Part shown: in pieces, positions 1 through 64,000 of the stretch | How the letters are laid out: each line of letters opens with the position of its first letter | How positions within the stretch are numbered: position 1 is the first letter of the stretch | NCBI GenBank assembly: GCA_965213925.1 | Contig: OZ243927.1 | Coordinates: 4,416,001-4,480,000, forward strand | Length of the DNA: 64,000 bases | Direction: 5' to 3' | Source of the DNA: Trueperaceae bacterium | GTDB lineage: Bacteria > Deinococcota > Deinococci > Deinococcales > Trueperaceae | The notes under the pieces: generated by a model | The model's database searches: none | What the model saw: the letters and a program-made list of their open reading frames with translations, nothing else | Told to the model about the DNA's origin: nothing | Position numbers and translations under genes: made by a program

Positions 1-1
1 C

Positions 2-1585
2 GCCCTCCACGTCGCTGCGCACTACGTGAAGCTGGGCAGCTTCGAGCACCCTGACGTGGTGCAAGCGCTTCAGGTTCTAGCCGACTCGGACAACCCCCGC
101 TTGCGCGCCTGGACCACCCTCAAACGCGCCGAGGGCGAGGTGCTTAAAGGACATTTCGGCGCAGCCGAAGCGCTTATAGGGCGCTGGCCCGACGTGGATG
201 ACCCCGTGCTCAACGCTGAGGTCAGCCTGATCCGCGCGAGCGTCGCAAGGTGGCGCTCTCAGCTCGACGAGGCGGCGGCGCTCGTCGAGGCGCAGGCGCG
301 AGTCTTTTTAGAGCGCGTGCCGCCGCACAGCCAAGAGAGCAAACTTTTAGGGGCAAAGGTAGAAGCCTGGGCGGGGCTCATCGCCAAGGATAGGGGCGAC
401 TTGCAAGGGGCGCTCGAACACTTCGCCAGCATCGAGACCGACGACGACCTAGTTCACGCCCGCCTCGCCTTTCAGCGCGGCGACATCAGGATGGCGCTCG
501 GTCATTTCAGCGCCGCACTCGCCGAGTTCGACGACGCCGTGACCCGCTCCTTTGAGGCTGAAGCGCCCAGCCACGAGCAGGCGCGCTACTTGGCGCGGCG
601 GGCGAACTTGCAGCGGCTGCGCGGACAGTTCCTCAGCGCTGAGCGAGGCTTTGAGAGGGCGCTCAGCGTTTTAGGGAACGACGCCTACCCGACCAGCCGT
701 CACGAGTTGGAGTGGGCGAAGGTCAAAGACGAGCACGCGCTCAACCTGCTCGCGCAAGGACGCTTCGAAGCGGCGACCTTTACGCTTCAACGCAACCTCG
801 CCACCTTCGGACGCTACAGCCAAGAGCAAGAGGTGGACGCGAGCTTTCGCATCTTGCGGAGCACCTTGCGCCTCAGCCTCGCCTACTGGTGCCGCGCCCT
901 AGCGCAGCCGCTCGCGCTGCCCTTTTTGCGCGCCGCCGAAGACGCGCCCGCGCACCCCGATTTGGCGCACGCGCGCACGCTCATCACTCGCGTCAAGGAC
1001 GCTCTAGGCGAGAAGCGCTACGGTCCACTCCACCGTCAGATGCACCTCGCCGCTAGCCTTATCCTAGAACCCGAAAGCGCAGTCGCGCACGCCCGGCACA
1101 CGCTCATGTACATGCTAGAACACGCCTTAGAAGGCGCGCATTACCCCTACCGTGAGGCGGTGAGCCGCACTTACTTAGGGACCGCGCTGCTGCGCTCTGG
1201 CGAAGTGGACGCGGCGTTAGAAGAGGTTGACAAAGCGCGTGAGGTCCTGCTGACCCTCGCCGACGAACACGGCGAAGGCACCGACAGCGGTCTGCTCGCG
1301 TGGCTCACCACCTTGCACCTTCAGGCGCATGCCCGCTTAGGGCAGAGCGAAGCGGCCCAAGCGAAGCTCGCGGAGGCGCTAGACACGCCCGCGCTTCACC
1401 CCTACGCCGAGGCACTCCTGCGGCTCTACGGTGAACTCGCTGAAGCGTCCCCGGACTTAGCGTGGTTCCAGCACGAAGGGTTGCGGCGTCACATCGCTTT
1501 GCACGATGATTTGGAAAATCAGGCGCAGCGCACTGTGCGCCTGCCTGACGCACTTGTAGCGTACTGGCAGAGTTTGGATATCTAA
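2..1585 (+). CDS. C-terminal part of a large TPR-like helical repeat protein (5' end outside window)
   Basis: Frame of ORF 26..1585 is open back to position 2; Ala/Leu-rich TPR-like helices (GDLQGALEHF, GHFSAALAEF, GQFLSAERGF). Confidence 0.7.
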   Translation, partial: ALHVAAHYVKLGSFEHPDVVQALQVLADSDNPRLRAWTTLKRAEGEVLKGHFGAAEALIGRWPDVDDPVLNAEVSLIRASVARWRSQLDEAAALVEAQARVFLERVPPHSQESKLLGAKVEAWAGLIAKDRGDLQGALEHFASIETDDDLVHARLAFQRGDIRMALGHFSAALAEFDDAVTRSFEAEAPSHEQARYLARRANLQRLRGQFLSAERGFERALSVLGNDAYPTSRHELEWAKVKDEHALNLLAQGRFEAATFTLQRNLATFGRYSQEQEVDASFRILRSTLRLSLAYWCRALAQPLALPFLRAAEDAPAHPDLAHARTLITRVKDALGEKRYGPLHRQMHLAASLILEPESAVAHARHTLMYMLEHALEGAHYPYREAVSRTYLGTALLRSGEVDAALEEVDKAREVLLTLADEHGEGTDSGLLAWLTTLHLQAHARLGQSEAAQAKLAEALDTPALHPYAEALLRLYGELAEASPDLAWFQHEGLRRHIALHDDLENQAQRTVRLPDALVAYWQSLDI

Positions 1586-1812
1586 GGAACTTCGAATCAA
1601 GATGCGTTGGATGAAGTCTTGCGCGGGCTCGGACACCTTCTGGGAGGCTCGAGCCTACATTCTTACGTTCAACCTCTTCTCAACCTTCCGACTTCATCTC
1701 CGTACAAGCCTGAAACATAGGCGCTAGATGCGTTACCATAGGCGCATCAAAAGACGTTCTTAGCGGGGAGGTCACCTTACGTGGCAATGCGTATAGACAA
1801 ATGGGAGGCAAG

Positions 1813-2535
1813 ATGCTCGTCCAGGAAATCATGACCAAAGAAGTCGTCGCCATCGGACCCGAAATGCCCATCGGCGACGTTCACGTGTTGATGGAGCAGC
1901 GCAATATCCGCCACTTTCCGGTGCTGGAGGTATCATCTTCAAGGGTCTTAGAAGCGACGCCAAATGCTACTCAAGTGGATTCAGAGCCGCTCACGGCGCA
2001 ACCGGCGGAAGAGGGCGACGCTAAGCTCGTCGGCATTGTTTCAGACCGCGACATCCGCGCGGTGGGTTCAGAACTGCCGAATGTGGAGCAGGGCGTGACG
2101 CTCAAAGACCCGGTGCGGCGCATCATGGTCTACCCCGTCTTGAGCGCACATCCCTTGGACCCTATCGAGGAATCGGCGAGCGTCTTGCGGCAGTATAAGA
2201 TCGGCGCGATGCCCGTCATGGACGGCGAAGCCCTCGTCGGCATCGTGACGAGTACGGACTTTTTGGAGTCGCTTATCAAGATGACGGGCGTGCGGGGCGC
2301 GGCGTCTCGCTTAGAAGTCGAGGTGGAGAACCGCCCTGGCGCGCTCGCGCGGCTGACAGAGGCGGTGGCGGAGCGCGGGGTCAATATCTCGAGCGTCCTC
2401 ACCCACGGTAGCGACGACGAGATGATCAGCTTCGTGTTACGGGCGGACACGATCGACGGGCGCGGCTTGGCGAACGCCTTAAAAGAACGCGGCTTTGACG
2501 TGTTGTGGCCCCCGGAGAAAGGGCAGCACCCATGA
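1813..2535 (+). CDS. acuB: CBS-pair + ACT domain protein, AcuB family
   Basis: Two CBS motifs (IRHFPV..LVGIVSDRD; IGAMPV..LVGIVT), C-terminal ACT (NRPGALARL..GVNISS); GGAGG SD before ATG 1813; coupled to acuC. Confidence 0.85.
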   Translation: MLVQEIMTKEVVAIGPEMPIGDVHVLMEQRNIRHFPVLEVSSSRVLEATPNATQVDSEPLTAQPAEEGDAKLVGIVSDRDIRAVGSELPNVEQGVTLKDPVRRIMVYPVLSAHPLDPIEESASVLRQYKIGAMPVMDGEALVGIVTSTDFLESLIKMTGVRGAASRLEVEVENRPGALARLTEAVAERGVNISSVLTHGSDDEMISFVLRADTIDGRGLANALKERGFDVLWPPEKGQHP

Positions 2536-3701
2536 GCGACTCGAAAGACACTGCCTTCGTCTACAGCGCCCACCTGAGCGACTATCAGCTCTCGGAGAGC
2601 CACCCCTTCAAGCCGATTCGCCTAGAGCTGACGCGCAGCCTCCTCCACCACGCCGGGCTTTTGAGTGAAGCGCAAGAGGTCCACCCGGAGCCCTTCAGCG
2701 AGTCACAACTTCACACGCTGCACGACCCACACTACGTCGAAGTCGTCAAAGCGGTTTCGAAAGGGCGAGACGTCGCCGACGCCTACGCGCACGGCTTGGG
2801 CACCTCCGACAACCCCATCTTTCCCGGTATGCACGACGCGATTTTAGGCATCTGCGCCGCCACCGCCACCGCCGTCGACCTCGTCGCCTCGGGCAAAAAG
2901 CAGCGTGCGACGAACATCTCGGGCGGTCTACATCACGCTATGAGGGGTAAGATGTCGGGCTTTTGCACCTACAACGACCTCGCTCTGGGCATCGAGCAGG
3001 CGATCCAGCGTCACGGCGTGCGCGTCGCGTATATAGACCTCGACGCGCACCACGGCGACGGCGTGCAGTGGCTCTTCTACGAGCGCGCCGAGGTTATGAC
3101 CATTTCTATGCACGAGTCGGGGCGCTACCTCTTTCCGGGGACGGGTCACACCTATGAGATCGGCAAGGACGCGGGGCGAGGCTCGAGCGTCAACATGCCC
3201 TTGGAGCCTTTTACCGAGGACGACTCTTACCTGGAATGCTTCGAAGCGGTGGTGCCCCGCGCCCTAAAAGCCTTCGGACCCGACCTCATCGTGCTGCAAG
3301 CGGGCGCGGACATGCACTACAACGACCCACTCGCGGACCTGGCGCTTTCCACTAAAGGCATCGGCGAGAGCTACCGCCGCGTGAGCGAGCTTGCCGACGA
3401 ATACTGCGAGGGTCGCTTAGTAGCGACGGGCGGCGGCGGCTATGACCCCTACCGCACCGTGCCGCGCGTCTGGTCTCTACTGTGGGGCGCGGTGAGCCGC
3501 CAAGAGGTGCCCGAAGACGTGCCGCAGGCGTGGCTGGACCAGTGGCAGGAGCGCAGCTCGAACCCGCTGACCAAGACCTTTCACGATGACCTCTCGCAGT
3601 GGGACGAAATGCCGCGCCGCGAACAGATTACCTTACACAATCAAGCGGTGGCGAAGCGGTTACTGAATACGGTGGAGCCGATTTGGGAGGGGGAGGTTTA
3701 A
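2532..3701 (+). CDS. acuC: Acetoin utilization protein AcuC (Zn-dependent histone deacetylase family)
   Basis: HPFKPIR, GGLHHA, GFC, DLDAHHGDGVQ, QAGAD, GGGGY motifs. Confidence 0.92.
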   Translation: MSDSKDTAFVYSAHLSDYQLSESHPFKPIRLELTRSLLHHAGLLSEAQEVHPEPFSESQLHTLHDPHYVEVVKAVSKGRDVADAYAHGLGTSDNPIFPGMHDAILGICAATATAVDLVASGKKQRATNISGGLHHAMRGKMSGFCTYNDLALGIEQAIQRHGVRVAYIDLDAHHGDGVQWLFYERAEVMTISMHESGRYLFPGTGHTYEIGKDAGRGSSVNMPLEPFTEDDSYLECFEAVVPRALKAFGPDLIVLQAGADMHYNDPLADLALSTKGIGESYRRVSELADEYCEGRLVATGGGGYDPYRTVPRVWSLLWGAVSRQEVPEDVPQAWLDQWQERSSNPLTKTFHDDLSQWDEMPRREQITLHNQAVAKRLLNTVEPIWEGEV

Positions 3702-3844
3702 CAGCAGGTATTAAAGTCTGTCTCACTGACGTTCGGAGCTGGTCACGTACGCTCTCACTGTAAAGAACATTTACGAGCACACACGTTCTGAGATAATACC
3801 TGCGTTCATCTGTCCTAATACATTATGAAGCTGCTAAAGAAGTT

Positions 3845-4727
3845 ACGCCAATTCGGAAAAGACTTGACGAGATAGAGGGTAAGGGCTGAAATAGTATGTG
3901 AGCAAAATCCCAACCCTCGAAGAGATTGTACAAGCGGTTGAAGGTCTAAGTCTAAAAAAGCGAAGGAAAGCTCCTCAGGGACGCAAGCCTACTTTCTCGG
4001 ATGACTTCATCATTGCGCTAGCGGTGTATCAGAAATTGGCGAGCTTCCGCTACGCTCAGAAAATGCTGGAGGTTGCCGCCTCTTTTGGTGTCGAGGTTCC
4101 TGCGCCTTCGACCTTCTGCGAGCGCAAAGGACTACTGCTAGGACCTATCATCCTCGCGGTTAAACAACTTTGCGCGGCGCAGCAGGCGACCAAGCAACAC
4201 CTCGACTCGAAAAAGCTGGAAGTTGTGGACTTTGCGCGGGCTAGACGCAGCAAGTTAGCTGGAGCATATGGACATGACCACATTCATAACACCACGTTTT
4301 ATGGCTTTCGCTTACATGCTCGCGTAAACGATGCTGGCGACCTGAGTAGACTGCTCCTAAGAGGCGCGAACGAGCACGATGTTAAAGTCGCACCTCGTCT
4401 GCTGAGCGGGCTTACCTACACCATCGTAACTGCAGATAAAGGTTATATCAGTCACGACCTTAAAGCCGACATCGCTCCTCAAGCGGTGGACCTTGTTACG
4501 CCGCGCCGCAGCAATCAACTACCTCCACCCAGGCGTGAACAAAACCTCTACTGCGGTCACCGCATCGTTGAATCCGTTTTCTCTTCACTCGACAGGCTCG
4601 GCTTCTCCGACAGACCTTATCGCTCTACTAAAGGATGTATGGTACACATCTATACCACCATCCTCGCTTATCAGCTCAGCCATTTAGATGTCCTCGGACT
4701 TTGGTTCTTCCTTTCCCGAATTGAGGT
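3845..4727 (+). mobile_element. IS982-family insertion sequence, 883 bp
   Basis: IRL ACGCCAATTCGGAAAAG (3845) vs IRR reverse complement ACCTCAATTCGGGAAAG (ends 4727); 8-bp target duplication AAGAAGTT at 3837-3844 and 4728-4735. Confidence 0.9.
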
Positions 4728-4737
4728 AAGAAGTTGA
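3898..4737 (+). CDS. IS982-family DDE transposase
   Basis: LDS..., FYGFRLH, ANEHD, ADKGY, R.IVESVFS motifs; lies between the IRs and runs through IRR. Confidence 0.88.
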   Translation: MSKIPTLEEIVQAVEGLSLKKRRKAPQGRKPTFSDDFIIALAVYQKLASFRYAQKMLEVAASFGVEVPAPSTFCERKGLLLGPIILAVKQLCAAQQATKQHLDSKKLEVVDFARARRSKLAGAYGHDHIHNTTFYGFRLHARVNDAGDLSRLLLRGANEHDVKVAPRLLSGLTYTIVTADKGYISHDLKADIAPQAVDLVTPRRSNQLPPPRREQNLYCGHRIVESVFSSLDRLGFSDRPYRSTKGCMVHIYTTILAYQLSHLDVLGLWFFLSRIEVRS

Positions 4738-4739
4738 AA

Positions 4740-4784
4740 GCAACGAGCAATGAGTGTAAAAGGCTTCTACTCATTGCTCGTTGC
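4740..4784. terminator. 16-bp perfect hairpin, probable terminator of the serine hydrolase gene
   Basis: GCAACGAGCAATGAGT (4740-4755) / ACTCATTGCTCGTTGC (4769-4784), just past the stop at 4791. Confidence 0.7.
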
Positions 4785-4790
4785 TCATTG

Positions 4791-5861
4791 CTACTCCAAA
4801 GAGGCGAGGTACTCGAGCCCCACCTCCATCACATTGACCTCAGCAACGTTGACGAGCAAGACGAGCCCGACCTCTTTCTCGGTGTTGAAGCCCAAAAAGC
4901 TGCTGAAGCCGCCCGTGCCGCCGCCGTGGAAAACGATATCCCCGGCAGGACTTGGCAGGCGAACCCAGCCCAAACCTTGAAGCGACGCGCCCTGTCCTTT
5001 GATGCCCGTTGATTGCTGCGCTTGACAATTCGCGGCGCTGAGCGGCGCGTCCTCACGACACGCCTTTATGGAAGCGTCCAAAAACTTCATCGCGTCTTCC
5101 AGGCTTCCCCTCGCTATACCCGTACCCGCTAGCGCGTCAAAGGTCCACACACTCGTCTCGCTCCCGTCTGAGGCGAGAGGTTGCGCAGCGCTGTCCGAAC
5201 GCGAACCCTCGGCGGTTGCACCGTCCATAGCGAGGGGCTGAAAAATCCTAGCGTCAATAAGCTCGGCGTAGCTAGACCCCGCAGTGTCAGCGAGCAGCGT
5301 GCCGAGCAGACCGAACCCAAAGTTGGAGTAGTTGGCGAAGCCGTGGTCGCTCTCTCTTACCTCGACGCTCTGTAACGCCTCATGGAGCATCGCCCTATCA
5401 AACTTGGCGTAGGGGTTAGCTTCGTTGCGCTCAAAATAGGAATAGGTCATGTTGGGTGGCAGCCGGGGCAACCCTGCTGTGTGCGTCGCCAACTGCTCGA
5501 ACGTCACCGCTTCCCATTTGGCGTCTTGGACCTCTTCAGGTAAATAGGCGTTGACGCTCTCGTTCAGTTGAACAGCGCCCTCTTCGGCGAGCTGCGCCAA
5601 GAGAATAGCGGTGAACACCTTTGTGATGGAGCCGTATTCGAAGCGCGTGTCCTCGGAGAAGTCCGGGTTGCCGACGAAGAACGTCGTTTCTTCGTCTTTC
5701 TCGGTGAGACCGACGGCAACGCCCGCTTCAGGATTAGAAGGGAGAAGAGGTTGCAGTTGTGAGGTCAGGGCTGACGCCGCGTCTTCTGACTGCGCGTAAG
5801 CGGCTAAGCCGACGAACAAGCAGAGCGCCATTAACGTGACCCGAACATGCCAGAAGTACAT
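4791..5861 (-). CDS. Secreted serine hydrolase, beta-lactamase class C / PBP-like family
   Basis: Signal peptide; GSITK (SxxK), LATHTAGL, YSN, HGGGTGGF motifs. Confidence 0.88.
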   Translation of the reverse strand: MYFWHVRVTLMALCLFVGLAAYAQSEDAASALTSQLQPLLPSNPEAGVAVGLTEKDEETTFFVGNPDFSEDTRFEYGSITKVFTAILLAQLAEEGAVQLNESVNAYLPEEVQDAKWEAVTFEQLATHTAGLPRLPPNMTYSYFERNEANPYAKFDRAMLHEALQSVEVRESDHGFANYSNFGFGLLGTLLADTAGSSYAELIDARIFQPLAMDGATAEGSRSDSAAQPLASDGSETSVWTFDALAGTGIARGSLEDAMKFLDASIKACREDAPLSAANCQAQQSTGIKGQGASLQGLGWVRLPSPAGDIVFHGGGTGGFSSFLGFNTEKEVGLVLLVNVAEVNVMEVGLEYLASLE

Positions 5862-5964
5862 ACGCGATTATAGACGCTTTCGCAGCGTGCACGACTGCTA
5901 AGCATTATCAAGCGAGCCAGTGTGGGGCTCGAGCCACGGCGCAGCGTCTATGGTAGGTTTTCCT

Positions 5965-6861
5965 ATGGCAGACAAACAGACGGGTAAAGTGGCATTTATC
6001 GGCATGGGCACGATGGGCGCACCGATGGCGAAGCGCTTAGTAGAGGCGGGCTACGACGTAACGGTGCATAACCGAACCCGCGAACGAGAAGAGCCTCTTG
6101 CGGAGGCGGGAGCGAAACGCGCCAGCAGCCCCCGAGAAGCCGCCGAAGGTGCAGACCTCATCCTCACGATGGTCAGCGACACACCCGACGTGGAAGCCGT
6201 CATTTTAGGCGACGAGGGCGTGATTCACAGCGTTAAAGCAGGCAGTATTGTCGTGGACATGAGCACCATCAGCCCGAGCGTGACGAGAGGCATCGCCGAA
6301 AAGCTCGCCGAGAAAGAGGTCCAAATGCTCGACGCGCCTGTCTCCGGTGGCAGCGAAGGCGCAGAGCAGGGCACGCTCTCGATCATGGTGGGCGGCAAAG
6401 AAGAGGTCTTGGCGCGCGTCCGCGAAGTTTTAGAGCATCTCGGCGAGACCATCACGCTGGTTGGTCCAGTCGGCAGCGGTCAGGTGACGAAGGCGATTAA
6501 CCAAGTGATTATCGCCGGAACCTACGCTGCTGTTGCCGAGGGGATGGCGATTGGCTTAGCGGCGGGACTCGACATCGACGCGGCGCATCAGGCGGTTTCG
6601 GGTGGTGCGGCGGGCTCTTGGGTTTTGGCGAACCGGGCGAAGAACATGATTGACAACGAGTACCCGTTAGGCTTTCGCACGCGGCTCCACCGCAAAGACT
6701 TGGGAATTGCCTTGGAGACGGCGCAAGACTTGGGCGTGGCGATTCCGACGGCAGCGTATGTAGCGCAAATCGAGACGAGCTTGATGAAGCGCGGTCTCGG
6801 TGACGAAGACGTCTCGAACATCGCGCGGATTGTGCGCGAGCAGGCGGGGCTGGATGGATGA
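5965..6861 (+). CDS. NAD(P)-dependent beta-hydroxyacid dehydrogenase (2-hydroxy-3-oxopropionate reductase / HIBADH family)
   Basis: FIGMGTMGAPMA, DAPVSGG, KAINQ, KDL motifs. Confidence 0.9.
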   Translation: MADKQTGKVAFIGMGTMGAPMAKRLVEAGYDVTVHNRTREREEPLAEAGAKRASSPREAAEGADLILTMVSDTPDVEAVILGDEGVIHSVKAGSIVVDMSTISPSVTRGIAEKLAEKEVQMLDAPVSGGSEGAEQGTLSIMVGGKEEVLARVREVLEHLGETITLVGPVGSGQVTKAINQVIIAGTYAAVAEGMAIGLAAGLDIDAAHQAVSGGAAGSWVLANRAKNMIDNEYPLGFRTRLHRKDLGIALETAQDLGVAIPTAAYVAQIETSLMKRGLGDEDVSNIARIVREQAGLDG

Positions 6862-7384
6862 GCTTAGGGCGCATTATCTTAGGGACGTTCAGCGCCATTT
6901 CCAAAGCCTCAAAACCCTCGCTGACGACGCAATCGCTCAAGCAGAGAGCGACTTCTTCACGGTTTTAGGAAGCGAAGACAACAGCGTCGCGGTCATCGTC
7001 AAGCATGTGAGCGGCAATATGACCTCTCGGTGGCGCGGCTTTTTAACGAATGACGGTGAAAAGGCGGAGCGCGATAGAGACCGCGAGTTTATTGTTCAAG
7101 AATCCAAAGAGGTGTTATTAGAAGCGTGGGAAAGGGGATGGGTGACGCTGTTTGAGGCGTTGGAAGAATTGGAACCTCAGCACCTCTTGCAGCATGTCAC
7201 CATTCGCGGCGAAGCGCACACGGTTTTAGAAGCCATCAACCGTCAGCTCAGCCACTATGCCTACCACGTGGGGCAAATCGTTTTTCTAGCAAAGCATTTC
7301 TGCGGCGAGGCGTGGCGCTCGTTAAGCATTCCGAAAGGAGAATCGGCGGCGTTCAACCGAACCTTCACGAAGGGTCAACCTTAG
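6854..7384 (+). CDS. DUF1572 / DinB-superfamily protein
   Basis: NSVAVIVKHVSGNMTSRW..DGEK..RDREF and HYAYHVGQIV motifs. Confidence 0.85.
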   Translation: MDELRAHYLRDVQRHFQSLKTLADDAIAQAESDFFTVLGSEDNSVAVIVKHVSGNMTSRWRGFLTNDGEKAERDRDREFIVQESKEVLLEAWERGWVTLFEALEELEPQHLLQHVTIRGEAHTVLEAINRQLSHYAYHVGQIVFLAKHFCGEAWRSLSIPKGESAAFNRTFTKGQP

Positions 7385-7713
7385 TTGCGCTGCCCCTCCA
7401 AGTACCCCACAAACGCCAACACCGCCCGCCACTCCTCCTCACTCAACCTCTTGCCTACGAGTTCTTTAGGGATATGCGGATAAGGTGACGGCGAAGGCAT
7501 GAGGTAATCCGCGAGTTCCATCAAACGCGAATAAGATACGCCGAGCACGTCTGCCAAACGTTTTAGCACGCGCGGTGAAGGGCTATTGACACCGCCCCGC
7601 TCGAGCTTCTGCAAATACGTCAGCGAAATCTTGGCGGGCTCCGCAACCTCTTGGAGCGTCAAGTCTTTTTCTTTTCTCGCGGCGCGTAGTTCATGACCGA
7701 GTTCTCTGAGCAT
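7381..7713 (-). CDS. XRE-family HTH transcriptional regulator
   Basis: LRAARKEKDLTLQEVA..ISLTYLQKLERG..PS HTH; divergent from the thioesterase gene. Confidence 0.88.
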   Translation of the reverse strand: MLRELGHELRAARKEKDLTLQEVAEPAKISLTYLQKLERGGVNSPSPRVLKRLADVLGVSYSRLMELADYLMPSPSPYPHIPKELVGKRLSEEEWRAVLAFVGYLEGQRN

Positions 7714-7732
7714 TTGACAAATTCACCTCTTC

Positions 7733-7773
7733 ACTCTAGTATAACTTTAGTTTAACAAATTTACTATAGTTTA
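7733..7773. promoter_or_regulatory. Three ACTnTAGTWTA boxes, probable operator of the XRE regulator
   Basis: ACTCTAGTATA 7733, ACTTTAGTTTA 7744, ACTATAGTTTA 7763 in the 73-bp divergent intergenic region. Confidence 0.55.
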
Positions 7774-7786
7774 GAAAGAGGTCAAG

Positions 7787-9022
7787 ATGGTGAGGTTCGA
7801 AAATCTTCCGCGAGACGCCAGGGTAGACGCACCGCTTTGGGGTCAACTCACTGGATTGCCGCCTAGCTCTCCCGCTCGGATTGAAGCGGCGATGCGAGAC
7901 GATGTCGGGCAAGCGTGGCGGAGTCGTGCGCTCTATGAAGCGTCCTCGGAAGGAACCGTAGACCTCGCCGCCGCCCAACCTCTTGAAGCGGCGTGGTCGG
8001 GCTCGGATGCGTATAGGCTGTACTGGTCTATGCAGCTTGTAGAGGAGCCGGTGTCGCCCTTTTCGGCGTATCCGGGAAGCGTATTTCAGGAGAGGCTCGA
8101 GGTCGTCTTTACTGCCAGTATAGACGGCAAAGAGGTCGCTGAGGCGTGCGTCAAGCGTCACTTTCCCTTTCGCTGCATCCAGGAAACATGGCGGGGTGAC
8201 ACCACCGCGAACCTCTTCTTACCCGTCTACCCTAACGCCACTCAAGGCGTGCTCGTCATTGGCGGTTCAGCGGGTGGCTTCGCCTGGTCGAATCAGGTGG
8301 CGTCCCTCATCGCCGCGTCGGGGCGCTCGGCGTTGGCAGTGGCTTACTTCGACTGGCGAGGAGAATACGGCTTGCCGACAAGCCTGATGGAGATTCCCTT
8401 GGAGGTGTTCACTCGTGCGCTAGATAGGCTGAAGGCGCATCCCCAGGTTCTCACCGATGACCTCTCCGTCGTCGGCTTCTCCAAGGGAACGGAAGCCGCG
8501 CTCTTACTCGCGACGAAGCGAGATGACGTCCGCAAAGTCGCCCTTTATTCACCGAGCGCTTATGTGTGGGAGGCAGCGCGCCTAAGTAGAGACGAGGAGG
8601 CGAAGTCGTCGTGGACGTGGCGGGGCGAGCCGCTACCCTTTGCACGGTTTGACGCGGACGAAGACTTTTATAGAACGTTCGACAAAACGAAGCTTAGAGC
8701 GTTTCATGAACGTGCTTTGGAAGGTGAAGGGGTCAGGCAGCGAGCGCGTATTCCTGTCGAGCGAACCGACGCACAAATCCTACTGCTTTCAGGTACGGAG
8801 GACGGGACGTGGCACGCAGGACCTATGTCTAGAACTATCGTCAAGAGGTTCGAAGAGGTCGGTAGAGTCTCGAAGGTAAAACACCTCGCTTATGAAAATG
8901 TGGGTCACTCGTTTCTAGTACCGGGACTTCCTGCCAATCACGTAGATGGACAGTGGAGAGCCAACGCGCAAGCAGACAAAAAAGCGTGGGGCGCGTTGCG
9001 CAGACATCTTTGTCTCTTTTGA
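7787..9022 (+). CDS. Acyl-CoA thioesterase / BAAT-family alpha/beta hydrolase
   Basis: IGGSAGG, LAVAYF, GFSKG nucleophile elbow, IPVER, EDGTW, GH; GAGG SD. Confidence 0.85.
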   Translation: MVRFENLPRDARVDAPLWGQLTGLPPSSPARIEAAMRDDVGQAWRSRALYEASSEGTVDLAAAQPLEAAWSGSDAYRLYWSMQLVEEPVSPFSAYPGSVFQERLEVVFTASIDGKEVAEACVKRHFPFRCIQETWRGDTTANLFLPVYPNATQGVLVIGGSAGGFAWSNQVASLIAASGRSALAVAYFDWRGEYGLPTSLMEIPLEVFTRALDRLKAHPQVLTDDLSVVGFSKGTEAALLLATKRDDVRKVALYSPSAYVWEAARLSRDEEAKSSWTWRGEPLPFARFDADEDFYRTFDKTKLRAFHERALEGEGVRQRARIPVERTDAQILLLSGTEDGTWHAGPMSRTIVKRFEEVGRVSKVKHLAYENVGHSFLVPGLPANHVDGQWRANAQADKKAWGALRRHLCLF

Positions 9023-9149
9023 ACCGCTACTAAGGCAACTCCGAACCCCTTAGCGAGAGATACCAGTCTTCCCTAACAGGTCGGTAGAGAGGTATTTTTA
9101 CTAAACTTCACCCTTCGGCACGTTTTCGAGACCTGCTATACTCTCCTCT

Positions 9150-9743
9150 ATGAAGTTAAGCCCTTTGGACATCCAGCATCAAGAGTTCGACTCGGCGGTG
9201 AGCGGTTACAAGAAGAAACAGGTGCGCGAATTTTTAGAGCGCGTCGCGGACACCTTCGAAGACCTTTTGCGCGACAACCAAAACCTGCGCGACGAGCTGA
9301 GCGAGCAGCGTGAAAAAAACGAGGAGCTGCAAGTCGGCGAGCTGGAGTTGCGCCGCGCGGTGGTTTCGGCAGAGCGCATCGGCAACGAGATGAAAGAGCG
9401 GGCGCAGAAAGAGGCGACGCTTATCGTGCAGGAGGCGAAAACGGAGCGCGGCACCATCTTACAAGACGCCGAGGCGCAGCTCAAAGAGGCGAGGGCCGAA
9501 CTGAGGCGCACCGAGCGCGAGCACGGGCTCTTCCGCGAGCAGTTCCGGGGGATGCTCCGCGCGTACGAAAGGAGCCTCGACAACCAGCCGGAACCGAGCG
9601 GAGCTAGGGGCGAACAGCGCGAACAAGAGGTCGAGCAGCCCCAAGAGGTAGTGCAAGATACCGTGCACGGTGCTACGCAGAACGCGAGAGAACCCGACCG
9701 AAGAGTCTCCGGGGCGTCCGTTATCCTCGAGCCTGACGACTAA
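9150..9743 (+). CDS. divIVA: DivIVA domain cell division protein
   Basis: LSPLDIQHQEF...GY...VREFLE N-terminal motif followed by coiled coil. Confidence 0.88.
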   Translation: MKLSPLDIQHQEFDSAVSGYKKKQVREFLERVADTFEDLLRDNQNLRDELSEQREKNEELQVGELELRRAVVSAERIGNEMKERAQKEATLIVQEAKTERGTILQDAEAQLKEARAELRRTEREHGLFREQFRGMLRAYERSLDNQPEPSGARGEQREQEVEQPQEVVQDTVHGATQNAREPDRRVSGASVILEPDD

Positions 9744-9824
9744 TATAGCTTCCGGTTAGTTCCTGTAGGATTGATCGGAAGCCATACTACTCGGTGTGCG
9801 TCAGCAGCTCCGGGTACTGAAAGG

Positions 9825-11447
9825 CTAAAAGAGCGAGTTTAGCACGCCGCTAGCACTCACTAACAGCCCTACATTAAAGGTGAGCTGCGCGAGCAGCGGG
9901 GTGAAGCCGCTCTTGGTGCGCCAGTAGACGACCCCCAAAACCACGCCGATGATAAAGAGGAGCAGCAGCGGCGTGCCGAGCACGAGCGCGTAGAGGACGC
10001 TCGAGATAGCCACTCCGTAGAAGGGCGTGTAGCGGCGCTCGAGCGAGGGAATCGCGAAGGCGCGAAAGAAGAGTTCGGCGAAGGGCAGCGCGAGCACCGC
10101 GATAAAGGCGGGCATGAGGGGCACGTTCGCCGGGTAGAGCCCGGTCCAGGCGGTCGCCGAGGCGACCGCCTGAAACCCGAAAGTCCCCGCCAGGAGAACG
10201 CCGCCCAAACCTATCCCTAGTAACGCCTGCGAGGGCGAGCCGAGAAGCGTCTTGACGGGTTGCCAGCCGTTCGCCGAGACGCGCCAGATGGAGAGCCCCG
10301 CCAGGAAGAGGGCGAGCACCGTCAGGAAGACCGCGCGCATCTCGGCGCTCTGAAAAGGCGTCAAGAGGGCGATGAAGTTGTGGTAGCGGACGTAGCCGTA
10401 GATGACCGCCGCGCCGAGCGCCCCGAGGAGGGCGATGAAGAGCACGCGGTAGACCTGCCCGACCGTCCAGGGCTCCGGATGCTGGGTCGGCTCTAAGCTC
10501 GAGGTCTGTTCGACGCGGCTTTCGCCCATGAGGTGGAGCGCCAACAGGACGACGAACCCGACCAGCCAGAGCATACTCTGCTCTAGGAGTAGCTCGCGCA
10601 GCCCGCCGCGCCGCAGGGCGGTCTTGAGGGCGAGTTCTCCGCGCTGCAGGTCGCCTTGACCGTAGTAGATGAGCACGAGGTTGCGCAGGTCGCGCCCCGA
10701 GGCGGCGCTGTCCATAAAGCCACGCGCGGTCACAGCCGCCTCGAGGTTATCTGCTGCAGCTGCTAAGTCGCCTTGGCTCCACTGCGCCTGGGCTAAGAGC
10801 GAGAGCAGGTCGGGGCTGCGCGTAGACGCACCTTCTAAGGTCGTCACGGCTGCGGCCGCGTCGCCGCGCGCCAGCTGCAAACGCGCCAGCGCAAGGCGGT
10901 AAGCGGCACTTTGCGGTTTCGCCTCGGCCGCCCGCTCGAAATGGATGAGCGCTTCGGCGGATCGCCGCTGCGCCTGCGCCAGTTGCCCGCTGAGAAAGTG
11001 CTGCTGCCCCTCTAAGCGCCCTCCGGTCTGGGTTTGCGCGCTGCGTTCCGCCGTTCGGAGGTGGGACGCCGCCCTCTCTAAATCGCCTCCTTTAAGCGCA
11101 ATCTCAGCTAAGAGCAGAGACGCTTCCGCGTTCTGAGGCAGCGCCAAAAGGCGCGTCTTCGCCTCACCGAGCTTGCCGAGACCGAGTTCGGTGCGGGCGA
11201 GCGCCACCGTCGCCGCGCTGAAATCGGGGCGTATCTGGAGGGCGTTGAGACAGCTCTGACGCGCCGTCTCCAGGTCGCCGCTCGCTTCGAAGCGCAGACA
11301 CTGCTGATAGTAAGCGTTCGCGTTAAAGCCACTTTGCGCGGCGCTAAGTTGGAGCGATAAAAGTAGGACGAGCGCACCCATGAGTCCGTGGATACGTCTT
11401 CGTCCCCCGAGATGAGACGTGAAAGGGGCAGGTGCAAACCGAGACAT
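9825..11447 (-). CDS. Signal peptide + TPR ectodomain fused to a CPBP/Abi-like intramembrane domain
   Basis: TPR helices, then about 8 hydrophobic segments; degenerate CPBP motifs ELFFR, YWRTKS, QLTFN. Confidence 0.75.
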   Translation of the reverse strand: MSRFAPAPFTSHLGGRRRIHGLMGALVLLLSLQLSAAQSGFNANAYYQQCLRFEASGDLETARQSCLNALQIRPDFSAATVALARTELGLGKLGEAKTRLLALPQNAEASLLLAEIALKGGDLERAASHLRTAERSAQTQTGGRLEGQQHFLSGQLAQAQRRSAEALIHFERAAEAKPQSAAYRLALARLQLARGDAAAAVTTLEGASTRSPDLLSLLAQAQWSQGDLAAAADNLEAAVTARGFMDSAASGRDLRNLVLIYYGQGDLQRGELALKTALRRGGLRELLLEQSMLWLVGFVVLLALHLMGESRVEQTSSLEPTQHPEPWTVGQVYRVLFIALLGALGAAVIYGYVRYHNFIALLTPFQSAEMRAVFLTVLALFLAGLSIWRVSANGWQPVKTLLGSPSQALLGIGLGGVLLAGTFGFQAVASATAWTGLYPANVPLMPAFIAVLALPFAELFFRAFAIPSLERRYTPFYGVAISSVLYALVLGTPLLLLFIIGVVLGVVYWRTKSGFTPLLAQLTFNVGLLVSASGVLNSLF

Positions 11448-12168
11448 GGGTTTATCCTAGAGCACGTTTCGGTAACGAGGAGATGCATTTTGCCTCAATT
11501 CGCGCCCTAAGAGCACCTCCCCCGCCAAGCTAGACCTCTTGAGTCTGACCCAACAGTGACTTCAATACTACAGCAGTTCCGCGACATGCCGAGAGGGATG
11601 AGCGCAGATTTCACAGCTTGCTGTAACAGAACCTCATCCCCGAATGTGCGTGCTAGACTTTGTTTCGTCTCACTACGCAAGCCTACGGAACAGTGAGAGT
11701 GTAACTGACCAGATGAAAGTGCCCCGAATGGGTATACCTGCTATTACTTGCTCAGTCGCGCCTCGCGGCGTCCGGTAGCTGAGCACGGCTCGCTCTGCTC
11801 GCAAAGTTACGGCGCTCATCTGACGCTTGAGGACAGCACTTCCTAAGCAAAACGCGCACGAATGTGCCCTAAGTTGTATATAATTTCGGTTAAGACGGAC
11901 GTAAAGCAAAGGTCGTAGGCGGTGTCCTTAACCCTGGAGCGTTTCCCCGAAGCGCAGACTGGCGTTTAATTTATCACCTGACCCCGGCGCTGCGCCGACT
12001 ATACTTACTAAGGAGAGTTGTAGCGACCACGTCGGAGTAACCATACTAAGAGGATGAAGGTTTCTTTAGGGAATCACAGATTATTTTACTAAACTCCCTG
12101 CTACCATAAGCTCATGATGGTTATACCTTCTCTATTCGCTTTTCCACCTCTCCCCCGAAGGGCACACT

Positions 12169-12609
12169 GTGACTGAAATCTTTTTGTGGTTCTGCCTGAG
12201 TCAGACCTTAGCGAGCCTCCCCGCGATGACCCCCGGCACCGAGGTCAAGCTCGTCCATCCCGACCTCGTTCCCGTCTTCGATACGGCGGTAGTCGAGGAC
12301 GGTCAGCTCGCCTTTTCGGAGCGGCTCGAGCCCGGCACCGAACTTAGGATGCTTTTTTTAGCGCCCGACGCCGACGAGAAGCAGAGCGTCGCCTCCATGA
12401 GCGACGCCCCTTTCGGCCGCATCAGCTCACGCGGCAGCGACATCTTGGTCGAGTTTGAAGGTTACGAAGCGCCCGTTTCGTTTCAGCGCTGGCTGGGCGA
12501 AGAGCGCGACATCGAGCTTATCTTACCCGAGCCGGAGGGCAGCGGGGACGACAATTCCCAGGACCAGCAGCGGTCTGAAGATGAAGCAGGTGACGAAAAT
12601 GAAAGATAA
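12169..12609 (+). CDS. Hypothetical, possibly exported protein at the head of the two-component operon
   Basis: 146-aa ORF with acidic tail that overlaps the regulator start. Confidence 0.6.
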   Translation: MTEIFLWFCLSQTLASLPAMTPGTEVKLVHPDLVPVFDTAVVEDGQLAFSERLEPGTELRMLFLAPDADEKQSVASMSDAPFGRISSRGSDILVEFEGYEAPVSFQRWLGEERDIELILPEPEGSGDDNSQDQQRSEDEAGDENER

Positions 12610-13267
12610 ACATATCCTTATCGTTGAAGACGACCTAGACATTAGCCGCTTACTCAGCTTAGAGCTTGAAGAAGCCGGGTTCTCGGTGAGCGCTTGTGAC
12701 ACTGGGATGCGCGGTCTCGCCGCCGTGCGCGAAGGCGACCCCGACCTCATCGTCCTGGACTTGGGTCTGCCCGACCTAAACGGCGCGGAGATCGCGCGGC
12801 GCGTGCGCAAAACGAGCGAGACGCCTATCATCATCTTGACCGCCGCCGACGACGTCGAGACGAAGGTTGACCTCTTGAATTCGGGCGCGGACGACTATCT
12901 CGCCAAGCCCTTTCACGCCGAAGAACTCATCGCCAGGGTACGCGTGCAACTGCGTCACCGCAGCGCGGGCGCGGCGCAAACGATCGGTGACATGGTCCTA
13001 GACCCGGCGCGGCGGCAGCTCTTCTGGGACGACCAAGAGGTGCGCCTCTCCCCGCGCGAGTTCGACTTGCTCGTCTATTTGTGCAACGCGCCGGGGCGCG
13101 TCTACAGCCGCCACGAGATCGAGCACAATGTCTGGGGTGAGGATTTGCCGCCCTCGAGCAACGTCGTAGACGTACATATCGCCAACATCCGCTCTAAGCT
13201 GCGCGACGCGGGCGGCTACGGTCTCATTCGCACGGTGCGCGGCATCGGTTACGCGATCAAAAGCTAA
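12599..13267 (+). CDS. OmpR-family response regulator
   Basis: ILIVEDD, LDLGLP, GADDYLAKPF receiver; VDVHIANIRSKL..IRTVRGIGY winged helix. Confidence 0.93.
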   Translation: MKDKHILIVEDDLDISRLLSLELEEAGFSVSACDTGMRGLAAVREGDPDLIVLDLGLPDLNGAEIARRVRKTSETPIIILTAADDVETKVDLLNSGADDYLAKPFHAEELIARVRVQLRHRSAGAAQTIGDMVLDPARRQLFWDDQEVRLSPREFDLLVYLCNAPGRVYSRHEIEHNVWGEDLPPSSNVVDVHIANIRSKLRDAGGYGLIRTVRGIGYAIKS

Positions 13268-13403
13268 AGCGTAACGAAGAAAGAGGGGGTGTTGAGGTAT
13301 TCTAGCGTGTGTTCGCTTCGCCCAATGCCCCTCTCAGCGCCGCACGGCATACTGAGCGCGTGTACCTTGTGAAACGCTCATTCCGCCACTCAAGGGGTAC
13401 GCG

Positions 13404-14804
13404 GTGATCGTACGAGGCGGCATCCCGCTCCGGTGGCGCATCGCCATCTTGAGCAGCCTGGCGGTGGCGCTGCTCAGCGTTATCGCCGCGCTCATCGCCT
13501 TCGCTGTGGTGCGCTCCTCGCTCACGGGCGACCTGCAGCGCTCACTGCGCGAAGACGTGGTTAGGGTCGCTCGAGACTACGGCGGCGGGGACGAGCTAGA
13601 AACACCAGAAACAACCGGTAGTGAAGCGGAAGCGGAGACCGATACGGCGCTTCAGCTTCCTCCCTCCGGTCCGACGGGCGGCGTCACGATTCAGCTCTAT
13701 AACTTCGAGGGCACGTTCATCGCCGCTTCTGACGACGACGTTCAAGACTACGGAGTCGGAGACAATTTGGAAATCCCTCAAGAGGTCGTCGCGTCCGTGG
13801 ACGAAGGCATCCTCGACTGGCGCGGCACCCTAAACGGCAGACCCGTCCGCGCCGCGCTGACGCCCGTGAGCTTCGGTGTGGTCGCGGTCATTTCGCCTTC
13901 GACCTATATCGGCACGGCGCTCAACCAGTTGGCGAGGGCCTTAGCGATCACCGGCACCGCGCTTATTTTGCTCAGCAGTTTAATTGGCTACTTGGTGGCG
14001 GCGGCGGCGATGCGCCCGATTACGCAACTCGCTAACCTCGCCGCGCAGCTCGACCCCAACCACCTAGCCCCCATCGACTACCGCGGACCTAAAGACGAAG
14101 TCGGACAGCTCAACTACGTTCTCAACGACCTCATCTTGCGTCTCCGGGCGTCGATGGACGCGCAGCGGAGCTTTCTGGCGGAGACGAGCCACGAACTCCG
14201 CACGCCGCTGACCAGCTTGCAAGGCTTTTTAGACCGCGCCGTGCGGCGCGCGCCGCCCGAGGTAAGAAACGACCTGGAGGACGTGCGGCGCATTGCCAGG
14301 ACGATGTCGCGCCTCGTCGCCGATATTTTGCAGCTTTCGCGCGGTCAACTCGTCCGCGAATACGTGCCGCACCTACTCGACCCCTACCACGACATCTTAC
14401 AACCCGTCGCCGAAGAGTTCCCCGGCACGCGCCTAGACGCGAGCCCCGGTCAGCTCCTGCTCGGCGACCCCGAGCGTTTGCGCCAACTCATCCGCAACCT
14501 CACCGCCAACGCCGTGCGCGCGACGGGCAGCCCGGAAAAGGTCGTTCTAGCGCTCTCTCAATCCGAAGGCGCACTTGTATTAAGCGTCTACGACAGCGGA
14601 CCCGGCATTCCGCCTGATATCTTGCCGCATATCTTCGACAAGTTCTATAAAGGCGCGGGCGGCGGCGCGGGGCTCGGGCTCGCGATCGCCAGACAGATCG
14701 CCGAAGTGCATCAGGGCGACATCGAGGTCGACAGCGTCTACGGTCAGGGTACAACCTTCCGCGTGACGCTGCCGACGTTTGCCGACGCGGTGGTAGACGA
14801 ATAG
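13404..14804 (+). CDS. HAMP-domain sensor histidine kinase
   Basis: Two TM segments, HAMP, SHELRTPLT H-box, N-box NLTANA, DSGPGI, GLGLAI. Confidence 0.93.
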   Translation: MIVRGGIPLRWRIAILSSLAVALLSVIAALIAFAVVRSSLTGDLQRSLREDVVRVARDYGGGDELETPETTGSEAEAETDTALQLPPSGPTGGVTIQLYNFEGTFIAASDDDVQDYGVGDNLEIPQEVVASVDEGILDWRGTLNGRPVRAALTPVSFGVVAVISPSTYIGTALNQLARALAITGTALILLSSLIGYLVAAAAMRPITQLANLAAQLDPNHLAPIDYRGPKDEVGQLNYVLNDLILRLRASMDAQRSFLAETSHELRTPLTSLQGFLDRAVRRAPPEVRNDLEDVRRIARTMSRLVADILQLSRGQLVREYVPHLLDPYHDILQPVAEEFPGTRLDASPGQLLLGDPERLRQLIRNLTANAVRATGSPEKVVLALSQSEGALVLSVYDSGPGIPPDILPHIFDKFYKGAGGGAGLGLAIARQIAEVHQGDIEVDSVYGQGTTFRVTLPTFADAVVDE

Positions 14805-14806
14805 GG

Positions 14807-15442
14807 CTAAGGCGTCTGAATCAGGCTCATCCTGAGCCCGTCTACGATGAACTGCACCGCGAGCGCCGCAAGTAACACGCCCAGCACGCGGCTCACCACC
14901 CCCGAGCCCGTCACGCCGATGAGCTTCATCAGACGCCCCGCCATGAGGAGCGACAGCAAGGCGAGTAGCAGCACCGCGATGAGCACACCCAAAAGCGAAA
15001 ACGTCACCCAGATGTCGGGGCTGCGCCCGTTGAGCAGGAGCATCGTCGTGATCGCGCCCGGCCCGCCGATGAGGGGGATGGCGAGCGGAAATACCGAGAT
15101 GTCTTGACGCTGCGCCGCTTCCGCTTGCTCACGCACCGTGGTCGAGCGCAAGCCCGAGTCGCGCACGAGCACCATGTCAATCGCGAGCAAAAAGAGGAGC
15201 ACCCCGCCGGCGACGCGAAACGCCGACAAACTGATGCCCAAAACGCTGAGGAGCGGATTGCCGATAAAGGTAAAGATCACGAGGATAACAGCGGCGATGC
15301 TCACGCCCCGAAAGGCGATACGCCGCCTTTCCGCCTCCGTTTCTTTTTGCGTGAGCGCCCCGAAGATGGGCGCGAGGCTTATAGGGTCAACGACGACGAT
15401 AAGCGTCACGAAGGCGTTGAGAAGAAGGTCTAAGGTGTTCAT
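14807..15442 (-). CDS. MarC-family membrane protein
   Basis: VVDP..P.F, FRVAGGVLLF, PLAIPLIGGPGAI, R.LG.LL.A.AVQF motifs. Confidence 0.9.
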   Translation of the reverse strand: MNTLDLLLNAFVTLIVVVDPISLAPIFGALTQKETEAERRRIAFRGVSIAAVILVIFTFIGNPLLSVLGISLSAFRVAGGVLLFLLAIDMVLVRDSGLRSTTVREQAEAAQRQDISVFPLAIPLIGGPGAITTMLLLNGRSPDIWVTFSLLGVLIAVLLLALLSLLMAGRLMKLIGVTGSGVVSRVLGVLLAALAVQFIVDGLRMSLIQTP

Positions 15443-15714
15443 GTGAGGTCATGTCCCCCGAAGAGAGGTGAGGGGTTACTGGGCGCGGACGAGATACGCT
15501 AGTGTGCGAGGAGATCAAGGACGCTCGAGCACTCGCGTCCCCGCAAAGCCTCAATTTCGCTCGCCCCGCCAGCCGTAAGCCACTATTAAGCACACTAAAA
15601 CGCCACCCGCCGTCACCATAAAGGGTGAATTGCATAAAAAGTGCAGTCGACCTTTCAGTCTCGAGCAGCGCTCCGCGGACCCCACCTCGAGCTAACGTCC
15701 TACACGATTACCTT

Positions 15715-16173
15715 TTACTCCAAAAAGTCCTCGAAGTCTGAAAGTATCGTTTCGGCGTCGGCGCTGCTCCTCGCGATGACCATAATCGTATTTTGCCCCG
15801 CCAACGTGCCGACGACCTCTTCGCGCTCGAGCTTGTCGATCACGTAAGCGATGCCCGAAGCGTGCCCCTCGTCCGTGTTGACGACGATGATATTCTCCCC
15901 CCTGTCGATGTCGCGCACAAATAATCTAAAGCGTTGCGTCAACTCGCCGACCACGTCCTCTTGGGCCGCTAAAGGCGTCGAGCGGTAGCGGTGCTGACCG
16001 TTACCCGCGGGCAGCCGCACCAACCTCAGCTCGTTGACGTCGCGGCTCACGGTCGCTTGCGTCACCTTCACGCCGCGGCTGGCTAGGTGCTCGGCAATCT
16101 CGGACTGCGTCGCGATGAATTCGTTCTCGACGAGTTCTTCGATCAAACGTTGTCTATACTCTTTGCTCGGCAT
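15715..16173 (-). CDS. argR: Arginine repressor ArgR
   Basis: TQ.EI..HL..G..VTQATVSRD winged helix; GTLAG C-terminal motif. Confidence 0.92.
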   Translation of the reverse strand: MPSKEYRQRLIEELVENEFIATQSEIAEHLASRGVKVTQATVSRDVNELRLVRLPAGNGQHRYRSTPLAAQEDVVGELTQRFRLFVRDIDRGENIIVVNTDEGHASGIAYVIDKLEREEVVGTLAGQNTIMVIARSSADAETILSDFEDFLE

Positions 16174-16187
16174 ATTTATTCATTATA
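16169..16187 (-). promoter_or_regulatory. argR -10 box with an ARG box overlapping the start codon
   Basis: Minus strand reads TATAATGAATAAATATGCC: TATAAT overlapping TGAAT-AAAT-ATGCC, which contains the ATG. Confidence 0.7.
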
Positions 16188-16408
16188 CACGAATTTCGCG
16201 TTGTATACATTGGTCAGCTGCAGGACATTACAAAGGGTCAGCCGAGCAAACGTAGAGTGGGCTTGTCCTCCGAGCAGTCCGAGACTTTAAGCTAAGAGAG
16301 GACACATCCACCTCCCGCAGCCAGTCTACTTCGTCGGCTTGCGCGGTACAAAAGGTGCAGCCGCTTACGCACTAAAATGCAGCACGTGCACACCGAAAGG
16401 AGACCAGA

Positions 16409-17209
16409 ATAAACGCTCACAGTACCGAACCGCTCACCTTCAACCGTCTCCTCACCGACCTTCGCGCTTGCGGCGTTCGTGAGGGTCAAACCCTCATCGT
16501 TCACGGCTCGCTCAGCCGCGTAGGGTTCGTGATCGGCGGCGCTGAAACGCTCGTGCGCGCGCTCCTTGCCGCTGTGAGCGAAGAAGGTACGCTCGTCGTC
16601 CCGACGCAAACTTGGAAGAACCTCGACCCGGAAAGGGGTGTACACGGCGACATTCCCGAAGCTTGGTACCCGACCTTGCGCGAGCACTGGCCCGCCTACG
16701 ACCCTGCCATCACGCCTTCGCTCAACATGGGCATCTTAGCCGAAACCGTGCGGCTCTGGCCCGGCGCGGTGCGCAGCGCGCATCCCGCTCGCTCCTTTGC
16801 GGCGCTAGGCGCGAACGCTAGCGACCTCATGGCGGAGCATTCCCTAGAAAGTCCGACCGGAGAAGGTTCACCGCTGGCGAAACTCTACGACCTTGGCGCT
16901 TACGTTCTGCTACTCGGCGTCGGGCATGACAAGAACACCTCGCTGCATCTAGCGGAAGACAGAGCCAACTACGCTCCTAAATCTGTCATCACCGAGAGCA
17001 GCGCGCTCATGATAGACGGTGAGCGGCGGTGGGTAAGTTATGAGGTATTAGAGCCTATATCGGACGACTTCGGCGCGATAGGTGCGGCGTTTGAAAGAGA
17101 AGCCAACTTAGGGCCCTGCTACGTCGGAGAGGCTGAGACGAAGCTTATGGATCAACATGCGCTTGTCAACTTCGCAGCCGACTATATGGAGTCGCACCGT
17201 GGAAAATAA
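16409..17209 (+). CDS. AAC(3)/YokD-family N-acetyltransferase with probable non-canonical ATA start
   Basis: LTDLRACGVREGQTLIVHGSLS upstream of the called GTG 16529; MGILAE, RSAHP..SF, SPLAKLY, NTSLHLAE; AAAGGAG SD before ATA 16409. Confidence 0.8.
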   Translation: MNAHSTEPLTFNRLLTDLRACGVREGQTLIVHGSLSRVGFVIGGAETLVRALLAAVSEEGTLVVPTQTWKNLDPERGVHGDIPEAWYPTLREHWPAYDPAITPSLNMGILAETVRLWPGAVRSAHPARSFAALGANASDLMAEHSLESPTGEGSPLAKLYDLGAYVLLLGVGHDKNTSLHLAEDRANYAPKSVITESSALMIDGERRWVSYEVLEPISDDFGAIGAAFEREANLGPCYVGEAETKLMDQHALVNFAADYMESHRGK

Positions 17210-17210
17210 G

Positions 17211-17858
17211 ATGACACTCCCTCCCGAAGAGCCACATTTCGGACCGTGGGCCGTCGAGCTGCTAGAAACGTTCGTCCAGCTACTCACAAGTGAATGTCCA
17301 GACGCTTTGGCGCGACCTTGCATCATTGCGATTGACGGGAGAAGCGCGAGTGGAAAGTCTACGCTGGCAGCCGCCTTGAATAGCGCTACATCTAGCTCAG
17401 CCACCGTCCGTACGGATGACGTTGCTTGGCATCATTCTTTTTTCGACTGGACGCACCTTCTTTTAAGCAACGTTCTAAAACCCATCCGCGCCGGGCAAGG
17501 CATTTCGTACCGTCCGCCAGCTTGGAAAGAACGACACCGCGAAGGGGCAATCACCGTGCCGCAGGGCTGCTCTATGCTCATCCTCGAGGGCGTCGGCGCA
17601 GCTCGCCGTGAACTCATGCATTTAATCGACATCGTCATCTGGGTTCAAGCCGACCTGGAGGAGGCGAAAGCGAGAGGTGTTAAGCGCGACGGCGGTGACG
17701 CGGGGGCTGCTGAGTTTTGGGAAGAGTGGATGGGCGAGGAATTTCCGTTCTTAGCAGACCAACGACCTTGGGAAAGGGCGAATGTCGTGATTAACGGTAC
17801 GCCCGAGGGCAAGCACGACCTATCCACACACATCATGATTGCGCGTCGGAATCCATGA
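17211..17858 (+). CDS. P-loop kinase, uridine kinase-like
   Basis: IAIDGRSASGKST Walker A, TDD, LILEGVG, R...RDG lid. Confidence 0.8.
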   Translation: MTLPPEEPHFGPWAVELLETFVQLLTSECPDALARPCIIAIDGRSASGKSTLAAALNSATSSSATVRTDDVAWHHSFFDWTHLLLSNVLKPIRAGQGISYRPPAWKERHREGAITVPQGCSMLILEGVGAARRELMHLIDIVIWVQADLEEAKARGVKRDGGDAGAAEFWEEWMGEEFPFLADQRPWERANVVINGTPEGKHDLSTHIMIARRNP

Positions 17859-18715
17859 CGCTACCTGACACGCACCTCACCCTCGCTCACAAAGTTGCCG
17901 GGCACTTTGCCCGGTTACCCCAAGTCGAAGCTGTCGCCCTCGGCGGGTCGTTCGTAAGCGGCGTAGCGGATGACGTCTCCGATATCGACGTATACGTATA
18001 CACGGCGGACGAAATTCCTGTAAACGCACGCTTGGACGTCGTGAAATCGCTGGGCGGCGCAGCAAAGGCGAGCATGGACATGACCTTCTGGGGCTACGAC
18101 GACAGCTGGGTTGACCGAAAGACGGGAGTCGAGGTGGATGTCGTCTACCTCCGTACCACCTGGCTCGAGGCGCAGCTCGAGAGGGTCATCATTCAGCACG
18201 AGCCGAGCGGCGGTTACACGACGAGCTTTTGGCGTACCGTCCGGCATTCGCAGATACTCAGCGACCCGGAGGGTTGGTTCACCAAGCTCCAGACTTGGAG
18301 CAGACGAGACTATCCCGAAACGCTCAGGCGCAACATCGTCACGTTCAACCACGCTGCCCTGAGAAACCTCGCGCCCTCTTACCGGAACGTGCTCGCAAAA
18401 TCCGTCAAGCGAGGCGACATTGTCAGCGTTCACAGCCACACCGAGTACTTCTTCAAGAGCTACTTCGACATCATCTTCGCCCTAAACCGCGTTTTGCATC
18501 CGGGTGAAAAGCGCCTGCTCGCCTTCGCTCGGCGCTGCGAGAGGTTGCCCCTCAACATGGAAGCGGACGTTAGGGCGGTGCTTCGCGCCTCGAGTCTGGC
18601 TGATGAGACGCTCATTAAACGCATCGACACGCTGATGGACCGTCTCGACGACCTCTTAGTTTTAGAAGGCTTCGACCCGGACGCCTCACGCCCTACGGCG
18701 ATCGAGGGAAAGTAA
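17855..18715 (+). CDS. Nucleotidyltransferase-domain protein (DUF4037-like)
   Basis: ALGGS..SGVADDVSDID polymerase-beta motif; SYFDIIFALN...HPGEKRL. Confidence 0.82.
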   Translation: MTLPDTHLTLAHKVAGHFARLPQVEAVALGGSFVSGVADDVSDIDVYVYTADEIPVNARLDVVKSLGGAAKASMDMTFWGYDDSWVDRKTGVEVDVVYLRTTWLEAQLERVIIQHEPSGGYTTSFWRTVRHSQILSDPEGWFTKLQTWSRRDYPETLRRNIVTFNHAALRNLAPSYRNVLAKSVKRGDIVSVHSHTEYFFKSYFDIIFALNRVLHPGEKRLLAFARRCERLPLNMEADVRAVLRASSLADETLIKRIDTLMDRLDDLLVLEGFDPDASRPTAIEGK

Positions 18716-18736
18716 CTCGACTCGAGGAGGAGACCC

Positions 18737-19117
18737 GTGCAAAAACCGCTCAAAAGCATCCGCCACCTTATCCATACGAACCCGGACCTGCGTCGCCCCA
18801 GATGGTTTATCCTCATAGCCCTCATCCTCTTCGCCGCGCTAGGGCTGCTCATCCTCGCAGCGAGCAGCGTCGCGCAGACGTTCGGCGCGGACGTAACGAC
18901 CCTCTTTACGCTAGGTAAAGTCTTGATCGCCCTACCGATGTGGGCAGGTGTCGTCGTCATGTTTTCGTTTATGTGCCGCATGTAATTGAGGGATTCTGAG
19001 CCATTCACACCCGACACCTCTCTATCTCGACCTCGAGCAAAAACTGAAAAGCTCACCTGGTGGCAGCGTGGCACCATCGACCAAACCCATCTGCGCAGCT
19101 TCAAGAATATCTGGTAA
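18737..19117 (+). pseudogene. Small two-TM membrane protein gene, possibly interrupted by TAA at 18983
   Basis: GAGGAG SD; 82-aa ORF, then the same frame stays open 43 codons after the TAA. Confidence 0.4.
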
Positions 19118-19163
19118 CGTTCTGCCGAACCAACACCTATACCTAGACTCGGAGCCTCCCTGC

Positions 19164-20357
19164 ATGACAAAACGTGCCTCTCTCGCTCTACTCGCCTACT
19201 TAGCCTTTATCAGCCTCGGGCTGCCCGACGGTCTCATCGGCGTGGCGTGGCCTTCCATCCGCCGAGACTTCGGTTTACCCCTAGACGCGCTCGGGCTCTT
19301 AGTCGGCTTCACCACGGCGGGCTATCTTAGCTCGAGCTTTTTGAGCGGCAGAATCCTGCGGGTGCTCCCTATCGGCGCGGTGCTGGCGCTCTCGACAGGC
19401 GCAGCGGCTACCGCGCTCTTAGGCTACGCGCTGACCCCCTCGTGGCCTCTCTTACTCGCCTGCGGCTTCTTAGCGGGGCTAGGGGGCGGCGCAATCGACG
19501 CGGGGCTCAACGCTTACGGCGCGGCGCATTTTAGCGCCCGCACGCTCAACTGGCTGCACGCCTTTTTCGGTGTCGGCACGACTTTGGGTCCGCTCATCGT
19601 CACGGCAGTTCTAAACGCCGGGCTCGCCTGGCGCTGGAGCTACGCGGTGGTCGGCAGCGCCCAAGCCCTGCTCGCCGTCACCTTTTTTGTAACCCGAGGG
19701 CGCTGGCGCGAGGTCGCCACGCTGGATGACAGTGGTGCTGAGGTCGCCCCCGTCCGAGCGGCGCGGACGCGCGACACGCTGCGGCAGCCTCTAGTCTGGC
19801 TAGGGATGCTGGTCTTCTTTATCTACACCGGCGTTGAGTTCGTGGCGGGTGTCTGGAGCTACACGCTCCTTACGAACCGGGGCGTCCCGGAAGGCGTCGC
19901 TGGACTTTTTGTGAGCCTCTACTGGGGCGGGCTAACTGCCGGACGCGTCATCTTTGGCGTTATCGCCGAGCGGGTACCGCTCGTTCTGGCGCTCCGCGCT
20001 TGCATGGGGGCGGTGCTTGTGGGGGCGTTTCTCTTCTGGCTCGAGCCTACCCGCGTCCTTTCGCTCGCAGGTCTCGTCATGATCGGCTTTTTCCTCGCGC
20101 CGATTTTCGCCTCACTCATCAGCCTGACGCCCGCTCGGGTCGGCGCGGCGCACGCGGACAGCGCCATCGGTTTTCAGATTGCAGCGGCGGGGCTGGGGGG
20201 CGCGGTTTTGGTCGGCGGCGTTGGTGTGGTGTCTCGAGCAGTTGGGCTTGGCGTCATAGGCGTGTCCGTGGTGCTCTTCGCCGCGCTGCTGCTGGTGCTT
20301 TTCGAGGTGCTCGCACGGTTTCAAGCGAGTCAGGAGCGCCGCACGGTGCGGCAGTAG
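19164..20357 (+). CDS. MFS transporter
   Basis: AFISLGLPDG..GVAWP, G.IDAGLN, NWLHAFFGVG..LGP; about 12 TM segments. Confidence 0.9.
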   Translation: MTKRASLALLAYLAFISLGLPDGLIGVAWPSIRRDFGLPLDALGLLVGFTTAGYLSSSFLSGRILRVLPIGAVLALSTGAAATALLGYALTPSWPLLLACGFLAGLGGGAIDAGLNAYGAAHFSARTLNWLHAFFGVGTTLGPLIVTAVLNAGLAWRWSYAVVGSAQALLAVTFFVTRGRWREVATLDDSGAEVAPVRAARTRDTLRQPLVWLGMLVFFIYTGVEFVAGVWSYTLLTNRGVPEGVAGLFVSLYWGGLTAGRVIFGVIAERVPLVLALRACMGAVLVGAFLFWLEPTRVLSLAGLVMIGFFLAPIFASLISLTPARVGAAHADSAIGFQIAAAGLGGAVLVGGVGVVSRAVGLGVIGVSVVLFAALLLVLFEVLARFQASQERRTVRQ

Positions 20358-20525
20358 AGAGCCCGCTTGGGAGATCACCTGCGACAGCCTCTAAGCAGCT
20401 TATGCGCGGGAGAAGCGTTCCACAAGCATTACGAAAAACCTCCACAACGTCGTTACCAAGGCGTTACCAAGGTAAAGAAAGCAACATGGTGGTAATTAAG
20501 AGGTCAATAAGGGCATAATCGATCC

Positions 20526-21104
20526 ATGAACCAACCTCTTATCGGGGATTACCGAGTGCTCGAGCTACCCCCCGAAGACTTCTCCCCGCTCTTCAGCGAA
20601 TACCGCCCGGTAGTTTTCGCAGAGAACCATCACCTCAGCCCCGGCTACGCCTATAGTGACGAGGAAAAGAGAAGGTTAGAGCCGCTTCGCGAACGCATGA
20701 ACGACGCTTACACGCTTCGGCTCGGCATCTTCAAAGAGGACACGTTCGTCGGTTGGCACTTGGGAATGCAAGTCGCGCCCGCAAACTTCATGATGGTGAG
20801 CACGGGCATCCTTGAAGAGCATAGGCGTAAAGGAATCTATACAGCACTTTTACCCCTCGTTTTAGAACGTGTAAAGGCGGAGGGGTTTCAGGTGGTCGCG
20901 AGCCGTCACAACCTCACGAATAACGCCGTGATTATCCCCAAACTCAAAGCAGGCTTTGTCATCAGCGGCTTCGAGGTCAACGATATGTACGGCTCGCTCG
21001 TGCAGCTTTCCTACTTCTTTAACCCTACGCGGCGCAAGATGCTGGACGTGCGCGTAGGACAAGCCGCGCCAGATGCAGGGGTTAGAACGACACTCGGGGA
21101 ATAG
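20526..21104 (+). CDS. GNAT-family acetyltransferase
   Basis: EEHRRKGIYTALL acetyl-CoA motif; NNAVIIPKLKAGF. Confidence 0.85.
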   Translation: MNQPLIGDYRVLELPPEDFSPLFSEYRPVVFAENHHLSPGYAYSDEEKRRLEPLRERMNDAYTLRLGIFKEDTFVGWHLGMQVAPANFMMVSTGILEEHRRKGIYTALLPLVLERVKAEGFQVVASRHNLTNNAVIIPKLKAGFVISGFEVNDMYGSLVQLSYFFNPTRRKMLDVRVGQAAPDAGVRTTLGE

Positions 21105-21109
21105 AGCGG

Positions 21110-22021
21110 TCAAGGCAGCGATTCAAAAAACTCCATCATCGCCCGCCCAGTCTCATCGGGCCAATTGTGCGGGTAGTATCTCCCGTTATAGCCGTAGTCC
21201 TGCGTGTGCGGACACCACACCACCGGATGCCTTTCGCCCAGCGCGCCGTAACGCTCGCAGTTCAAGGAGCGCGGCTCGGTCTGGACGGGTTCGGCGGTAA
21301 TGCTATTTTGCCGCAGGAAGTGGTTGGCGACCTCCACGCCGTACTCGATATCGACCAGACGGTCATTCGGGTTGTGTAAAACGATTGCAGCCGTCGGCGC
21401 AACGCAGTCCTCCGCGACGATGGAGCCGCCGAGCGTGCCGACGCCGCGCACCTGACTGCCCCTCGCGCAGCCCAAGGCGTTGGCGAAATACGCACCTAGC
21501 GAGTGCCCCACTGCGAAAACCTCGTCCAACTCGGTGCAGTAGTACTGCGCGTGCAACCCCAGCATCGCGTCGAAGAAGGCGAAGTCGCGCAGCGCGTCGG
21601 CGGGGTCGCCGGGGTCGGACCAGGTGAAGGTGCCGTCACCCTGGCTGAGGCCGCTCGGGTAGACGAAGATGGTGTCGGTGGCGTAGGGCTCCAGGTCGTA
21701 GTAGCGCCTGACCTCTTCGTTCGGGCTGGTGCGCCCGTGGAACGCGAAGACGAGTCTATGCGGCGTGTCGGAGGAATAGCCGGGTGGGATGACGGTGATG
21801 AAGGAGCGGATAAGCCCGTCCACTTCGACCCTCGAGGGCGCAACCGCTGGCGCTTGCTGACCACAACCGGCAGAGAGGCTAGGGTCCCGCTGAACCGGCT
21901 GCGGCTGAGCGGGCGCTTGCGCGGATACGGCGGGCGGTCCGGCGCACGCTGCGCTGAGCAGAAGCGCCGCGCTGAATACAAAGATAAAAGCAAGAGGTAG
22001 ACGTCGCTTGAATTGTTGCAC
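21110..22021 (-). CDS. Lipoprotein alpha/beta hydrolase (PHB depolymerase / feruloyl esterase-like)
   Basis: Lipobox LSAAC; LVFAFHG, FVYP.G, GHSLG, D and H(NWP). Confidence 0.8.
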   Translation of the reverse strand: MQQFKRRLPLAFIFVFSAALLLSAACAGPPAVSAQAPAQPQPVQRDPSLSAGCGQQAPAVAPSRVEVDGLIRSFITVIPPGYSSDTPHRLVFAFHGRTSPNEEVRRYYDLEPYATDTIFVYPSGLSQGDGTFTWSDPGDPADALRDFAFFDAMLGLHAQYYCTELDEVFAVGHSLGAYFANALGCARGSQVRGVGTLGGSIVAEDCVAPTAAIVLHNPNDRLVDIEYGVEVANHFLRQNSITAEPVQTEPRSLNCERYGALGERHPVVWCPHTQDYGYNGRYYPHNWPDETGRAMMEFFESLP

Positions 22022-22108
22022 TGTAACGAGTTTAACCCGCAGAGATTAGACGCGAGGGAGAAATGAAGAGTCGGTGAAGGGCGCGGCGTAAAGGGCGTAA
22101 ACTAAACT

Positions 22109-23824
22109 ATGGCCCGCTTTAGATTAGAGAACTTTAGATCAGAAAACCCCAGACTAGAGAACAATGCACTCGAGAACGTAAAACCTAGCCCACAGACGCT
22201 GCAGAACCTCTTAGCGAACACCCGCGTTACCTTGCGAAACGCACTCGCCATGCTCCCCGGCGAGCGACCCGAGCACCTGGTGGTGGAGCTGTCCGGTTCG
22301 TATCCGGCGCGCAAACAAAAGCGTAAACTCCTAGAGGCTCTCCCACAGTTTGGGGCTCAAGAGGTCTCTTTGGAGGCTTTCAGTGAACAGCTCGAGATGC
22401 TAGCGCACGCCGACTGGCTGAAAGGCGTCGTCTTCCGCGCAGACGATTTGAGCGTCAGCTTAACGACGGCGCGGAGCTTGCGCGAAGAGGTCGTGAAGCT
22501 AAAGCGCGCGGGTAAGCGCGTCACCTTCTACGCGCCGCAGCTCGACCTCGCGAGCTACTACCTCGCCACCGTTGCCGATGAGGTCATCATGCCCGGCGGC
22601 GGCGAGCTGTTCGTGCTCGGGCTCGCCGTGCAAATCACCTTTATGCGCGACGCGCTGGCGCGCCTCGGCGTGTCGTTCGATAAAGTCGCCATCGACGAGT
22701 ATAAAAACGCAGGCGACAACTTCGCGCGCCAAGAGATGAGCCCCGCGCAGCGCGAACAGTACGGGGCGCTTTTAGACAGCTTAGAGTCCACTTTCCTACA
22801 TGACGTCGCGGAAGCTAGAGAGGTCACGCCCGGCGTCGTGCAAGGCTGGATCGACGAAGGCGTCAGCTCACCGCAGCAAGCTCTGGATTTGGGCATGATC
22901 GACCGCGTCGCGTACGAAGATGAGGTCTTGAACACCCACCAACCCTTTCGCGCCGGAGCGCGGTTTCTGACCCGAAAGCTGCGCCCTTTGAACACGAAGC
23001 GTGTCGCGGTGATTTCCCTTTCGGGCATCATCGTGTCCGGCAAGTCGCGGCGCACGCCCTTCCCGCTCCCGCTGATCGGCTCGCTGCAAGCGGGCTCAGA
23101 GACGCTCATCCGCGCCTTTCGCGCCGCCGAAGCCGACGAGAGCACCGCCGCGATCGTCTTCTTTGTAGATTCGGGCGGCGGCTCGGCGCTGGCGAGCGAC
23201 CTCATCTGGCGCGAGGTGACGCGCGTGCGCCGCGAAAAACCCGTCGTCGCGGTGATGGGCAGCGTAGCGGCGAGCGGCGGGTACTACGTGCTGACGCACG
23301 CGGACCATGTGGTTGCCGCACCTACCACGGTCACAGGCTCGATCGGCGTGCTGGCGAGCAAATTCGTATTCGAGGGCTTTAACGAGCAGTACGGCTTCAA
23401 CCCCGAAGCGCTGAGCCGCGGGCGCTACATCCTCGCCTTTAACTCGGCGCGTTCCTTTGACAAGGAGGAGCGAGCGCTAGTCGAGCGCTTTATCGGTGAG
23501 GTGTATGAGCGCTTTACAGACCGCGTGGCGGAGGGTCGCGACCTCTCCAAAGCGCGCGTGAACGAGATCGGGCGCGGACACATCTGGTCAGGTAAAGACG
23601 CCGTAGAAATCGGTTTAGTGGACGAACTCGGCGGCGTGGCGCTAGGGATTCGGCGGGCGAAAGAGATCGCCGGGTTGCACGAAGACGCCCCGACTTGGAA
23701 CGTGGAGGCTCCTCCAAAGATGCTCTTGCCGACTCAAGAAGACCCGAGCACACTTCTACGAACTCTCGCGCCGCTAAAGCGCGAGAAGGCGCTTTTACTC
23801 GAGCCGACCCAGTTGAGATGGTAG
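22109..23824 (+). CDS. sppA: Signal peptide peptidase SppA, long two-domain form
   Basis: YKNA, DSGGGSALAS, MGSVAASGGYY, TVTGSIGV, G.IWSG..A...GLVDELG. Confidence 0.9.
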   Translation: MARFRLENFRSENPRLENNALENVKPSPQTLQNLLANTRVTLRNALAMLPGERPEHLVVELSGSYPARKQKRKLLEALPQFGAQEVSLEAFSEQLEMLAHADWLKGVVFRADDLSVSLTTARSLREEVVKLKRAGKRVTFYAPQLDLASYYLATVADEVIMPGGGELFVLGLAVQITFMRDALARLGVSFDKVAIDEYKNAGDNFARQEMSPAQREQYGALLDSLESTFLHDVAEAREVTPGVVQGWIDEGVSSPQQALDLGMIDRVAYEDEVLNTHQPFRAGARFLTRKLRPLNTKRVAVISLSGIIVSGKSRRTPFPLPLIGSLQAGSETLIRAFRAAEADESTAAIVFFVDSGGGSALASDLIWREVTRVRREKPVVAVMGSVAASGGYYVLTHADHVVAAPTTVTGSIGVLASKFVFEGFNEQYGFNPEALSRGRYILAFNSARSFDKEERALVERFIGEVYERFTDRVAEGRDLSKARVNEIGRGHIWSGKDAVEIGLVDELGGVALGIRRAKEIAGLHEDAPTWNVEAPPKMLLPTQEDPSTLLRTLAPLKREKALLLEPTQLRW

Positions 23825-23826
23825 GC

Positions 23827-23872
23827 AGAAGAGAGGAGCAAGACGTTGCCGTTCTCGCTCCTCTCTTCTTTG
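23827..23872. terminator. 13-bp stem terminator between convergent genes
   Basis: AGAAGAGAGGAGC (23827) / GCTCCTCTCTTCT (23857-23869) followed by TTG. Confidence 0.7.
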
Positions 23873-23903
23873 TAGAACGTCTCGAGCCCGACTGCTGGTT
23901 GTA

Positions 23904-24128
23904 CTAAGCTTCTAGCGTTCCGCCGTACTTAGCAGTGTGGTTAGCTGCGGCAATCTGCAAGTCGCCTAATCTGCGGAGCAAGTCAGCGCGCTGCGCCTGG
24001 GTGAGCCTCGTGCACTCCGTATCCTCGATGCGCTCGGCAATCGCTTTAAGGTCTTCGAAGCTGTGGTGGGCGCGGTGGTTGATGACCTCGAGCCATTCCT
24101 TATAGGTCGGACCTTGATTAAACGTCAT
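23904..24128 (-). CDS. 74-aa hypothetical helical protein
   Basis: AGGAGG SD (24135-24140) before ATG 24128. Confidence 0.65.
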   Translation of the reverse strand: MTFNQGPTYKEWLEVINHRAHHSFEDLKAIAERIEDTECTRLTQAQRADLLRRLGDLQIAAANHTAKYGGTLEA

Positions 24129-24188
24129 GTGATGCCTCCTTCGTTCGTTGGTTGAAGTGAATTTCAGCATACACAGTATTTATATTCT

Positions 24189-24278
24189 TGGCAATATATT
24201 TGCCAGCGTTGTACTTTCTATTCTTCGCAATGAATTTTTTAGAGTTACGAGATAGAGTTTTGGCAAGATTTTTGCCAA
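24189..24278. promoter_or_regulatory. Two TGGCAA-N5-TTGCCA palindromes in an AT-rich divergent region
   Basis: TGGCAATATATTTGCCA 24189-24205; TTGGCAAGATTTTTGCCAA 24260-24278. Confidence 0.65.
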
Positions 24279-24406
24279 TTTTGCAGATTTGGCGAAACGC
24301 TTACTACTCGAGTTTGGCTCGAGCGCCCGAAAAAGGCGTCTTCTCGTCAGGGTGAAGTGAGCACACTGTAACGGACACCTATTGCGGACGCTAGAGGAGG
24401 TTTTTT

Positions 24407-24658
24407 GTGTGTACTTTGACTGCGTCCGGTAGGGTAAACTCGGCTTCCTCTATCAACGGCTTTTCTATTAAGACTGGAAGAGTTTCAAGAGGTCGTAAAG
24501 GGCGTAACGCATGGTCAAGCTCAGATTGGGACGAACTGTTTGGCGGTGAGGTGAAGAAGTGCGTCCGCAAACTGAGAGTGAATTTTTCTTTAAGGGTCAA
24601 TTCCGAGAGGTCAAAAATTTACCCTCGCCGGGAAAGCGAGGGTGGGAGAGAGGAGTGA
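24407..24658 (+). CDS. 83-aa basic hypothetical protein
   Basis: AGGAGG SD at 24395-24400 before GTG; no recognisable domain. Confidence 0.35.
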   Translation: MCTLTASGRVNSASSINGFSIKTGRVSRGRKGRNAWSSSDWDELFGGEVKKCVRKLRVNFSLRVNSERSKIYPRRESEGGREE

Positions 24659-24753
24659 GCAGCGCCCTCAAGAGGTTGTGATGCGCTATGCTCGGCGCTG
24701 CTCGAGACTCAATATAGCCCCCGACCTCTGACAAGATTCTTACAACCTCTTTC

Positions 24754-24900
24754 CTACTGTTTGCGAAAGCTGAGCGCGAAAAGAACTGCGCCAATAAGGA
24801 TGAAAATTGCGCCTACAGCAGCACTATTGAGCAAAGCATAAACGACGCCGACAAGTAAGAAAAGTCCGGCAGCAATACGGTTAGATTGTGTTTGCTTCAC
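24754..24900 (-). CDS. 48-aa two-TM micro membrane protein (absent from ORF track)
   Basis: MKQTQSNRIAAGLFLLVGVVYALLNSAAVGAIFILIGAVLFALSFRKQ: helical hairpin with basic ends. Confidence 0.6.
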   Translation of the reverse strand: MKQTQSNRIAAGLFLLVGVVYALLNSAAVGAIFILIGAVLFALSFRKQ

Positions 24901-24933
24901 TGTGAATAGCCCTGTGGATAACCTTGTGGATAA
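24901..24933. promoter_or_regulatory. Three DnaA boxes at 12-bp period
   Basis: TGTGAATAG 24901, TGTGGATAA 24913, TGTGGATAA 24925. Confidence 0.7.
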
Positions 24934-25032
24934 CTTTTGATGGACATGCGCCTAGAATAAAACGGGCTCTGTTCTCGAGTGCGTGCAGCGCGGTACAATA
25001 TCCTTTACTACGACGCTTGGAGGCAAATAACG

Positions 25033-26721
25033 ATGAGCACCACCAAACCGAGACTCAACCGGCGCAGCCGCGCCATCACCGAAGGCACGAACCGCTCACC
25101 CAACCGCGCCATGATGCGAGCCGTAGGCTTTGAAGACGAGGATTTCGAAAAGCCCATCATCGCCGTCGCGAACGGTCAGAGCAACATCACGCCTTGTAAC
25201 GCTGGGCTGGGCGAACTCTCCGACGCGGCGATGGCGGCGATACGCGCGGCGGGCGGAATGCCGGAGATGTTCGGGACCATCACCATCAGTGATGGGATTT
25301 CGATGGGGACGGAGGGGATGAAGTGCTCGCTGGTCTCCCGCGAGGTCATCGCCGACTCCATCGAAACGGTCTGCCGGGGTCAGAGCATGGACGGGCTCAT
25401 CTCGGTGGGCGGCTGCGACAAGAACATGCCCGGCGCGATGATCGCGATGGCGCGGCTCAATATTCCCGCGATTTTCGTCTACGGCGGTACCATCAAGCCC
25501 GGTCACTACAAAGGTCAGGACCTCACCATCGTGAGCGCGTTTGAGGCGGTCGGCGAATACAATGCGGGGCGCATCACGCATAGTGACTTCTGCGCGGTGG
25601 AGCGTGCGGCGTGCCCCGGCAAGGGCTCGTGCGGCGGCATGTACACCGCCAACACGATGTCGAGCGCCTTCGAAGCGATGGGGATGAGCCTCCCCTACTC
25701 CTCGACGATGGCGGCGGAAGACCAGGAGAAAGCGGACAGCGCCGCGAAGAGTGGCGAAGTTCTCTTGGACCTCATCGCCAACGACCTCAAACCGAGGGAT
25801 ATTCTCACCAAAGAAGCCTTTGAAAATGGCATCAGCGTCATCATGGCGGTGGGCGGCTCCACCAATGCTGTCTTGCACCTCTTGGCGATTGCGTACGCGG
25901 CAGGGGTAGACCTCTCACTAGACGACTTCGAACGCATCCGGGAGCGCGTGCCGCACTTCGCCGACCTCAAACCCTCGGGCAAGTACGTCGCGACGGACTT
26001 GCACCGCGTCGGCGGGATTCCTTTAGTTATGAAGATGCTCTTAGAGGCGGGACTCTTACACGGCAACTGCATGACGGTGACGGGCAAGACGGTGGCGGAG
26101 AACTTGGAAGAGGTCTCGAGCATGCCCTCCAGCGACCAAGACGTGGTGCTACCTTTCGATCAGCCCAAATACGCCCAGGGACACCTCGCCATCTTGCGCG
26201 GCAACCTCGCGCCGAACGGCTCGGTGGCGAAGATTAGCGGGCTCAAGTCCACAACCATTACGGGTCCGGCTCGAGTGTTCGAATCCGAAGAGGACGCGAT
26301 GGACGCCATCACCAGTGACGACATCAGAGCGGGCGACGTGCTCATCATCCGCTACGAAGGTCCTAAGGGCGGTCCGGGGATGCGCGAGATGCTCTCGCCG
26401 ACCTCGGCGATTATCGGCAAAGGCTTGGGTGACTCGGTCGGACTCATTACTGACGGACGCTTTTCCGGTGGGACGTACGGGCTCGTCGTCGGACACGTTG
26501 CGCCCGAGGCGCAGGTGGGTGGACCGATTGCGCTCATCCACGAAGGCGACAGCATCACGATTGACGCGGCGCAGAACCTCATTCAGATCAATATTGAAGA
26601 TAGCGAGTTAGAAGAGCGCCGTAAGAATTGGCAAGCACCGCCGATCAAGTATCAGAGTGGGGTGTTGGCGAAGTATGCGAAGTTGGTGGGGAGTGCGTCG
26701 GAGGGGGCGGTGACGGATTAA
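25033..26721 (+). CDS. ilvD: Dihydroxy-acid dehydratase
   Basis: [54 protein letters not shown]. Confidence 0.97.
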
Positions 26722-26968
26722 ACCTGAAAAAGTTCTAGCGAAAATCTTGTCCGGCTCCAAAAACATTCGCTTCGGTGATTTTGTCGGACTCATTGAGGCG
26801 TATGGCTTTACGCTCTCTCGAGTCAGCGGAAGCCACCACATGTTCAAACACCCCGACATTCCAGAGTTGGTGAACGTCCAAGAGGTGAAAGGTCAGTCCA
26901 AACCCTACCAAGTTCGCCAATTCTTGCAACTTATCGAGCGCTACAACCTCTCTTTGGAGGAAAAATGA
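26717..26968 (+). CDS. hicA: HicA-family toxin; start probably ATT 26717, alternative TTG 26747
   Basis: [15 protein letters not shown]...KPYQVRQFL; upstream of hicB. Confidence 0.85.
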
Positions 26969-27183
26969 AGGACTATCACATCAATATCTTCTACAGCGAA
27001 GAAGATGAGGGCTACATCGCGGATATTCCGGACCTCAGATTTTGCTCGGCGTTTGGTGAGACGCCCATAGAGGCATTGGCTGAGGTGGAGAAGGCTAAAG
27101 AGCTTTGGCTCGAGGTGGCAAAAGAGGAAGGTAGACCCATTCCCGAACCTCGGTACAAGCCCGTCATTTATCAAGTAGCGTGA
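26965..27183 (+). CDS. hicB: Short HicB-family antitoxin without a DNA-binding domain
   Basis: YIADIPDL..CSAFGETPIEAL...W.E...EEGRPIPEP. Confidence 0.9.
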   Translation: MKDYHINIFYSEEDEGYIADIPDLRFCSAFGETPIEALAEVEKAKELWLEVAKEEGRPIPEPRYKPVIYQVA

Positions 27184-27404
27184 GCATTATTCCGCCATGT
27201 TTCGAAGAGCACTATCCGAACCTCGCAGATTGGGTGGCGGATGGGTGGCTCGAGCTTGGCTTCGATTACGGCTCGGGGGCATTTATCCGTCTCATTGATC
27301 ACGGTGGCATGGTTTGGCAGGGTAAAGCCGAGTACCCGACGGTGGACGCGGCGCTTGCTGAGGCGGAAGAGGCGGCGAAGGCGTGGTTTGAGGAGAATGG
27401 GTGA
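27180..27404 (+). CDS. 74-aa conserved-looking hypothetical protein coupled to hicB
   Basis: GTGA overlap with hicB; YPNLADWV..GWLELG...IRLID.GGMVW. Confidence 0.7.
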   Translation: MSIIPPCFEEHYPNLADWVADGWLELGFDYGSGAFIRLIDHGGMVWQGKAEYPTVDAALAEAEEAAKAWFEENG

Positions 27405-29772
27405 ACACCCCCACCCCCTCGAGCCCCTCCTCACCTCTTTAATCTCGAGGTCAGCCGATCACCCCCGCCGCACCCTCCTCATCCTCTCTTTTATCACCCT
27501 CCTCTTAGGCGCAGGACTTTTCAACCTCCGCTTCGAGACAGGACTACTCGACTGGCTCCCCGCCTCAAACCCGGACGTGCAAGCCTTTGACCGCGTGGTC
27601 GAAGAGGTGGACAGCATCACGAATCAGGAGTTGTTGAGGCTCGAGCTAGACCCCCAAAAAGCCGCGCAAGCGGACGTCTCTTCTATCACCGATGAGAGGG
27701 CGATTCGCGCTCAGGAGGAGTTGGCGGGCTTCGTGCAGGAGCGCGTGCCGCAAGTCAGCCACGTCATCGGGCTACCGCTTTGGGTCAAGCTGGCGAACTA
27801 CACCTCTTCGGGGGCGGAGCCGGGCGCTTTTGCGCTGCCGGAAAATTCGGCGGAATTCGCGCTCTATTGGCGCGGCATCGCGGCGACGCAGGAAGAACTG
27901 CTGCGAATCACCGTATCCGAAGACCAGCAGACGGCGCTCCTCAACTTCGTGATTGAGGGGGACCCGCTGGCGGCGGGCTCGAGGCAAGTCGGCGCAAATT
28001 TTACTCGAGCATTAGAAGAATATGCGAACTGGGAGGGCAAGAGGTTTGACGTGTTGGAAACGGACGGGCTCACCCCCGTCGGTCTCGCCTCGGGCATCGG
28101 TAATATCGACCGGATTCTGAGCCGTGACCTCCTCCTACTCGCGCCGCTCGCATGTCTCCTACTCATAGCTTTTTTATTTCTCGCCTTTCGGGATTTTAAG
28201 GATACGTTAGCCGCGCTTACCTTGCTCCTCACTGCGCTCGTCTGGACCTTTGGCACGGTGGGCTGGCTCGGGATTCCCCTCAACATCGTCAACGTGACGC
28301 TCTTTCCGCTTGTCTTGGGCGTCGGGATTGACTATGCGATCCATATGTTGAATGCGTATGGCGATGTAAGAGGTCAAACTGGCATAGAGCAAGAGGTTGC
28401 GAAAGAGGTCGCGTCGCGCACGGGAATAGCACTCCTCATGGCGACGCTCATCACCGTGTCAGGATTGCTCGCGTTGACCTTATCGGGCGTGCCGGGCATG
28501 GTGGGGCTGGGCATCTTCGCGGCGCTCAGCATGGTGTTTTTGTTGACGTTAGCGCTCACACTCTTGCCCGCGCTGAAAGCACTTTTGCCTGCTCGTGATA
28601 CTCGAGCCTCCCAGAACATCGCCCTCGCCAACCTCATGAACTTTCTCGGCAAGAGGTGGCAGCTTACCGCAGCGATTCTCACCGCTTTAACTCTACTTTC
28701 CCTCTTAGGACTCGGTGACACGACGTATCAGACCGACGCCATTCAGGGGAACTATCCGGCTGATGACCCTTTCGTTCGCGCCACCGAGCAGATCGCTTCG
28801 GGAACAGGCGGCGCGTTTCCCGAGTTCGTCATCTTTCAAGGCGACCTCACGACGCTTGAGTTCCTGGCGTACACACGGGCGTTAGAGGCAGCGTTGCGCT
28901 CTGAGACAGGACTCGGTGCGGGAACGACGGTGGTCGGACCGACTCGCCTACTCGGAAGTTACGAAGTTTTGAAAGGTGGCGTCGCGCCCGCGTTGCGGCG
29001 TTATCTGGCGAACGGCGGCTCGTTGGAGCAGGCTGCGCCGACGGACGATGAAGCCATCCAAACTGCTTACGAGGAGATGCACGAGAGCGTCGCTTGGGCT
29101 CCGCTGATTCAACTGGTCTCGAGCCCCACCCTTAACACGGGCATCCTCATCGTCGTGCCGAATGCCGCGACCTCTTTGGAAGAGGTGCAGGAACTTAGGA
29201 GGGGGCTCGAAAACGCAGTCGCCATGACCGCCGAAAAAAAACCGCCCAACGTCGAAACGAACATTTTAGGCTACCGCACCCTCACCGCCCTCTTTATCCA
29301 GACGAGCCTCTTCTGGATGCGCGTGCTCTTCTTCGTCGCGCTCGCCGCCGCCGTTCTTCTCGTTTGGCTCTTTACAAGGAGTTGGCGAGCCGTTCTCGCG
29401 GTGAGCCTCGTCATGACGGTGTCCGGGGTGTGGTGGCTGGCGCTCTTGTCGGTCTTCGACATCTACATCTCGATCTTCTTGATCTTTCCGCTCGTCTTTA
29501 TGGTGAGCGCGGGTTCGGACTACGCGGTGCATCTGGTGTGGGGCTTAGAGGTCCGAGCCAGGGAGCGGACGGGTGGGGCGGAAGAGGTCTACGCGACGGT
29601 AGGAAAAGCGGTGCTCTATTCGGCACTTACGAGCGCGGCGGTCTTCGGCGTGTTCGTCCCGGTGTACCTCGTCAGCGTCTCGCAAGTGATGTTAGCGGTC
29701 GTGCTCGTGGTGGCAACGACGCTCCTTTGCACAGTCCTCAGCGTGCCACTAGTGATAAGGCGTTCGTCTTAG
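27397..29772 (+). CDS. MMPL/RND-family transporter
   Basis: Two repeats of TM + large loop + 5 TM; LGVGIDYAIH and AGSDYAVH motifs. Confidence 0.88.
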   Translation: MGEHPHPLEPLLTSLISRSADHPRRTLLILSFITLLLGAGLFNLRFETGLLDWLPASNPDVQAFDRVVEEVDSITNQELLRLELDPQKAAQADVSSITDERAIRAQEELAGFVQERVPQVSHVIGLPLWVKLANYTSSGAEPGAFALPENSAEFALYWRGIAATQEELLRITVSEDQQTALLNFVIEGDPLAAGSRQVGANFTRALEEYANWEGKRFDVLETDGLTPVGLASGIGNIDRILSRDLLLLAPLACLLLIAFLFLAFRDFKDTLAALTLLLTALVWTFGTVGWLGIPLNIVNVTLFPLVLGVGIDYAIHMLNAYGDVRGQTGIEQEVAKEVASRTGIALLMATLITVSGLLALTLSGVPGMVGLGIFAALSMVFLLTLALTLLPALKALLPARDTRASQNIALANLMNFLGKRWQLTAAILTALTLLSLLGLGDTTYQTDAIQGNYPADDPFVRATEQIASGTGGAFPEFVIFQGDLTTLEFLAYTRALEAALRSETGLGAGTTVVGPTRLLGSYEVLKGGVAPALRRYLANGGSLEQAAPTDDEAIQTAYEEMHESVAWAPLIQLVSSPTLNTGILIVVPNAATSLEEVQELRRGLENAVAMTAEKKPPNVETNILGYRTLTALFIQTSLFWMRVLFFVALAAAVLLVWLFTRSWRAVLAVSLVMTVSGVWWLALLSVFDIYISIFLIFPLVFMVSAGSDYAVHLVWGLEVRARERTGGAEEVYATVGKAVLYSALTSAAVFGVFVPVYLVSVSQVMLAVVLVVATTLLCTVLSVPLVIRRSS

Positions 29773-29859
29773 CGTGAGATTCAACCTCTTTCGCGCAAAA
29801 GGTTTCAGTCTTGGAATTTTAGGTGAGACTCGGTAAGGTAACGATATGGGAAACGCAAG

Positions 29860-30903
29860 ATGAAGGTGCTGGTGTTGCTTCTACTCCTCTTCACGCCTGC
29901 GTTCGCGCAGCCGCTGCGCGTGGGCATCAAGGAGGCTCCGCCCTTTATTATCGGGGAGAGCGAACCCTACACGGGCATCAGCATCGACTTGTGGGGAGAA
30001 CTCGCTCAGCGCTTAGACTTAGAGTACACCTTAGAAACTCGAGACTTAGAAGGGCTCCTCGCAGGCGTCGAGGACGGGTCTTTGGACGTGGCGATTGCCG
30101 CGATTACGGTCAACGCGCCTAGAGAGGAGCGCTTCGACTTTTCCCACCCGTATTACCAAACGGGCTTGGGCATCTTGACAAGGCCCGAGGGGCAGAGCGG
30201 TATCTTGACGATGGTCCGCCGTTTGTTAGCACCCGAGACGCTTTTTTTGATCGGCTCGCTCTGCACGCTTTTACTCGTCGCGGGTCTTGCAGTCTGGCTG
30301 TTCGAGCGCAAGGCGAACCCCGAGCAGTTCGACTCTCACGCGCTTAAAGGGCTGGGTGAAGGCTTCTGGTGGTCGGCGGTGACGATGACGACGGTGGGCT
30401 ACGGCGACAAAGCGCCGCAGACCTTGGGCGGGCGCATCGTGGCGCTCATCTGGATGTTCGCGTCGTTCATTATCTTATCGAGTTTCGTCGCGAATCTCAC
30501 CTCGAGGGTGACTTTAGAGGGTTTAGAGTCCTCCATCGAAGGTCCGCGCGACCTCTACGACGCCGAAGTCGCCACGCTTGAAAGCTCGACGAGCGAGCGC
30601 TACTTGCAGCGGGAGCAGATCGAGCATCAGACCTATCCGAGCGTCGAAGCCGGCATCGAAGCGATGCTCCGAGATGAAACGGACGCCGTCGTCCACGACG
30701 CGCCGCTGCTGCGCTACTTGGCGGTGAATAGGTTTCAGGGGCGGGTGCGGCTCGTGCGCTCGGAATTCGAACCGCAGCGCTACGGGGTCGCCCTGAGTGA
30801 AGGAAGCTCGCTCCGCGAGCCCATCAACCGCGAACTGCTGAGCATCCTCAACAGTACGGTCTGGGACGCGATTCTCGAGCGCTACCTAGGCAGGGACGAT
30901 TAA
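29860..30903 (+). CDS. GluR0-like ligand-gated K+ channel (SBP family 3 domain split by a pore)
   Basis: Signal peptide, S1 (GISIDLW, REERFDFSHPY), TM1, pore WWSAVTMTTVGYGD, TM2, S2. Confidence 0.9.
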   Translation: MKVLVLLLLLFTPAFAQPLRVGIKEAPPFIIGESEPYTGISIDLWGELAQRLDLEYTLETRDLEGLLAGVEDGSLDVAIAAITVNAPREERFDFSHPYYQTGLGILTRPEGQSGILTMVRRLLAPETLFLIGSLCTLLLVAGLAVWLFERKANPEQFDSHALKGLGEGFWWSAVTMTTVGYGDKAPQTLGGRIVALIWMFASFIILSSFVANLTSRVTLEGLESSIEGPRDLYDAEVATLESSTSERYLQREQIEHQTYPSVEAGIEAMLRDETDAVVHDAPLLRYLAVNRFQGRVRLVRSEFEPQRYGVALSEGSSLREPINRELLSILNSTVWDAILERYLGRDD

Positions 30904-31921
30904 CGCGGCGCTCCGAATTCTACTTTTGTTCGCGCTCTGCTCGCTCGCTTGGGGGCAGAACCTCGAGCAGGTCGAAACGTACCTCGAGCAAACCAATCCG
31001 CGACGAGGTGACGTGCGCATCGTGGTTTTAAGCGACTTTAATGGCGCTTACGGCTCGCTTAGCTACGACCCACAAGTCGGGAGAGTTTTAGACGCCATCA
31101 CTCAGACCTGGCAGCCCGACCTCTTGCTCTCGGCGGGTGACGTGATCGGCGGGCAAAACACCTCTTTGCCGGAGGAGCGGTTTGCGCAGATGTGGGAAGC
31201 GTTCGACGCGCAGGTTGCTACACCTCTTCGCGCCGCGAACATTCCCTACGCCTTCACAATAGGCAACCACGACGGCTCGAGCCTCCGCGACAAAGATGGT
31301 TTTGTATTTCAAAAGGAACGAGACGCCGCCCGCGCATACTGGAACAGACCTCTTCATAAAGCGAATCTTCCTTACCAAAACCGAGAAGATTTCCCGTTCA
31401 ACTACAGTTTTATCTTTGGAGAGCTTTTCGTGATCGTGTGGGACGCCTCGAGCGCTCGCATTGCAGAGGAGCAAAGAGGTTGGGTAGCGCGGGAACTCTC
31501 GAGCCCGGCGGCGAAGAATGCGGAGCTTCGCGTGCTGCTAGGACATCTACCCTTTTACGGCGTGAGCGAAGCGAAGAACGAGCCGGGCGAGGTTTTGGAG
31601 AACGGAGACGAGTTGAGGAGGTGGCTCGAATCACTCGGTCTCGACCTCTATATCAGCGGTCATCACGCGGCGTACTATCCTGCCAAAAAAGGCGAGGTGA
31701 CGCTGCTTCATTCGGGTGGCATCGGCGCGCGGCGGCTGTTGGGGAGCGAGGCGGAGCCCAGAAGTGCGGTGACCGTCGTGGACATTGACTTCGCAGCGAG
31801 TGTGACAATTCGTCTGACCACGTTTGACGCCACCACGTTCGAGGTGATCTCTCCCGAATCGCTACCGAGGCGGCTCGAGGGATTGAACGGTTCCTTAATC
31901 CGCCTCGACTTAGCGCCGTAA
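30899..31921 (+). CDS. Exported calcineurin-like metallophosphoesterase; start probably ATT 30899, alternative TTG 30926
   Basis: SDFN, AGD, GNHD, GHLP, SGHH motifs; signal peptide INAALRILLLFALCSLAWG|Q. Confidence 0.85.
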   Translation: MNAALRILLLFALCSLAWGQNLEQVETYLEQTNPRRGDVRIVVLSDFNGAYGSLSYDPQVGRVLDAITQTWQPDLLLSAGDVIGGQNTSLPEERFAQMWEAFDAQVATPLRAANIPYAFTIGNHDGSSLRDKDGFVFQKERDAARAYWNRPLHKANLPYQNREDFPFNYSFIFGELFVIVWDASSARIAEEQRGWVARELSSPAAKNAELRVLLGHLPFYGVSEAKNEPGEVLENGDELRRWLESLGLDLYISGHHAAYYPAKKGEVTLLHSGGIGARRLLGSEAEPRSAVTVVDIDFAASVTIRLTTFDATTFEVISPESLPRRLEGLNGSLIRLDLAP

Positions 31922-31967
31922 AGCTCACCTCCCGCCAGCTTTCCGCCGACCTCTTGAAGAGGAGAAT

Positions 31968-33539
31968 CTAGCGTAAATCTTGTTTGCGCGTCGGACCTAA
32001 CGCGATGTTGGGCTTAGGGCGTGACCGCTGCGTTTCACCGTAGCCGTAGCCGTAGTGCGCCGAAGCGCGTCCCACTTGCGTGACGACTGCACCTAAAACG
32101 CGCACGCCGATATTTTGCAAGCGCTCCGCTGCAACCTGTAAGCTGCGGCGGTCTGTTCCCGCTAGGCTCGCGACGAGCACCGTGCCCGTGCAAAAGGGCG
32201 CGATGGTCAAGGAGTCGGCGACGGGCAAGAGCGGCGCGGAGTCGATGACGATGACGTCGTAATGCTTACGCCAGCACTCTAAACAGGCGCGGACGCCGCT
32301 GCTGAGGAGTTCTGGCGCAGCAGAAGTCGGCTCGAAGGTGGGGATGACCTCTAGGTTCTGGGTCTGGTTGATGGCGACGTGGGTGGTCTCGGCGGTGACG
32401 TCCAGCTCGGGGTTTCGCAGAAAGTCCGCGAGCTGCTTGCGGCTCCCCGGCGCGATGCGGTACTCGTCGGCGACGTCGGGCTTGCGCATGTCGGCGTCGA
32501 CGAGCAGCGTACGGTAGTCGTTGCGGGCGAAGCTCTCGGCTAAGTTCAAGGCGACGCTCGACTTGCCCTCGGCTCCTTTGGCGCTCGAGATGAGAAAGAC
32601 TTTCGGTCCCTCCTGCGCGGCGAAGAGCAAATTGGTGCGCAAAAAGCTCATCGCTTCGGGCGACAAGCGGCGGCTCTTCGACACCTTGGGTACCTCCGCC
32701 AAAATGCTCAGCCCGAGCGCCGCCACGTCTTCGACCCGGCGCAAGCGGCTGTCGAGCGCGTTGCGCAGGAGCAGCACGCCGTAGACGATAAATATACCCA
32801 AGATAGCGGCTAAGGCGGCGTTGCGCACGGGGTTAGGCGCAGCGGGGCGCGGCGGGACGGTCGCAGGCTCGACGATAGTGAGAAGCCCCGTCGTCGAATT
32901 TTTAAGCGCCCGCGCGTAGAAAAGCTCCTCTTGCTGCTGCGCCCGCAGCGCCATGCGGCTCTCGATCTCGTTCTGGTTGCCCACGTCGCCCATGAGCCTA
33001 AGCGATTCGATGGAGTCGTCTAACGCTTCTATTTGTCCCTCTAGGGTGCTGATGTGCTGCGTGATATTCGCGCTCGCGCGCTCGCGGTCCCACGCGACGA
33101 GCGCTTGCGCCACCGCGTCGGAGTAGACGGCGGCATTTTCGCCCGTGGGGGCGGCGGCGGTGAGGTAGATGAGGCTCGAGACGTCGTCGCGCCCGCCATC
33201 AATTTCGATGAGCAATTCCTTGCGGAGCGCCGAAAGGTCACTCCGGCTCGGGTTCATCTGACCGAACTGCGCGTAGGCGCTCTCGATGACTGGATTGCTC
33301 AGGATGATCGTCTGGTAGGTGCTGTGCTCGATGGGGGGCGGCGTCAGCACCCGGTCCGAACTTGCCGAACTGGACTCGGCGGCTAAGATGGTCGTGGTTG
33401 CTTCGTAGACGGGCTCGAGCTGTTGGCTCAAGAAAAACGCCGCCGCTGCTAAGAGGAGCGCGATGGGCAGGGCGACTAAAAGCCCTCTAAAGACGAAGCG
33501 GAACAGCTCGCCGATACTCGCTTGGGATTCTTCGTTCAT
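31968..33539 (-). CDS. Polysaccharide co-polymerase / tyrosine autokinase (Wzc-like)
   Basis: Two TM, PVYEAT, Walker A SAKGAEGKS, DADMRKP, VIDSAP, Tyr cluster HYGYGY. Confidence 0.9.
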   Translation of the reverse strand: MNEESQASIGELFRFVFRGLLVALPIALLLAAAAFFLSQQLEPVYEATTTILAAESSSASSDRVLTPPPIEHSTYQTIILSNPVIESAYAQFGQMNPSRSDLSALRKELLIEIDGGRDDVSSLIYLTAAAPTGENAAVYSDAVAQALVAWDRERASANITQHISTLEGQIEALDDSIESLRLMGDVGNQNEIESRMALRAQQQEELFYARALKNSTTGLLTIVEPATVPPRPAAPNPVRNAALAAILGIFIVYGVLLLRNALDSRLRRVEDVAALGLSILAEVPKVSKSRRLSPEAMSFLRTNLLFAAQEGPKVFLISSAKGAEGKSSVALNLAESFARNDYRTLLVDADMRKPDVADEYRIAPGSRKQLADFLRNPELDVTAETTHVAINQTQNLEVIPTFEPTSAAPELLSSGVRACLECWRKHYDVIVIDSAPLLPVADSLTIAPFCTGTVLVASLAGTDRRSLQVAAERLQNIGVRVLGAVVTQVGRASAHYGYGYGETQRSRPKPNIALGPTRKQDLR

Positions 33540-33687
33540 CTTGCGCTCTTTTCTTTGGGAGTTAGGTCGTTCGGAGCTGGAGTGGTCAAACAGCTAGGTA
33601 AAGTCACGTTATCCACCGAGTCAGACGGACTAGGTAGCGTGTAACTCGGCAGAAGCGGTGTAGGAAATTCGTCACAACCGACACGTC

Positions 33688-34896
33688 TCATCTCGCCTCA
33701 ACTCCATGAGGGGTCGTTCGCCTGGCGTCGGTAGGCTCAGCAACCTCAGCCAGACACGCTGACACGGAGTCTACCATCGCCTGCAAGGAGAAGTGCGCCT
33801 GCGCCCCTACGCGCCCCCGCGCGGCTAACCGTTCGGCTTCCTCGGGCTGCTCGAGCAGCGAGGCGAGCGCCCTGGAGAGCGCCCTGGCGTCGCCGGGCTC
33901 GACTAAAACGCCTCTGTCCGCGCCGACGATCTCGCGCGCGCCGCCCGCGTTCGAAGCCACTACCGGGCGACCCGCCAACATCCCCTCGACGATAACCCGG
34001 CCGAAGGGTTCGGGCGCGGTCGAGGTGTGCGCGACCACGCTCGAGAGCTTCATCAGCGCGGGCACGTCGCGCCGAAAGCCCAAAAAGTGAACGCGCGCGG
34101 AGAGCCCTAGCGCTTTCGCGCGCGCCTTCAGCCTCTGCGCGTACGCCGCTTCGCCGAAGAGCGCCTCGCCGACGAAGAGCGCGTGGACGTCACCGAGATG
34201 AGGGGGCAGGTGAGGCAGCGCCTCTAACAGAACGTGCTGCCCCTTCCAGGGTGACAAGCGGCTAAAAACACTCACGACGGGCGCGTCGCCTAGCCCCAAA
34301 GTTTGGCGTAAGGTCGCGACCTCCGCCGCCGTCACCGCCTCAAAGGGCGCAGGGTCGATGCCGTTATGGACCACGCGAACCGGCGCGCGCCCGCCTGCGG
34401 CTGCGAACGCCTCGGCGGTCGCTTGCGAGTTGGCGATGACCTGCGCGGTGAGGTGATTCGCGAGCGCCACGACGAGGCGGCGGTTGGTGCGGCTGAAGTG
34501 CTCCGCAGTCAGGATGTCGTGCAAGCACCACACGACAGGCCGCCGCGATATCTTGCCCGCCAACGCCGCCACGACAAAGGCTTTTTGAGAGTTGGCGAAG
34601 ATGAGGTCGAAGCCTTTCGCCGCCCTCGCGACCTGAGCGACAAGGCGCAGCAGACCCGGAACCGCGCGGAAAGCGCCGCCGCCCCTATCCTCCCTCGAGA
34701 CTCCCGTCACCGCGCTAGGGGTCTGAAGAACCTGGACGTCTACGCCCGCCTCAGCCAACCGCTCACGAAACGGACCGTCCGAGAAGAGCATCACTTTGCT
34801 GCCCGCGTGACGCGCCGCATCGTGCTTCGCGAGGTCGAGCAAGTAGAGTTCCGCCCCGCCTAAGACGCCTGCGTGGTCCAAAAAGAGCACCCTCAT
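33688..34896 (-). CDS. Glycosyltransferase family 4
   Basis: True start MRVLFLDHAGVLGGAE at 34896; RLSPWKGQ, EPFGRVIVEGM. Confidence 0.9.
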   Translation of the reverse strand: MRVLFLDHAGVLGGAELYLLDLAKHDAARHAGSKVMLFSDGPFRERLAEAGVDVQVLQTPSAVTGVSREDRGGGAFRAVPGLLRLVAQVARAAKGFDLIFANSQKAFVVAALAGKISRRPVVWCLHDILTAEHFSRTNRRLVVALANHLTAQVIANSQATAEAFAAAGGRAPVRVVHNGIDPAPFEAVTAAEVATLRQTLGLGDAPVVSVFSRLSPWKGQHVLLEALPHLPPHLGDVHALFVGEALFGEAAYAQRLKARAKALGLSARVHFLGFRRDVPALMKLSSVVAHTSTAPEPFGRVIVEGMLAGRPVVASNAGGAREIVGADRGVLVEPGDARALSRALASLLEQPEEAERLAARGRVGAQAHFSLQAMVDSVSACLAEVAEPTDARRTTPHGVEAR

Positions 34897-36341
34897 GCAG
34901 TTTTCCCAACGGCGCGCTTTGAGCGCTCGAACTCGTACGACGACAGCGTCAAACATAAGAAAAACCAGATGACCACGCCCATCACGCCGACCCAGGCGTT
35001 GCCGAAGGCGACCTGGCTGAGCCCCGCCACCGCGACGCTCAAGCAGGTCGTGCCGAACGCGCCCGAGCGCCTGAGGCGCGCCAGCGCGAGCGCGAAGAGC
35101 CAGCCGACGCCGCCCGCGTAGTAGAGCGTCCCGAGCGCGCCGAAGGCGTACGGCACCGCGATGACGCCGCTGTCTAGGTTGACCACGCCGCCCCGCGCGT
35201 TTAAGTCGGCGGCGACGCCCGTACTCCCCAGCCCCAGACCGAGCGGATGCCGGACGAGGAACGACGCCATGTCGGTATAGAGCGTCAGGCGGGCGCGGTA
35301 ACTCACGTCGCCCTGAACGTTGTCGAGCGACTCGAAGCGCGTGTTGACCGACTCGGCGATAGGTCCGAAGCGTAAAAGGGGCAGCGCCGCGACGCCGACC
35401 GCGACCAAGGTCAAGGCTAAGCGCGTGCGCTCGCGCGCCGGCAATTGCGCGGCGAGGACGAGCAGACCCACGACTAGCCCGCCCCAAGCGGAGCGCACCA
35501 GCGAGAGCATAAAGCTCGCGAAGCCGACCGCAGCCGCCCCCCAGCGGAGCACGCCGGGCGTGCGCAAGAGCAGCAGCAGCCCCGCCAGCATCACCACGGC
35601 GAACGGTCCCGGCGAGTTGAGCGTGCTGAAGACGCGCACCTCGAAGGGCTCGGGCGACCCGATGGAGCCCATGTCGGACTGGACCATCCAGTAGCTGTCC
35701 CACGCAGGCATGACCAGAAATTGGTAGAGCCCGTAAAGCCCCATGACCAGCACACCCCAGATGAAGGTGCGCTGGACCACGCGCCGCTGCGCCTCAAAGT
35801 GGTGCGGCGTAACGAGCAAGTACGCGCCTAAAACCACGGGCGCGAGCCAGTTGAGCAGGTCGAAGGTTGCGCCGAACACGCTGCCGAGCAGAACGCCGAT
35901 CCCGTAGCCGTACATGAGCCCCAGCAAGACGAGCGCGAAGGGCAGCCGGTAGCGCGGCGCGAAGCGGTGCAGGTTGAAAAATACCGGGAACGCCGCTAAG
36001 CACGAGACCAGAAAGGGCGCGACCATGACCAGGCTCGCCTCGGTGTAGCCCGTCTGGTTATCCACTAGGCGGCGCACCTCGGGGGTCAAGAACCAGAGCC
36101 ACCAGGTGTAGCCTAGGTAGCCCGCCGGACGCTGCCAGAGCCAGAGCGCGCCGACGCCCGTCGCCAGCACCGGGAACGCGAGTTGTAAAACGCTCGAGCC
36201 GCCCCCAACGACACCCAGCGCCGTAACGCCCACGAGCCCGATAAGGGACGCTATGGGCAGAGCCTCCAAATACACGTTACCGCCGCGACCACGCCCTGCG
36301 GGGGACCCGCCTTCGGCTCGAGCCCGGTACGCGCGTATCAC
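34893..36341 (-). CDS. Wzy / O-antigen ligase-like polysaccharide polymerase
   Basis: About 11 TM; RVFSTLNSPG, SLVRSAW, R...Y...PLGLGLG, DSG. Confidence 0.8.
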   Translation of the reverse strand: MIRAYRARAEGGSPAGRGRGGNVYLEALPIASLIGLVGVTALGVVGGGSSVLQLAFPVLATGVGALWLWQRPAGYLGYTWWLWFLTPEVRRLVDNQTGYTEASLVMVAPFLVSCLAAFPVFFNLHRFAPRYRLPFALVLLGLMYGYGIGVLLGSVFGATFDLLNWLAPVVLGAYLLVTPHHFEAQRRVVQRTFIWGVLVMGLYGLYQFLVMPAWDSYWMVQSDMGSIGSPEPFEVRVFSTLNSPGPFAVVMLAGLLLLLRTPGVLRWGAAAVGFASFMLSLVRSAWGGLVVGLLVLAAQLPARERTRLALTLVAVGVAALPLLRFGPIAESVNTRFESLDNVQGDVSYRARLTLYTDMASFLVRHPLGLGLGSTGVAADLNARGGVVNLDSGVIAVPYAFGALGTLYYAGGVGWLFALALARLRRSGAFGTTCLSVAVAGLSQVAFGNAWVGVMGVVIWFFLCLTLSSYEFERSKRAVGKTA

Positions 36342-37204
36342 CGGTTCGCCTCCGCGGGTGCTGTAGCGTCTATCGGTGCGTCTTTGTAGGTATCCTCTTT
36401 ACAGGTGTCCTCCGGCGCGTAGAGCGCGGGCGGGTGAGGAGTGCGCGCCGCGTTCTGCCGCTCCCACAGCTTGGCGTAGCGGATAAAGTCGCTCGTCGCC
36501 TTGAGCAGCGAATGCATGAGCCCGCGCGTTCCCAAGCGAAAGCCCCCTCTGGCGACGTAGCTCCACAAAAAGCGCAGCACGGGCTTCACGGCGATGTCCG
36601 CCGCCGTCGCCCGCTTCCCCAAACGGTCGAGTTCAGCGGCTTCTAGGGTCGCGTAGCGGTTGAACAGCCCGACGAACTCGTCCACCGTATGCCCGTTCCA
36701 GTGGAGCAACACCCCCTCGACCGGAATGGACACGCCGGGAAAGCGCACCTCTTCGTGCACGTTCATCGCCGTGTCATAAGCGCTCTCCTTGCGGTTATAG
36801 AGCCGCACGAAGCTTCGCCTCTTGCTAGGTCGCGACTCGTTCGGCAGCAAGACGCCCAAAAAGTCGCCGCGGCGGTCTAAGGCGTAGGCGTTACGGGCGT
36901 CCAGCGGTCCGCGCAGCACCTCCTGCAAGGACGCGGACAGCTCCGGCGTAGCGACCTCGTCCGCGTCCAAAAAGAGCACCCAGTCGTGCTGAGCCAGCGC
37001 CGCCCCCCGGTTGCGCTGCTTCGAAAAACCGAGCCAAGGCTGCTCGAACACGTTCGCGCCCAAAGACGCCGCGATCTCCTTTGTATCGTCCGAGCTGCCC
37101 GAGTCGATGACGAGCACCTCGTCCGCCCAGCGCACGCTGCGGATGCAGCGCCCGATGAACTGCGCTTCGTTCTTCGTCATGATTACGACGCTGAGAGGGG
37201 TCAT
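36338..37204 (-). CDS. Glycosyltransferase family 2 (WaaE/KdtX-like)
   Basis: SVVIMTKNE, DSGSSDDT, WLGFSKQRN, LDADE, VHE. Confidence 0.9.
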   Translation of the reverse strand: MTPLSVVIMTKNEAQFIGRCIRSVRWADEVLVIDSGSSDDTKEIAASLGANVFEQPWLGFSKQRNRGAALAQHDWVLFLDADEVATPELSASLQEVLRGPLDARNAYALDRRGDFLGVLLPNESRPSKRRSFVRLYNRKESAYDTAMNVHEEVRFPGVSIPVEGVLLHWNGHTVDEFVGLFNRYATLEAAELDRLGKRATAADIAVKPVLRFLWSYVARGGFRLGTRGLMHSLLKATSDFIRYAKLWERQNAARTPHPPALYAPEDTCKEDTYKDAPIDATAPAEANR

Positions 37205-37293
37205 ATCAACCTCTTTTGACCGCACGGTTGGTCCACAAGATTAAAGTCACTGACCGAGATGCCACAGATGGCGATGTCGCTGACACGAAGCTC

Positions 37294-38250
37294 CTAACTC
37301 TGCACTTTCGTAGACCCCAAGCGCCTCAACCAGCGCGCTTTCACAATCGTTAAACCCAGACGGACGCTGTTCTTGGCGTAGCGCAGCCTTGGATAGTGCG
37401 CCAACGCCTCCTGGTGGAGCTGCGACGCTTCCTTGTCGTCGCCCGCATAGAGCAGCGAGCGCCACGCCGTATGAAGATACGCCCGCCCCAAAGCTCGCCC
37501 CTTGAGGTGCTGCTGCGCCGCGGGCACATCCCGAAAAGATTTATCGATGATTCGGCGGAGCGTAGGCAGGAGCGACTGATAGTTCTTGTGCTTGTTGTCG
37601 GCGTGCTGGCGGTAGGCAGCTAGGGGTTCTTTAACTACCGCAAAGCGGTAGCGCGCGGTGATGCGAATCCACATCTCCCAGTCTTCGGCGTAGCGAAAGC
37701 TCTCGTCAAACGTGCCGACCTCTCCGAAGAGTCGGCGGCGCACCAGCGGCGTGCTGCCGCAGCGCACCAGGTTGTACTCGACCATCTGCGCCCACACGTC
37801 GCCCTCTAAATGCTGCGTCATCACCTTGCCGATAGGCTCGCCCGCCGCGTTGATATACGAAATCCAGGTGTCCACCAAGCCCACCTCAGGGTCAGCCTCC
37901 ATGCGCGCCACCTGCTTCTCGAGCTTCGTCGGCTGCCACAGGTCGTCCGCGTCCAGAAAGGCGACGTACTCGCCCCTTGCCGCCGCCACGCCCGTGTTGC
38001 GCGCCGCCGCCGCGCCGCCGTTGGGTCTCGAGACCAGCTTGACCCTCGGGTCGGGGTGCGCCGCCGCCCAGCTCGCCGTATTGTCCTTGCTACCGTCGTC
38101 TACGATGAGCACTTCGAAGTCTTGGAGCGTTTGTGCCAAGACGCTCTCGACGGTGTGCGGAAGAAAGCGCATGGCGTTGTAGGCGGGGATGACGACCGAC
38201 ACTTTGGGAATAATATGTGGAGCTTTGGAAGAACTTGGCTGATAGGGCAT
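37294..38250 (-). CDS. Glycosyltransferase family 2
   Basis: VSVVIPAYN, VDDGSKD, ARNTG, FLDADD, EDWEMW. Confidence 0.92.
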   Translation of the reverse strand: MPYQPSSSKAPHIIPKVSVVIPAYNAMRFLPHTVESVLAQTLQDFEVLIVDDGSKDNTASWAAAHPDPRVKLVSRPNGGAAAARNTGVAAARGEYVAFLDADDLWQPTKLEKQVARMEADPEVGLVDTWISYINAAGEPIGKVMTQHLEGDVWAQMVEYNLVRCGSTPLVRRRLFGEVGTFDESFRYAEDWEMWIRITARYRFAVVKEPLAAYRQHADNKHKNYQSLLPTLRRIIDKSFRDVPAAQQHLKGRALGRAYLHTAWRSLLYAGDDKEASQLHQEALAHYPRLRYAKNSVRLGLTIVKARWLRRLGSTKVQS

Positions 38251-38390
38251 GGTGTCCTTTTACGTGAGTCTCAACACTGTCGCTGGCACGACCTTAATCT
38301 CAGAGGTTGCGCGTCCCGCGAAGTCCGGTGTGAGTAGCGGACCGGTCCACGTGAAGTTTAACTTTTTTCAAACTAAGATATGCTGAGTGA

Positions 38391-38598
38391 TACCAATTCC
38401 GATTGATTCTCAATCAATCCGAGCGAAAAAGTCTTCAACCGGGCGTATCATGCCGTCGTAATGTCGCTCATATTGGCTATTCGTTGATGTTACCACCGGT
38501 TGAGGACTCTCCTGCGAGCAGGAACAAATATACGGATGGAGCGTATGGACTATCACCGAACGCTTCTCTCGGTGATAGGGAATTAAGCGGAATCCGTA
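38391..38598 (-). repeat. Deinococcus-type ~210-bp MITE-like structured repeat, copy 1
   Basis: Ends TACCAATTCCG / CGGAATCCGTA; reverse-complement match to 52824-53040; several internal hairpins. Confidence 0.88.
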
Positions 38599-38607
38599 TG
38601 ACCCCGC

Positions 38608-39660
38608 TCACTCGGCACCGCTCACAACCTCTCGAAAAGCTTGCCATGTTTCCTTGCCGACCTCTCCCCACTCGAGCGCGTTCAGGTCCGCGCGTTGCCC
38701 CGCGACCCCTCGCGCCCACGCCTGACTCGCCCGTAGGTCCGCCGCGCTCAGCATTCCACGGTACATCTTAACCCAAGCCTCACCCACTTTCCCCTGCAAC
38801 TCCTCCATCGCACCCATGTTAGGGACCAGGATAGGTGTATCGAGCGAGAGCGCCATCAGCGCGCTGCCCGAATGCAAGATGTCCTTGTAGGGAAGAACCG
38901 CGACGTCCGCAGCGGCGAAGTAGTATTGTAGGTCGTCATCCGGGATAAACGTCAAGTGGAGCCGCACGCGCGGGTCATCCTGCGCTGCTTTCTCTATCTC
39001 ACGCTTTAAGCGGGGCGTGCGAGGATTGCCCGCGACCAAAAGCAGCGTCTGCTCGTCGTCAAGTTCGCGGAAGGTGCGCACAAGGTGGGGCACGTTTTTG
39101 TACCTTCTGATCTGCCCGAAGTGCAAGACAACCCCGACCTCTTCCGGTATCCCCAGGCGCTCGCGGGCAACTCGTTTTGACACCTGCACCTGATGCGAGT
39201 CGCGGTAATGACCTCTCGGAATCACGAACGAGGGCAGCGTTTTGAGGTGCGGAAACTTTGCGGTAGCCTCATCTGCTGCCGTTTGGCTGAGCGCAATCCA
39301 GCCGTCTAAGAGTTTGACGTAAGGGCGGTAGAAAAACGGCTCTAGGTAGGGATGATAGCGCTCGTGCGGGCGGAGGTTATGCACTGTCCACACGAGCTTA
39401 ACTCCTTTGGACTTAGCCTCTTTCAGCCAGCCCAATATCTCAGAGGTGTGCTTCATGATTTTGAGGGGGCTGCGCGTGTTGAAGTGGGTGTCGGGCCAGT
39501 GGATGTGCCACACGTCGTAACCGTCTACGCTAAAACGCCCCTCAGACATCGCCTGGGTCGAGAAGTCGTCTATCTCGACGCCAAAGGGTTTCATGCTGCC
39601 GTACAAGAGGTCCATGTGGTTATTCGTGGGGATGGAGGCGGGCCAGGCGAGTATTCGCAT
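38608..39660 (-). CDS. Glycosyltransferase family 4-like
   Basis: HIHWP, VWTVHNL.PH, FGQIRRYKNV, D..VLPY....SG. Confidence 0.88.
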   Translation of the reverse strand: MRILAWPASIPTNNHMDLLYGSMKPFGVEIDDFSTQAMSEGRFSVDGYDVWHIHWPDTHFNTRSPLKIMKHTSEILGWLKEAKSKGVKLVWTVHNLRPHERYHPYLEPFFYRPYVKLLDGWIALSQTAADEATAKFPHLKTLPSFVIPRGHYRDSHQVQVSKRVARERLGIPEEVGVVLHFGQIRRYKNVPHLVRTFRELDDEQTLLLVAGNPRTPRLKREIEKAAQDDPRVRLHLTFIPDDDLQYYFAAADVAVLPYKDILHSGSALMALSLDTPILVPNMGAMEELQGKVGEAWVKMYRGMLSAADLRASQAWARGVAGQRADLNALEWGEVGKETWQAFREVVSGAE

Positions 39661-39691
39661 ACTTTTCCTCTTCAGATGTGTTGGACTTAGC

Positions 39692-40903
39692 TTAGAGCGC
39701 CTCGATAAGCGCGACGAACTGTTCGTTCAAAACATCGTTATTGAACTCCCGCTCGACTTTAGCGCGGGCGGCGCGGCTCATATCGCTCAAAGTCTGAGGG
39801 GACGAGAGAAGCTCGAGCAGCCCCCTAGCGAGTGCGTCACTGTCGCGCTCGGGCACTAGATAGCCCGACACGCTATGTTCGATGAGTTCGGGGATGCCGC
39901 TATGCCAGGTGCTCAGCACGGGCGTTCCTTGCGCCATCGCCTCCATGATTGCCACTGGGATGCCCTCCATATCGCCGTTTTGCGCCGTGACGCTCGGCGC
40001 GAGCAGCACGTGAGCTTCGGAAAGCGTTTCGAACACGACGCGGCTCGGCTGAGGTCCTAAAAACCTAACGTGTGTCTGCACCCCTAAATGTGTCGTCTCA
40101 GCTTCTAGCACTTTGCGCAACGGACCGTCACCGATGATCGTATAGACGAGGTCGGGGTGCTGTGTAATAACGGCAGGCAGGGAGCGAATCGCGTAGATGA
40201 GCCCCTTTTTCTCTACCGCCCTCGCGACGCTCAAAAGCTTGACGGGCTCTCTCAGCGGCGTAGGATTAAAGGCGATCTCCGAACACGCGACGCCCATGTG
40301 GTGCACGCGCATCTTTTCAGACGGGAAGCCTTTCTCCTCGAGCCGCGCTTTCCACAGCTCGTTGACGGTTAGGAACAGGTCGCCCTCCTCCCTAAGCTGA
40401 GCGTAAGCGTCAGGGTGCGCGTCCAAGTAGGCGGAAACGTCAACCCCGTGAAAGATAGTAACGATTTTTCCAGAGAGTGCCCCGGCACCCTTGAGCGCCG
40501 CCGCCTCAGCGCCGTTGTAGCCGAAGTGACAGCAGACTACGTCGAAGGGCGGCTTCTGATTGAGAAAGGTCACACCAGCGGCAAAGAGCCGCGCGCTCCA
40601 GCGTCCTCTCAGGTAATCTCGAGGGCGCAGCACGCTCAAGTAAGCGGGGATGTTCGCGGGGTGGCGCACACACGACCTCAACATAAGCGCCGCCACGCTG
40701 AAGAGTCGCTCGAGCTTACGGCGCTCACCGGGCAGATAGAGGACCCTCACCCGCTCCGCCACCGGCACGTTGGCGCTAGGGTCCGCGCTAGGTTGCGCAA
40801 CCACGCTCACCTCGTGCCCAGCTTGGGCGAGCGCCTCGATCTGGCGGTAGACAAACGTCAAAGAGGTCAAGGGAAACTCCCTCAGCACGAACGCTATCTT
40901 CAC
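39692..40903 (-). CDS. Glycosyltransferase family 4, WcaL-like
   Basis: FP..S.TF, HFG, FHGVDVS, R.VEKKG, DMEGIPVAIMEAMA. Confidence 0.9.
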   Translation of the reverse strand: MKIAFVLREFPLTSLTFVYRQIEALAQAGHEVSVVAQPSADPSANVPVAERVRVLYLPGERRKLERLFSVAALMLRSCVRHPANIPAYLSVLRPRDYLRGRWSARLFAAGVTFLNQKPPFDVVCCHFGYNGAEAAALKGAGALSGKIVTIFHGVDVSAYLDAHPDAYAQLREEGDLFLTVNELWKARLEEKGFPSEKMRVHHMGVACSEIAFNPTPLREPVKLLSVARAVEKKGLIYAIRSLPAVITQHPDLVYTIIGDGPLRKVLEAETTHLGVQTHVRFLGPQPSRVVFETLSEAHVLLAPSVTAQNGDMEGIPVAIMEAMAQGTPVLSTWHSGIPELIEHSVSGYLVPERDSDALARGLLELLSSPQTLSDMSRAARAKVEREFNNDVLNEQFVALIEAL

Positions 40904-40909
40904 GGCTAT

Positions 40910-42247
40910 TTACGCTTTCACATGGTCTTGAGCTGACGGTTTACTTGCGGGGTCTAGGTCAAACACGTAGTCCAAAGCGTCGAAGGATGCCTCAGCCCGC
41001 CGATGCTCGCTCAGAACACCTTCAAAAAGCTGCTTATTGAAACTCGAGTAGTGCTCGACAAAACGCTCAATCTTACCTGCTAGTTCGTCGCCTGTAACGG
41101 TATCGATGTCCGAAACATACTTACCGATGCCGAAGCGACGAAAGAGTTCGGTCGTTTTGAACTCGTAAGAGATAGGCACGACGGGCGTACCTCTCGTAAG
41201 TGACAAAATAGCGACGTGCAGCCGCGTTGCTATGACAAGGTCAAAATCTGCCAGCTTAGCTTGCAAATCGAAAGGATCGTTGAAGTCAGAATTGACGGTT
41301 ACGCTCGCCTGATAGACTGGGTCTAGCTCGTCGAATACGCGCTGCGCGACTTTGGCGTCGTCCACCCAGTATTCAGGTATGCCCTGACAGGTGGAAATAA
41401 AGGTCACTTGCGCCCCGTAGGTGTCAATGACGAATTCCGTCGCCTGCCGGACGGCTTTCAGATATCTCTTCATACCGACGTCGGGCGAATCGTTTTTGAA
41501 ATACGGCCAGTGCCGCACCGATATGGCTACACGCTTAGGACGTAACGCTATAGCTTCACCCGCTTCCGCCACCTCTTTCTCTACCGCCGTAACGAAAACA
41601 GCGTCGGCTGACACCTGCATGTTGTCCGCCGTGTTCACGCTCTTGCAGTGTTCGTAAGAAGCCTCGTCGCGAAGCAGAATAAGGGCACACTTGGGAAACA
41701 CCTGACTCAGCATCTCTCGGTTGCGCTCCTCTGTAAAGGGTCCCATCGACTGAGTAAAGAGGACGACGGGGCGACCTGTGGCGAGCGAGAAACTTAGTTC
41801 GTCGTACCTCCTCTTGATGGAGTAGTTCTCGACGATGTAGGTCCCGCCCGTACCAATAATCATATCTACACTTACGTAATCGTCGAAAATCGCTCTCACC
41901 CTTGCTGGCATGAGCGCGCGGGCTAGGTTGATCCAGCCCCGCCTGAGCAGGGCGAGCGAAAGCACAGCCCGCACACGCTGCCCCTCTTGTTTTATCTTTC
42001 GACGTATCTTGCTGACTAGACCGGGCTGCGCCGCCGACCCCTCCCCCCCAAACGACCTCAAAACGTACTGTAGCTGGCTCTTGATCGTCAGGTCTGGGTA
42101 GTAGCGACGCGCCGCCTCTGCCTGGGAATCGTAGATCACAAACTCCGTATCGGGCCCGTATTTCTGCTCCATGCCCGCGATCATAGACTTGAGTATGGCG
42201 GCGTCGCCGGCGTTGAGCATGACTATATTTGTGATAGCGATTTTCAC
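40910..42247 (-). CDS. Polysaccharide pyruvyltransferase, WcaK-like
   Basis: NAGDAAI, GGTY, QSMGPF, LRDEAS, ADAVF, TRLH, YEFKT. Confidence 0.9.
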   Translation of the reverse strand: MKIAITNIVMLNAGDAAILKSMIAGMEQKYGPDTEFVIYDSQAEAARRYYPDLTIKSQLQYVLRSFGGEGSAAQPGLVSKIRRKIKQEGQRVRAVLSLALLRRGWINLARALMPARVRAIFDDYVSVDMIIGTGGTYIVENYSIKRRYDELSFSLATGRPVVLFTQSMGPFTEERNREMLSQVFPKCALILLRDEASYEHCKSVNTADNMQVSADAVFVTAVEKEVAEAGEAIALRPKRVAISVRHWPYFKNDSPDVGMKRYLKAVRQATEFVIDTYGAQVTFISTCQGIPEYWVDDAKVAQRVFDELDPVYQASVTVNSDFNDPFDLQAKLADFDLVIATRLHVAILSLTRGTPVVPISYEFKTTELFRRFGIGKYVSDIDTVTGDELAGKIERFVEHYSSFNKQLFEGVLSEHRRAEASFDALDYVFDLDPASKPSAQDHVKA

Positions 42248-42276
42248 GTGATGAAGCCTCCGTTAGCGGTTCGCGC

Positions 42277-43743
42277 TCAGCCTTTAGCTTTGAGAGGGCG
42301 GCGTAGCGGGAGCGTCGTGCGAACGAGGTCGAACACTCTGAGCGACAAGGCTGGGGCGATCAGCCTTATGCTCGCTAAATAGGACGTGCCGCCCGCGAGC
42401 GCGAGCAGCGCGAGCCTGACGGCGGGCGCGAGGTTAGCGGACAGCGTGAGCGTAGCGTAGAGCGCGCCGACCATGAGGAGCGAAGCAGTGAGCGGACCTA
42501 GAAAGCGTCTGAGATAGTCCTTGATGCTTATGTTGGTGAGCCGCTTGACCATGATCACGCTGACGGGCGAAAGAATGTATGCGCGGATTGTATAGGCTGC
42601 CGCGACCGCTTCGATGCCGAAGCGCACCACGCTCAGAAACGAAACCAGGTTGATCACCGCCGAGAGCGCGCCGTAAGCGACCTGCCACTGAGGTTTCCCG
42701 TAGGCTTGAACGACGACGAAATTGAAACTGAGCGAAGTCTGAATCATGCCCGCGCCGCAGAGAATTTGCAGCACGAGCACGCTCTTTGTCCACTCCTCGC
42801 CGAACACGAGAGGCACCAGCAGAGGTGCGACAAAGGCGAGACCTATAAAGGCAGGGAACGCCAAGAAGCTAACCGTCTCTATGAGGGAATAGAACGCCCT
42901 CCTAGTACGGGCAAGCTCCGTTTGCGTACGCGAAATAGCCGAGAACGCGACCTCGGAGAACGACGAGGAGAAAAGCTCCGCAACGATATAGTAAGCGCGG
43001 TAGGCTACGCCGTAAAAGCCGAGCGCGGTGGGACCAAGGAACGCGCCGATCAAGAGGTCATCGCTACGCCGGTTGATAAACGTCAGCGCCCGTGTGCCGA
43101 ACGAGTTGACTTCAAAAGCGAAGAGGTCTACGAAGTGCTTCCTCGAAAACGCGAACCTCGGTCTCCAGGAACTTAAAAACCACAAGGTTGCTGTGGACAG
43201 GACGCTCGAGATAAGTTGCTGAGCGACGAGGCTCCACACCCCGAAACCTGCGAACGCCATACCCACCCCGACAGCGCCGCCCACAACTAACCCCAGCAGG
43301 GTCCGCACCGCGAGCGCTCTATACGCAAGCTCTCGCTGCAAATAAGCGTTCTGCACGTTGACAAATGCGTTGATGATAAAGACGAGCGAGAGCCAGCGTA
43401 AGATAGCGCCGAGTTCTGGCTGGTTAGATAGATGGGCGATGAGGGGCGCAAGCGCGAAGACGAGCGCTGTGAGTAGAGCGCCCGTGACGATATTGCTCCA
43501 GAAGGCGGTGTCTAGGTGCTCTGGTTCGAGCTTGGGGCGCTGCACGAGCGCTTTGACGAAGCCGTTGCCCAGAAAGATATCGGCTATAGCGATAAATACG
43601 CCCGCGTAGGCGACGAGGCCGAACGCTTCCGGTCCGAGGAGCCGGGCGAGGATGAAAAAGACGAGCAAACCCCAGAACCGGGCAGCCCAGCGCTGCACAA
43701 GAGACCAGACGACTCCGACAATCGTTCTTTCTTTAAGGCTCAT
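42277..43743 (-). CDS. Wzx flippase (PST family)
   Basis: LARLLGPEAFGL, ALVQR, GFGVWSLV.QQ, DDLLIG..LG..ALGFY. Confidence 0.92.
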   Translation of the reverse strand: MSLKERTIVGVVWSLVQRWAARFWGLLVFFILARLLGPEAFGLVAYAGVFIAIADIFLGNGFVKALVQRPKLEPEHLDTAFWSNIVTGALLTALVFALAPLIAHLSNQPELGAILRWLSLVFIINAFVNVQNAYLQRELAYRALAVRTLLGLVVGGAVGVGMAFAGFGVWSLVAQQLISSVLSTATLWFLSSWRPRFAFSRKHFVDLFAFEVNSFGTRALTFINRRSDDLLIGAFLGPTALGFYGVAYRAYYIVAELFSSSFSEVAFSAISRTQTELARTRRAFYSLIETVSFLAFPAFIGLAFVAPLLVPLVFGEEWTKSVLVLQILCGAGMIQTSLSFNFVVVQAYGKPQWQVAYGALSAVINLVSFLSVVRFGIEAVAAAYTIRAYILSPVSVIMVKRLTNISIKDYLRRFLGPLTASLLMVGALYATLTLSANLAPAVRLALLALAGGTSYLASIRLIAPALSLRVFDLVRTTLPLRRPLKAKG

Positions 43744-44023
43744 TATTCGTGGGTCTCATCTCAGAAATGGGAGTAGAGGTGGGTGCGCCATAAGGCTCGA
43801 GCTTACGGTAGCGAGTCGCCTCCTCGAGGTGCCACCGCCCAGCGCATTTAACCATAAGCCACAGTTCATGTCTACGCGGTCGGACGACCGTAAGGACATA
43901 GCCAGAATGGAAAATGCTATCTTGAATCCGCGGAGCAAACGCCGCGTTTAATACGGAGTGTCTAAATTTTGCGGTACGCCGCGACCCACTCGAACCCCTG
44001 GAAAGCCCTATAAGGAGCGACCC

Positions 44024-44845
44024 ATGAACGTTGGACACATGCTACGTGAGGTCAAGACTAAAGCCAGCAGTACGTACATGCGCCTGAGTTACAGACGAAA
44101 GGCTAGAGTCTACTGCGTCGGAACGGCGAAAAGCGGCACGCACTCAATTGCTGAGATGTTTGACGACACCGTTCGTTCGGGGCACGAGCCTGAATACCGC
44201 GAGGTCATCCGGAAAATCTTCGAGATTGAAGAGGGGAAGATGTCAGAGTCGGCGGCCCTGTCCTACGTCCGAGCCAGAGATAAAAGGCTCTGTTTAGATA
44301 TCGACTCGTCTCAGCTCAACTTCTTTATCCTTAGCTACCTTTTAGAGGCGTTTCCGGATGCGCGCTTTATCCTCACCATCCGAGACTGTTACTCCTGGTT
44401 GGACTCTTTTATCAACCACTCGCTGCGCCGAGATGCCAGGAAAGAATGGATTGCACTTAGGGATTACCGGTTTCAAGCGCACACCTTGTCACACCCTCCA
44501 GAGGAGCGGGCGCTCGAAGAGAGGGGGCTATACACGCTCGACGGCTACCTCTCATACTGGGCGCACCATAACCACAAGGTTTTATCTTCTATTCCACAAG
44601 ACCGCCTTATGGTGCTCAAAACAAAGGAGATAACGCAGTCGGCTCAGGCTATCGCTGCGTTTACCGGTCTGCCGAAAGAAACGATACTGCTAGAGAAATC
44701 TCACGCCTTCAAAAACCCCGAGAAGTACAACGTCTTACGAGAGATCAAAGAGACCCATCTCGAGGCGAAGGTACACCTGCACTGCGGCGACCTCATGAGC
44801 AGATTCTTCCCTGAGATTCGTTCCGTACGTGATACGGAAGTTTGA
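44024..44845 (+). CDS. Sulfotransferase family protein
   Basis: 5'-PSB loop VGTAKSGTHS; 3'-PB motif FPDARFILTIRD..SW..S; AAGGAG SD. Confidence 0.82.
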   Translation: MNVGHMLREVKTKASSTYMRLSYRRKARVYCVGTAKSGTHSIAEMFDDTVRSGHEPEYREVIRKIFEIEEGKMSESAALSYVRARDKRLCLDIDSSQLNFFILSYLLEAFPDARFILTIRDCYSWLDSFINHSLRRDARKEWIALRDYRFQAHTLSHPPEERALEERGLYTLDGYLSYWAHHNHKVLSSIPQDRLMVLKTKEITQSAQAIAAFTGLPKETILLEKSHAFKNPEKYNVLREIKETHLEAKVHLHCGDLMSRFFPEIRSVRDTEV

Positions 44846-45098
44846 GGGACGCATTAGATGCGAGATGAAGCAACGAGTCCCAGCACGGTGGAGCGGGCGC
44901 GAATATACGGCGCTTCCACGTAACGTTACTACATTTCTCCGCAGGCATCATCCCCAAATGTGCGTGTCAAGCGATATTTTTTGAAGTGAGAGTATCTCAA
45001 ACCAGATGATACCTGCTATAAAAAATGCTTTCAGAAACGGTGTGAGCTGAAGTTGTGGCGGGACTCAAAGTGGAGGCGGAGACTGCCAAGGCAGTTGC

Positions 45099-46073
45099 TC
45101 AATCCTTAATTGTCGGAGCACTTTCTACTCGCGCCGTTGCACCATTCACTATTAAGCTGTCCTGCGGCAGAAAACGCACCTCACGCTCGAGCCACACCCC
45201 AAAGCGCTCCTGCACCACCTCTTGAATATGCGCCATCAGCGCCTTGACGTCTTGCGAGGTCGCCTCGCCGCCGTTCTCGATCCAGTTGGCGTGCGTGGGG
45301 CTCACCACCGCACCGCCGACCTTATAGCCTTTGAGCCCGGCTTGGTCGATATACCAGCCTGCGGGCTCGCCCCCCTCGGGCTGCTTAAAGACGCTGCCGC
45401 TCGTGTGACGCTGCAAGGGCTGCTTGGCAGCGCGCTTTTTGAGCACCTCTTTTTGCCGCGCCTTGATCGCGTCTACGTCGTCTCGTTTTTCGGCGCGAAA
45501 GGTCGCGTCTAGGACCCAGTGAGTGTGCAAGAGGTCGCTGTGGCGGTAGCGCAACCCGGCTTCGCTGGCGCTGAGCGTTTGGATGCGCCCTGTGGCCAGC
45601 TCGAGCGTCCGCACAGATTCTAAACGTTCGCTGATCGAGACGCCGCTCGCCCCGCCGACGCCGGCGTTAATGGCGACGCCTGCGCCCACCGTGCCGGGAA
45701 TGCCAATTAGAAACTCGAAGCCAGAGAGACCCGCTTGCCCCGCCTTGACCGCGAGTTTAGGAAGCGGACAGCCCGCCTCCGCGCGGACGCGCCCCCCGTC
45801 GGCGTCCACCGTGACCTCGTCGAAGGAGCTGCGCAGACAGACGACCACGCCGGGGACGCCCGTGTCGTCGATGAGCGTGTTCGAGCCGCGCCCTAAGATG
45901 GTGAGGGGCAAGCAGGCGTCTTTAGCGTACTCGTAAGCGGCGATGAGTTCGTCGGCGCTGTCGGGCTCTAAGAGCACCTCCGCTTCGCCGCCGATGTTCC
46001 AGGTCGTGTAGGGCGCGAGCGCGTGGTGGTAGCGGGGCGCGTTGACGTAGTCGGGAGGAGCGAGTTCAGGCAT
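45099..46073 (-). CDS. murB: MurB-like enolpyruvyl reductase (paralogue within the EPS locus)
   Basis: TTWNIGG, LGRGSN, GIPGTVG...NAG, YRHS, GSVFK, HANWI.N, LEREV. Confidence 0.88.
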   Translation of the reverse strand: MPELAPPDYVNAPRYHHALAPYTTWNIGGEAEVLLEPDSADELIAAYEYAKDACLPLTILGRGSNTLIDDTGVPGVVVCLRSSFDEVTVDADGGRVRAEAGCPLPKLAVKAGQAGLSGFEFLIGIPGTVGAGVAINAGVGGASGVSISERLESVRTLELATGRIQTLSASEAGLRYRHSDLLHTHWVLDATFRAEKRDDVDAIKARQKEVLKKRAAKQPLQRHTSGSVFKQPEGGEPAGWYIDQAGLKGYKVGGAVVSPTHANWIENGGEATSQDVKALMAHIQEVVQERFGVWLEREVRFLPQDSLIVNGATARVESAPTIKD

Positions 46074-47400
46074 AGCTGATGTCGCCGCCTAAACTCCGCA
46101 GCTTCTGCACGAAACCGTTGTAGCCGCGCTCGACTTGCCAAGCATCTTGCACGTACGTCGTGCCGTCCGCGGTGAGCCCCGCGAGCGTGAGCGAGACGCC
46201 CGCGCGCAGATCGAGCGCCTTGACCTCCGCGCCGCGCAGGGGTGCGCCGCCCGCGATCTTGAGCAAGTTGCCGTCGACCTCGCGCTGCGCGCCCATCTTG
46301 GCGAGTTCGTCGGCGTAGCCGTAGCGCCCTGGAAAGCGCAGGTCGACGATGCGCGATTCGCCCCGCGCGCACGCGCCGTAGAGCGCGAAGAGGGGCTGCA
46401 TGTCCGAGTTGATGCCGGGGTAGGGTCCGGTGCTGATCTCGACGGGGAAGCAGCGCCCGCCGCGGACGATGAGGCTGTTTTCGCCCCTGTAGAACTTCGC
46501 GCCGCTCTCGCGCAGGTGGATGAGGGGCACCTCTAAATCTTGGGCGGGAAAGTTGACGATCTCGACGCTGCCGTGCGTCACCACCGAGCCGATAAGCCAG
46601 GTGATCGCCTCCATGTTGTCCGCGATGACCGTGTGCTGCGTGCCCGAGAGGGACTCCGAGCCGATGATCTCGATGTGCTCTTGCCCGAACACCTTGATGC
46701 GCGCGCCCATCCCCCTTAAAAATTCGATGAGGTCTAAAATTTCGGGGCGGATGTGCGGGTTCCAGACGCGCGTGATGCCCTCCGCCAGACTTCCGCAAAT
46801 AATCGCATTTTCGGTCGCGCCCGTCGAGCGTATGGGCAAGTAGATGTCGTTGCCCCGCAAACGCCCCGGCGCGCTCGCGCAGAGCGTGTCGCCTTCGGTC
46901 CAGACCTCCGCGCCGAGGCGGCGCAGCACCATCTCGTGCAGGTCGAACTTGCGCTCGCCCAGTTTGCAGCCACCCGGCAGCGGCACCTTGCCCTCACCGA
47001 GACGCGCCGTGAGCGCCCCTAAGATCAGCAGCGTGTTCCTGATCGAGCGACCCGACCACTCGAGCGTTGCGTGGGGCGCGCCCGCCTCTTCGCCTATCGT
47101 GATCGTTTCGCTGCCTGGGGCGCACGTCTTGCCGAGGGCGCGGAGCATCTCCACGTGGACTTGGGCGTCGAGCAACCCGGCTGGGTAGTTGCGCAGCACG
47201 ACCCGTTCGTCCGTTAAGAGGGAAGCGGCGAGCAGCCTGAGCACGCTGTTTTTCGCGCCGCTTACGTGGACTGTGCCCTCGAGCCGCGACATCCCCACCG
47301 CGTAGGTCGTCCGCTCGGGCTGCGCCGACGCCGTGTGCGGCTGCGAAGCCCGGTCTTCAGCTGTATCTACCTTTTCTGTCACTGCGGTGTCTTGTGGCAT
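46066..47400 (-). CDS. murA: MurA-like enolpyruvyl transferase (paralogue within the EPS locus)
   Basis: SGAKNS, LPGGCKLGER with catalytic Cys, STGATEN, YPGINSDMQP, DLRAG, ERGY; AGGAG SD before ATG 47400. Confidence 0.9.
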   Translation of the reverse strand: MPQDTAVTEKVDTAEDRASQPHTASAQPERTTYAVGMSRLEGTVHVSGAKNSVLRLLAASLLTDERVVLRNYPAGLLDAQVHVEMLRALGKTCAPGSETITIGEEAGAPHATLEWSGRSIRNTLLILGALTARLGEGKVPLPGGCKLGERKFDLHEMVLRRLGAEVWTEGDTLCASAPGRLRGNDIYLPIRSTGATENAIICGSLAEGITRVWNPHIRPEILDLIEFLRGMGARIKVFGQEHIEIIGSESLSGTQHTVIADNMEAITWLIGSVVTHGSVEIVNFPAQDLEVPLIHLRESGAKFYRGENSLIVRGGRCFPVEISTGPYPGINSDMQPLFALYGACARGESRIVDLRFPGRYGYADELAKMGAQREVDGNLLKIAGGAPLRGAEVKALDLRAGVSLTLAGLTADGTTYVQDAWQVERGYNGFVQKLRSLGGDISYA

Positions 47401-47778
47401 CGTTACACTCCTAAAGAAGGATTCTAGCCGTAAACGCGCGCGCATGTCGCGCATAAGTCACATGTCGAGGTCAGTTTTGTGCTGCTTGTTCTGTGCTGCT
47501 TATGGCTAGGTGCCGCGCGGCGCTCTTCTCGCGGCTACATCCCGTGTGCGGAGTTCGCACCTGTTTCCATCATGCAAGCATATGGGTGCTGACAACGTTT
47601 CCTGCGTAGCGGGACCGCTTCATAAGTTGTACTAAGCGCTAGTGAGACCGATCACAGACCCGGAGCGCGACTCGCCCGGCGAGCGGCGCGAGCACCCCCG
47701 AGCGCATCTGTCACACGAATATTTCATATACACAGCGCGGCTTTGCCCCTATTATAAAGCATACCTGAGGGACACCCC

Positions 47779-47900
47779 GCCCTCGGACGCGATGAAACCT
47801 GTTTCGCAATGAGCTTCGGAAGGGAAGCGTAACGCGGCCTTTCCGAAGTTCTCTTGGGCGCTTGAAACAGGCGGAGCAAGTAGCGCAACCGGCCGGGGGC
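47779..47900 (+). ncRNA. c-di-GMP-II riboswitch with an inserted hairpin
   Basis: P1 GCCCTCGG/CCGGGGGC; GGACGCGATGAA; CCTGTTTC/GAAACAGG; loop GGGCGCTT pairing with AGCGC of GGAGCAAGTAGCGCAACCGG, matching the class II consensus with covariation. Confidence 0.82.
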
Positions 47901-48032
47901 ACACCTTTGCTTTCTCACGTCATCTTCTGCGTCTATCCCCTTGCGTTCTCCCTGTGCCCACCTAACCGAGTTGAGCTGAAGCCTGGCTCGCCAGGTCTCA
48001 ACACACTCACCGGGGTCATTTGGAGGCAGAGG

Positions 48033-49943
48033 ATGAAAAGGAACATTCAGGTTGTGAAACGGACGCTGACTCAGTATGCTAAAGGCGTGGTGGCGGCTCT
48101 GTTACTCCTTTTATTCGCGGCGTGCGGCGGCGTAACCCAAGCACCTACTTTGGATACGCTCGCGGCGACCTTGGCGACGAGCGAGCACGGGCTCGTCGTC
48201 GAAGCCGAGGCGTTTCACGCGAAGGCGGCTAAGGGCAAGCACCAGTGGAAAGCGCGCGGCGACGCGATGTACGCCTTGCCCGACGTCAAAACGACCTACA
48301 ACAGCAACTTTACTTTGAGAAGCCCCCGCTTGGACTACCGGATCAGCGTCGAGCAGCCCGGCACCTACTACGTGTGGGTCAAGGGAATGGCGGCCGGCAG
48401 CTCGAAGGGCAGCAGCGACTCGGTACACGTCGGCTTAAACGGCAAAGCGGTAAGGAGCGCCGACCGTATCAGCGGCTTTGGTACCCGCTTCGGTTGGAAA
48501 AAGGGAACGATGGACGGCCCTAGAGCCAAGCTCAAGCTGAGCGCGGGGACCCACACCCTCAACGTCTGGATGCGCGAAGACGGTTTCGCGTTCGATAAGC
48601 TCGTCTTAACCCGCGACGCTAGCGCGAAGCCCGCCGCCGTCATCAAGGCGACCGAAAACGAGCAAGAGGCGACCAGCGGTCCGGCGCTGCCCGTGCCGAG
48701 TAGCAAAGAGAACACAATGAGTTTACCGCGCGTAAAAGCGAAATCTGCGGGCAGCTTTATCGACAGCATCGGCGTGAACACGCACCTGCACTACCAGGGC
48801 ACGGTCTACGACAAACGCTACGAAGACCTTATCAAGCCTAAGCTTTTAGAGCTAGGCGTCCGCCACATCCGCGACGGCGCGTACACCTACGAGGAGGCAG
48901 GGCGCAACACCTTCTTCTACAAGCGGCTCCGCGAGCTAGGCGCGGCGGGCATCGACTTCAACCTGCTCACCTCATTAGAGACCCCCTATAACGACGCCAC
49001 GGACTACAGCAAGTTGGACGACGTCGTCTCCTGGACGGACGGCGCGGTCACTTCGTTCGAGGGCATCAACGAGCCCGACTTGCAAGGCATCAGCGGTTGG
49101 GTCAACCTCACCAGAGACGCGCAGAAGAAACTCTACGGCACCGTAAGGGGCAACCCGGCGCTCAAGGACGTAAAAGTTTTAGGTCCGTCGCCCGTATGGA
49201 AGGCGAAAGACTTGGGCGACTTGAGCCGCTACATGGACTACGGCAACACCCACCCTTACCCCGGCGGTAAGATGCCGACTGGCAGCGAGTACGGTCAGAG
49301 CACCCAAACCAGCATGGTCAAAGCCTCCAGAAACAGCGGCGTCAAACCCGTCATGTTCACCGAAACGGGCTATCACAACGCCCTCAAAACCGACAACGAT
49401 CACGCACCGACCTCCGAAGCGGCGACCGCCAAGTACCTCCCCCGGATGCTCCTGGCGCACTTCAACATGGGCGTGCCGCGCACCTACCTATACGAACTCA
49501 TCGACAGCAAGTCCAAAGGGCGCAGCACGGACCCCGAGGCGTCCTTCGGGCTCTTGCGCAACGACGGGTCCGAAAAGCCCGCCTTTAGAGCGGTGGAGAA
49601 CCTCATCGACTTGCTGGAGGACTCCGGCACCTTCACGCCCGGCGCGCTCAACTTCTCGCTGAGCGGCAGCGCGGACGACGTCCACCAGACGCTCCTGCAG
49701 AAGCGCGACGGCACCTTCTACTTAGCGCTCTGGTCGGCGAAGGAGAGCTGGGACCGCGACTCGAGAGAAGACGTCCGCGTGAACGCGCAAAACGTCACCG
49801 TGACGCTCGGTTCAGACGTTAAGAACGTGACCTTACATACCCTAAACGGCGCGGGGCGCATGTCCAAAAGAGCAGTGTCCTTACAGAACGGCTTGGTCGA
49901 GCTTAAGGTCGGTGACAGCGTGACGGTGCTCGAGCTTCGTTAA
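48033..49943 (+). CDS. Lipoprotein glycoside hydrolase, clan GH-A (GH5/GH39-like), with an N-terminal CBM-like beta-sandwich
   Basis: Lipobox LFAAC; EAE..REDG..FDK domain; GVNTH, NEPD acid/base, HPY, TETG nucleophile, FGLLRNDGSEKPAF. Confidence 0.85.
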   Translation: MKRNIQVVKRTLTQYAKGVVAALLLLLFAACGGVTQAPTLDTLAATLATSEHGLVVEAEAFHAKAAKGKHQWKARGDAMYALPDVKTTYNSNFTLRSPRLDYRISVEQPGTYYVWVKGMAAGSSKGSSDSVHVGLNGKAVRSADRISGFGTRFGWKKGTMDGPRAKLKLSAGTHTLNVWMREDGFAFDKLVLTRDASAKPAAVIKATENEQEATSGPALPVPSSKENTMSLPRVKAKSAGSFIDSIGVNTHLHYQGTVYDKRYEDLIKPKLLELGVRHIRDGAYTYEEAGRNTFFYKRLRELGAAGIDFNLLTSLETPYNDATDYSKLDDVVSWTDGAVTSFEGINEPDLQGISGWVNLTRDAQKKLYGTVRGNPALKDVKVLGPSPVWKAKDLGDLSRYMDYGNTHPYPGGKMPTGSEYGQSTQTSMVKASRNSGVKPVMFTETGYHNALKTDNDHAPTSEAATAKYLPRMLLAHFNMGVPRTYLYELIDSKSKGRSTDPEASFGLLRNDGSEKPAFRAVENLIDLLEDSGTFTPGALNFSLSGSADDVHQTLLQKRDGTFYLALWSAKESWDRDSREDVRVNAQNVTVTLGSDVKNVTLHTLNGAGRMSKRAVSLQNGLVELKVGDSVTVLELR

Positions 49944-49966
49944 ATCGGTTAGAACGGCACATGAGC

Positions 49967-50002
49967 AGGCGGAGGTTTTCGTAATCTCCGCCTCTCCTTT
50001 TG
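49967..50002 (+). terminator. Intrinsic terminator after the glycoside hydrolase
   Basis: AGGCGGAG / CTCCGCCT stem followed by CTCCTTTT. Confidence 0.6.
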
Positions 50003-50038
50003 GTTTGATCGCCTCGAGCCAAGGTCCAGCCCTTCGCT

Positions 50039-51874
50039 CTAGGGGGTACTCGTCAGCGTCCGCTGCGCGGTGTCTTTCGGCGTCAGCACGAGCGAAACGA
50101 GCACCGCGCCGGGCTCCAGCTCGAGGCTTTCTTCGGTCACGACGGTGATGCGCTTGCCCCGGATGACGAACATCGGCAGGTAGTTCTCGCCGTGGACCTC
50201 TTCAAAGTCTTTTAGGCTGAATTCGGCGGTGATGGGCGTTTTTTTCAGCTCGCCGCCCTTGTTGAAGAGGTTGTTGAGCTGCGCGTAGGTGGTGCCGCCG
50301 TAGAAGATAATCCGTCCGCGCTGCTCTTGGCTCAGATTTTCGCGGGCGCGGCTGCTACGACCCGGCTCCAACTGGAAGACGTGACCTGAACCGAACTCAC
50401 GGGCGAATTTAAGCGCCGCTAATGCGTTCGCCTCGTCGTTCGAGGTGAGCGCCAAGAGATTGCCGATGCCCGAGAGCCGCAGGTCGTCGTCGCTGCGTTC
50501 AGACAAAGGGCTACCGTAATACGCCTCTAAGCCTTCGATGCGCGCGGTTGCCACGTTCGACCAGTTGGTGTCCGACACGACGACGCTAAAGCCCTCACCC
50601 TTCAAAAACGCCGCGATGCGCCGCGCCACGCTGTGCGCGCCCATGATGAAAAGACCTTGCGGGTCGGGCTCCGCCACGCCTAGAAGTTGTGCGACCGGCT
50701 TGGCGGTAAGGCTGTTTAGGGCAACTGTACCGACGATAACGATAAACACGAGCGAGGTGAGAATGCCCGCGCCCTCGAAACCTGCTGCGACGAGCCGCGC
50801 CGTGAAGAGCGAGGTCACCGCCGCCGCCACGATGCCGCGCGGCGCGATCCACGACAAGAAGAGCTTTTCGCGCAGCGAAAGCGGTGAACGCACCGTGCTC
50901 GCAAAGACGTTCAAAGGGCGTATCACGAGCATGATCACCGCGACGAGCGCTAAGCTCTGCCAAGAGAGCGCCTCCATAAAGGACGCCAGCTCGATATTCG
51001 CCGCCAACACGAGGAAAAGAAGCGAGATAAAGAGGATGGTCAAGTCCTCCTTGAAACTCAAAATCCCCTCGATATTCGGCACGTGCCGGTTCGCCATGAT
51101 AATGCCCATGACAGTCGTCGCCAAAAGCCCCGACTCCTCGGCGAAGCCGTTCGAAATCGCGAACACGGTGAAAACGAGCGCCAGCGACACGAAGTTGATG
51201 AGGTAATCCGGGATAAAGCGGCGGCGCAGCAAAAAGGCTAAGAAGAGCCCGCCGATTACGCCAACGACGGTGCCTACAGTGAGGAAGCGTAAAAAGAGCA
51301 AGATGGTTTGCCCGAGCGCTTCGCTGCGGTTGCCGAGCAAGATGTACTCGAAGACCAGCACCGCCACGAGCGCCCCGACGGGGTCGATCAAGATGCCTTC
51401 CCACTTGAGCACGTTGGCGATGCGCGACGTTGGTCTCACGTTGCGTATAAGCGGACCGATGACGGTGGGCCCGGTGACGATGACGAGCGCCCCGAAGAGC
51501 GACGCGAGCGAGAGGTCGAGCCCGACGATGTAGTACGCCGCCGCCGTCGCGCCGAGCCAGGTGATGAGCGAGCCGACAATCACCAAGTTGAGCACCACGC
51601 GGCGCACTTCGCGCACTTCGGGCAGGCGTAACGTCAGCCCGCCTTCGAAAAGGATAAGCCCTACCGCCAAACCGATGGCGGGAAAGAGCAGGTCCTCGCC
51701 GATAAAGTCAGAGGGCGCAACGACGCCGAAAACGGGACCGATCAGAAAGCCGATAATGAGGAGTGGCAGAATCGCGGGCAGATTCACGCGCCACGCGAGC
51801 CACTGCGCCACCGCGCCCAAAGCGATGGTCAGCGCGATAAAGAAGCCGGGGTTTAGGTGAAATATCTCGTGCAT
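50039..51874 (-). CDS. NhaP-type cation:proton antiporter (CPA1) with a C-terminal TrkA-N-like domain
   Basis: ILFEGGL, VTGPTVIGP, EGILIDP, APRGIVAAA; cytoplasmic Rossmann-like tail. Confidence 0.9.
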   Translation of the reverse strand: MHEIFHLNPGFFIALTIALGAVAQWLAWRVNLPAILPLLIIGFLIGPVFGVVAPSDFIGEDLLFPAIGLAVGLILFEGGLTLRLPEVREVRRVVLNLVIVGSLITWLGATAAAYYIVGLDLSLASLFGALVIVTGPTVIGPLIRNVRPTSRIANVLKWEGILIDPVGALVAVLVFEYILLGNRSEALGQTILLFLRFLTVGTVVGVIGGLFLAFLLRRRFIPDYLINFVSLALVFTVFAISNGFAEESGLLATTVMGIIMANRHVPNIEGILSFKEDLTILFISLLFLVLAANIELASFMEALSWQSLALVAVIMLVIRPLNVFASTVRSPLSLREKLFLSWIAPRGIVAAAVTSLFTARLVAAGFEGAGILTSLVFIVIVGTVALNSLTAKPVAQLLGVAEPDPQGLFIMGAHSVARRIAAFLKGEGFSVVVSDTNWSNVATARIEGLEAYYGSPLSERSDDDLRLSGIGNLLALTSNDEANALAALKFAREFGSGHVFQLEPGRSSRARENLSQEQRGRIIFYGGTTYAQLNNLFNKGGELKKTPITAEFSLKDFEEVHGENYLPMFVIRGKRITVVTEESLELEPGAVLVSLVLTPKDTAQRTLTSTP

Positions 51875-52526
51875 ATTGGTCTCACTGAAGCGTTAGAGGC
51901 GCTCCAAAGGTGCTGGGCTGGGCGCGGAACCGGCAGGCGCGGCAGAGATACTTGCGTCACTTCTTTCATGACAGCTTCCTCCCACGGAATAGATAGTGTG
52001 ATTTAGAGGCTTTGACCTCTTCTCGAGTCGTGATAAGCAGAGAGCGCGAAACGGTTTTTACGTTTCTAGTAGCCCTTCGAGCAACCCTTTAGATAGACGC
52101 TCGAGGCTCAAAGCGCATCTAACGGAGCTTCGCGTCGTCATCATTCGCTAACTATACGTGATTTCCTCCTACCCGATGTCGGTTACAACGTGCACCGCGC
52201 GCTCCGCATCTGTTAGCGAACGCGCGCTGAGCAGGTGCGCGCTAGTACCGGTTCACGCTTTACCAAGATGCAACGCCAGACGCTCTATGCTCGGCTTGCC
52301 GCCGCGAGGACATACTCAACGCCCTACGCGGCTAAGCACGCTGCACGATGCGACACCGAAAACTAGAAAGGTGGACCACGCTGAGAACGTCATGGAAAGA
52401 GGCAAATGTTGTAGGGGGGACTCATGAACCCCCCGCCCATTTTGTTTATGTCGCGCAATCCCTCTACCTTAAATGATGTGACTTCTTGTGACTTTCTTAA
52501 TGTGGTGAGTCAGTATAAGCTAACGT

Positions 52527-52823
52527 GTGAACGCCTACTTAGTCAAAACTGATCACGGCGACGTGCTCGTGGAGGTCAACCCCGCGTGCAACAACGCCTT
52601 GGAAAAAGATTTGCTCCTCTTCCATAAGCCCACGCCGGACAACACGCAAGACATCAACATGGAGGTGCCGCTGCGCGCCTTTAGCGCTAAGATGGTCGAC
52701 ATCATCGAGGGCGTCGGCACGCCCAACGTAGACGCGAGCCCCAAGCTTTTAGCGATGATGAAAGAGGAGAAAGCCACCGAAGACCTCGCCCGCATCGAGA
52801 GGTGGGCCAAGGCGAACGCCTGA
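52527..52823 (+). CDS. 98-aa hypothetical protein
   Basis: TAAGCT -10 five nt before GTG; normal codon usage. Confidence 0.75.
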   Translation: MNAYLVKTDHGDVLVEVNPACNNALEKDLLLFHKPTPDNTQDINMEVPLRAFSAKMVDIIEGVGTPNVDASPKLLAMMKEEKATEDLARIERWAKANA

Positions 52824-53040
52824 TACGGATTCCGCTTAATTCCCTATCACCGAGAAAAAGCCTCGGCGATAGTCCATACGCTCCATCCGTATATTTGTTC
52901 TTAATCGCAGAGGAGTCCTCAACTGGGCGTATCATGCCGTTATAAACGCCCGTAGTGTTGATTTGAAGATGCTACCTCCAGTTGAGGACTCTTTCGCTCG
53001 GATTGATCCGCGTATATTAGCGAATCAATCGGAATTCGTA
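52824..53040 (+). repeat. Deinococcus-type MITE-like structured repeat, copy 2
   Basis: Ends TACGGATTCCG / CGGAATTCGTA; fills the whole gap between two convergent stop codons. Confidence 0.88.
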
Positions 53041-53541
53041 TTACTCCTCGACCTCGATGACCTCGCCTAAGTTTTCCAAGCTCGACTTGTAGAGGTGTAG
53101 CGCCAAGTCCTGCACTGCGCTGATCGCCTCGCTGTTGCGCAGGGCGCTGTCTACGCGGCTGTTGGCGACGGCGAGGCTCGAGGCTAGCACCTCAGGAAAG
53201 ATGGGCCACGGTCCCTCAAAAGGTCCGTCGTCCGCATATTGCTGGCTCACGCCTTCGTTCGTTATCTGCGCGGGCTGCTCTCGCTCGGGCACGGTGCGAC
53301 TAGGCGCAGACCCGTTCGTGCTGACAGACCCTCTCAACTTCGAGAGCGCCGCTTCGCTCGCTCTACGCTCGGCTTCGCGCTTGTTGTTACCTTCACCCTT
53401 GCCGTAGACCTCGCCTTGGATGATCACGTCGCTCACGAAGGTCGGTTCGTGCTCGGGTCCGGTATTTTTGGTGTCGAATTTGGGCTTGGCGAGCCCCGAC
53501 TGCTTGCAGTGCTCGATAAGCACGCCTTTGGGATGTTGCAT
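53041..53541 (-). CDS. Stand-alone double-stranded RNA-binding domain protein
   Basis: HPKGVLIE..Q..GL..P.F...TGPEHEPTF...G.G.NKREAE..A...AL, plus a separate helical C-terminal domain. Confidence 0.85.
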   Translation of the reverse strand: MQHPKGVLIEHCKQSGLAKPKFDTKNTGPEHEPTFVSDVIIQGEVYGKGEGNNKREAERRASEAALSKLRGSVSTNGSAPSRTVPEREQPAQITNEGVSQQYADDGPFEGPWPIFPEVLASSLAVANSRVDSALRNSEAISAVQDLALHLYKSSLENLGEVIEVEE

Positions 53542-53886
53542 TCTGCTCCTCGTTGGGTAGCCGCCGCCCTCTCAGCCCCCCTTTAGCTTTGAGCAGGCTA
53601 GCACTACCTTATAGTGTATTGAATAGTGTATTGATTTAGATTCGCGTCTCGTTCGCTGCCTCTCAGCGCGTTCGCACGTTGCGCACTAGGAGGCAGGTCA
53701 TCTCATGCTACAACGTTTTACCTTAGGGTAGCGTTAGCCCCGGTCGAGTTCTTCTCACCTTTGCCCAAAGGTGTGAGAAAGATAACGCCACAAACGGATA
53801 GTTTACGTGAATTTATCGATTTTTTTGATAAAGTATACATTTGCTTGGGCTGCTATATTCGTTTCGCTAAACCCTCAGGGAACTTG

Positions 53887-54136
53887 AATACAGCGTTAAA
53901 TAAAAAGTAAGCCGTGTCATTCTGAACCCTACAGCAAGCTATAGGATAGACTCCACCCTACGGCGAGCGTAGGATAGACTCCGCGGAATCGAAGAATCTC
54001 TGACCGCCTTCCCGTGAGAGAGCGAAAGGCGAAACCCGTAGGCTGCGCTCCGCAAGGCTGCGCGTCACTGCGTTTCCACTAGCGACTTCGTGAACGGGGT
54101 GACGACAATGTTGCAAAACTTAATTAACGGTGCATT
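53887..54136. repeat. About 250-bp IR-bounded structured element (MITE/REP-like) upstream of the ATP-grasp operon
   Basis: AATACAGCGTTAAATAA (53887) vs reverse complement of 54120-54136 AATGCACCGTTAATTAA; internal GTCATTCTGA..GAAGAATCTC and a tandem hairpin repeat. Confidence 0.55.
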
Positions 54137-54255
54137 GAGGAAAGAGGTTGCGATGTTGCTCGGAACGCCGACGCCTTGCTCTTTACGTAAGGTGATGTGA
54201 TATTCTTTGCAAATGCTTGTTCAGTCCCTCTCACCTCTCACCTCAGCTCACCCGC

Positions 54256-55707
54256 ATGTTTGACGACTACAGACCCGGCGGCTTCTTCGACGAGGCGTTT
54301 CGCACCCCGGATGACCCGAGGGAGCACTACAGCAAGATCGTTTCGGGCTTTGGCGCGTATGGCGCTGACGAGTTCGGGCGGCGACGCGCGCTCATCGACC
54401 TCACGCTCCGCAATCAAGGCATCACCTTTACCGTTTACGGTGACGAAGCGGGAACCGAGCGCACCTTCCCCTTCGACCCCTTTCCGCGCGTGATTCCTGC
54501 GGACGAGTGGGCGCACCTAGAGCGCGGGCTCATCCAGCGCGTCCGCGCGCTCAACCTCTTTTTAGATGACGTTTACCACGACCAAGAAATCCTCAAAGAC
54601 GAGGTTATCCCGCGCCACCTCGTTTTGAGCAACGACAACTTTCGCCCGCAAGCGCAGGGCATCGACGTACCGCACCGCGCCTACACGCACATCGTCGGCT
54701 GCGACCTCATCCGCGACGAGGAGGGGACCTACCGCGTTTTAGAGGACAACCTGCGCAACCCGAGCGGCGTCTCGTATATGCTCGTCAACCGCAATGTGAT
54801 GGCGCGGTCCTTCCCCAAACTCATGGCGGGGCGGGGCGTGCGCCCAATTTCGCACTACACCTCGGCGCTCTTCGAGTGCTTGAGCAGCCTCTCGCCGAGA
54901 GACGTGGCGACGCCGACCATCGTCGTGCTGACGCCGGGGCAGTACAATAGCGCCTACTACGAGCACGCCTTCCTAGCGCAGCAGATGGGCGTCGAACTCG
55001 TCGAAGGGCGCGACCTCTTCGCCGAAGACGGGCGCGTCTGGATGCGCACGACGCGGGGCAAAGAGCAAGTGGATGTCATCTACCGCCGCATCGACGACAA
55101 CTTTTTGGACCCTTTAGCCTTCCGTAAGGAGTCGATGCTGGGCGTGCCGGGGCTCGTGGACGTGTACCGCGCAGGGCGCGTGGCGCTCGCCAACGCTGTC
55201 GGCACGGGCATTGCGGACGACAAAGCGATGTACGCTTATGTGCCTAGAATTATCGACTACTACTTGAATGAAGAGCCCGTCTTGCCCAACGTCGAGACCT
55301 ACTTGGGGAGCGACCCGGAGAAGCTCGAGTACATCTGCAATAACGCCGCCGACCTCGTCATCAAAGAGGTGGGCGGCGCGGGGGGCTACGGGATGCTCAT
55401 CGGTCCTGAAGCGGACAAAGAAACCTGCGAGAAATTCGTCGAGCGCGTGCGCGAAACGCCCAGTAACTACATCGCGCAGCCCGTCCTCAAACTCTCGCGC
55501 CACCCTACCTACTACGCCGACAACCACGCCTTCGAGCCCTGCCACGTGGACTTGCGACCTTACATTCTAGTGGGCGAAGAGATCACCGTCGTGCCGGGAG
55601 GACTGACCAGAGTCGCCCTCAAGCGTGGCTCCTTAGTCGTCAACTCCTCACAAGGGGGCGGCTCGAAGGACACGTGGGTGCTGGCGGACGAGGGCGAGGT
55701 AGCATGA
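54256..55707 (+). CDS. Circularly permuted type 2 ATP-grasp protein
   Basis: QGITFTVY, GLIQRVRALN, DLIR..VLEDNLRNPSG, YRRIDD, GGYG, VNSSQGGGSKDTW. Confidence 0.93.
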   Translation: MFDDYRPGGFFDEAFRTPDDPREHYSKIVSGFGAYGADEFGRRRALIDLTLRNQGITFTVYGDEAGTERTFPFDPFPRVIPADEWAHLERGLIQRVRALNLFLDDVYHDQEILKDEVIPRHLVLSNDNFRPQAQGIDVPHRAYTHIVGCDLIRDEEGTYRVLEDNLRNPSGVSYMLVNRNVMARSFPKLMAGRGVRPISHYTSALFECLSSLSPRDVATPTIVVLTPGQYNSAYYEHAFLAQQMGVELVEGRDLFAEDGRVWMRTTRGKEQVDVIYRRIDDNFLDPLAFRKESMLGVPGLVDVYRAGRVALANAVGTGIADDKAMYAYVPRIIDYYLNEEPVLPNVETYLGSDPEKLEYICNNAADLVIKEVGGAGGYGMLIGPEADKETCEKFVERVRETPSNYIAQPVLKLSRHPTYYADNHAFEPCHVDLRPYILVGEEITVVPGGLTRVALKRGSLVVNSSQGGGSKDTWVLADEGEVA

Positions 55708-55711
55708 GCCT

Positions 55712-56887
55712 ATGCTGAGCCGCATCGCCGAAAACCTCTACTGGATGGGGCGCTACGTCGAACGCGCCGAGAATACCGCACGGCTTTTGGACGTGAACTA
55801 CCACGCGATCGTCGAGGTGCCGCTGCAACCTGGCACGAGGGGAATCGTGACCGAGCAGTGGGCTCCCTTGCTGCATATTTTAGACGACGAAGCGCGTTTT
55901 CGCGAGCACTTCGAGCGGGCGGATAGGAACACCGTTCCGGAGTGGTTGGCGGTCAGCGCCGACAACCCGAGCAGCATCAGAATGAGCCTCACCCACGCCC
56001 GCGAGAACGCCCGCACCCTGCGCGACCGCATCTCCACCGAGATGTGGGAAACGCTGAACCGCGCCTATTTGGAGCTGTGCGACGGCAGACGCGAGGACAT
56101 CGCCCAGGAGACCCTGCACGACTACTGCGCCACCGCGCGCGAGTCGAGCTACCTCTTCTTCGGCAGCGCCGACGCGACGCTGCCCCGCGACTTAGGCTGG
56201 TATTTCTTAAAAGCAGGGCAATATTTGGAGCGCACCGACAACGTGCTGCGCATCCTCATGGTGCGCTACCGGCAATACAAGGGGCAAGAGGTGGTGGCGC
56301 GCGGCGTCGAGACGCATAGGGGCATAGCGCTCCTAAAGTCCATCAGCGCCTTCGAAGCCTTTCGCAAGCGCTACCACAGCGCCCTAGACTCGAGCCACAT
56401 CGCCGAGTTTTTACTGCTTGACCCCTTCTTTCCGCGTAGCGTACGCTTCAGCGCGAACGTCGTTTACGACGTGCTTAAAGAGATCGAAGCGCGCAACCCC
56501 GACGTCTCCGCCGAGCCGAGCCGTCAAGCGGGCTGGCTTGCGGCGCAGCTCGAGTACATGCCCAGCGCCGACAAGGTCACCGAAGAGGAAGACCCGAGCT
56601 TGGAGTCGCTGTTGAGGGGGTTAGCCGCACTCTCGGACGCGGTCTCGAGCGCCTACTTCGACTACGCCAGCGCGCAGCAGCAAGCACAGAGTCAGTCCCA
56701 GGGTAGTCAGAACCAGAGCCAGTCGCAGAGCCAGAGCGGGGGCGGTTCGCAGAGCCAGAACCAATCTCAGAGCGGAAACGTCAGTCAAAGCCAGAGCCAG
56801 TCGCAAGGCGGGCAGAAACAAAATAAACGCGAACAAGACGAGCAAGACAAACGCCAAGAACAGCTCTTTTCAAGGGGGGACATCTGA
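55712..56887 (+). CDS. Alpha-E domain protein with a Gln/Ser-rich C-terminal tail
   Basis: MLSRIAENLYWMGRYVERAENTAR, ARENAR..R..IS.E.W, G.YLER.D, FPRS. Confidence 0.93.
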   Translation: MLSRIAENLYWMGRYVERAENTARLLDVNYHAIVEVPLQPGTRGIVTEQWAPLLHILDDEARFREHFERADRNTVPEWLAVSADNPSSIRMSLTHARENARTLRDRISTEMWETLNRAYLELCDGRREDIAQETLHDYCATARESSYLFFGSADATLPRDLGWYFLKAGQYLERTDNVLRILMVRYRQYKGQEVVARGVETHRGIALLKSISAFEAFRKRYHSALDSSHIAEFLLLDPFFPRSVRFSANVVYDVLKEIEARNPDVSAEPSRQAGWLAAQLEYMPSADKVTEEEDPSLESLLRGLAALSDAVSSAYFDYASAQQQAQSQSQGSQNQSQSQSQSGGGSQSQNQSQSGNVSQSQSQSQGGQKQNKREQDEQDKRQEQLFSRGDI

Positions 56888-56940
56888 ATGACCCATCAGC
56901 CAGCAGACAACCGCAATACCAACGAAACCAGGGGGGTCCC

Positions 56941-57786
56941 ATGCGCGTAAGAGTCGGCTGCGAACTCGTCTACGAATCGCCCCAAGGTGCACACATGATG
57001 GCAACCGTTGAGCCGCGCGGCGAGAGCCGCTACCACACCCTCGTTAGCTCGCAGAAACACATCGAGCCGCAAGGTATCATGCACGACTATAGGGACGGCT
57101 TCGGCAACCACGTGTGGCGCATCGACGCGCCGAGCGGCAAGCTCACGCTGTTTCACGACGCGATCGCCGAGGTGCCGCCTCACCCCAACACCGTCCCGGA
57201 CGACCTGCCGAAAACGCCCGTGGCGGAGCTGCCCGACGAGGTCATGGTCTACACGCTGCCGAGCCGCTACTGCCAAATTGAGCACTTCATCGGCGACGCC
57301 TGGGACATGTTCGGACACATCCAAGGCGGCTCAAAGCAGGTGCAAGCGGTCTGCGACTGGCTGCACGAGAACGTCACCTACACCGCCGGGAGCACGCCGA
57401 CGACCTCGAGTTTTGAGGCCTACAAAGAACGCACCGGCGTCTGCCGCGACTTCGCGCACTTGGGCATCGTCTTCTGCCGCTCGCTGAACATCCCCGCGCG
57501 CTACGTCTCGGGCTTCCTGCCCGACATCAACGTGCCGCCCGACCCCAACCCGATGGACTTTCACGCCTGGTTCGAGGCGTATATCGACGGTGCGTGGCGC
57601 ACCTTCGACGCGCGTCACAATATCCCGCGTACCGGACACGTCCTCCTTGCGTATGGACGCGACGCCGTGGACACCGCGTTTTCGACCTCTTACGGCAACC
57701 TCAGGCTGACCAAAATGCGGTGCTGGGCGGACGAGGTGGGCGAGGACTTCACCCTGCCCGAGCCCTCAAACGTGGTGGCAAGTTAA
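56941..57786 (+). CDS. Transglutaminase-like protein
   Basis: PSRYC, GVCRDFAH, PARYVSG, DFHAW, FDAR; Cys-His-Asp triad. Confidence 0.92.
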   Translation: MRVRVGCELVYESPQGAHMMATVEPRGESRYHTLVSSQKHIEPQGIMHDYRDGFGNHVWRIDAPSGKLTLFHDAIAEVPPHPNTVPDDLPKTPVAELPDEVMVYTLPSRYCQIEHFIGDAWDMFGHIQGGSKQVQAVCDWLHENVTYTAGSTPTTSSFEAYKERTGVCRDFAHLGIVFCRSLNIPARYVSGFLPDINVPPDPNPMDFHAWFEAYIDGAWRTFDARHNIPRTGHVLLAYGRDAVDTAFSTSYGNLRLTKMRCWADEVGEDFTLPEPSNVVAS

Positions 57787-57846
57787 ATTTCTCCTAGCCC
57801 TCGGTGGTTAGATAAAAAAGACTGATGGAGAGGCGATCCGCCTCTC

Positions 57847-58755
57847 TTGGAGACCTTTGTGACTTCCCCTTCCCTAAACCCTTTCATCGACCGTTCCGAA
57901 GTGCGCTGGGCTGACGTGAAGCGCGTGCAACACAGCCTTGTCCAGAGGTTTCACTACGCCTACCCCGGTCCAATTGAAGACCTCACACACCGTTTGATGA
58001 TCGCGCCGCGCACCGAGTACGGCGATCAGCGGCGCTGTGATTTTCGCCTAGACATAACGCCCGACCTTAATATCAAGCGTAAGCAAGACCTCTTCGGTAA
58101 CGAGGTGTTGAGCGTGAAAGCGGAGAGGCTCGAGTCCCCCCTCGTCTTCGAGATGAGCAGCGCCGTCACGCGCACGGCAGAGGACGTGCCCATTTGCGTC
58201 TCCAAAGACGAAGCCGACCACTTCCTCTCCCCCACTCGCCTGACCTTCGCCGACGAACACCTCTCGGGCATCGCGCACGTCTTAGAAGTGACCGCTCAAA
58301 ATGACCTTTCCTTTGCTGAAGCCGCTAGCAACTGGGTCAGCAAAGCCATGACCTACGGCTTCGGCGCAACCGACACGAGCACCGCCGCCGCCGAAGCCTT
58401 GACCATCGGCAAAGGCTTGTGCCAAGACTACGCCCACATCATGATTGCGCTGTGCCGCGAGGCGGGCGTGGCGGCTCGCTACGTGTCGGGGCACATGCTA
58501 GGCGAGGGCGGCTCGCACGCTTGGGTGGAGGTTTTGATTCCCGAAGGCGACCAGCTACGCGCCCACGCCTTCGACCCCACCAACCGCCGCCGCCCGAATC
58601 TCAGCTACATCACCGTCGCCGTCGGGCGCGACTACCGCGACGTTGCGCCCACGTCCGGCTCGTTTTCTGCGCCCTATATGGGTAAGCTGACCTCTTCGAA
58701 GCGGGCGGGGTTGACGTTGGTGGAGTATGGGGATGGGGAAGTGGTGCGGGGGTAA
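57847..58755 (+). CDS. Transglutaminase-like protein with an N-terminal beta domain
   Basis: D.FGN, GLCQDYAH, ARYVSG, SHAWVE, FDPTN, GRDY.DV.P. Confidence 0.92.
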   Translation: METFVTSPSLNPFIDRSEVRWADVKRVQHSLVQRFHYAYPGPIEDLTHRLMIAPRTEYGDQRRCDFRLDITPDLNIKRKQDLFGNEVLSVKAERLESPLVFEMSSAVTRTAEDVPICVSKDEADHFLSPTRLTFADEHLSGIAHVLEVTAQNDLSFAEAASNWVSKAMTYGFGATDTSTAAAEALTIGKGLCQDYAHIMIALCREAGVAARYVSGHMLGEGGSHAWVEVLIPEGDQLRAHAFDPTNRRRPNLSYITVAVGRDYRDVAPTSGSFSAPYMGKLTSSKRAGLTLVEYGDGEVVRG

Positions 58756-58789
58756 AGCTTTGCTGTAAGATAAAATTTATATGGACAAG

Positions 58790-59561
58790 GGTAGTGGTCG
58801 CACCTCGAATGCTACAATAAAGGAATGGTAACGAAGATAGTAACCTGCCGTCACTGCAACAGCGAGAACATTGTCAAGAATGGGATAGCCCCGAATGGCA
58901 AACAGAAGTATAGGTGCAAGGACTGTAAGAAACAGAGCCGCGAAGACCCGAGTCCGAATGGCTACACCGAGCCGCGTAAAGAGGAGATTCTCGGTGCCTA
59001 TGAGGAGCGTTCAAGTCTGAGAGGGCTGGAGCGCACCTTCGGGGTGGCGCGTAGTACCGTAAGCCGCTGGCTCAAAAAAAACGAAGAAGGCTTCCCGCAC
59101 TGAAAGACACCCTCGTCCGATTCGATGTTCCTCAGCGCGTGGAGCTAGAGCTTGATGAGATGTGGTCGTTTGTGCAGAGGAAAAGCAAGAAACGCTGGAT
59201 TTGGATCGCGTTATGTAAACAGACCCGTCAGGTGGTCGCTTGTGTCATTGGCGGGCGTGGCGCGGCTACCTGCAAACAACTTTGGAAGGGCATTCCTGAC
59301 AACTATAAACAAGGTCTCTGCTACAGCGACTTCTGGGAAGCCTACCAGAGCGTGCTCCCAGATGAACACCATCAAGCTGTGAGTAAAGCAAGCGGTCTCA
59401 CCTCACACGTTGAACGTTTCAACAACACACTCAGGCAACGTCTTGCTCGCTTCGTGCGCAAGACGTTAGCCTTCTCCAAGTCTGAGCGTATGCACCTTAT
59501 CTGCTTACACCGTTTCCTCGTGCGTTACAACCTAGATATCATTCGGGATTGAACCACTACC
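58790..59561 (+). mobile_element. IS1-family insertion sequence, 772 bp
   Basis: IRL GGTAGTGGTCGCACCTCGAATG vs IRR reverse complement GGTAGTGGTTCAATCCCGAATG; 8-bp target duplication TGGACAAG at 58782-58789 and 59562-59569. Confidence 0.92.
58825..59552 (+). CDS. IS1 InsA/InsB transposase with a programmed -1 frameshift at A8C (59074-59082)
   Basis: InsA zinc finger CRHC..CKDC + HTH; InsB DEMWSFV, SDFW, ERFN..LR in the -1 frame. Confidence 0.9.
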
Positions 59562-59990
59562 TGGACAAGAACTGGATATCTCTTAATATTGACTTACTAG
59601 AAATTGATAAAGAACGCTTTGACTTCGATGATGATACAAAAAACTTCTATCCTCACCAAGCATGGATAAATCTTGCAGAAATTCCCTGCATGTTTATTAA
59701 TATGGATGGAAATCTAATTATTAGGCTATCTAATAGCATGTCATTCGTCGTCAAAAAACTGGAGGAAATTAAAACGGTTCAAAGATGGTTAGAAGAACGG
59801 ACCTTCGAATAACGCTGATCTCACTTAGCTATAAACATACCCAAATCTTCGAGCCTCAACTATGTTCAACCGTAGTGGCGCAACCTCGAGCAGCAGATTA
59901 CAGGTAGAGGACATCACCATCATCAACCGAGACCCAGAGATTCCCACATGGACAGTCCAGTGAGCCTACCTCTCTAAATCTTCGTGTTGT

Positions 59991-60347
59991 CTATCGGTTG
60001 AGCGGGCGGCTCCGAACACTTTGCTGGGAGATGACAGTAAAAGCTTGCTCGAGCGTCGCCCCATAATCCTCAATCACCGCAAGGAGAATCCCAGCCTTTT
60101 GTCGGCTTGTCAAATCCTCGAGTCGCAGCAAAATTACGCCCTGAGCGCTGAGCTTGCGAAGGTAAACAAGCTCGCCAAAGTCTTTATCAATCGTAATGAG
60201 AATGGACTCAGCCTCGTTTGCGCGGATTAGCACCTCTGAATCTGGCAGTGCTGGCTCATCGTCGACAATGGCTAAGACCCTATGTTCCCAAGCACGTAAA
60301 GCTTCAATGATGGGATAGTCAACGCTTTCGTCGGCGTAAAACCTCAC
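59991..60347 (-). CDS. DUF5615 PIN-like toxin
   Basis: MRFYADESV, D.EV...A.....LITIDKDFGEL. Confidence 0.88.
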   Translation of the reverse strand: MRFYADESVDYPIIEALRAWEHRVLAIVDDEPALPDSEVLIRANEAESILITIDKDFGELVYLRKLSAQGVILLRLEDLTSRQKAGILLAVIEDYGATLEQAFTVISQQSVRSRPLNR

Positions 60348-60577
60348 GCAGCGTCGCGCTCGGGATGCGGCGTGGGGTAGATTGCTGTGGCACTAAGCGA
60401 TTTCGTAGCAAATGCAAGGGCGTCGTAAATATCCCTTTGGCTCAGCCTGGGGTACGCTTCCAATACCTCTTCATACGTGCGCCCTGCAGCAAGCTTCTCC
60501 AAGATGCTTTCTACAGTGATTCGCGTACCCTCTACGGTTGGCTTACCAAGCATAATATCGGGGTTCGAAATAATCAT
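60344..60577 (-). CDS. DUF433 antitoxin-like protein
   Basis: NPDIMLGKPTVEGTRITV..IL..LA.G....E....YP.L...DI..AL.FA. Confidence 0.9.
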   Translation of the reverse strand: MIISNPDIMLGKPTVEGTRITVESILEKLAAGRTYEEVLEAYPRLSQRDIYDALAFATKSLSATAIYPTPHPERDAA

Positions 60578-60696
60578 AGCCTTATCATAGCAATTGACAG
60601 AGAGCAATGATGGGGCGTTCTGACGTAGTTTCCTGGCGTGAACAGTGAACAAGTTCGAGAAGTCCTCGAGCTAAACTAAGGGCGGAGGATAGCGTT

Positions 60697-60951
60697 GTGA
60701 CATGCCCCATCATCAACCGAGACCCGGACATCCTCGGCGGCACGCCCGTCTTCACGGGAACGAGGGTCCCTGTGAAAGCGCTGTTTGACTATTTAGAGGC
60801 GGGCGACAGCTTAGATGAGTTTTTAGACGATTTTCCTTCGGTTCAGAGAGAGCAGGCTTTAGCGCTGCTCAGACTCCGAATTACAGACCTCTTAGGAACG
60901 ATTGACTATGACGAGGATTATGACTATAAAGCTCAGCGCAAGCGCGGGTAA
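60697..60951 (+). CDS. Chimeric DUF433 protein ending in a VapB-type tail
   Basis: DPDILGGTPVFTGTRVPV..LFDYL..G....EFL.DFP then ITDLLGTIDYDEDYDYKAQR. Confidence 0.75.
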   Translation: MTCPIINRDPDILGGTPVFTGTRVPVKALFDYLEAGDSLDEFLDDFPSVQREQALALLRLRITDLLGTIDYDEDYDYKAQRKRG

Positions 60952-61087
60952 AAGCGCCTGACGACTGATTCACTAAGCAGCGTCATCTGAGCGTGGTGGT
61001 GCGGACTCGAGCCCATCCAACACGCCTCTCAAGATAAACAAACCCATTCAACGGACCTAAACCACTTCACCTTGCATAACCCCAGCA

Positions 61088-61105
61088 CGTACAGTAAAAT
61101 GTACA
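61088..61105 (+). promoter_or_regulatory. yefM-yoeB promoter and operator
   Basis: CGTACA (61088) and TGTACA (61100), 12 bp apart, flanking TAAAAT; TTGCAT -35 upstream. Confidence 0.75.
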
Positions 61106-61106
61106 C

Positions 61107-61364
61107 ATGAGAACCCTCAATTACACCACCGCGAGACAGAACTTAGCGAGCGCCATTGATGACGTCGTGGACGACCACACTCCCCTCATCATCACAAAAG
61201 GGAGCGACAAAGCGGTAGTCATGATGAGCTTGGAGGATTGGAACGCTTGGCAAGAGACGATGTATCTGCTCCGCAGCCCCGCCAATGCCGAGCGTTTACT
61301 CGGCGCAGTGCGCGACTTTGACGAAGGTAAGAACCTGGTCATTGAAGAGTCGCTGCCTGAGTGA
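61107..61364 (+). CDS. yefM: YefM/Phd antitoxin
   Basis: MRTLNYTTARQNL...D.V....P.IIT...ETMYLLRSPANA.RL. Confidence 0.93.
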   Translation: MRTLNYTTARQNLASAIDDVVDDHTPLIITKGSDKAVVMMSLEDWNAWQETMYLLRSPANAERLLGAVRDFDEGKNLVIEESLPE

Positions 61365-61621
61365 AGTACGTTTTCCACCAAGCTGCGTGGGAGGACTACC
61401 TTTACTGGCTCGAGCAGGATAAGAAGACACTCAAACGCGTCAATTTACTAATTAGAGACGTTGAGCGCTCACCTTATGAGGGTATTGGCAAACCTGAAGC
61501 GCTCAAGCACAACCTCTCAGGCTGGTGGTCACGGCGGATTACGGATGAGCACCGTATGGTTTACCGCGTCAAAGGTGACGAGTTGCACCTCGCTGCACTG
61601 CGCTATCACTACTCAAAGTAG
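61361..61621 (+). CDS. yoeB: YoeB/Txe toxin
   Basis: AWEDYLYW, GIGKPEALKHNLSGWWSRRITDEHR, RYHY. Confidence 0.95.
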   Translation: MKYVFHQAAWEDYLYWLEQDKKTLKRVNLLIRDVERSPYEGIGKPEALKHNLSGWWSRRITDEHRMVYRVKGDELHLAALRYHYSK

Positions 61622-61656
61622 CTTTCCGCGGGCTTCTCACTTGGAGGGAGCAGGCT

Positions 61657-61821
61657 TTGGCGCGGCTCGAGCTAGGCGAACATAGAACGAAGCGAGCGGT
61701 CGTTGAGGAGGCGCTACAGGAATACGTCGTGCGGCGCAAACAGCTTCGACTTTTAGACCTCTTCGGCACAATTGACGACAACGAGGATTACAACTATAAA
61801 GCTCAGCGCAAGCTGGTATAA
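61657..61821 (+). pseudogene. 5'-truncated VapB-type antitoxin without a toxin
   Basis: LELGEHRTKRAVVEEALQEYVVRRKQLRLLDLFGTIDDNEDYNYKAQRK; the N-terminal beta strand is missing. Confidence 0.7.
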
Positions 61822-61920
61822 AATTGCCGTTCCACGGACGAAGACTTTGCCCTTCTCAAGACGCTGCTTCCGATGACGCTCCGCACACGCCATCCTCAGA
61901 AATAGGTCACAATAGACCTT

Positions 61921-63231
61921 ATGGAGACTCTGGCTTACAGCGAAGATTTCGCTCGCTTCCTTATTCAGCACCACCCGATGGACAGCGCCCGCGTTTTAGA
62001 GCGGCTCGAGCCGTTCGAAGCGTGGTCCGAACTGAGCAAATTGGACGAGGAGTTTCGCCCGCCGGTGATGGAGGGATTTTCGCCGCCTTTCGCGGCGCGG
62101 GTGCTGCTCGAGGCGAGTATGCAAGACACCTTTGGTCTGGTGCGTGAGCTGCCTTCGGAAGTGACGGCGGATATTTTAGAACACGTCCCCGACGAGGTCG
62201 AGGCGGCGATCCTGGCAGCGCTGCCGGCTATACACGCCCGCGAAATCGAGACGCTGAGCGAGTACCCCGAGGACACCGCCGGGAGCATCATGTCGCCTGA
62301 CTTCGTCGCGCTCCGGCGCAAAGCGACGGTGGGCGACGCCTTGACGCGGCTCAGACGTTTGGCGCTGGTGGGGCGGCACGTCAACTATGTGTACGTCGTG
62401 GACGAGCGCGAAGAGCTTGTCGGCGTCATCATGATGCGCGACCTCGTTTTGAATCTGCCCCTGACGCCTTTAGAAGATGTGATGATTCGCAACGTCGTCA
62501 AGGTCTACGACAGCAACCATATCGACGATGTCGCCGACCTCTTGCGCGAACGCAATTTACACGCGATACCTGTCGTTGACGACGCCGACAAACTCAAAGG
62601 GGTCGTGTCGTCCAACCAACTTGTCAGCGAGCTGCAAGAGGAGGGTTTCGAGGACGCGCAGAAGATGTTCGGGGCGGGCGCGGACGAGCAGGCGACCTCT
62701 ACGCCGCTTTTCAGCATCCGCAAGCGCCTTCCCTGGCTGCAGGTCAACTTAGGCACGGCGTTTCTAGCGGCGGCGGTCGTGGGCGCGTTCGACGGCATCA
62801 TCGCGCAGATCACGATTTTGGCGGCGTTTCTGCCGGTCGTCGCGGGACAGGGCGGCAACGCGGGGGCGCAGGCTCTAGCGGTGATGCTCCGCTCGCTCGC
62901 ACTAGAAGAGGTCGACATTGGGCGCTCGCGCAAGGTGCTCCTCAAAGAGGCGACGGTAGGTCTGGTTAATGGGCTCACCACGGGCGTCGTTGCGGGGCTA
63001 TTCGCCGCTATAGTGACGCAAAACGTCGCGCTCGGCGCGGTGATCGCGGTGGCGATGACGGTCAACCTCGTGATCGCGGGCGTCGCGGGCGCGGGCATCC
63101 CGCTGATGATGGAGCGTTTCGGGCAGGACCCGGCGCAATCCTCGAACATCATCTTGACGACGGTAACAGATATCGTCGGCTTCGCGTCGTTTCTGGGCTT
63201 CGCGATGCTGGCTCAGGATTACCTCGTCTAG
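61921..63231 (+). CDS. mgtE: Magnesium transporter MgtE
   Basis: YPEDTAGSIM CBS pair, RLPWL, GGNAGAQ, DPA.SS....T.TD. Confidence 0.93.
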   Translation: METLAYSEDFARFLIQHHPMDSARVLERLEPFEAWSELSKLDEEFRPPVMEGFSPPFAARVLLEASMQDTFGLVRELPSEVTADILEHVPDEVEAAILAALPAIHAREIETLSEYPEDTAGSIMSPDFVALRRKATVGDALTRLRRLALVGRHVNYVYVVDEREELVGVIMMRDLVLNLPLTPLEDVMIRNVVKVYDSNHIDDVADLLRERNLHAIPVVDDADKLKGVVSSNQLVSELQEEGFEDAQKMFGAGADEQATSTPLFSIRKRLPWLQVNLGTAFLAAAVVGAFDGIIAQITILAAFLPVVAGQGGNAGAQALAVMLRSLALEEVDIGRSRKVLLKEATVGLVNGLTTGVVAGLFAAIVTQNVALGAVIAVAMTVNLVIAGVAGAGIPLMMERFGQDPAQSSNIILTTVTDIVGFASFLGFAMLAQDYLV

Positions 63232-63240
63232 CGTTCTCGC

Positions 63241-63924
63241 TCAGTTCTTGTCGCCGCCGCGCCGCCCTCTGCGGCGGCGACGGCGGCGGCTGCGTTTGGA
63301 GGTGCGCGCCTCCTCTTGGATGGCGGCATCTTCCTGCACGACTTTCACCAAAAAAGCGTCGAGCAGTCCGCCTTCGAACCGCTGGGTCAGGCGCAAGATG
63401 AGGTGCGGCGGGGCGACGTCGACGTAAACGTAGCAGGGACCTGGATACAGCACGTAGGGGTAGGCACGCCGCTCCCCTAAGGCGGTCTCTAAGGGCACCT
63501 CCGCCAACCGCTCCGCCACGACCTCTTTGCCGAGCAGCGGCACGCGCAAGCGTTCAGGACGCCCGCGGAGCGCGTGCAGGAGCCCGAGCGGGTCGCGGTA
63601 AGGCAGGGTGTAGGGCGCTTCGGCGAGGTCAGCCTTACCGCCGCTCTTGCTCTGCACTGCCCGTACCACGCCGCGCTCCGCGTCGAACGTCACCTCGAAG
63701 GTGCGCGTCTGTGAGCGCTCCTGGGTCTCTTCGGTAAACCGCGTACTCTCCAGGGCGGGGTTGAGTTGGCTCGTTTGCGTGATCGTTTTCTGACCTAGCG
63801 AGCCCTGCAGCGCCATCCTGGCCTCGAGCACCACGCCCTTTCTCAGCGGCTGTGTGCGGAGCGTGTGCGTGCCTACCGCTTTGCCGTAGAGGTTGAGGCG
63901 GTAGCTGCAGAGTTCGGTCGGCAT
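63241..63924 (-). CDS. Hypothetical beta-rich protein (DUF3108-like) with an Arg-rich tail
   Basis: Y.L...G..VG, DPLGLL..LR; RRRRRRR tail; TACGCT -10 six nt before ATG. Confidence 0.65.
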   Translation of the reverse strand: MPTELCSYRLNLYGKAVGTHTLRTQPLRKGVVLEARMALQGSLGQKTITQTSQLNPALESTRFTEETQERSQTRTFEVTFDAERGVVRAVQSKSGGKADLAEAPYTLPYRDPLGLLHALRGRPERLRVPLLGKEVVAERLAEVPLETALGERRAYPYVLYPGPCYVYVDVAPPHLILRLTQRFEGGLLDAFLVKVVQEDAAIQEEARTSKRSRRRRRRRGRRGGDKN

Positions 63925-64000
63925 GGTCCAAGCGTAACATGGTCGGCTCTGAAGGCTCAGGGGAATGGACGGAGGGTATCTCGCACCGAGCGCGCGACGC

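Follow-up and report, generated by a model that had tools for sequence, protein, structure and literature searches.

Does this 18-kb stretch of a Trueperaceae genome encode a single surface polymer carrying three acidic groups, namely pyruvate ketals, sulfate and lactyl ethers, and are its synthesis and release linked to c-di-GMP? The question arises from an original prediction for positions 31968-49943 of the window, i.e. the whole 64-kb stretch of DNA that was analysed. We compared the window with Pfam, NCBIfam and Rfam models, scanning 47 ORFs (13 + 16 + 18) across the full 64 kb for protein families. Every gene class on the earlier list was found in its place (Table 1), which supports the assignment of the locus as a Wzx/Wzy-type polysaccharide cluster. 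It also holds that no initiating phosphoglycosyltransferase or Wza is present, as none of the 47 ORFs matches Bac_transf, Glycos_transf_4 or Poly_export. The same set includes neither a PAPS-synthesis gene nor a c-di-GMP enzyme, and we saw neither a LytR-CpsA-Psr ligase nor an SLH protein among the 47.

Table 1. Predicted genes and regulatory features of the locus (window coordinates)
Feature	Position	Strand	Basis or remark
Wzc-like co-polymerase fused to tyrosine autokinase, 523 aa	31968..33539	-	Pfam Wzz + GNVR + AAA_31
GT4 glycosyltransferase	33688..34896	-	Glycos_transf_1 125 bits, Glyco_trans_4_4
Wzy-like polymerase / O-antigen-ligase family membrane protein, 482 aa	34893..36341	-	PF04932 Wzy_C
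GT2 glycosyltransferase	36338..37225	-	PF00535 81.3 bits
GT2 glycosyltransferase	37294..38250	-	PF00535 133.2 bits
GT4 glycosyltransferase	38608..39660	-	Glycos_transf_1 40.8 bits
WcaL-like GT4	39692..40903	-	TIGR04005 wcaL
Polysaccharide pyruvyltransferase, WcaK-like	40910..42247	-	PF04230 (PS_pyruv_trans) 101.6 bits
Wzx, MOP-family flippase	42277..43743	-	PF13440 299.6 bits
PAPS-type sulfotransferase, 273 aa	44024..44845	+	PF17784 (Sulfotransfer_4) 42.3 bits, PF13469
MurB (UDP-N-acetylenolpyruvoylglucosamine reductase family)	45099..46073	-	NF010480, TIGR00179
MurA-like enolpyruvyl transferase, "polysaccharide cassette" clade	46066..47400	-	PF00275 224 bits
Promoter-like site, ca. 20 nt upstream of aptamer	47727..47755	+	TATACA-17-TATTAT, 9/12 positions
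c-di-GMP-II-class riboswitch aptamer	47776..47903	+	RF03169, RF01786; directly upstream of hydrolase ORF
PslG-like glycoside hydrolase lipoprotein, 636 aa	48033..49943	+	GH115_C-like domain, fold matches
Terminator-like hairpin after hydrolase gene	49967..49993	+	eleven-pair stem then T-rich tail; pattern scan only

The Wzc-like protein passes TIGR01007 (115.4 bits; cut-off 108.05); GAEGKS, VDADMRKP and VIDSAP are readable in its translation, with YGYGYG at the C-terminus. The Wzy-like protein scores 33.5 bits with PF04932 (cut-off 31.7) and has no NCBIfam match, while Wzx reaches 249.7 bits with NF007773, under the cut-off of 273. Start/stop overlaps join the Wzy gene to a GT4 gene and a GT2 gene to the Wzy gene. 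The GT4 start is ATG 34896, overlapping the Wzy stop codon, and the 671-aa ORF that extends upstream of this ATG overlaps the Wzy frame. For the GT2 at 37294..38250 the top NCBIfam models are TuaG-like and EpsD-like, each under its cut-off. A 357-bp gap (GC 0.50) with a promoter-like site divides the minus-strand genes into two units. The MurA-like and MurB genes form a transcription unit of their own, the oppositely oriented sulfotransferase gene lying between this pair and the wzx operon (divergent from wzx, convergent with murB). The GC content by gene spans 0.52 (sulfotransferase) and 0.54 (pyruvyltransferase) to 0.66 (MurA) and 0.67 (Wzy); together with the opposite-strand sulfotransferase, this unevenness suggests a mosaic of modules.

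Among the closest known systems is the colanic acid cluster of E. coli: the flippase, pyruvyltransferase and WcaL-like genes have the order and orientation of wzxC-wcaK-wcaL. Identities to the K-12 proteins are 39% (WcaL), 27% (WcaK) and 28% (WzxC). All three proteins of the trio stay under the NCBIfam equivalog cut-offs: the WcaL-like protein scores 263 bits over the full length of TIGR04005 (cut-off 537.6), and the pyruvyltransferase 121 bits over the full length of the WcaK model NF007452 (cut-off 399). Both clusters are Wzx/Wzy-dependent with a tyrosine-kinase co-polymerase; that of colanic acid includes wzc and wcaD. The present locus is without wcaJ, wza, wzb, GDP-fucose genes and acetyltransferases; beyond the colanic acid cluster it has the sulfotransferase, MurA/MurB and the riboswitch-led hydrolase.

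The most probable start of the sulfotransferase is 44024, not the ORF start 43958, judging by the length of its relatives (594 found, mostly 273 aa). A P-loop-like AKSGTHS is readable in its sequence. Its predicted structure (pLDDT 93.5) has only sulfotransferases among the PDB fold matches listed (TM 0.44-0.56), small-molecule, tyrosyl-protein and heparan enzymes among them. That sulfated bacterial polysaccharides are confined to cyanobacteria is, in our view, an overstatement. The claim is made in the accounts of two Wzx/Wzy clusters with sulfotransferase genes: the synechan cluster xss of Synechocystis 6803 (PMC8205485) and the proposed wps-1 cluster of Actinoplanes missouriensis (PMC13390465). 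The outer-membrane exporter gene of xss sits elsewhere (PMC8205485), and wps-1 also has a glycoside hydrolase (PMC13390465). Each of the two has two sulfotransferases, of Pfam/InterPro families other than the PF17784/PF13469 of our enzyme and, unlike the present locus, neither is described in the portions of these accounts drawn on here as having a pyruvyltransferase, MurA/MurB or a riboswitch (PMC8205485, PMC13390465).

MurA and MurB belong to the same two families as the peptidoglycan enzymes; their genes are adjacent, with an 8-base overlap. The MurA-like protein is annotated in the record with 444 aa and a start at 47400, in an ORF running 46066-47454. It passes the subfamily cut-off; with TIGR01072 it scores 368.2 bits, below the cut-off of 392.7. 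The four other cassette MurA proteins tested all fall below the NCBIfam murA cut-off as well. MurB passes both NF010480 (298.8 bits; cut-off 259) and TIGR00179 (221 bits; cut-off 144.5), and fails the short-MurB model NF011245 (165.6; cut-off 224). Alignments to solved enzymes show that the catalytic residues are kept, as in the peptidoglycan enzymes: Lys-Asn, the GGC cysteine, Arg, Asp and the C-terminal RGY in MurA, and the GSVFK serine, Arg and Glu in MurB.

Relatives of the MurA-like protein are encoded in 276 of 318 pattern matches from 185,579 species genomes searched. It is 61-70% identical to the best 80 of these 276, against ca. 37% to housekeeping MurA. The best 80 loci come from nine phyla, including the archaeon Methanosarcina barkeri, which has no murein; Deinococcota is not among them. 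What MurA/MurB-like proteins do in archaea of this kind has been described as unclear (PMC10117817). In a plasmid search, 7 of 146 records were 61-66% identical and the remaining 139 below 60%, the latter, among the matches listed, being annotated murA with 36-39% identity. In the tree a single branch with 100% SH-aLRT support separates 84 cassette rows (window included) from 5 housekeeping MurA. Within 8 kb of the cassette MurA, MurB is present in 62 of the best 80 loci: immediately downstream in 37, immediately upstream in 5 and at a greater distance in 20. Other neighbours there are a GT4-like family (44/80); a second GT4 family, an epimerase and a hexapeptide acyltransferase (39/80 each); two families of Wzx-type flippases (34/80 and 30/80); a UDP-sugar dehydrogenase (27/80); and Wzc (14/80). 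Annotated plasmid cassettes consist of murA-like, murB and GT2 genes, or lie inside a Wzy/tyrosine-kinase cluster. Since members of the clade sit among polysaccharide genes, mostly accompanied by MurB, and also occur on plasmids, it appears to be a mobile sugar-precursor cassette and not a cell-wall copy. By these comparisons of sequences the view that the gene is not of the housekeeping type, and that its clade travels with polysaccharide genes, is supported.

For the hydrolase, ATG 48033 is the most probable start, with GGAGG ahead of it at 48022; position 47862, where the ORF begins, was rejected because it falls inside the aptamer. The protein comprises a signal peptide with Cys31 (with a lipobox-like LFAAC after the signal helix), an N-terminal beta-sandwich, a TIM barrel and a C-terminal beta-sandwich. 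The top PDB folds for its model (pLDDT 86.9) are PslG structures of the GH39 fold: 4zn2 (E 9.9e-21, TM 0.70), 5bx9 and 9g17, overall with E 1e-19 to 1e-20 and TM 0.65-0.70 on target. PslG of P. aeruginosa (GH39, psl operon) shares the TIM barrel and C-terminal beta-sandwich, and the two glutamates in NEP and TE(T/G) contexts; in the hydrolase these are E347 and E444 (NEP and TETG), invariant in 43 sequences. Both proteins are membrane-tethered, PslG by a transmembrane anchor and the hydrolase by its lipoprotein signal, and both are encoded beside polysaccharide genes. Sequence identity, however, is only 17-19%, and the hydrolase has no Pfam GH39 match, an additional N-terminal GH115_C-like beta-sandwich and, unlike PslG, its own putative promoter and riboswitch instead of co-transcription with synthesis genes. 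The predicted role in release fits, but likeness to PslG fits polymer processing during synthesis equally well.

The aptamer is the sole RNA found in the 64 kb by Rfam at gathering thresholds. Like its class (RF01786/RF03169), it lies in a 5' leader; it matches both models over their full length. It scores 41.7 bits with the c-di-GMP-II-GAG model RF03169 (cut-off 40; E 9.9e-5 over the window) and 45.0 bits with the canonical c-di-GMP-II model RF01786 (cut-off 53.5; E 7.3e-9 over 351 nt), covering positions 1-84 of 84 of the latter with the conserved core segments readable. It shows GCGCAACCGG at a place for which the canonical consensus is GUGCAACCGg and that of the GAG variant GCGAGACCGa. Although only the RF03169 cut-off is passed, we reject the "GAG" label, because the canonical model fits better and the GAG-type letters are not carried. 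Unlike in canonical members, the apical loop holds an additional long hairpin of ca. 43-56 nt. Riboswitches of this class are common in Clostridia and in Deinococcus, and c-di-GMP would be the ligand in the present case. The upstream promoter-like site comes from a consensus scan only, which found 3 sites against 1.6 expected. Pattern scan and thermodynamic folding of the leader revealed neither a terminator that could be recognised nor an RBS switch dependent on ligand, and gave no direction for the switch. Folding does predict a helix (47921-47930 with 48026-48035) that covers the hydrolase start codon, its occupancy unaffected by the P1 helix of the aptamer (RBS unpaired probability 0.144, 0.144 and 0.145). 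As to the proposed link of synthesis and release to c-di-GMP, the hydrolase gene is the only one behind the riboswitch; the synthesis genes have no visible link to c-di-GMP, and GGDEF, EAL and PilZ domains are absent from all 47 ORFs.

Could MurA and MurB simply be peptidoglycan enzymes, or a MurA2/MurZ-like back-up beside the locus, the polymer then carrying at most pyruvate and sulfate? The model cut-offs that both proteins pass, the intact catalytic residues and the transcription unit separate from the wzx operon would agree with this, but the high identities to a clade from polysaccharide loci, plasmids and Methanosarcina do not. Had a housekeeping murA been passed down vertically, closer relatives would be expected in Deinococcota; none of the best 80 loci is from there, although for a flanking gene the best matches on plasmids are in Deinococcus. 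A Deinococcus-like origin of the window is plausible. Among solved relatives MurB is best matched by Listeria MurB 3tx1, with Thermus MurB 2gqt lower (168.6 bits against the Listeria/Staphylococcus type, 115.7 against Thermus). We regard this explanation as very unlikely. Scarcely more probable, to our mind, is a secondary polymer bound to the cell wall in place of a free exopolysaccharide, its pyruvate ketal anchoring SLH-domain surface-layer proteins and its MurNAc-type sugar perhaps linking to, or mimicking, the wall. CsaB-dependent pyruvylated polymers anchor SLH-domain proteins in Thermus and Bacillus, and an SLH/CsaB link exists in Deinococcota. The missing outer-membrane exporter and a muramic-type sugar would suit such a glycan, and the CsaB model TIGR03609, too, has a match in the pyruvyltransferase (97.7 bits over residues 154-373). 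This score, however, is far under the cut-off of 213 and lower than that with the WcaK model; the trio mirrors colanic acid, a free slime; the tyrosine-kinase co-polymerase and the PslG-like enzyme are both characteristic of capsule or slime systems; and the 47 ORFs showed no LytR-CpsA-Psr ligase and no SLH protein.

It is also possible, though we think it doubtful, that the 18 kb combine adjacent modules without a common polymer. One or two glycans would then come from two blocks, Wzc/GT/Wzy with high GC and wzx/wcaK/wcaL-like with lower GC, and the sulfotransferase would act on another acceptor such as a lipid, small molecule or protein. The range of GC, the dividing gap and the strand and varied fold neighbours of the sulfotransferase point this way. 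So do the 80 distant cassette loci, none of which holds a BLAST relative (E<=1e-3) of the pyruvyltransferase, sulfotransferase, Wzx, Wzy or hydrolase of the window; the combination is therefore local and not a conserved system. Against this, with a single Wzx, a single Wzy-like protein and a single co-polymerase, two complete pathways are not encoded. In close relatives, moreover, one 15,830-bp contig carries a MurA-like gene (member of the 90% cluster of an 86%-identical protein), a sulfotransferase (94%) and a hydrolase (member of the cluster at 76%). Another member of that MurA-like cluster accompanies the 76% hydrolase on a 4,393,473-bp contig, and a 484,279-bp contig holds a member of the cluster of an 84%-identical MurA-like protein with a 52% hydrolase. 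Sulfotransferases in Wzx/Wzy clusters also have precedents, as documented for synechan (PMC8205485) and proposed for wps-1 (PMC13390465).

With modest confidence, we favour a Wzx/Wzy-dependent heteropolysaccharide (capsule or slime). Its repeat unit would be built on a lipid carrier by the five glycosyltransferases, after priming by a transferase encoded elsewhere. One building block would be an amino sugar with a lactyl ether, either UDP-MurNAc or a near relative of it, supplied by the dedicated, horizontally acquired MurA/MurB pair and not from the cell-wall pool. As in colanic acid, the WcaL-like transferase would add a hexose and the WcaK-like enzyme pyruvylate it; the PAPS-dependent sulfotransferase would add sulfate. 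Wzx would flip the unit and the Wzy-like protein polymerise it under control of the tyrosine-kinase co-polymerase, the PslG-like lipoprotein trimming or releasing the polymer under c-di-GMP control through its leader aptamer. Of the "triply decorated" polymer, the three acid-adding functions are indeed encoded and look intact; that they act on one shared polymer, the acceptor of each enzyme and the exact MurA/MurB sugar we infer. The surface polymer probably carries pyruvate, sulfate and lactyl groups, and a water-holding role of the matrix is speculation. Each part comes from a known family; the combination, with borrowed copies of two cell-wall enzymes, is unusual. If MurA and MurB act as they do in cell-wall synthesis, the lactyl-bearing sugar would be a building block of the polymer and not a late "decoration".

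The most informative part of the locus (window positions 31968-49943) is its MurA/MurB pair, which is of a polysaccharide-type cassette and does not consist of wall enzymes. The MurA-like protein scores 368.2 bits against the housekeeping equivalog TIGR01072, below the cut-off of 392.7, and the cassette MurA proteins, the related clade found in polysaccharide loci and often accompanied by MurB, likewise stay below that cut-off in all four cases tested (351-392.1 bits). Alignment to the solved H. influenzae MurA (2rl1) shows that Lys-Asn, the GGC cysteine loop, Arg, Asp and the C-terminal RGY are retained, including the Cys loop, Lys, Arg and Asp that we take to be catalytic. Its partner is recognized as MurB by both TIGR00179 (221 bits; cut-off 144.5) and NF010480 (298.8 bits; cut-off 259), and keeps the GSVFK serine, the Arg and the Glu when aligned to solved enzymes; the nine cassette MurB proteins tested all pass TIGR00179, with the one from Psychrobacter matching best to the Gram-positive-type model and not to the E. 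coli type. In a tree of 89 rows, built by a quick search and holding only five housekeeping MurA sequences and none from Deinococcota, a single branch (SH-aLRT 100) parts 84 cassette-type rows, the window protein among them, from those five, and the window protein therefore does not group with housekeeping MurA.

A scan of one genome per species (185,579 species) yielded 276 relatives of the MurA-like protein, and the best 80 of these 276, at 61-70% identity, supply the cassette loci discussed here. They are distributed over Pseudomonadota (37), Bacteroidota (27), Thermodesulfobacteriota (8), Verrucomicrobiota (2), and one each of Balneolota, Chlorobiota, Planctomycetota, Armatimonadota and the archaeal Methanobacteriota, one locus having no assignment; none of the best 80 is from Deinococcota. 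A protein search gave relatives of 86%, 84%, 80% and 80% identity. Against plasmids the identities are bimodal, with seven records at 61-66% and the other 139 below 60%; the genes annotated as murA among the plasmid matches listed below 60% have 36-39%. Annotated examples are a Qingshengfaniella plasmid carrying murA-like, murB and GT2 genes together, and an Agrobacterium plasmid on which murB and the murA-like gene lie within a Wzy, tyrosine-kinase, dehydrogenase and epimerase cluster. The archaeal locus (L001, on a contig of a Methanosarcina barkeri metagenome-assembled genome) has MurA-like at 9971-11236 and MurB at 11229-12191, with a flippase, GT4 genes, an epimerase and a UDP-sugar dehydrogenase as neighbours. 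A binning error is excluded here because complete M. barkeri genomes also encode named cassette proteins, and in the protein database such proteins are 68-69% identical to the window MurA-like protein. Methanosarcina has no murein. One report describes as unclear what MurA/MurB-like proteins do in such archaea (PMC10117817).

In the 80 loci we clustered every ORF lying up to 8 kb from the MurA-like gene and named the cluster representatives by Pfam. MurB is the commonest neighbour (62 of 80 loci): 37 loci have it immediately downstream, 5 immediately upstream, and 20 farther off. It is followed by two GT4 families (44 and 39 loci), an NAD-dependent epimerase (39), a hexapeptide acyltransferase (39, often directly upstream), two Wzx-type flippase families (34 and 30), a UDP-sugar dehydrogenase (27), GT2 (18), and Wzc (14). 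The acyltransferase is exemplified by a small hexapeptide-repeat protein at 9474-9995 of locus L003, directly upstream of MurA-like; it has no counterpart in the window. We conclude that MurA and MurB form a mobile cassette that belongs to polysaccharide loci and supplies a precursor; on the model of the peptidoglycan enzymes, it would yield UDP-MurNAc or a related lactyl-ether sugar. MurB is absent within 8 kb in the remaining 18 loci, nine of which are flanked by 5 kb or more of sequence on each side (L005, L032, L054, L059, L062, L065, L067, L071 and L073); the glycans of such loci might keep an unreduced enolpyruvyl ether, or another reductase might act. The full-text literature searched, with subscription journals outside its coverage, contained no description of MurA/MurB or of an enolpyruvyl/lactyl pathway in polysaccharide clusters, the remark on archaea cited above (PMC10117817) being the sole related item.

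ORF listing and Pfam/NCBIfam scans recovered the gene inventory of the original prediction at the same coordinates (see the table). The flippase is a MOP-family member (Pfam PF13440, 299.6 bits; PF01943, 130 bits). The Wzy-like protein matches PF04932 at 33.5 bits (cut-off 31.7), a family that also includes O-antigen ligases, and has no NCBIfam match. The kinase is a BY-kinase/PCP-2 protein with Wzz and GNVR domains (TIGR01007, 115.4 bits; cut-off 108.05), and its translation reads GAEGKS, VDADMRKP, VIDSAP and a C-terminal YGYGYG, which we take to be Walker A, A' and B and the tyrosine cluster. The start and stop codons of GT2/Wzy and Wzy/GT4 overlap, and the promoter-like site inside the low-GC gap suggests two minus-strand transcription units. 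A second low-GC intergenic stretch occurs at 43744-44023 (GC 0.55). The priming phosphoglycosyltransferase and Wza reported missing at the outset are indeed missing from the 47 ORFs of the 64-kb window, none of which matches Poly_export (the Wza/OPX exporter); the former may be encoded elsewhere in the genome. The same 47 ORFs include no PAPS-synthesis enzyme and no GGDEF, EAL or PilZ protein. The GC content of the genes runs from 0.52 (sulfotransferase) and 0.54 (pyruvyltransferase) up to 0.67 (Wzy), a spread that points to a mosaic history of the locus.

Features of the polysaccharide locus (window positions)
Feature	Position	Strand	Remark
Co-polymerase fused to tyrosine kinase	31968-33539	-	last in transcription order
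GT4	33688-34896	-	
Wzy_C protein	34893-36341	-	
GT2	36338-37225	-	precedes Wzy_C gene in transcription order
GT2	37294-38250	-	first after 357-bp gap
Intergenic gap	38251-38607		357 bp, GC 0.50; promoter-like site 38556-38527 (-)
GT4	38608-39660	-	fourth in transcription order
WcaL-like GT4	39692-40903	-	third in transcription order
PS_pyruv_trans protein	40910-42247	-	second in transcription order
Wzx	42277-43743	-	first in minus-strand transcription order
Sulfotransferase	44024-44845	+	upstream of minus-strand block
murB	45099-46073	-	8-base overlap with murA-like
murA-like	46066-47400	-	upstream of minus-strand block
Promoter-like site	47727-47755	+ side	divergent from murA-like/murB
Aptamer	47776-47903	+	Rfam
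Hydrolase gene, 636 aa	48033-49943	+	terminator-like hairpin 3'

The genes for Wzx, pyruvyltransferase and GT4 have the order and orientation of E. coli wzxC-wcaK-wcaL. Compared with the colanic acid proteins of E. coli, the three products are 28%, 27% and 39% identical, respectively, and all three remain under the NCBIfam equivalog cut-offs. The pyruvyltransferase scores 121 bits with NF007452 (cut-off 399) and 100.8 bits with TIGR04006 (cut-off 727), so that it is not a WcaK equivalog and its membership is limited to the wider PF04230 family. The sulfotransferase is of the PAPS-dependent type (PF17784, 42.3 bits; cut-off 22.8). Its structural model (pLDDT 93.5) has 50 PDB matches at E<=1e-3, those among the matches listed all being sulfotransferases; the acceptors of these vary, and their TM scores reach only 0.44-0.56. 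K36, T39 and S41 of AKSGTHS, read as the PAPS-binding loop, as well as R120, are invariant in 34 sulfotransferase sequences. We detected 594 relatives, typically of 273 aa, the few named ones belonging to cyanobacteria, purple sulfur bacteria, Nitrosomonadales, marine Gammaproteobacteria and Bacteroidetes; tblastn against plasmids gave no match. Gene context alone points to a polysaccharide as the acceptor. Sulfotransferases within a Wzx/Wzy cluster are established for synechan in the passages dealing with that polymer (PMC8205485) and were proposed for Actinoplanes in 2026 in the corresponding part of another report (PMC13390465); sulfated bacterial polysaccharides are called exclusive to cyanobacteria in passages of both (PMC8205485, PMC13390465).

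The original prediction saw here an anionic polymer possibly bearing a pyruvate ketal, sulfate and a lactyl ether. What stands of it is that three acid-adding functions are encoded beside a single Wzx/Wzy/Wzc set; that all three act on one polymer we infer, as we do the nature of the MurA/MurB product. As to conservation of the combination, relatives of the window pyruvyltransferase, sulfotransferase, Wzx, Wzy and hydrolase were BLAST-detectable in none of the 80 cassette loci, even at E<=1e-3, and flippases of other families occur there. Among close relatives, a 15,830-bp contig is common to a 90%-cluster member of the 86% MurA-like relative, the 94% sulfotransferase and a member of the 76% hydrolase cluster; a 4,393,473-bp contig to another member of the 86% MurA-like cluster and the 76% hydrolase; and a 484,279-bp contig to a member of the 84% MurA-like cluster and a 52% hydrolase. 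These contigs were equated by identical size alone and are thus an indirect sign of co-location. Protein clusters contained no relatives at least 90% identical to the window Wzx, GT and Wzc proteins, and megablast of the 18-kb locus against plasmids returned no match. Divergence among neighbouring genes of the same relative is uneven (sulfotransferase 94%, MurA-like 86%, hydrolase 76%). Nothing relevant on Deinococcus exopolysaccharide clusters was found in the literature covered, from which subscription journals are excluded.

The aptamer is the sole Rfam match at gathering score in the 64-kb window. It reaches the score of RF03169 (c-di-GMP-II-GAG; 41.7 bits, threshold 40) and falls short of that of RF01786 (c-di-GMP-II; 45.0 bits, threshold 53.5), which it nevertheless matches over the full length of the model (1-84, E 7.3e-9 on 351 nt), the shortfall arising largely because the apical loop contains an inserted, well-paired hairpin. 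The variant-specific letters of the GAG class are not present in the 3' core: it reads GCGCAACCGG in the window, GCGAGACCGa in the GAG consensus, and GUGCAACCGg in the canonical one, in our own reading of the Rfam consensus lines. Judged by these letters, the core resembles the canonical and not the GAG consensus. c-di-GMP is named here as the presumed ligand of a candidate riboswitch. Folding predicts a helix pairing 47921-47930 with the start-codon region at 48026-48035. No ligand-dependent switch emerged from minimum-free-energy and constrained partition-function folding, the predicted occupancy of this helix and of the ribosome-binding site being the same whether the aptamer's P1 helix was forced or forbidden, and a pattern scan found no intrinsic terminator between aptamer and hydrolase gene. 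Literature queries on c-di-GMP-II-GAG, on c-di-GMP-II variants, and on c-di-GMP-II with Deinococcus returned nothing usable, subscription journals again lying outside coverage.

The hydrolase consists of a signal helix ending in LFAAC, a GH115_C-like beta-sandwich, and the catalytic part. Its sole Pfam match is PF17829, which covers the N-terminal domain only, so that Pfam does not assign it to GH39; the catalytic part is without a Pfam family, and NCBIfam gives no match. Its AlphaFold model (pLDDT 86.9) has the GH39/PslG-like fold and glutamate pair: Foldseek ranks P. aeruginosa PslG as the top three (4zn2, E 9.9e-21, TM 0.70; then 5bx9 and 9g17), followed by GH39 enzymes beginning with 5jvk, and E347 (NEP) and E444 (TETG) are invariant in 43 hydrolase sequences. 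Atlas searches likened the catalytic part to unnamed and to GH39-, GH5- and GH42-like clusters. The 248 relatives among the matches listed are mostly 'hypothetical', the few named ones belonging to Chloroflexota, cyanobacteria, Gemmatimonadaceae and the gammaproteobacterium Alkalilimnicola; plasmids returned only 10 distant tblastn records (25-34% identity), none fit for riboswitch comparison. The closest relatives (P0003, P0005 and P0007; 67-76% identity) are 805-812 aa long compared to 636 aa, and two of them have an extra PF02806 domain. Elsewhere in the genome, outside the window but on its 4.58-Mb contig, a protein of 748 aa (P0076) combines the same GH115_C-like beta-sandwich, 60% identical to the hydrolase over 29% of the query, with a beta-helix domain (PF13229) and could act as another enzyme on the same polymer. 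PslG, whose gene is part of the psl exopolysaccharide operon, is a glycosidase required for normal production of the polymer; added externally, it disperses biofilms. The riboswitch-led hydrolase of the original prediction has thus been retained, the release ascribed to it being only one of two plausible roles.

The flanks of the locus are unrelated to it: on the left lie genes for a metallophosphoesterase and for a ligand-gated channel, on the right one for a K+/H+ antiporter. The metallophosphoesterase (30926-31921, +) is calcineurin-like and convergent with the tyrosine kinase gene, 46 bp away. A metallophosphoesterase also lies directly upstream of the tyrosine kinase in the Agrobacterium plasmid cluster; the two are without detectable homology, and to regard the enzyme as the phosphatase partner of the kinase is pure speculation. 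The channel (29860-30903, +) is prokaryotic glutamate-receptor-like, with an ion-channel pore interrupting its solute-binding domain. Further to the right, an operon at 54217-58755 (+) encodes a circularly permuted ATP-grasp protein, an Alpha-E protein and two transglutaminase-like proteins. The two best plasmid matches of a flanking ATP-grasp gene are from Deinococcus deserti (68%) and D. taeanensis (65.5%), the remaining plasmid records being below 60%, with six further ones among the matches listed at 55%. The operon is followed by ca. 3 kb (58800-61900) of GC 0.52-0.53 with short ORFs only, the longest of 137 aa. Elsewhere in the window are an IS982-like DDE transposase (3898-4737, +), with its best identity to a Meiothermus taiwanensis plasmid (54% over 48% of the query) and matches on four Deinococcus plasmids, and a member of the aminoglycoside 3-N-acetyltransferase family (16529-17209, +; PF02522, 260 bits), followed by kinase-like and nucleotidyltransferase-like genes. 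The plasmid matches of the ATP-grasp gene and of the transposase both point towards Deinococcota and make descent from a Deinococcus-like bacterium plausible, though short of proof.

The components of the locus are all from known families; what sets it apart is how they are combined, together with a role of the cassette that annotation does not record. In its fullest form our reading is a tentative one that we hold to be rather doubtful as a whole: the MurA/MurB pair would be a widespread, mobile and undescribed supply of UDP-MurNAc or an enolpyruvyl- or lactyl-ether sugar to non-peptidoglycan glycans in at least nine phyla, including murein-free Methanosarcina, joined in this Deinococcus-like lineage with pyruvylation and sulfation in an exopolysaccharide that bears three kinds of anionic group and is among the few outside cyanobacteria to be sulfated, with a PslG-like processing enzyme directly controlled by a c-di-GMP riboswitch. 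If lactyl ether, pyruvate ketal and sulfate were indeed combined, the polymer would be one of the rare bacterial polysaccharides outside cyanobacteria to carry sulfate, it would be a candidate member of those strongly hydrated and metal-binding matrices that are associated with tolerance of desiccation, and a function would be assigned to the MurA/MurB cassette. Control of matrix processing by c-di-GMP can be examined in a simple setting with the riboswitch-hydrolase pair. The wider reach lies with the cassette, the genes of which are annotated as peptidoglycan enzymes, with cell-division GO terms, in hundreds of genomes, despite their setting in polysaccharide loci, on plasmids and in a murein-free archaeon. 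Lactyl-ether sugars have long been reported by chemists in marine bacterial glycans, and the cassette is relevant to their genetics, to annotation, and to reasoning on the fosfomycin target.

Follow-up and report, generated by a model that had tools for sequence, protein, structure and literature searches.

Why a Trueperaceae bacterium should carry genes resembling murA and murB beside a cluster for exopolysaccharide (EPS) synthesis is the question raised by the 64,000-nt stretch of contig OZ243927.1 analysed here and referred to below as the window. Housekeeping MurA (EC 2.5.1.7) and MurB (EC 1.3.1.98) function in peptidoglycan synthesis. The initial annotation of this stretch proposed that the pair supplies a lactylated sugar donor for the polymer rather than for peptidoglycan, and this proposal is supported by the presence of separate housekeeping copies in the genome, by the placement of both proteins in distinct clades and by the recurrence of the pair in polysaccharide loci. 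In our assessment the products of the two genes probably convert PEP and a UDP-sugar, by a pathway of their own, into a sugar with a 1-carboxyethyl (lactyl) ether that is destined for EPS, not for peptidoglycan.

The gene pair and its surroundings

The minus strand carries two ORFs at this place, of 462 aa (46066-47454) and 324 aa (45099-46073), which overlap by 8 nt (ATGCCTGA), in agreement with the earlier description of a coupled murA-like and murB-like pair. The first ORF is open to 47454, but its probable start is Met19 at 47400, giving a 444-aa form. The encoded proteins, here named MurA2 and MurB2, are readily assigned to families. MurA2 matches PF00275 over its full length (224.1 bits, profile positions 4-417 of 417) and is a member of NF006873 (381.5 bits, cut-off 297); its score against the murA equivalog TIGR01072 (368.2 bits) lies below the cut-off of 392.7. 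MurB2 exceeds the cut-offs of the MurB equivalog NF010480 (298.8 bits vs. 259) and of TIGR00179 (221 bits vs. 144.5), and shows the domains PF01565 (FAD_binding_4, 72 bits) and PF02873 (MurB_C, 115 bits). Since these matches span the full length of both genes, an artefact of ORF calling was rejected. A consensus scan around murA2-murB2 returned three weak promoter-like sites and no terminators above those in shuffled sequences.

Table 1 Features of the murA2-murB2 region and the neighbouring EPS cluster (window coordinates)
Feature	Coordinates	Strand	Evidence or remark
Wzc-like chain-length regulator / tyrosine autokinase	31968..33539	-	TIGR01007 115.4 bits, above cut-off 108; PF02706, PF13807
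GT4 glycosyltransferase	33688..34890	-	PF00534 125 bits
Wzy-type polymerase / O-antigen ligase family membrane protein	34893..36341	-	PF04932 33.5 bits
GT2 glycosyltransferase	36338..37225	-	PF00535 81 bits
GT2 glycosyltransferase	37294..38250	-	PF00535 133 bits
Divergent GT4 glycosyltransferase	38608..39660	-	62% identity; beside wzx in the MurA2-keeping sister species
GT4 glycosyltransferase (WcaL-like)	39692..40903	-	PF00534; TIGR04005 263 bits, below cut-off
Polysaccharide ketal-pyruvyl transferase (WcaK/CsaB-like)	40910..42247	-	PF04230 101.6 bits
Wzx-type (MOP family) flippase	42277..43743	-	PF13440 299.6 bits; NF007773 249.7 bits, below cut-off 273
Sulfotransferase, convergent with murB2, divergent from wzx	43958..44845	+	PF17784 E 1e-10; PF13469 E 1e-7
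Accessory MurB-type flavin reductase (MurB2)	45099..46073	-	PF01565 + PF02873, NF010480, tree
Accessory MurA-type enolpyruvyl transferase (MurA2)	46066..47400	-	PF00275, NF006873, catalytic residues, tree
GH115 C-terminal-like domain protein, divergent from murA2	47862..49943	+	PF17829 E 3.6e-12

The pair lies at the edge of a Wzx/Wzy EPS cluster that occupies 31968-43743 and comprises wzx, a pyruvyl transferase gene, five glycosyltransferase genes, wzy and a wzc-like kinase gene, all on the minus strand, so that the strand shared by the pair with wzx and the glycosyltransferases was correctly noted. The GT4 gene next to wzy sits in a long ORF that extends to 35703 and overlaps wzy, with the GT4 domains starting at residue 282. 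The description of the flanking genes stands only in part. A sulfotransferase gene is present on one side as described, but on the plus strand and convergent with murB2, and murA2-murB2 therefore form a two-gene unit of their own, outside the wzx operon. On the other side a gene is found where a glycoside hydrolase had been named, although only the C-terminal domain of GH115 was matched; the GH115 C-terminal-domain protein adjoins MurA2 in a sister species of the same genus too (76% identity).

Housekeeping copies, phylogeny and recurrent context

The absence of dcw genes near the pair was confirmed, the dcw cluster being some 690 kb distant on the same contig. It has the order rsmH-ftsI-murF-mraY-murD-ftsW-murG-murC-murB-ftsA-ftsZ and contains a housekeeping murB (L006 10569-11459; NF011245, 411.7 bits), and a housekeeping murA is located at C1:1930232-1931464 (about 468 bits against TIGR01072). 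MurA2 and MurB2 are 33% and 36% identical to the respective housekeeping proteins of the same genome. In the MurA tree MurA2 falls in a 25-row clade drawn from many phyla (SH-aLRT 98), and the housekeeping MurA forms with those of 7 relatives a separate clade that follows kinship (SH-aLRT 100); likewise, MurB2 groups with accessory MurBs (98), apart from the housekeeping clade (100). Neither protein branches with its housekeeping orthologues, and trees and gene position together indicate that MurA2 is not the vertically inherited MurA of the lineage and that MurB2 is not the dcw-linked copy.

The MurA2 clade is tight, with 61-72% identity across more than 10 phyla, the window protein being identical to that extent to proteins source-named Geobacter, Methanosarcina barkeri, Armatimonadota and Desulfobacter. 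Copies belonging to the clade are also found on 7 plasmid or chromid records (61-66% identity). Among 40 relatives of the bacterium the MurA2 type occurs in one, the same-genus sister species (86% identity), the best match to MurA2 in the remaining genomes being 31-38% identical in 37, 27% identical in one and lacking in one; a MurB2-type gene was found in none of the 40. The pair is thus most likely a horizontally acquired second copy. Almost no names were obtained when ten intermediate MurA representatives were looked up by cluster. M. barkeri and the planctomycete Rubripirellula obstinata keep the pair, their PF00275 members are AroA and MurA2 only, and neither murC nor mraY was found over cut-off in the two genomes.

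In order to see in what company the pair recurs, we surveyed 80 related loci (MurA2 identity 61-70%), a subset of the 276 that had been confirmed in species genomes. At least one polysaccharide assembly family is encoded near MurA2 in 73 of the 80, and in 63/80 a MurB-like gene is found no more than 3.9 kb away on the same strand, in 38 loci within 150 nt. A clade-linked Wzx is adjacent in 59/80, a divergent GT4-like gene in 43/80 and a hexapeptide acetyltransferase in 32/80. Genes for a TviC-like 4-epimerase (38/80) and a TuaD-like UDP-glucose dehydrogenase (26/80) often stand directly beside MurA2, e.g. in M. barkeri and Psychrobacter. A MurB-like gene is missing from 17 of the 80 loci; as 8 of these have 7.6 kb or more of flanking sequence on each side, a dedicated MurB is not a universal means of reduction.

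The recurring arrangement may be called a MurA2/MurB2 polysaccharide module, a grouping defined in this analysis and not a curated family. The window resembles it in having a signature-bearing MurA of the clade, an adjacent MurB-like gene on the same strand and assembly genes, but differs in what stands beside the pair: no window protein clusters with the clade-linked Wzx, the hexapeptide acetyltransferase or the divergent GT4-like protein, and an HMM of the divergent GT4-like family found no window protein at E < 1e-3. The sister species keeps MurA2 and lacks MurB2, and has at the MurB2 position genes for a pyruvyl transferase and a nitroreductase-family flavoprotein. Neither of these has homologues in the 80 related loci, and the general idea of an alternative reductase is therefore unsupported.

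Active-site residues and competing explanations

Retention of the catalytic Lys, Cys and Asp of MurA and of Ser and Glu of MurB, claimed in the initial annotation, is borne out (K68, C163 and D351 of MurA2; S227 and E298 of MurB2), and the five motifs quoted there all occur in the translations. Residues K68, N69, R139, C163, R168, D351, R417 and R443 of MurA2 correspond to K22, N23, R91, C115, R120, D305, R371 and R397 of the E. coli enzyme. The equivalents of K22, N23, D49, R91, C115, R120, H125 and S162, and likewise those of G164, D305, R331, D369, L370, R371 and R397, are invariant in 69/69 clade members. The Cys targeted by fosfomycin is present, and MurA2 is thus a normal Cys-type MurA. 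The MurB2 residues R177, S227 and E298, which we take to correspond to R159, S229 and E325 in E. coli MurB numbering, are kept in 58, 58 and 57 of 58 accessory MurBs, and they align with the YRxS, GSxF and LExEV motifs of Listeria MurB (3TX1).

The pocket of MurA2 combines conserved and clade-specific features. Of 11 E. coli MurA residues listed as UDP-GlcNAc contacts in structure 1UAE (PMC13750019, Table 1), 9 are identical in the window protein, including N23, R91 and D305; the exceptions are K160, which is variable among the comparison MurAs also, and V327, for which the table leaves the contact as either backbone or side chain. Some ten positions next to residues that contact the ligand or take part in catalysis are occupied by residues specific to the clade in 67-69 of its 69 members: R at E. 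coli V161, T at V163, P and H at A185 and A186, I, N and S at F302, P303 and T304, R at V327, G at N330, N at R232 and N at A92. In the window protein this signature is seen as R209, T211, N280, I348-N349-S350, R373 and G376, each found in 69/69 members.

We infer that the pair acts at the level of the nucleotide sugar and for this particular polymer, by chemistry known from peptidoglycan synthesis. MurA2 would take the enolpyruvyl group from PEP and attach it to a hydroxyl of a sugar carried on UDP. The most probable acceptor is UDP-GlcNAc or a UDP-HexNAc or uronic compound closely resembling it. MurB2, with NADPH and FAD, would reduce the resulting vinyl ether to a 1-carboxyethyl (lactyl) ether. 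The UDP-lactyl sugar would then be used by one of the glycosyltransferases of the cluster; Wzx would flip the repeat units and Wzy would join them into a polymer that would also bear ketal pyruvate and sulfate. The product could be plain UDP-MurNAc, usable for peptidoglycan as well, because MurB2 passes the equivalog cut-offs and MurA2 keeps most of the UDP-GlcNAc contacts.

A possible, though distinctly less probable, alternative keeps the same chemistry and changes the acceptor. MurA2 may act on a UDP-uronic acid or another UDP-sugar that is not UDP-GlcNAc (UDP-GlcA, UDP-GalA, UDP-GlcNAcA and UDP-Glc are candidates), giving a nosturonic- or glucolactilic-type sugar and not a muramic-type one. 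The near-fixation of the pocket-flanking positions would accord with this, as would the two new invariant arginines, which together with the loss of R232 would suit an extra carboxylate. The uncontrolled counts of dehydrogenase and epimerase genes in the related loci may also point in this direction, but such genes are common in polysaccharide loci anyway; neither is present in the window cluster, although two NDP-sugar dehydrogenases are encoded elsewhere in the genome. Glycans with the lactyl ether on Glc, on GlcA, on Rha or on GlcNAc have all been reported (PMC7685785; PMC5983295). Against a changed acceptor stands the identity of nine of the UDP-GlcNAc contacts. A bolder version, which we regard as rather unlikely, holds that the whole clade is not a UDP-GlcNAc enzyme, that its pocket, remodelled through the two new arginines, the lost R232 and an altered stretch ahead of the catalytic Asp, takes UDP-uronic acid and that it underlies nosturonic-acid-type (lactyl-uronic) sugars. 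If so, the UDP-uronic acid would be supplied by the flanking UDP-glucose dehydrogenase and 4-epimerase, the module would provide the genes that have so far been wanting for lactyl-uronic sugars in the EPS of bacteria and archaea, including sulfated EPS such as the polymer predicted for the window, and the sister species with MurA2 and without MurB2 would either make a polymer with a vinyl ether or reduce it with its nitroreductase-family flavoprotein.

It is improbable that enolpyruvyl transfer takes place on a lipid-linked sugar or the polymer, or that the vinyl ether stays unreduced, with a different role for MurB2. MurA2 does occur without a MurB-like neighbour in the sister species and in at least 8 well-flanked loci, and the genes at the MurB2 position of the sister would be compatible with such a variant. 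The equivalents of R120, D123, S162 and G164, however, which presumably bind specifically the UDP part, are invariant or nearly so. All four are UDP-GlcNAc contacts in 1UAE (PMC13750019), and their conservation argues for a UDP-sugar substrate. In addition, MurB2 is translationally coupled to MurA2 in the window, and most of the related loci have an adjacent MurB-like gene (63/80).

Slightly less probable still is a redundant or conditional supply of peptidoglycan precursors, by a second MurA and MurB for stress, a growth phase or antibiotic tolerance, since the retained catalytic residues, the fosfomycin-target Cys and the MurB2 equivalog scores that would fit it are set against a MurA2 that scores below the TIGR01072 cut-off, branches apart from the MurA of the lineage, is shared with only 1 of 40 relatives, lies in polysaccharide loci in 73/80 cases and belongs to a clade present in M. 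barkeri and R. obstinata, with no murC or mraY over cut-off. Two MurA paralogues in one genome are also seen in the MurA/MurZ (MurAA/MurAB) system of Gram-positive bacteria, where both enzymes feed peptidoglycan (bioRxiv 10.1101/2023.03.26.534294).

Known systems and biological meaning

The preferred reading, a lactyl-ether sugar for the polymer, places the pair close to housekeeping MurA and MurB in folds, families (PF00275; PF01565 and PF02873), catalytic residues and most UDP-GlcNAc contacts, and the predicted two-step chemistry, enolpyruvyl transfer followed by flavin-dependent reduction to a lactyl ether, is alike. Unlike the housekeeping enzymes, the pair is encoded away from dcw, is patchy and horizontally spread, and occurs in Wzx/Wzy loci. 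NikO of nikkomycin synthesis (PDB 4FQD) is likewise a MurA homologue recruited outside peptidoglycan, but presumably acts on UMP and not on a UDP-sugar. A NikO-like enzyme was rejected, MurA2 scoring 126.6 bits against NikO and 213-252 bits (best 252.3) against 32 MurA chains. Ketal-pyruvyl transferases (PF04230; WcaK, CsaB) likewise draw on PEP to give the sugars of a polysaccharide an acidic group derived from pyruvate, but belong to an unrelated fold and family; as described in PMC6801904, they form a cyclic ketal on a sugar that is lipid-linked, and no reduction follows.

Glycans with the predicted kind of product, a 1-carboxyethyl ether on a surface-polymer sugar, are known. The lipooligosaccharide core of Psychrobacter arcticus 273-4 has a terminal MurNAc, for which a lactyl methyl doublet close to 1.4 ppm and carbon signals close to 20, 79 and 183 ppm are given (PMC4515632). 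E. coli O58, O124, O146, O69 and O150 bear lactyl groups, on Rha, Glc and GlcNAc, and the EPS of Nostoc and of Vibrio alginolyticus contains nosturonic acid (PMC7685785; PMC5983295). The 120 best-ranking relatives of a Psychrobacter MurA2 included no protein named as from P. arcticus 273-4. Searches of all complete E. coli genomes by blastn gave no match with a Psychrobacter murA2-murB2 or with a flavobacterial murA2, a method insensitive at such divergence, so that absence is not implied. Gene clusters for glycolactilic acid in E. coli O69 and O146 were reportedly treated by Knirel et al. in 2017.

The full-text literature searched contained no MurA/MurB pair characterised in a polysaccharide locus and no enzyme assigned to lactyl-ether sugar synthesis outside peptidoglycan, although papers behind subscriptions may have assigned such genes already. 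For the MurA-like and MurB-like proteins of archaea, PMC10117817 says only that their roles are unclear. Members of the clade are annotated as ordinary murA and murB, e.g. by PGAP on a plasmid, and can therefore mislead metabolic reconstructions, which might, for instance, credit archaea or planctomycetes with making peptidoglycan where the other steps of the pathway are missing. The finding of MurA2/MurB2 is solid, and it extends a known chemistry without introducing a new principle. Lactyl-ether sugars are scattered among bacterial O-antigens, capsules, lipooligosaccharides and cyanobacterial slimes, and the MurA2/MurB2 clade is a concrete candidate for their synthesis; as the clade keeps the Cys attacked by fosfomycin, it could also bear on the effects of this antibiotic on surface polymers.

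The MurA2-MurB2 pair and its housekeeping counterparts

The accessory MurA-like enolpyruvyl transferase (MurA2) and MurB-like flavin reductase (MurB2) are encoded by two ORFs that overlap by 8 nt, ATGCCTGA, and all the motifs quoted in the initial annotation are found in their translations. MurA2 is a full-length enolpyruvyl transferase (PF00275, 224 bits; NF006873, 381.5 bits, cut-off 297) that misses the cut-off of the murA equivalog TIGR01072 (368.2 vs. 392.7 bits), and MurB2 is a complete MurB (PF01565 and PF02873; NF010480, 298.8 bits, cut-off 259; TIGR00179, 221 bits). Profile matches identify a Wzx/Wzy-type exopolysaccharide cluster downstream on the same strand, and the pair does share the minus strand with wzx and the glycosyltransferases, as initially described. 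It had also been placed between a sulfotransferase and a glycoside hydrolase; both flank it, the latter being recognizable by a GH115 C-terminal-like domain only. Since the sulfotransferase, on the plus strand, separates murB2 from wzx, the pair stands at the cluster's edge as a two-gene unit of its own. The genes form a mosaic in GC content: the sulfotransferase and pyruvyl transferase genes have 0.52-0.54 and the pair 0.64-0.66, against a window value of 0.59.

Features of the window, including side observations outside the exopolysaccharide cluster
Feature	Position	Strand	Remarks
MurA2 ORF	46066-47454	-	462 aa; likely start Met19 at 47400
MurB2 ORF	45099-46073	-	324 aa
GH115 C-terminal-like domain protein	47862-49943		divergent from murA2
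Sulfotransferase	43958-44845	+	between murB2 and wzx
wzx	42277-43743	-	
WcaK-like ketal-pyruvyl transferase	40910-42247	-	
Five glycosyltransferases	33688-40903	-	
wzy	34893-36341	-	
wzc-like kinase	31968-33539	-	
DDE transposase gene and adjoining serine beta-lactamase-family gene	3898-5861		
Aminoglycoside 3-N-acetyltransferase-family gene	16529-17209		PF02522, 260 bits
GluR0-like ligand-gated potassium channel	29860-30903	+	solute-binding and ion-channel domains (PF00497, PF00060, PF07885)
Eukaryote-type double-stranded RNA-binding motif protein	53041-53541	-	lone, 166 aa; PF00035, E 1e-15
Four-gene array	54217-58755	+	circularly permuted ATP-grasp, alpha-E domain protein, two transglutaminase-like proteins

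The initial annotation proposed that the pair supplies a lactylated sugar donor for exopolysaccharide and not for peptidoglycan, and separate housekeeping copies are indeed present in the genome (4.75 Mb, 96.9% complete). TIGR01072 has three matches, namely the housekeeping murA at C1:1930232-1931464 (468.4 bits), the window copy (368.3) and an AroA-like gene (67.1), and TIGR00179 has two, the window copy and C1:3768694-3769371. This second murB lies inside the division/cell-wall (dcw) array rsmH-ftsI-murF-mraY-murD-ftsW-murG-murC-murB-(214-aa ORF)-ftsA-ftsZ and matches the Deinococcus-type MurB model NF011245 (411.7 bits). For the housekeeping MurA, relatives with a source name are Truepera radiovictrix (72%) and MAGs of Trueperaceae or Deinococcales, which marks the organism as Trueperaceae-like within Deinococcota. 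MurA2 shares 33% identity with this housekeeping MurA, and MurB2 36% with the dcw MurB.

Among 40 relatives compared (2 of the same genus, 22 of the same family and 16 of the same order), only the same-genus sister species G006 has the accessory MurA (86% identity); the best match to MurA2 is at 31-38% in 37 others and at 27% in one, and one has none. None of the 40, G006 included, yielded an accessory-type MurB. The sister species retains the GH115-like gene (76%), MurA2, wzx (52%) and one GT4 (62%), and its counterpart of window 43958-46073 (L135 13561-15865) carries, on the opposite strand, a pyruvyl transferase and a 370-aa nitroreductase-family protein instead of murB2 and the sulfotransferase.

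Active-site residues

Using E. coli numbering transferred through alignment to H. influenzae MurA (2RL1), we examined the UDP-GlcNAc contacts listed for E. coli MurA (1UAE; Table 1 in PMC13750019). Identical residues occur in MurA2 for Arg120 (R168), Asp305 (D351), Asn23 (N69), Arg91 (R139), Asp123 (D171), Leu124 (L172), Ser162 (S210) and Gly164 (G212), Val163 is conservatively replaced (T211), and Lys160 (I208) and Val327 (R373) differ; by a strict count 8/11 contacts are identical, or 9/11 retained if T211 is included. A comparison of 69 MurA2 clade members with 128 other MurAs shows no variation within the clade at K22, N23, D49, R91, C115, R120, H125, S162, G164, D305, R331, D369, L370, R371 or R397. 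Clade-specific residues, fixed in 67-69 of the 69 members, are N at A92, R at V161 (mostly P or V in other MurAs), T at V163, P and H at A185 and A186, N at R232 (R in 79% of other MurAs), I, N and S at F302, P303 and T304, R at V327 (I or V in 108/128 other MurAs) and G at N330; the P121 position is K in 57/69. From these alignments the chemistry and the nucleotide-sugar character of the substrate look conserved, and the pocket around the sugar looks remodelled.

MurB2 residues R177, S227 and E298 are retained in 58/58, 58/58 and 57/58 accessory MurBs. All 58 have Ser at the site of the catalytic S227; Cys occupies it in 11 of 15 housekeeping or second-copy MurBs, a set comprising the genome's own copy (L006 10569-11459), ten from relatives (L124-L133) and four from Citrifermentans, Halomonas and Rubripirellula.

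Phylogeny and distribution of the clade

In a maximum-likelihood MurA tree (82 rows, AroA root; a quick search without bootstraps, with several long branches flagged), MurA2 and all accessory sequences form a 25-row clade (SH-aLRT 98), which in turn sits inside clades of 39 rows (99) and 43 rows (100) of rare metagenomic MurAs. The housekeeping MurA of the genome falls with seven relatives in a separate clade (100), whose internal order tracks kinship. MurB2 groups with accessory MurBs of Opitutales and Balneolaceae loci (98), and one branch of lesser support (86) splits 24/24 accessory MurBs from the housekeeping MurB clade (100), so that both window proteins branch away from housekeeping orthologues. 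The accessory MurBs are much more divergent than the MurAs, with 28-50% identity to MurB2 (median 32%).

The best 120 matches to MurA2 in a search of 5.8 billion proteins show 66-100% identity, with Geobacter sp. M21, Methanosarcina barkeri, Armatimonadota, Syntrophotaleaceae, Vitreimonas and Desulfobacter among the source names. Clustering of a sequence library at 50% identity leaves two full-length representatives of the clade (66% and 60%), followed by about eight at 42-49% and the bulk of MurAs at 34-41%. Species genomes encode a MurA2 relative in 276 of 318 candidate stretches; the 80 loci kept for the context survey (61-70% identity) span Pseudomonadota, Bacteroidota, Thermodesulfobacteriota, Planctomycetota, Verrucomicrobiota, Chlorobiota, Balneolota, Armatimonadota and one archaeon. 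Seven plasmid or chromid records (Rhizobium gallicum, R. etli, Qingshengfaniella, Agrobacterium) also bear the clade (61-66%). The 382-kb plasmid NZ_CP042263.1 of Qingshengfaniella alkalisoli carries a minimal module of a hypothetical gene, MurA2, murB and GT2 (L142 8977-12214), in which the pair is annotated as ordinary murA-type and murB cell-wall genes with cell-division GO terms.

Genomes of Psychrobacter, Halomonas and Citrifermentans encode an accessory MurA (352-380 bits) alongside a housekeeping MurA (565-588 bits). In M. barkeri and Rubripirellula obstinata, PF00275 is represented by AroA and the accessory MurA only, and searches for murC and mraY gave nothing over cut-off in these assemblies, whose completeness is unstated. 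R. obstinata (G005; contigs C259, C12, C13) has a second MurB-like gene barely below cut-off (131.9 bits). The M. barkeri case accords with a report of a few MurA-like and MurB-like genes in murein-free archaea, where their role was called unclear (PMC10117817). A back-up role for MurA2 and MurB2 in peptidoglycan synthesis is unlikely, given this occurrence of the clade where no Mur pathway was found and its genomic context.

Polysaccharide context and lactyl-ether glycans

In 63 of the 80 loci MurA2 is accompanied by a MurB-like gene on the same strand at no more than 3.9 kb (downstream in 57, upstream in 6), in 38 of them within 150 nt; eight of the 17 loci that have none extend at least 7.6 kb on either side. 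The 1165 neighbouring ORFs were clustered and representatives scanned for families, and at least one polysaccharide assembly family was found in 73/80 loci. These neighbours include two Wzx families, mostly directly adjoining MurA2 (59/80), a divergent GT4-like protein of about 391 aa (43/80; no Pfam match at 1e-5, with Atlas and weak PF13439 leads), a TviC-like 4-epimerase (38/80), an EpsC/CysE-like hexapeptide acetyltransferase (32/80), a TuaD-like UDP-glucose dehydrogenase (26/80) and sulfation genes (sulfotransferase, APS kinase, CysN, CysQ; 10/80). Wzx, the acetyltransferase and the GT4-like protein recur as a wider module (e.g. L040 4841-9909, L087 5332-10527), and the GT4-like protein may be the enzyme that transfers the lactyl sugar.

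Some loci (L030, L040, L049, L065, L083 and L086 among them) contain genes for ATP-grasp ligase-like (9 loci), PGA_cap/CapA-like (7) or AsnB-like amidotransferase (4) proteins, which could amidate polymer carboxyls, possibly the lactyl carboxyl.

The pair first noticed is real, and its proposed link to a lactylated exopolysaccharide sugar is supported by the housekeeping copies, the trees and the polysaccharide context. The most economical interpretation of the sequence data is that the pair would be dedicated to supplying the adjacent polymer with a UDP-linked 1-carboxyethyl sugar, built on UDP-GlcNAc or another UDP-sugar. Counting against this are the position of the pair outside the wzx operon, the lack of MurB2 in the sister species and the absence of the dedicated Wzx and GT that usually partner such a pair; in the window the module is the bare MurA2-MurB2 pair, and an HMM search with the GT4-like family matched no protein there.

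Lactyl-ether sugars are known from several glycans. MurNAc terminates the LOS core of Psychrobacter arcticus (PMC4515632, which cites a muramic-acid capsule in Vibrio vulnificus and isomuramic acid in Proteus penneri), lactyl groups occur in E. coli O58, O124, O146, O69 and O150 (PMC7685785), and Vibrio alginolyticus EPS contains nosturonic acid (PMC5983295). A review on pyruvate substituents, in its excerpted text, covers MurA under peptidoglycan only (PMC6801904), and no full-text article was found that links an accessory MurA/MurB pair to such glycans; subscription papers may do so. MurA2 and MurB2 represent a known enzyme pair in a widespread yet uncharacterised variant form and, if they serve the adjacent polymer, that polymer is predicted to be strongly anionic, with lactyl ether, ketal pyruvate and sulfate.

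Follow-up and report, generated by a model that had tools for sequence, protein, structure and literature searches.

A predicted class II c-di-GMP riboswitch with a hairpin in loop L3 upstream of a candidate PslG-like lipoprotein hydrolase gene

In the window, the 64,000-nt stretch of a Trueperaceae genome analyzed here, a plus-strand gene for a 636-residue lipoprotein (48033..49943; ATG at 48033, TAA at 49943, lipobox Cys31) is preceded by a c-di-GMP class II aptamer (47776..47903, plus strand) delineated by Rfam matches and alignment pairing. A sigma70-like promoter (TATACA–17 nt–TATTAT, 47727..47755, plus strand) places the predicted transcription start at about 47761–47765; the promoter search is weak, with two found versus 0.6 expected in shuffles. 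A terminator-like hairpin after the gene (49967..49993, plus strand) is likewise weak (three found versus 2.7 expected by chance), and the terminator listing has no intrinsic terminator in the segment from the aptamer to the ATG. Divergent from the lipoprotein gene, a Wzx/Wzy-type polysaccharide cluster on the minus strand (31968..47454) comprises murA2, murB2, wzx, a pyruvyl transferase, GT4/GT2 glycosyltransferases, a wzy-like gene and wzc, with a sulfotransferase gene on the plus strand.

The original prediction described a class II layout, and every element that it named was recovered in place: P1 (47779–86/47893–900), the motif GGACGCGATGAA (47785–96), P3 (47798–805/47864–71), the pseudoknot loop GGGCGCTT (47856–63) and AGCGC (47882–86, within the motif at 47873–92), all on the plus strand. 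P2 pairs 47789–90 with 47876–77, and the pseudoknot pairs 47856–62 with 47882–86 and 47889–90. The UGA and GAG words of a possible kink-turn between P2 and P3 are present and conserved as sequence words. With the insert in place, cmscan against all Rfam gives a significant match to c-di-GMP-II-GAG (RF03169), the best-scoring model, at 41.7 bits versus a cut-off of 40 (E 9.9e-05), and a genome search with c-di-GMP-II (RF01786) gives 45 bits, below the 53.5 cut-off (E 2.4e-8). By covariance model, the assignment to the c-di-GMP-II riboswitch (CL00127) comes through RF03169 and not RF01786. The insert had been suspected of hiding the riboswitch from standard models, which is not the case for the window copy. 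By our own reading of the model consensus, the RF03169 label would reflect a lower cut-off: the consensus has GAG at 67–69, whereas the window copy has the canonical GCA (47885–87), and a GAG variant with another ligand was rejected.

Mapped by spacing onto the 3Q3Z numbering (PMC13715770), the putative pocket residues (47787..47891, plus strand) are A13 at 47787, A61 at 47879, A69 at 47887, A70 at 47888 and G73 at 47891, so that all base-contacting residues, A61, A69, A70, G73 and the floor A13, would be canonical. Position 14 is C47788 and position 60 is A47878. The A14–U60 pair is thus absent, with C.A in the window, U-A in the congener G002 and A.G in the congener G001; in a column survey, many 14/60 combinations occur across the family and non-canonical ones are common. 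In the bound structure the two bases are deflected and keep a single hydrogen bond (PMC13715770), and the available part of PMC3764141 concerns class I only. The C.A combination lowers any claim about affinity but leaves the fold claim untouched.

In a MAFFT alignment of 14 aptamers of the genus, which as kin are not independent, 92.8% of cells are paired versus 36–48% for slid controls, and 15 pairs are altered on both sides. Double-sided changes affect 8/8 pairs of P3 and 5/8 of P1, and the pseudoknot is 100% paired and nearly invariant. The GCGCU/AGCGC pairing, previously taken as a covariation, indeed departs from the Rfam consensus, but it is the usual form in this genome, with GGGCGCT in 9 of the 12 aptamer 3′ halves listed. 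At least 11 class II c-di-GMP aptamers and 40 GGDEF matches are found in this genome, and the targets of the other aptamers are secreted, pilus-like or surface proteins. Judged from its sequence, the window feature is a real class II c-di-GMP riboswitch within reach of standard models. It resembles c-di-GMP-II (RF01786, CL00127, 3Q3Z) in its P1–P2–P3 and pseudoknot architecture, tandem GA motif, predicted pocket and position in the 5′ leader of a surface-protein gene. It differs in having a 41-nt stem in L3, the C.A at 14/60 and a leader hairpin, P0; in its orthologs the L3 stem reaches ~75 nt and forms a three-way junction.

The structure model of the lipoprotein (pLDDT 87.8) shows a clan GH-A barrel with a beta-sandwich, together with a GH115_C-like beta-sandwich at residues 55–195. 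PslG occupies Foldseek ranks 1–3 (top E 8.6e-20) and the GH39 enzyme 5JVK rank 4, and in profile comparison E is 3e-7 for PslG and 2.4e-9 for a GH39. The putative acid/base E347 (codon at 49071) and putative nucleophile E444 (codon at 49362) are present in 75/75 rows, and N346 in 74/75. E444 aligns with the TE motif of PslG, which is E276 by our own count, assuming a 4-residue tag. No glycoside hydrolase catalytic model matches in Pfam (GH115_C only) or NCBIfam. As anticipated, the models support a clan GH-A, PslG-like lipoprotein, with the GH family number unassigned. Like PslG of P. aeruginosa (GH39; 4ZN2, 5BX9) and 5JVK, it combines a barrel and beta-sandwich with two invariant glutamates, a membrane-anchored N-terminus and a tie to a polysaccharide cluster. 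It differs in its low identity (14–19%), added GH115_C-like domain, lipoprotein character, lack of a Pfam catalytic model, divergent monocistronic gene under a riboswitch and different polymer. The hydrolase probably trims the cell's own polysaccharide.

The genes wzc, wzy, wzx and those for the glycosyltransferases are syntenic with the hydrolase gene in G001 and G002, and synteny with the EPS locus holds in 3/3 congeners. Across the family, hydrolase homologs lie near polysaccharide genes in 23/35 long loci versus 8/175 controls; the second GH paralogs of G001 and G002 are located apart from EPS genes, with no aptamer seen. The proposed adjacency to the EPS locus stands as synteny and family co-location, but the cluster is read divergently from the minus strand, and murA2/murB2 and the sulfotransferase gene separate it from the hydrolase gene. 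From gene order, the tie between the hydrolase and the EPS locus appears to be a real link. In another genus, insert-free class II aptamers precede four hydrolase homologs (insert absent in 4/4 aptamers, genus g31), and a class I c-di-GMP aptamer precedes a distant homolog. Aptamers of both classes before homologs bear out, at the level of sequence, the predicted c-di-GMP control of this gene family. The family, PslG-like and unassigned, accompanies Wzy-type clusters, and its tie to c-di-GMP riboswitches of both classes makes it possible to test directly whether cells control the shedding of their own polymer through RNA.

Besides the aptamer helices, four helices are predicted in the leader, all on the plus strand. 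P0 (47765–71 with 47780–86; 47765..47786) is an anti-aptamer fold that excludes P1. Its pairing strands are identical in 3/3 congeners and compensated in another genus, and in each of the seven GH-linked aptamers (two genera) P0 beats 291–299 of 300 shuffled leaders and has a TAnnnT box shortly upstream. Family-wide, a loose test gave 45/80 versus 39 expected, within chance, and P0 as a rule for the whole family was rejected. A short early hairpin (47895–901 with 47908–14; 47895..47914) uses the P1 3′ strand, and its equivalent reaches 0.57–0.67 in 3/3 orthologs at one prefix length. The relay helix, GGGCACA (47897–903) with TGTGCCC (47953–59), spans 47897..47959, overlaps P1 and encloses the anti-RBS; UGUGCC is invariant in 3/3 congeners although the surrounding sequence diverges, and the pair probability is 0.98 in 3/3 when the prefix ends 17–19 nt past the helix. 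The anti-RBS (47920–30 with 48026–36; 47920..48036) faces the Shine–Dalgarno sequence GGAGG (48022–26) and the ATG, with a pairing probability of 0.93 on the full leader and equivalent segments in orthologs.

In prefix folds of 3/3 congeners, P1 forms first (0.93–0.99), followed by P0 (0.81–0.99) and GGCACA:UGUGCC (0.98). The alternative AGCAAG:TTTGCT helix of the original prediction reaches 0.80–0.84 in the window copy at some transcript lengths but 0.00–0.02 in both orthologs, and it was rejected as a conserved switch helix. In these models, the conserved switch elements are the leader hairpin P0 and GGCACA:UGUGCC. The segment 47904–970 contains 27 C, 23 T, 10 G and 7 A, and control of the gene may be Rho-dependent.

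The inserted hairpin in L3 (47811..47851, plus strand) was correctly predicted: it has 14 bp plus 3 bp and a folding energy of −26.8 kcal/mol, which 0/1000 shuffles equaled. It is retained at the window locus in 3/3 congeners, the two orthologs carrying longer inserts with identical junctions; spacer lengths are 93/92/60 at this locus and 91/37 at another. The hairpin is not peculiar to the hydrolase gene. Related inserts occupy the same loop in several paralogous aptamers (5/10 in G001, 2/11 in G002 and two intact ones in G000), in both orientations and in filled, empty and eroded states, which points to a repeat-derived passenger. An orthologous site is filled in L068/L076 and empty in L002/L003/L069/L077, insert size and content range from ~20 to 75 nt among loci, and one insert-bearing aptamer of the window genome (L013) lacks its 5′ half.

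On a module HMM built from nine free copies of the repeat module, inserts score 42.9 bits at L014, 35.0 at L060 (minus strand), 26.0 at L070 and 22.9 at L068/L076. The G001 ortholog of the window insert scores 26.0 bits (0/200 shuffles as high) and 21.7 bits on the other repeat HMM. The inserts of the window, G002, L065 and L072 score on neither, and their assignment to the repeat draws on orthology or shared junctions; by sequence comparison, the window insert looks like an eroded relic of a repeat-derived module. The donor repeat, an IS630-type intergenic element of about 120 bp with short inverted ends, has ~155 copies; 106/155 are followed by TA, and 87/155 have the left-end word, versus 10% of random windows. 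Two PF13358 elements (C1:1889k and C1:1553k) carry its terminal word, C1:1889k over ~30 nt. With ends common to an autonomous IS630 element, a TA flank and no transposase, the repeat fits an IS630-type MITE. RUP and Correia elements are TA-flanked MITEs of this type; the donor repeat resembles them in length, intergenic location, IS630-shared inverted ends and usual TA, but in the present case it is a hairpin sub-module, with ends of its own, that sits inside a riboswitch loop. No target-site duplication was seen at the insert junctions in L3, and ordinary IS630 transposition is unlikely to have brought the module there. A REP/RAYT origin was rejected, as no Y1 transposase was found in G000 (96.9% complete). 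The available parts of repeat-element reviews name only T-box-like motifs within BOX repeats (PMC3184786, PMC10969869), and our search, which mostly covered literature other than subscription papers, returned no report of a repeat element within a riboswitch aptamer.

An exact long-L3-insert pattern matched one stretch in genome_contigs (Anaerotalea, an unrelated insert) and none in metagenome_contigs, a rarity that holds for that strict pattern only. A looser family pattern gave 26 matches, many of them due to words that occur by chance upstream of normal aptamers or repeating loci already found. Outside the genus, L089, L090, L096, L105 and the second aptamer in L097 hold real inserts, none of which scores on the repeat HMMs. 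Unrelated hairpins in the L3 loop of other genera and Anaerotalea point to a permissive site. The natural series (empty, ~20, 41 and ~75 nt, in two orientations) indicates that L3 accepts large self-closed inserts and suggests it as a ready insertion site for sensor design. This tolerance bears on annotation, since 7 of the 14 insert-bearing aptamers tested fall below the Rfam gathering score.

The reading that we rate slightly above even is a mostly OFF class II riboswitch acting on a PslG-like hydrolase of the divergent cluster's polymer, with the insert as a neutral passenger. This model builds on the structure, conservation, homologies and synteny returned by the tools, and it proposes ligand binding, start site, direction, substrate and insert neutrality. 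The riboswitch would be functional and head a monocistronic mRNA that encodes a surface lipoprotein with that polymer as its substrate, and translation would most likely be turned OFF under kinetic control. During transcription, P1 would be favored right after its 3′ strand emerges, when c-di-GMP could lock it, leaving the anti-RBS free to pair with the Shine–Dalgarno sequence and the ATG. In the unliganded RNA, P0 would form as the 5′ leader captures the P1 5′ strand, and the freed 3′ strand would join UGUGCC, shielding the anti-RBS so that ribosomes load. As modeled, the competition of P0 with P1 and the downstream relay leans toward a translational OFF switch with somewhat more confidence than the reading as a whole; with such a switch, high c-di-GMP would hold hydrolase levels down and leave the polymer attached to the cell. 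The inserted hairpin would be a tolerated passenger: a module of the dispersed IS630-type repeats would have entered L3 in the genus and spread to, or re-entered, paralogous aptamers, eroding yet remaining self-closed.

The same parts could instead make an ON switch, in which c-di-GMP raises both hydrolase and polymer synthesis and the enzyme serves processing or export like PslG, a possibility to which we give clearly less weight. According to the available parts of the sources, each of the four class II switches tested in C. difficile is ON (PMC6200980) and PslG is encoded within its biosynthetic psl operon (10.1101/032714). A crude test of 53 family aptamers found the RBS more open when bound in 20 and more open when free in eight, and the secreted, pilus-like or surface targets of the other aptamers would also suit an ON switch. 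Against it, the hydrolase gene is transcribed separately from the cluster, and the bound RBS is more open in 0/7 GH-linked leaders modeled and clearly less open in 5/7. Locking P1 reduces the unpaired fraction of the RBS from 0.45 to 0.32 in G001, 0.45 to 0.27 in G002, 0.58 to 0.32 in L199, 0.52 to 0.41 in L200, 0.56 to 0.32 in L204 and 0.49 to 0.46 in L197. Against the OFF reading, the RBS of the window copy is blocked to the same degree in the equilibrium model whether or not P1 is locked (0.15/0.15 or 0.19/0.19), and in prefix folds the relay helix drops to 0.12 before the Shine–Dalgarno sequence emerges. An OFF-acting class II switch, if true, would depart from the C. difficile pattern. 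A regulatory analogy there is ZmpI, an enzyme releasing surface material that is repressed through a c-di-GMP riboswitch (PMC6200980); ZmpI, a protease, is controlled by a class I switch, whereas the window has a predicted glycosidase under a class II switch modeled as OFF.

Neutrality of the insert can also be doubted. Hairpin modules from transposon-derived repeats may repeatedly reach this one loop and be kept because a longer path between the P1 strands and immediate folding retune the P1–P0 race or the ligand threshold, as tuning cassettes in a regulon, or the insert may add an RNase or protein site; we consider such co-option unlikely. Several loci share the loop and junctions, the hairpin is kept in all congeners, its lower stem shows three double-sided changes between the window and G001, and its basal stem is 89% paired over the rows that possess one. 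However, size, content and orientation vary and orthologous sites are empty elsewhere, L3 appears permissive to unrelated hairpins, and DNA-level strand switching can homogenize paired arms. If co-option were true, mobile DNA would be a plug-in tuner of riboswitch thresholds over a surface-protein regulon, and at this locus it would determine the point at which a polymer-shedding hydrolase is released by an OFF-type class II switch. Least probable, in our judgment, is a decaying aptamer, with binding weakened by the insert and the C.A at 14/60, the leader held in P0 and c-di-GMP control lost. The sub-threshold RF01786 score, the unchanged modeled RBS of the window copy and the truncated L013 would agree with decay, but non-canonical 14/60 combinations and a pair deflected on binding are features of the family and the bound structure, and the aptamer core is near-invariant over three genomes in which the insert and spacer diverge.

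A whole-window Rfam scan at gathering thresholds gave a single match, to the class II c-di-GMP riboswitch model RF03169 at 47776-47903 on the forward strand (41.7 bits; cut-off 40). The alignment contains 43 inserted positions in loop L3, and every element named in the original prediction, including the extra hairpin at 47811-47851, was recovered at its position. The canonical model RF01786 scores 45 bits (E 2.4e-8), under its cut-off of 53.5. The suggestion that the insert may hide the riboswitch from standard models fails for this copy, which RF03169 detects, but holds for longer insert forms: at gathering thresholds Rfam missed 7 of the 14 insert-bearing aptamers tested, a set that excludes L013, a remnant.

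The downstream gene (48033-49943, forward strand) starts at ATG 48033 after GGAGG and encodes a 636-residue protein with lipobox Cys31. Its sole Pfam match is a GH115_C-like domain at residues 55-195, present twice in the orthologs P0002 and P0004 (805-812 aa), and an NCBIfam scan of the protein gave no match. A profile built from 75 of the 120 homologs listed matches GH39 entry 5JVK (2.4e-9) and PslG (3e-7), and E347 (within NEP) and E444 are present in all 75 rows. For the predicted structure (pLDDT 87.8), Foldseek ranks 1-3 are PslG (E 8.6e-20, TM 0.71 on target). PslG is a GH39 enzyme, and its E165Q/E276Q variant is inactive (10.1101/032714). The protein is predicted to work like PslG, short of assignment to a numbered family. 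The family is patchily distributed and turned up in 8 of 301 genomes from the phylum. At a separate locus of G000, the genome that holds the window (L001, G000:C1:547-550 kb), another aptamer-controlled lipoprotein shares the GH115_C-like domains (64%) but has a beta-helix; a second wzc and further GT genes lie ~20 kb away, making this a possible parallel polymer-lyase module.

Among 17 loci of GH homologs scanned, four from another genus (g31) have a class II aptamer that lacks the insert, and a class I aptamer lies upstream in two metagenome loci that are nearly identical, so that, judged from sequence, c-di-GMP control of this family is recurrent and uses two unrelated RNA folds. The pairing of a known riboswitch class with a known kind of enzyme is well supported. 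At L120/L122 (2237-3573), two class I aptamers lie on opposite strands, one preceding a GH homolog.

The adjacent polysaccharide cluster (wzc, wzy-like, GT2/GT4, pyruvyl transferase, wzx, and a second murA and murB) is oriented away from the GH gene. In the two congeners, G001 and G002, the GH ortholog likewise adjoins wzx, GTs, wzy and wzc, with different neighbours on the opposite side. Among the 35 loci of at least 8 kb drawn from 79 metagenome GH loci, some of them near duplicates, 23 match at least one window polysaccharide protein and 21 match at least two; among 175 length-matched control stretches, taken from G000 and so from a genome other than those of the loci, 8 matched. Second GH paralogs in both congeners lie near glycolysis genes, and an aptamer search there found none. 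The murA2/murB2 pair (45099-47454), at the head of the cluster, is 33-36% identical to the other genomic copies and could provide the polymer with an enolpyruvyl or lactyl sugar; G001 has murA2 only, and G002 has neither within the stretch fetched.

For the 3Q3Z structure, A14-U60, A69, A70 and G73 are named (PMC13715770), and the ceiling and floor adenines of that paper become A61 and A13 when an offset of five from its construct is applied. With residues assigned by spacing, the window aptamer has A13, A61, A69, A70 and G73, and C.A at 14/60; congener orthologs have U-A and A.G there, and a survey of 83 distinct 3' halves shows many combinations. Positions 67-69 read GCA instead of the GAG of the RF03169 consensus, from which we infer that c-di-GMP would be the expected ligand. 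Core covariation is well above shuffled and slid controls across 14 aptamers of the genus, which, being kin, are not independent. A k-turn is reported in the class II riboswitch (PMC4316175). One class II aptamer (L004, G000:C1:3669679-3669768), preceding a subtilase lipoprotein and a TPR-GGDEF gene, has G at position 69 (GCG form) and is a candidate for changed ligand specificity; L058, L067 and L034 have similar forms.

In both congener orthologs the insert has the same junctions but is longer and folds as a three-way junction, and most paralog inserts in L3 start with GAG and finish with CTC. Of 10 G001 aptamers, 5 bear inserts (two of them identical), as do 2 of 11 G002 aptamers; in G000 they occur in the window copy, L014 and the remnant L013 (G000:C1:305105-305173), where the aptamer 3' half and insert end are left and the 5' half is gone. 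At one orthologous site G001 has an insert and both G000 and G002 have none. L3 holds unrelated hairpins in three other genera and Anaerotalea.

A word derived from these inserts belongs to a dispersed intergenic repeat of ~120 bp, with 117 or 155 fuzzy copies depending on the word version; shuffling the first version gave 0-4. TA follows 106 of the 155 copies, and the repeat ends are shared with IS630 (PF13358) elements of G000. One copy lies at about 44910-45018 in the window, several others adjoin tRNA genes or directly precede start codons, and 15 of 128 genomes from the bacterial family contain the core word. Nested within the repeat is a hairpin module with its own inverted ends, found at 19 distinct loci including L014, two of which look like chance. 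An HMM trained on nine free modules scores L014 at 42.9 bits, L060 at 35.0 (opposite strand), the G001 ortholog at 26.0 and L068/L076 at 22.9, scores reached by 0 of 200 shuffles; it gave no score for the inserts of the window, G002, L065 and L072. The window hairpin is most simply read as an eroded module copy that this genus gained and that its G001 ortholog ties to the repeat. No target duplication was seen flanking the window insert, and at the filled G001 site P3 is similar to the P3 of another paralog; thus, the insert may have been spread by gene conversion from aptamer to aptamer, or else by repeated insertion. In some aptamers (cf. L060), P3 and the 3' part of L3 look loosely like the flanks of free modules (e.g., G000:C1 526044, 2102825 and 3874141), a likeness that might supply homology guiding the module into L3. 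The literature examined, short of key primary papers and one supplement, describes no repeat inside an aptamer loop (PMC3764141, PMC5737381, PMC3184786 and PMC10969869 included, in their available portions) and no riboswitch on a PslG-like gene. The recurrence of repeat-derived inserts in L3 is new here.

A promoter-like site sets the predicted start just ahead of a leader segment whose pairing partner is the 5' strand of P1 (P0, 47765-47786). P0 is present in all seven GH-linked aptamers, is compensated between genera, and in each beats at least 291 of 300 shuffled leaders; a loose family-wide test (45/80 vs 39 expected) was within chance. Prefix folding, run without ligand or pseudoknot, gave the same order in all three congeners: P1 forms first, at 0.93-0.99 once its 3' strand is out, followed by P0 and after that by the downstream helix GGCACA:UGUGCC (0.98). 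When the SD appears, this helix is kept in G001 (0.97) and G002 (0.85) and falls to 0.12, then 0.00, in the window. The proposed alternative helix AGCAAG:TTTGCT reaches 0.80-0.84 in the window copy but 0.00-0.02 in the orthologs. Modelled full leaders settle into an RBS-masked fold. Locking P1 makes the RBS less accessible in five of seven GH leaders, changes it little in L197 and leaves it unchanged in the window. This folding order and RBS occlusion favour a kinetic translational OFF switch, which, given a working switch, we consider somewhat the likelier mode. There is a lean toward an ON switch instead in a crude test of 53 family leaders, some with wrong ORF calls, where 20 lean ON vs 8; moreover, all four C. 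difficile class II switches are ON, whereas its adhesin-releasing protease ZmpI is OFF under a class I switch (PMC6200980). The probable OFF relay through a leader hairpin is likewise new here.

G000 has 11 RF03169 matches above cut-off, two further partial class II matches (L013 and L014) and 40 GGDEF matches. The first ORFs 3' of its aptamers mostly resemble lipoproteins or secreted proteins, and the downstream ORFs scanned contain beta-helix, subtilase, BACON/Ig and CAP/PKD domains. Two identical duplicates (L002 and L003, G000:C1:3021 kb and 3986 kb) of an aptamer with a 673-aa beta-helix lipoprotein gene are present, and G001 and G002 also carry this unit as identical duplicates. Three aptamers, two of them tandem, an arrangement already known for class II (PMC9481103), precede a cluster for secreted pilus-like proteins (L005/L008/L009, G000:C1:3694670-3696087; L057-L066). 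Position 70 of the first aptamer is C throughout the three congeners, and the second is separated from its gene by a copy of the repeat.
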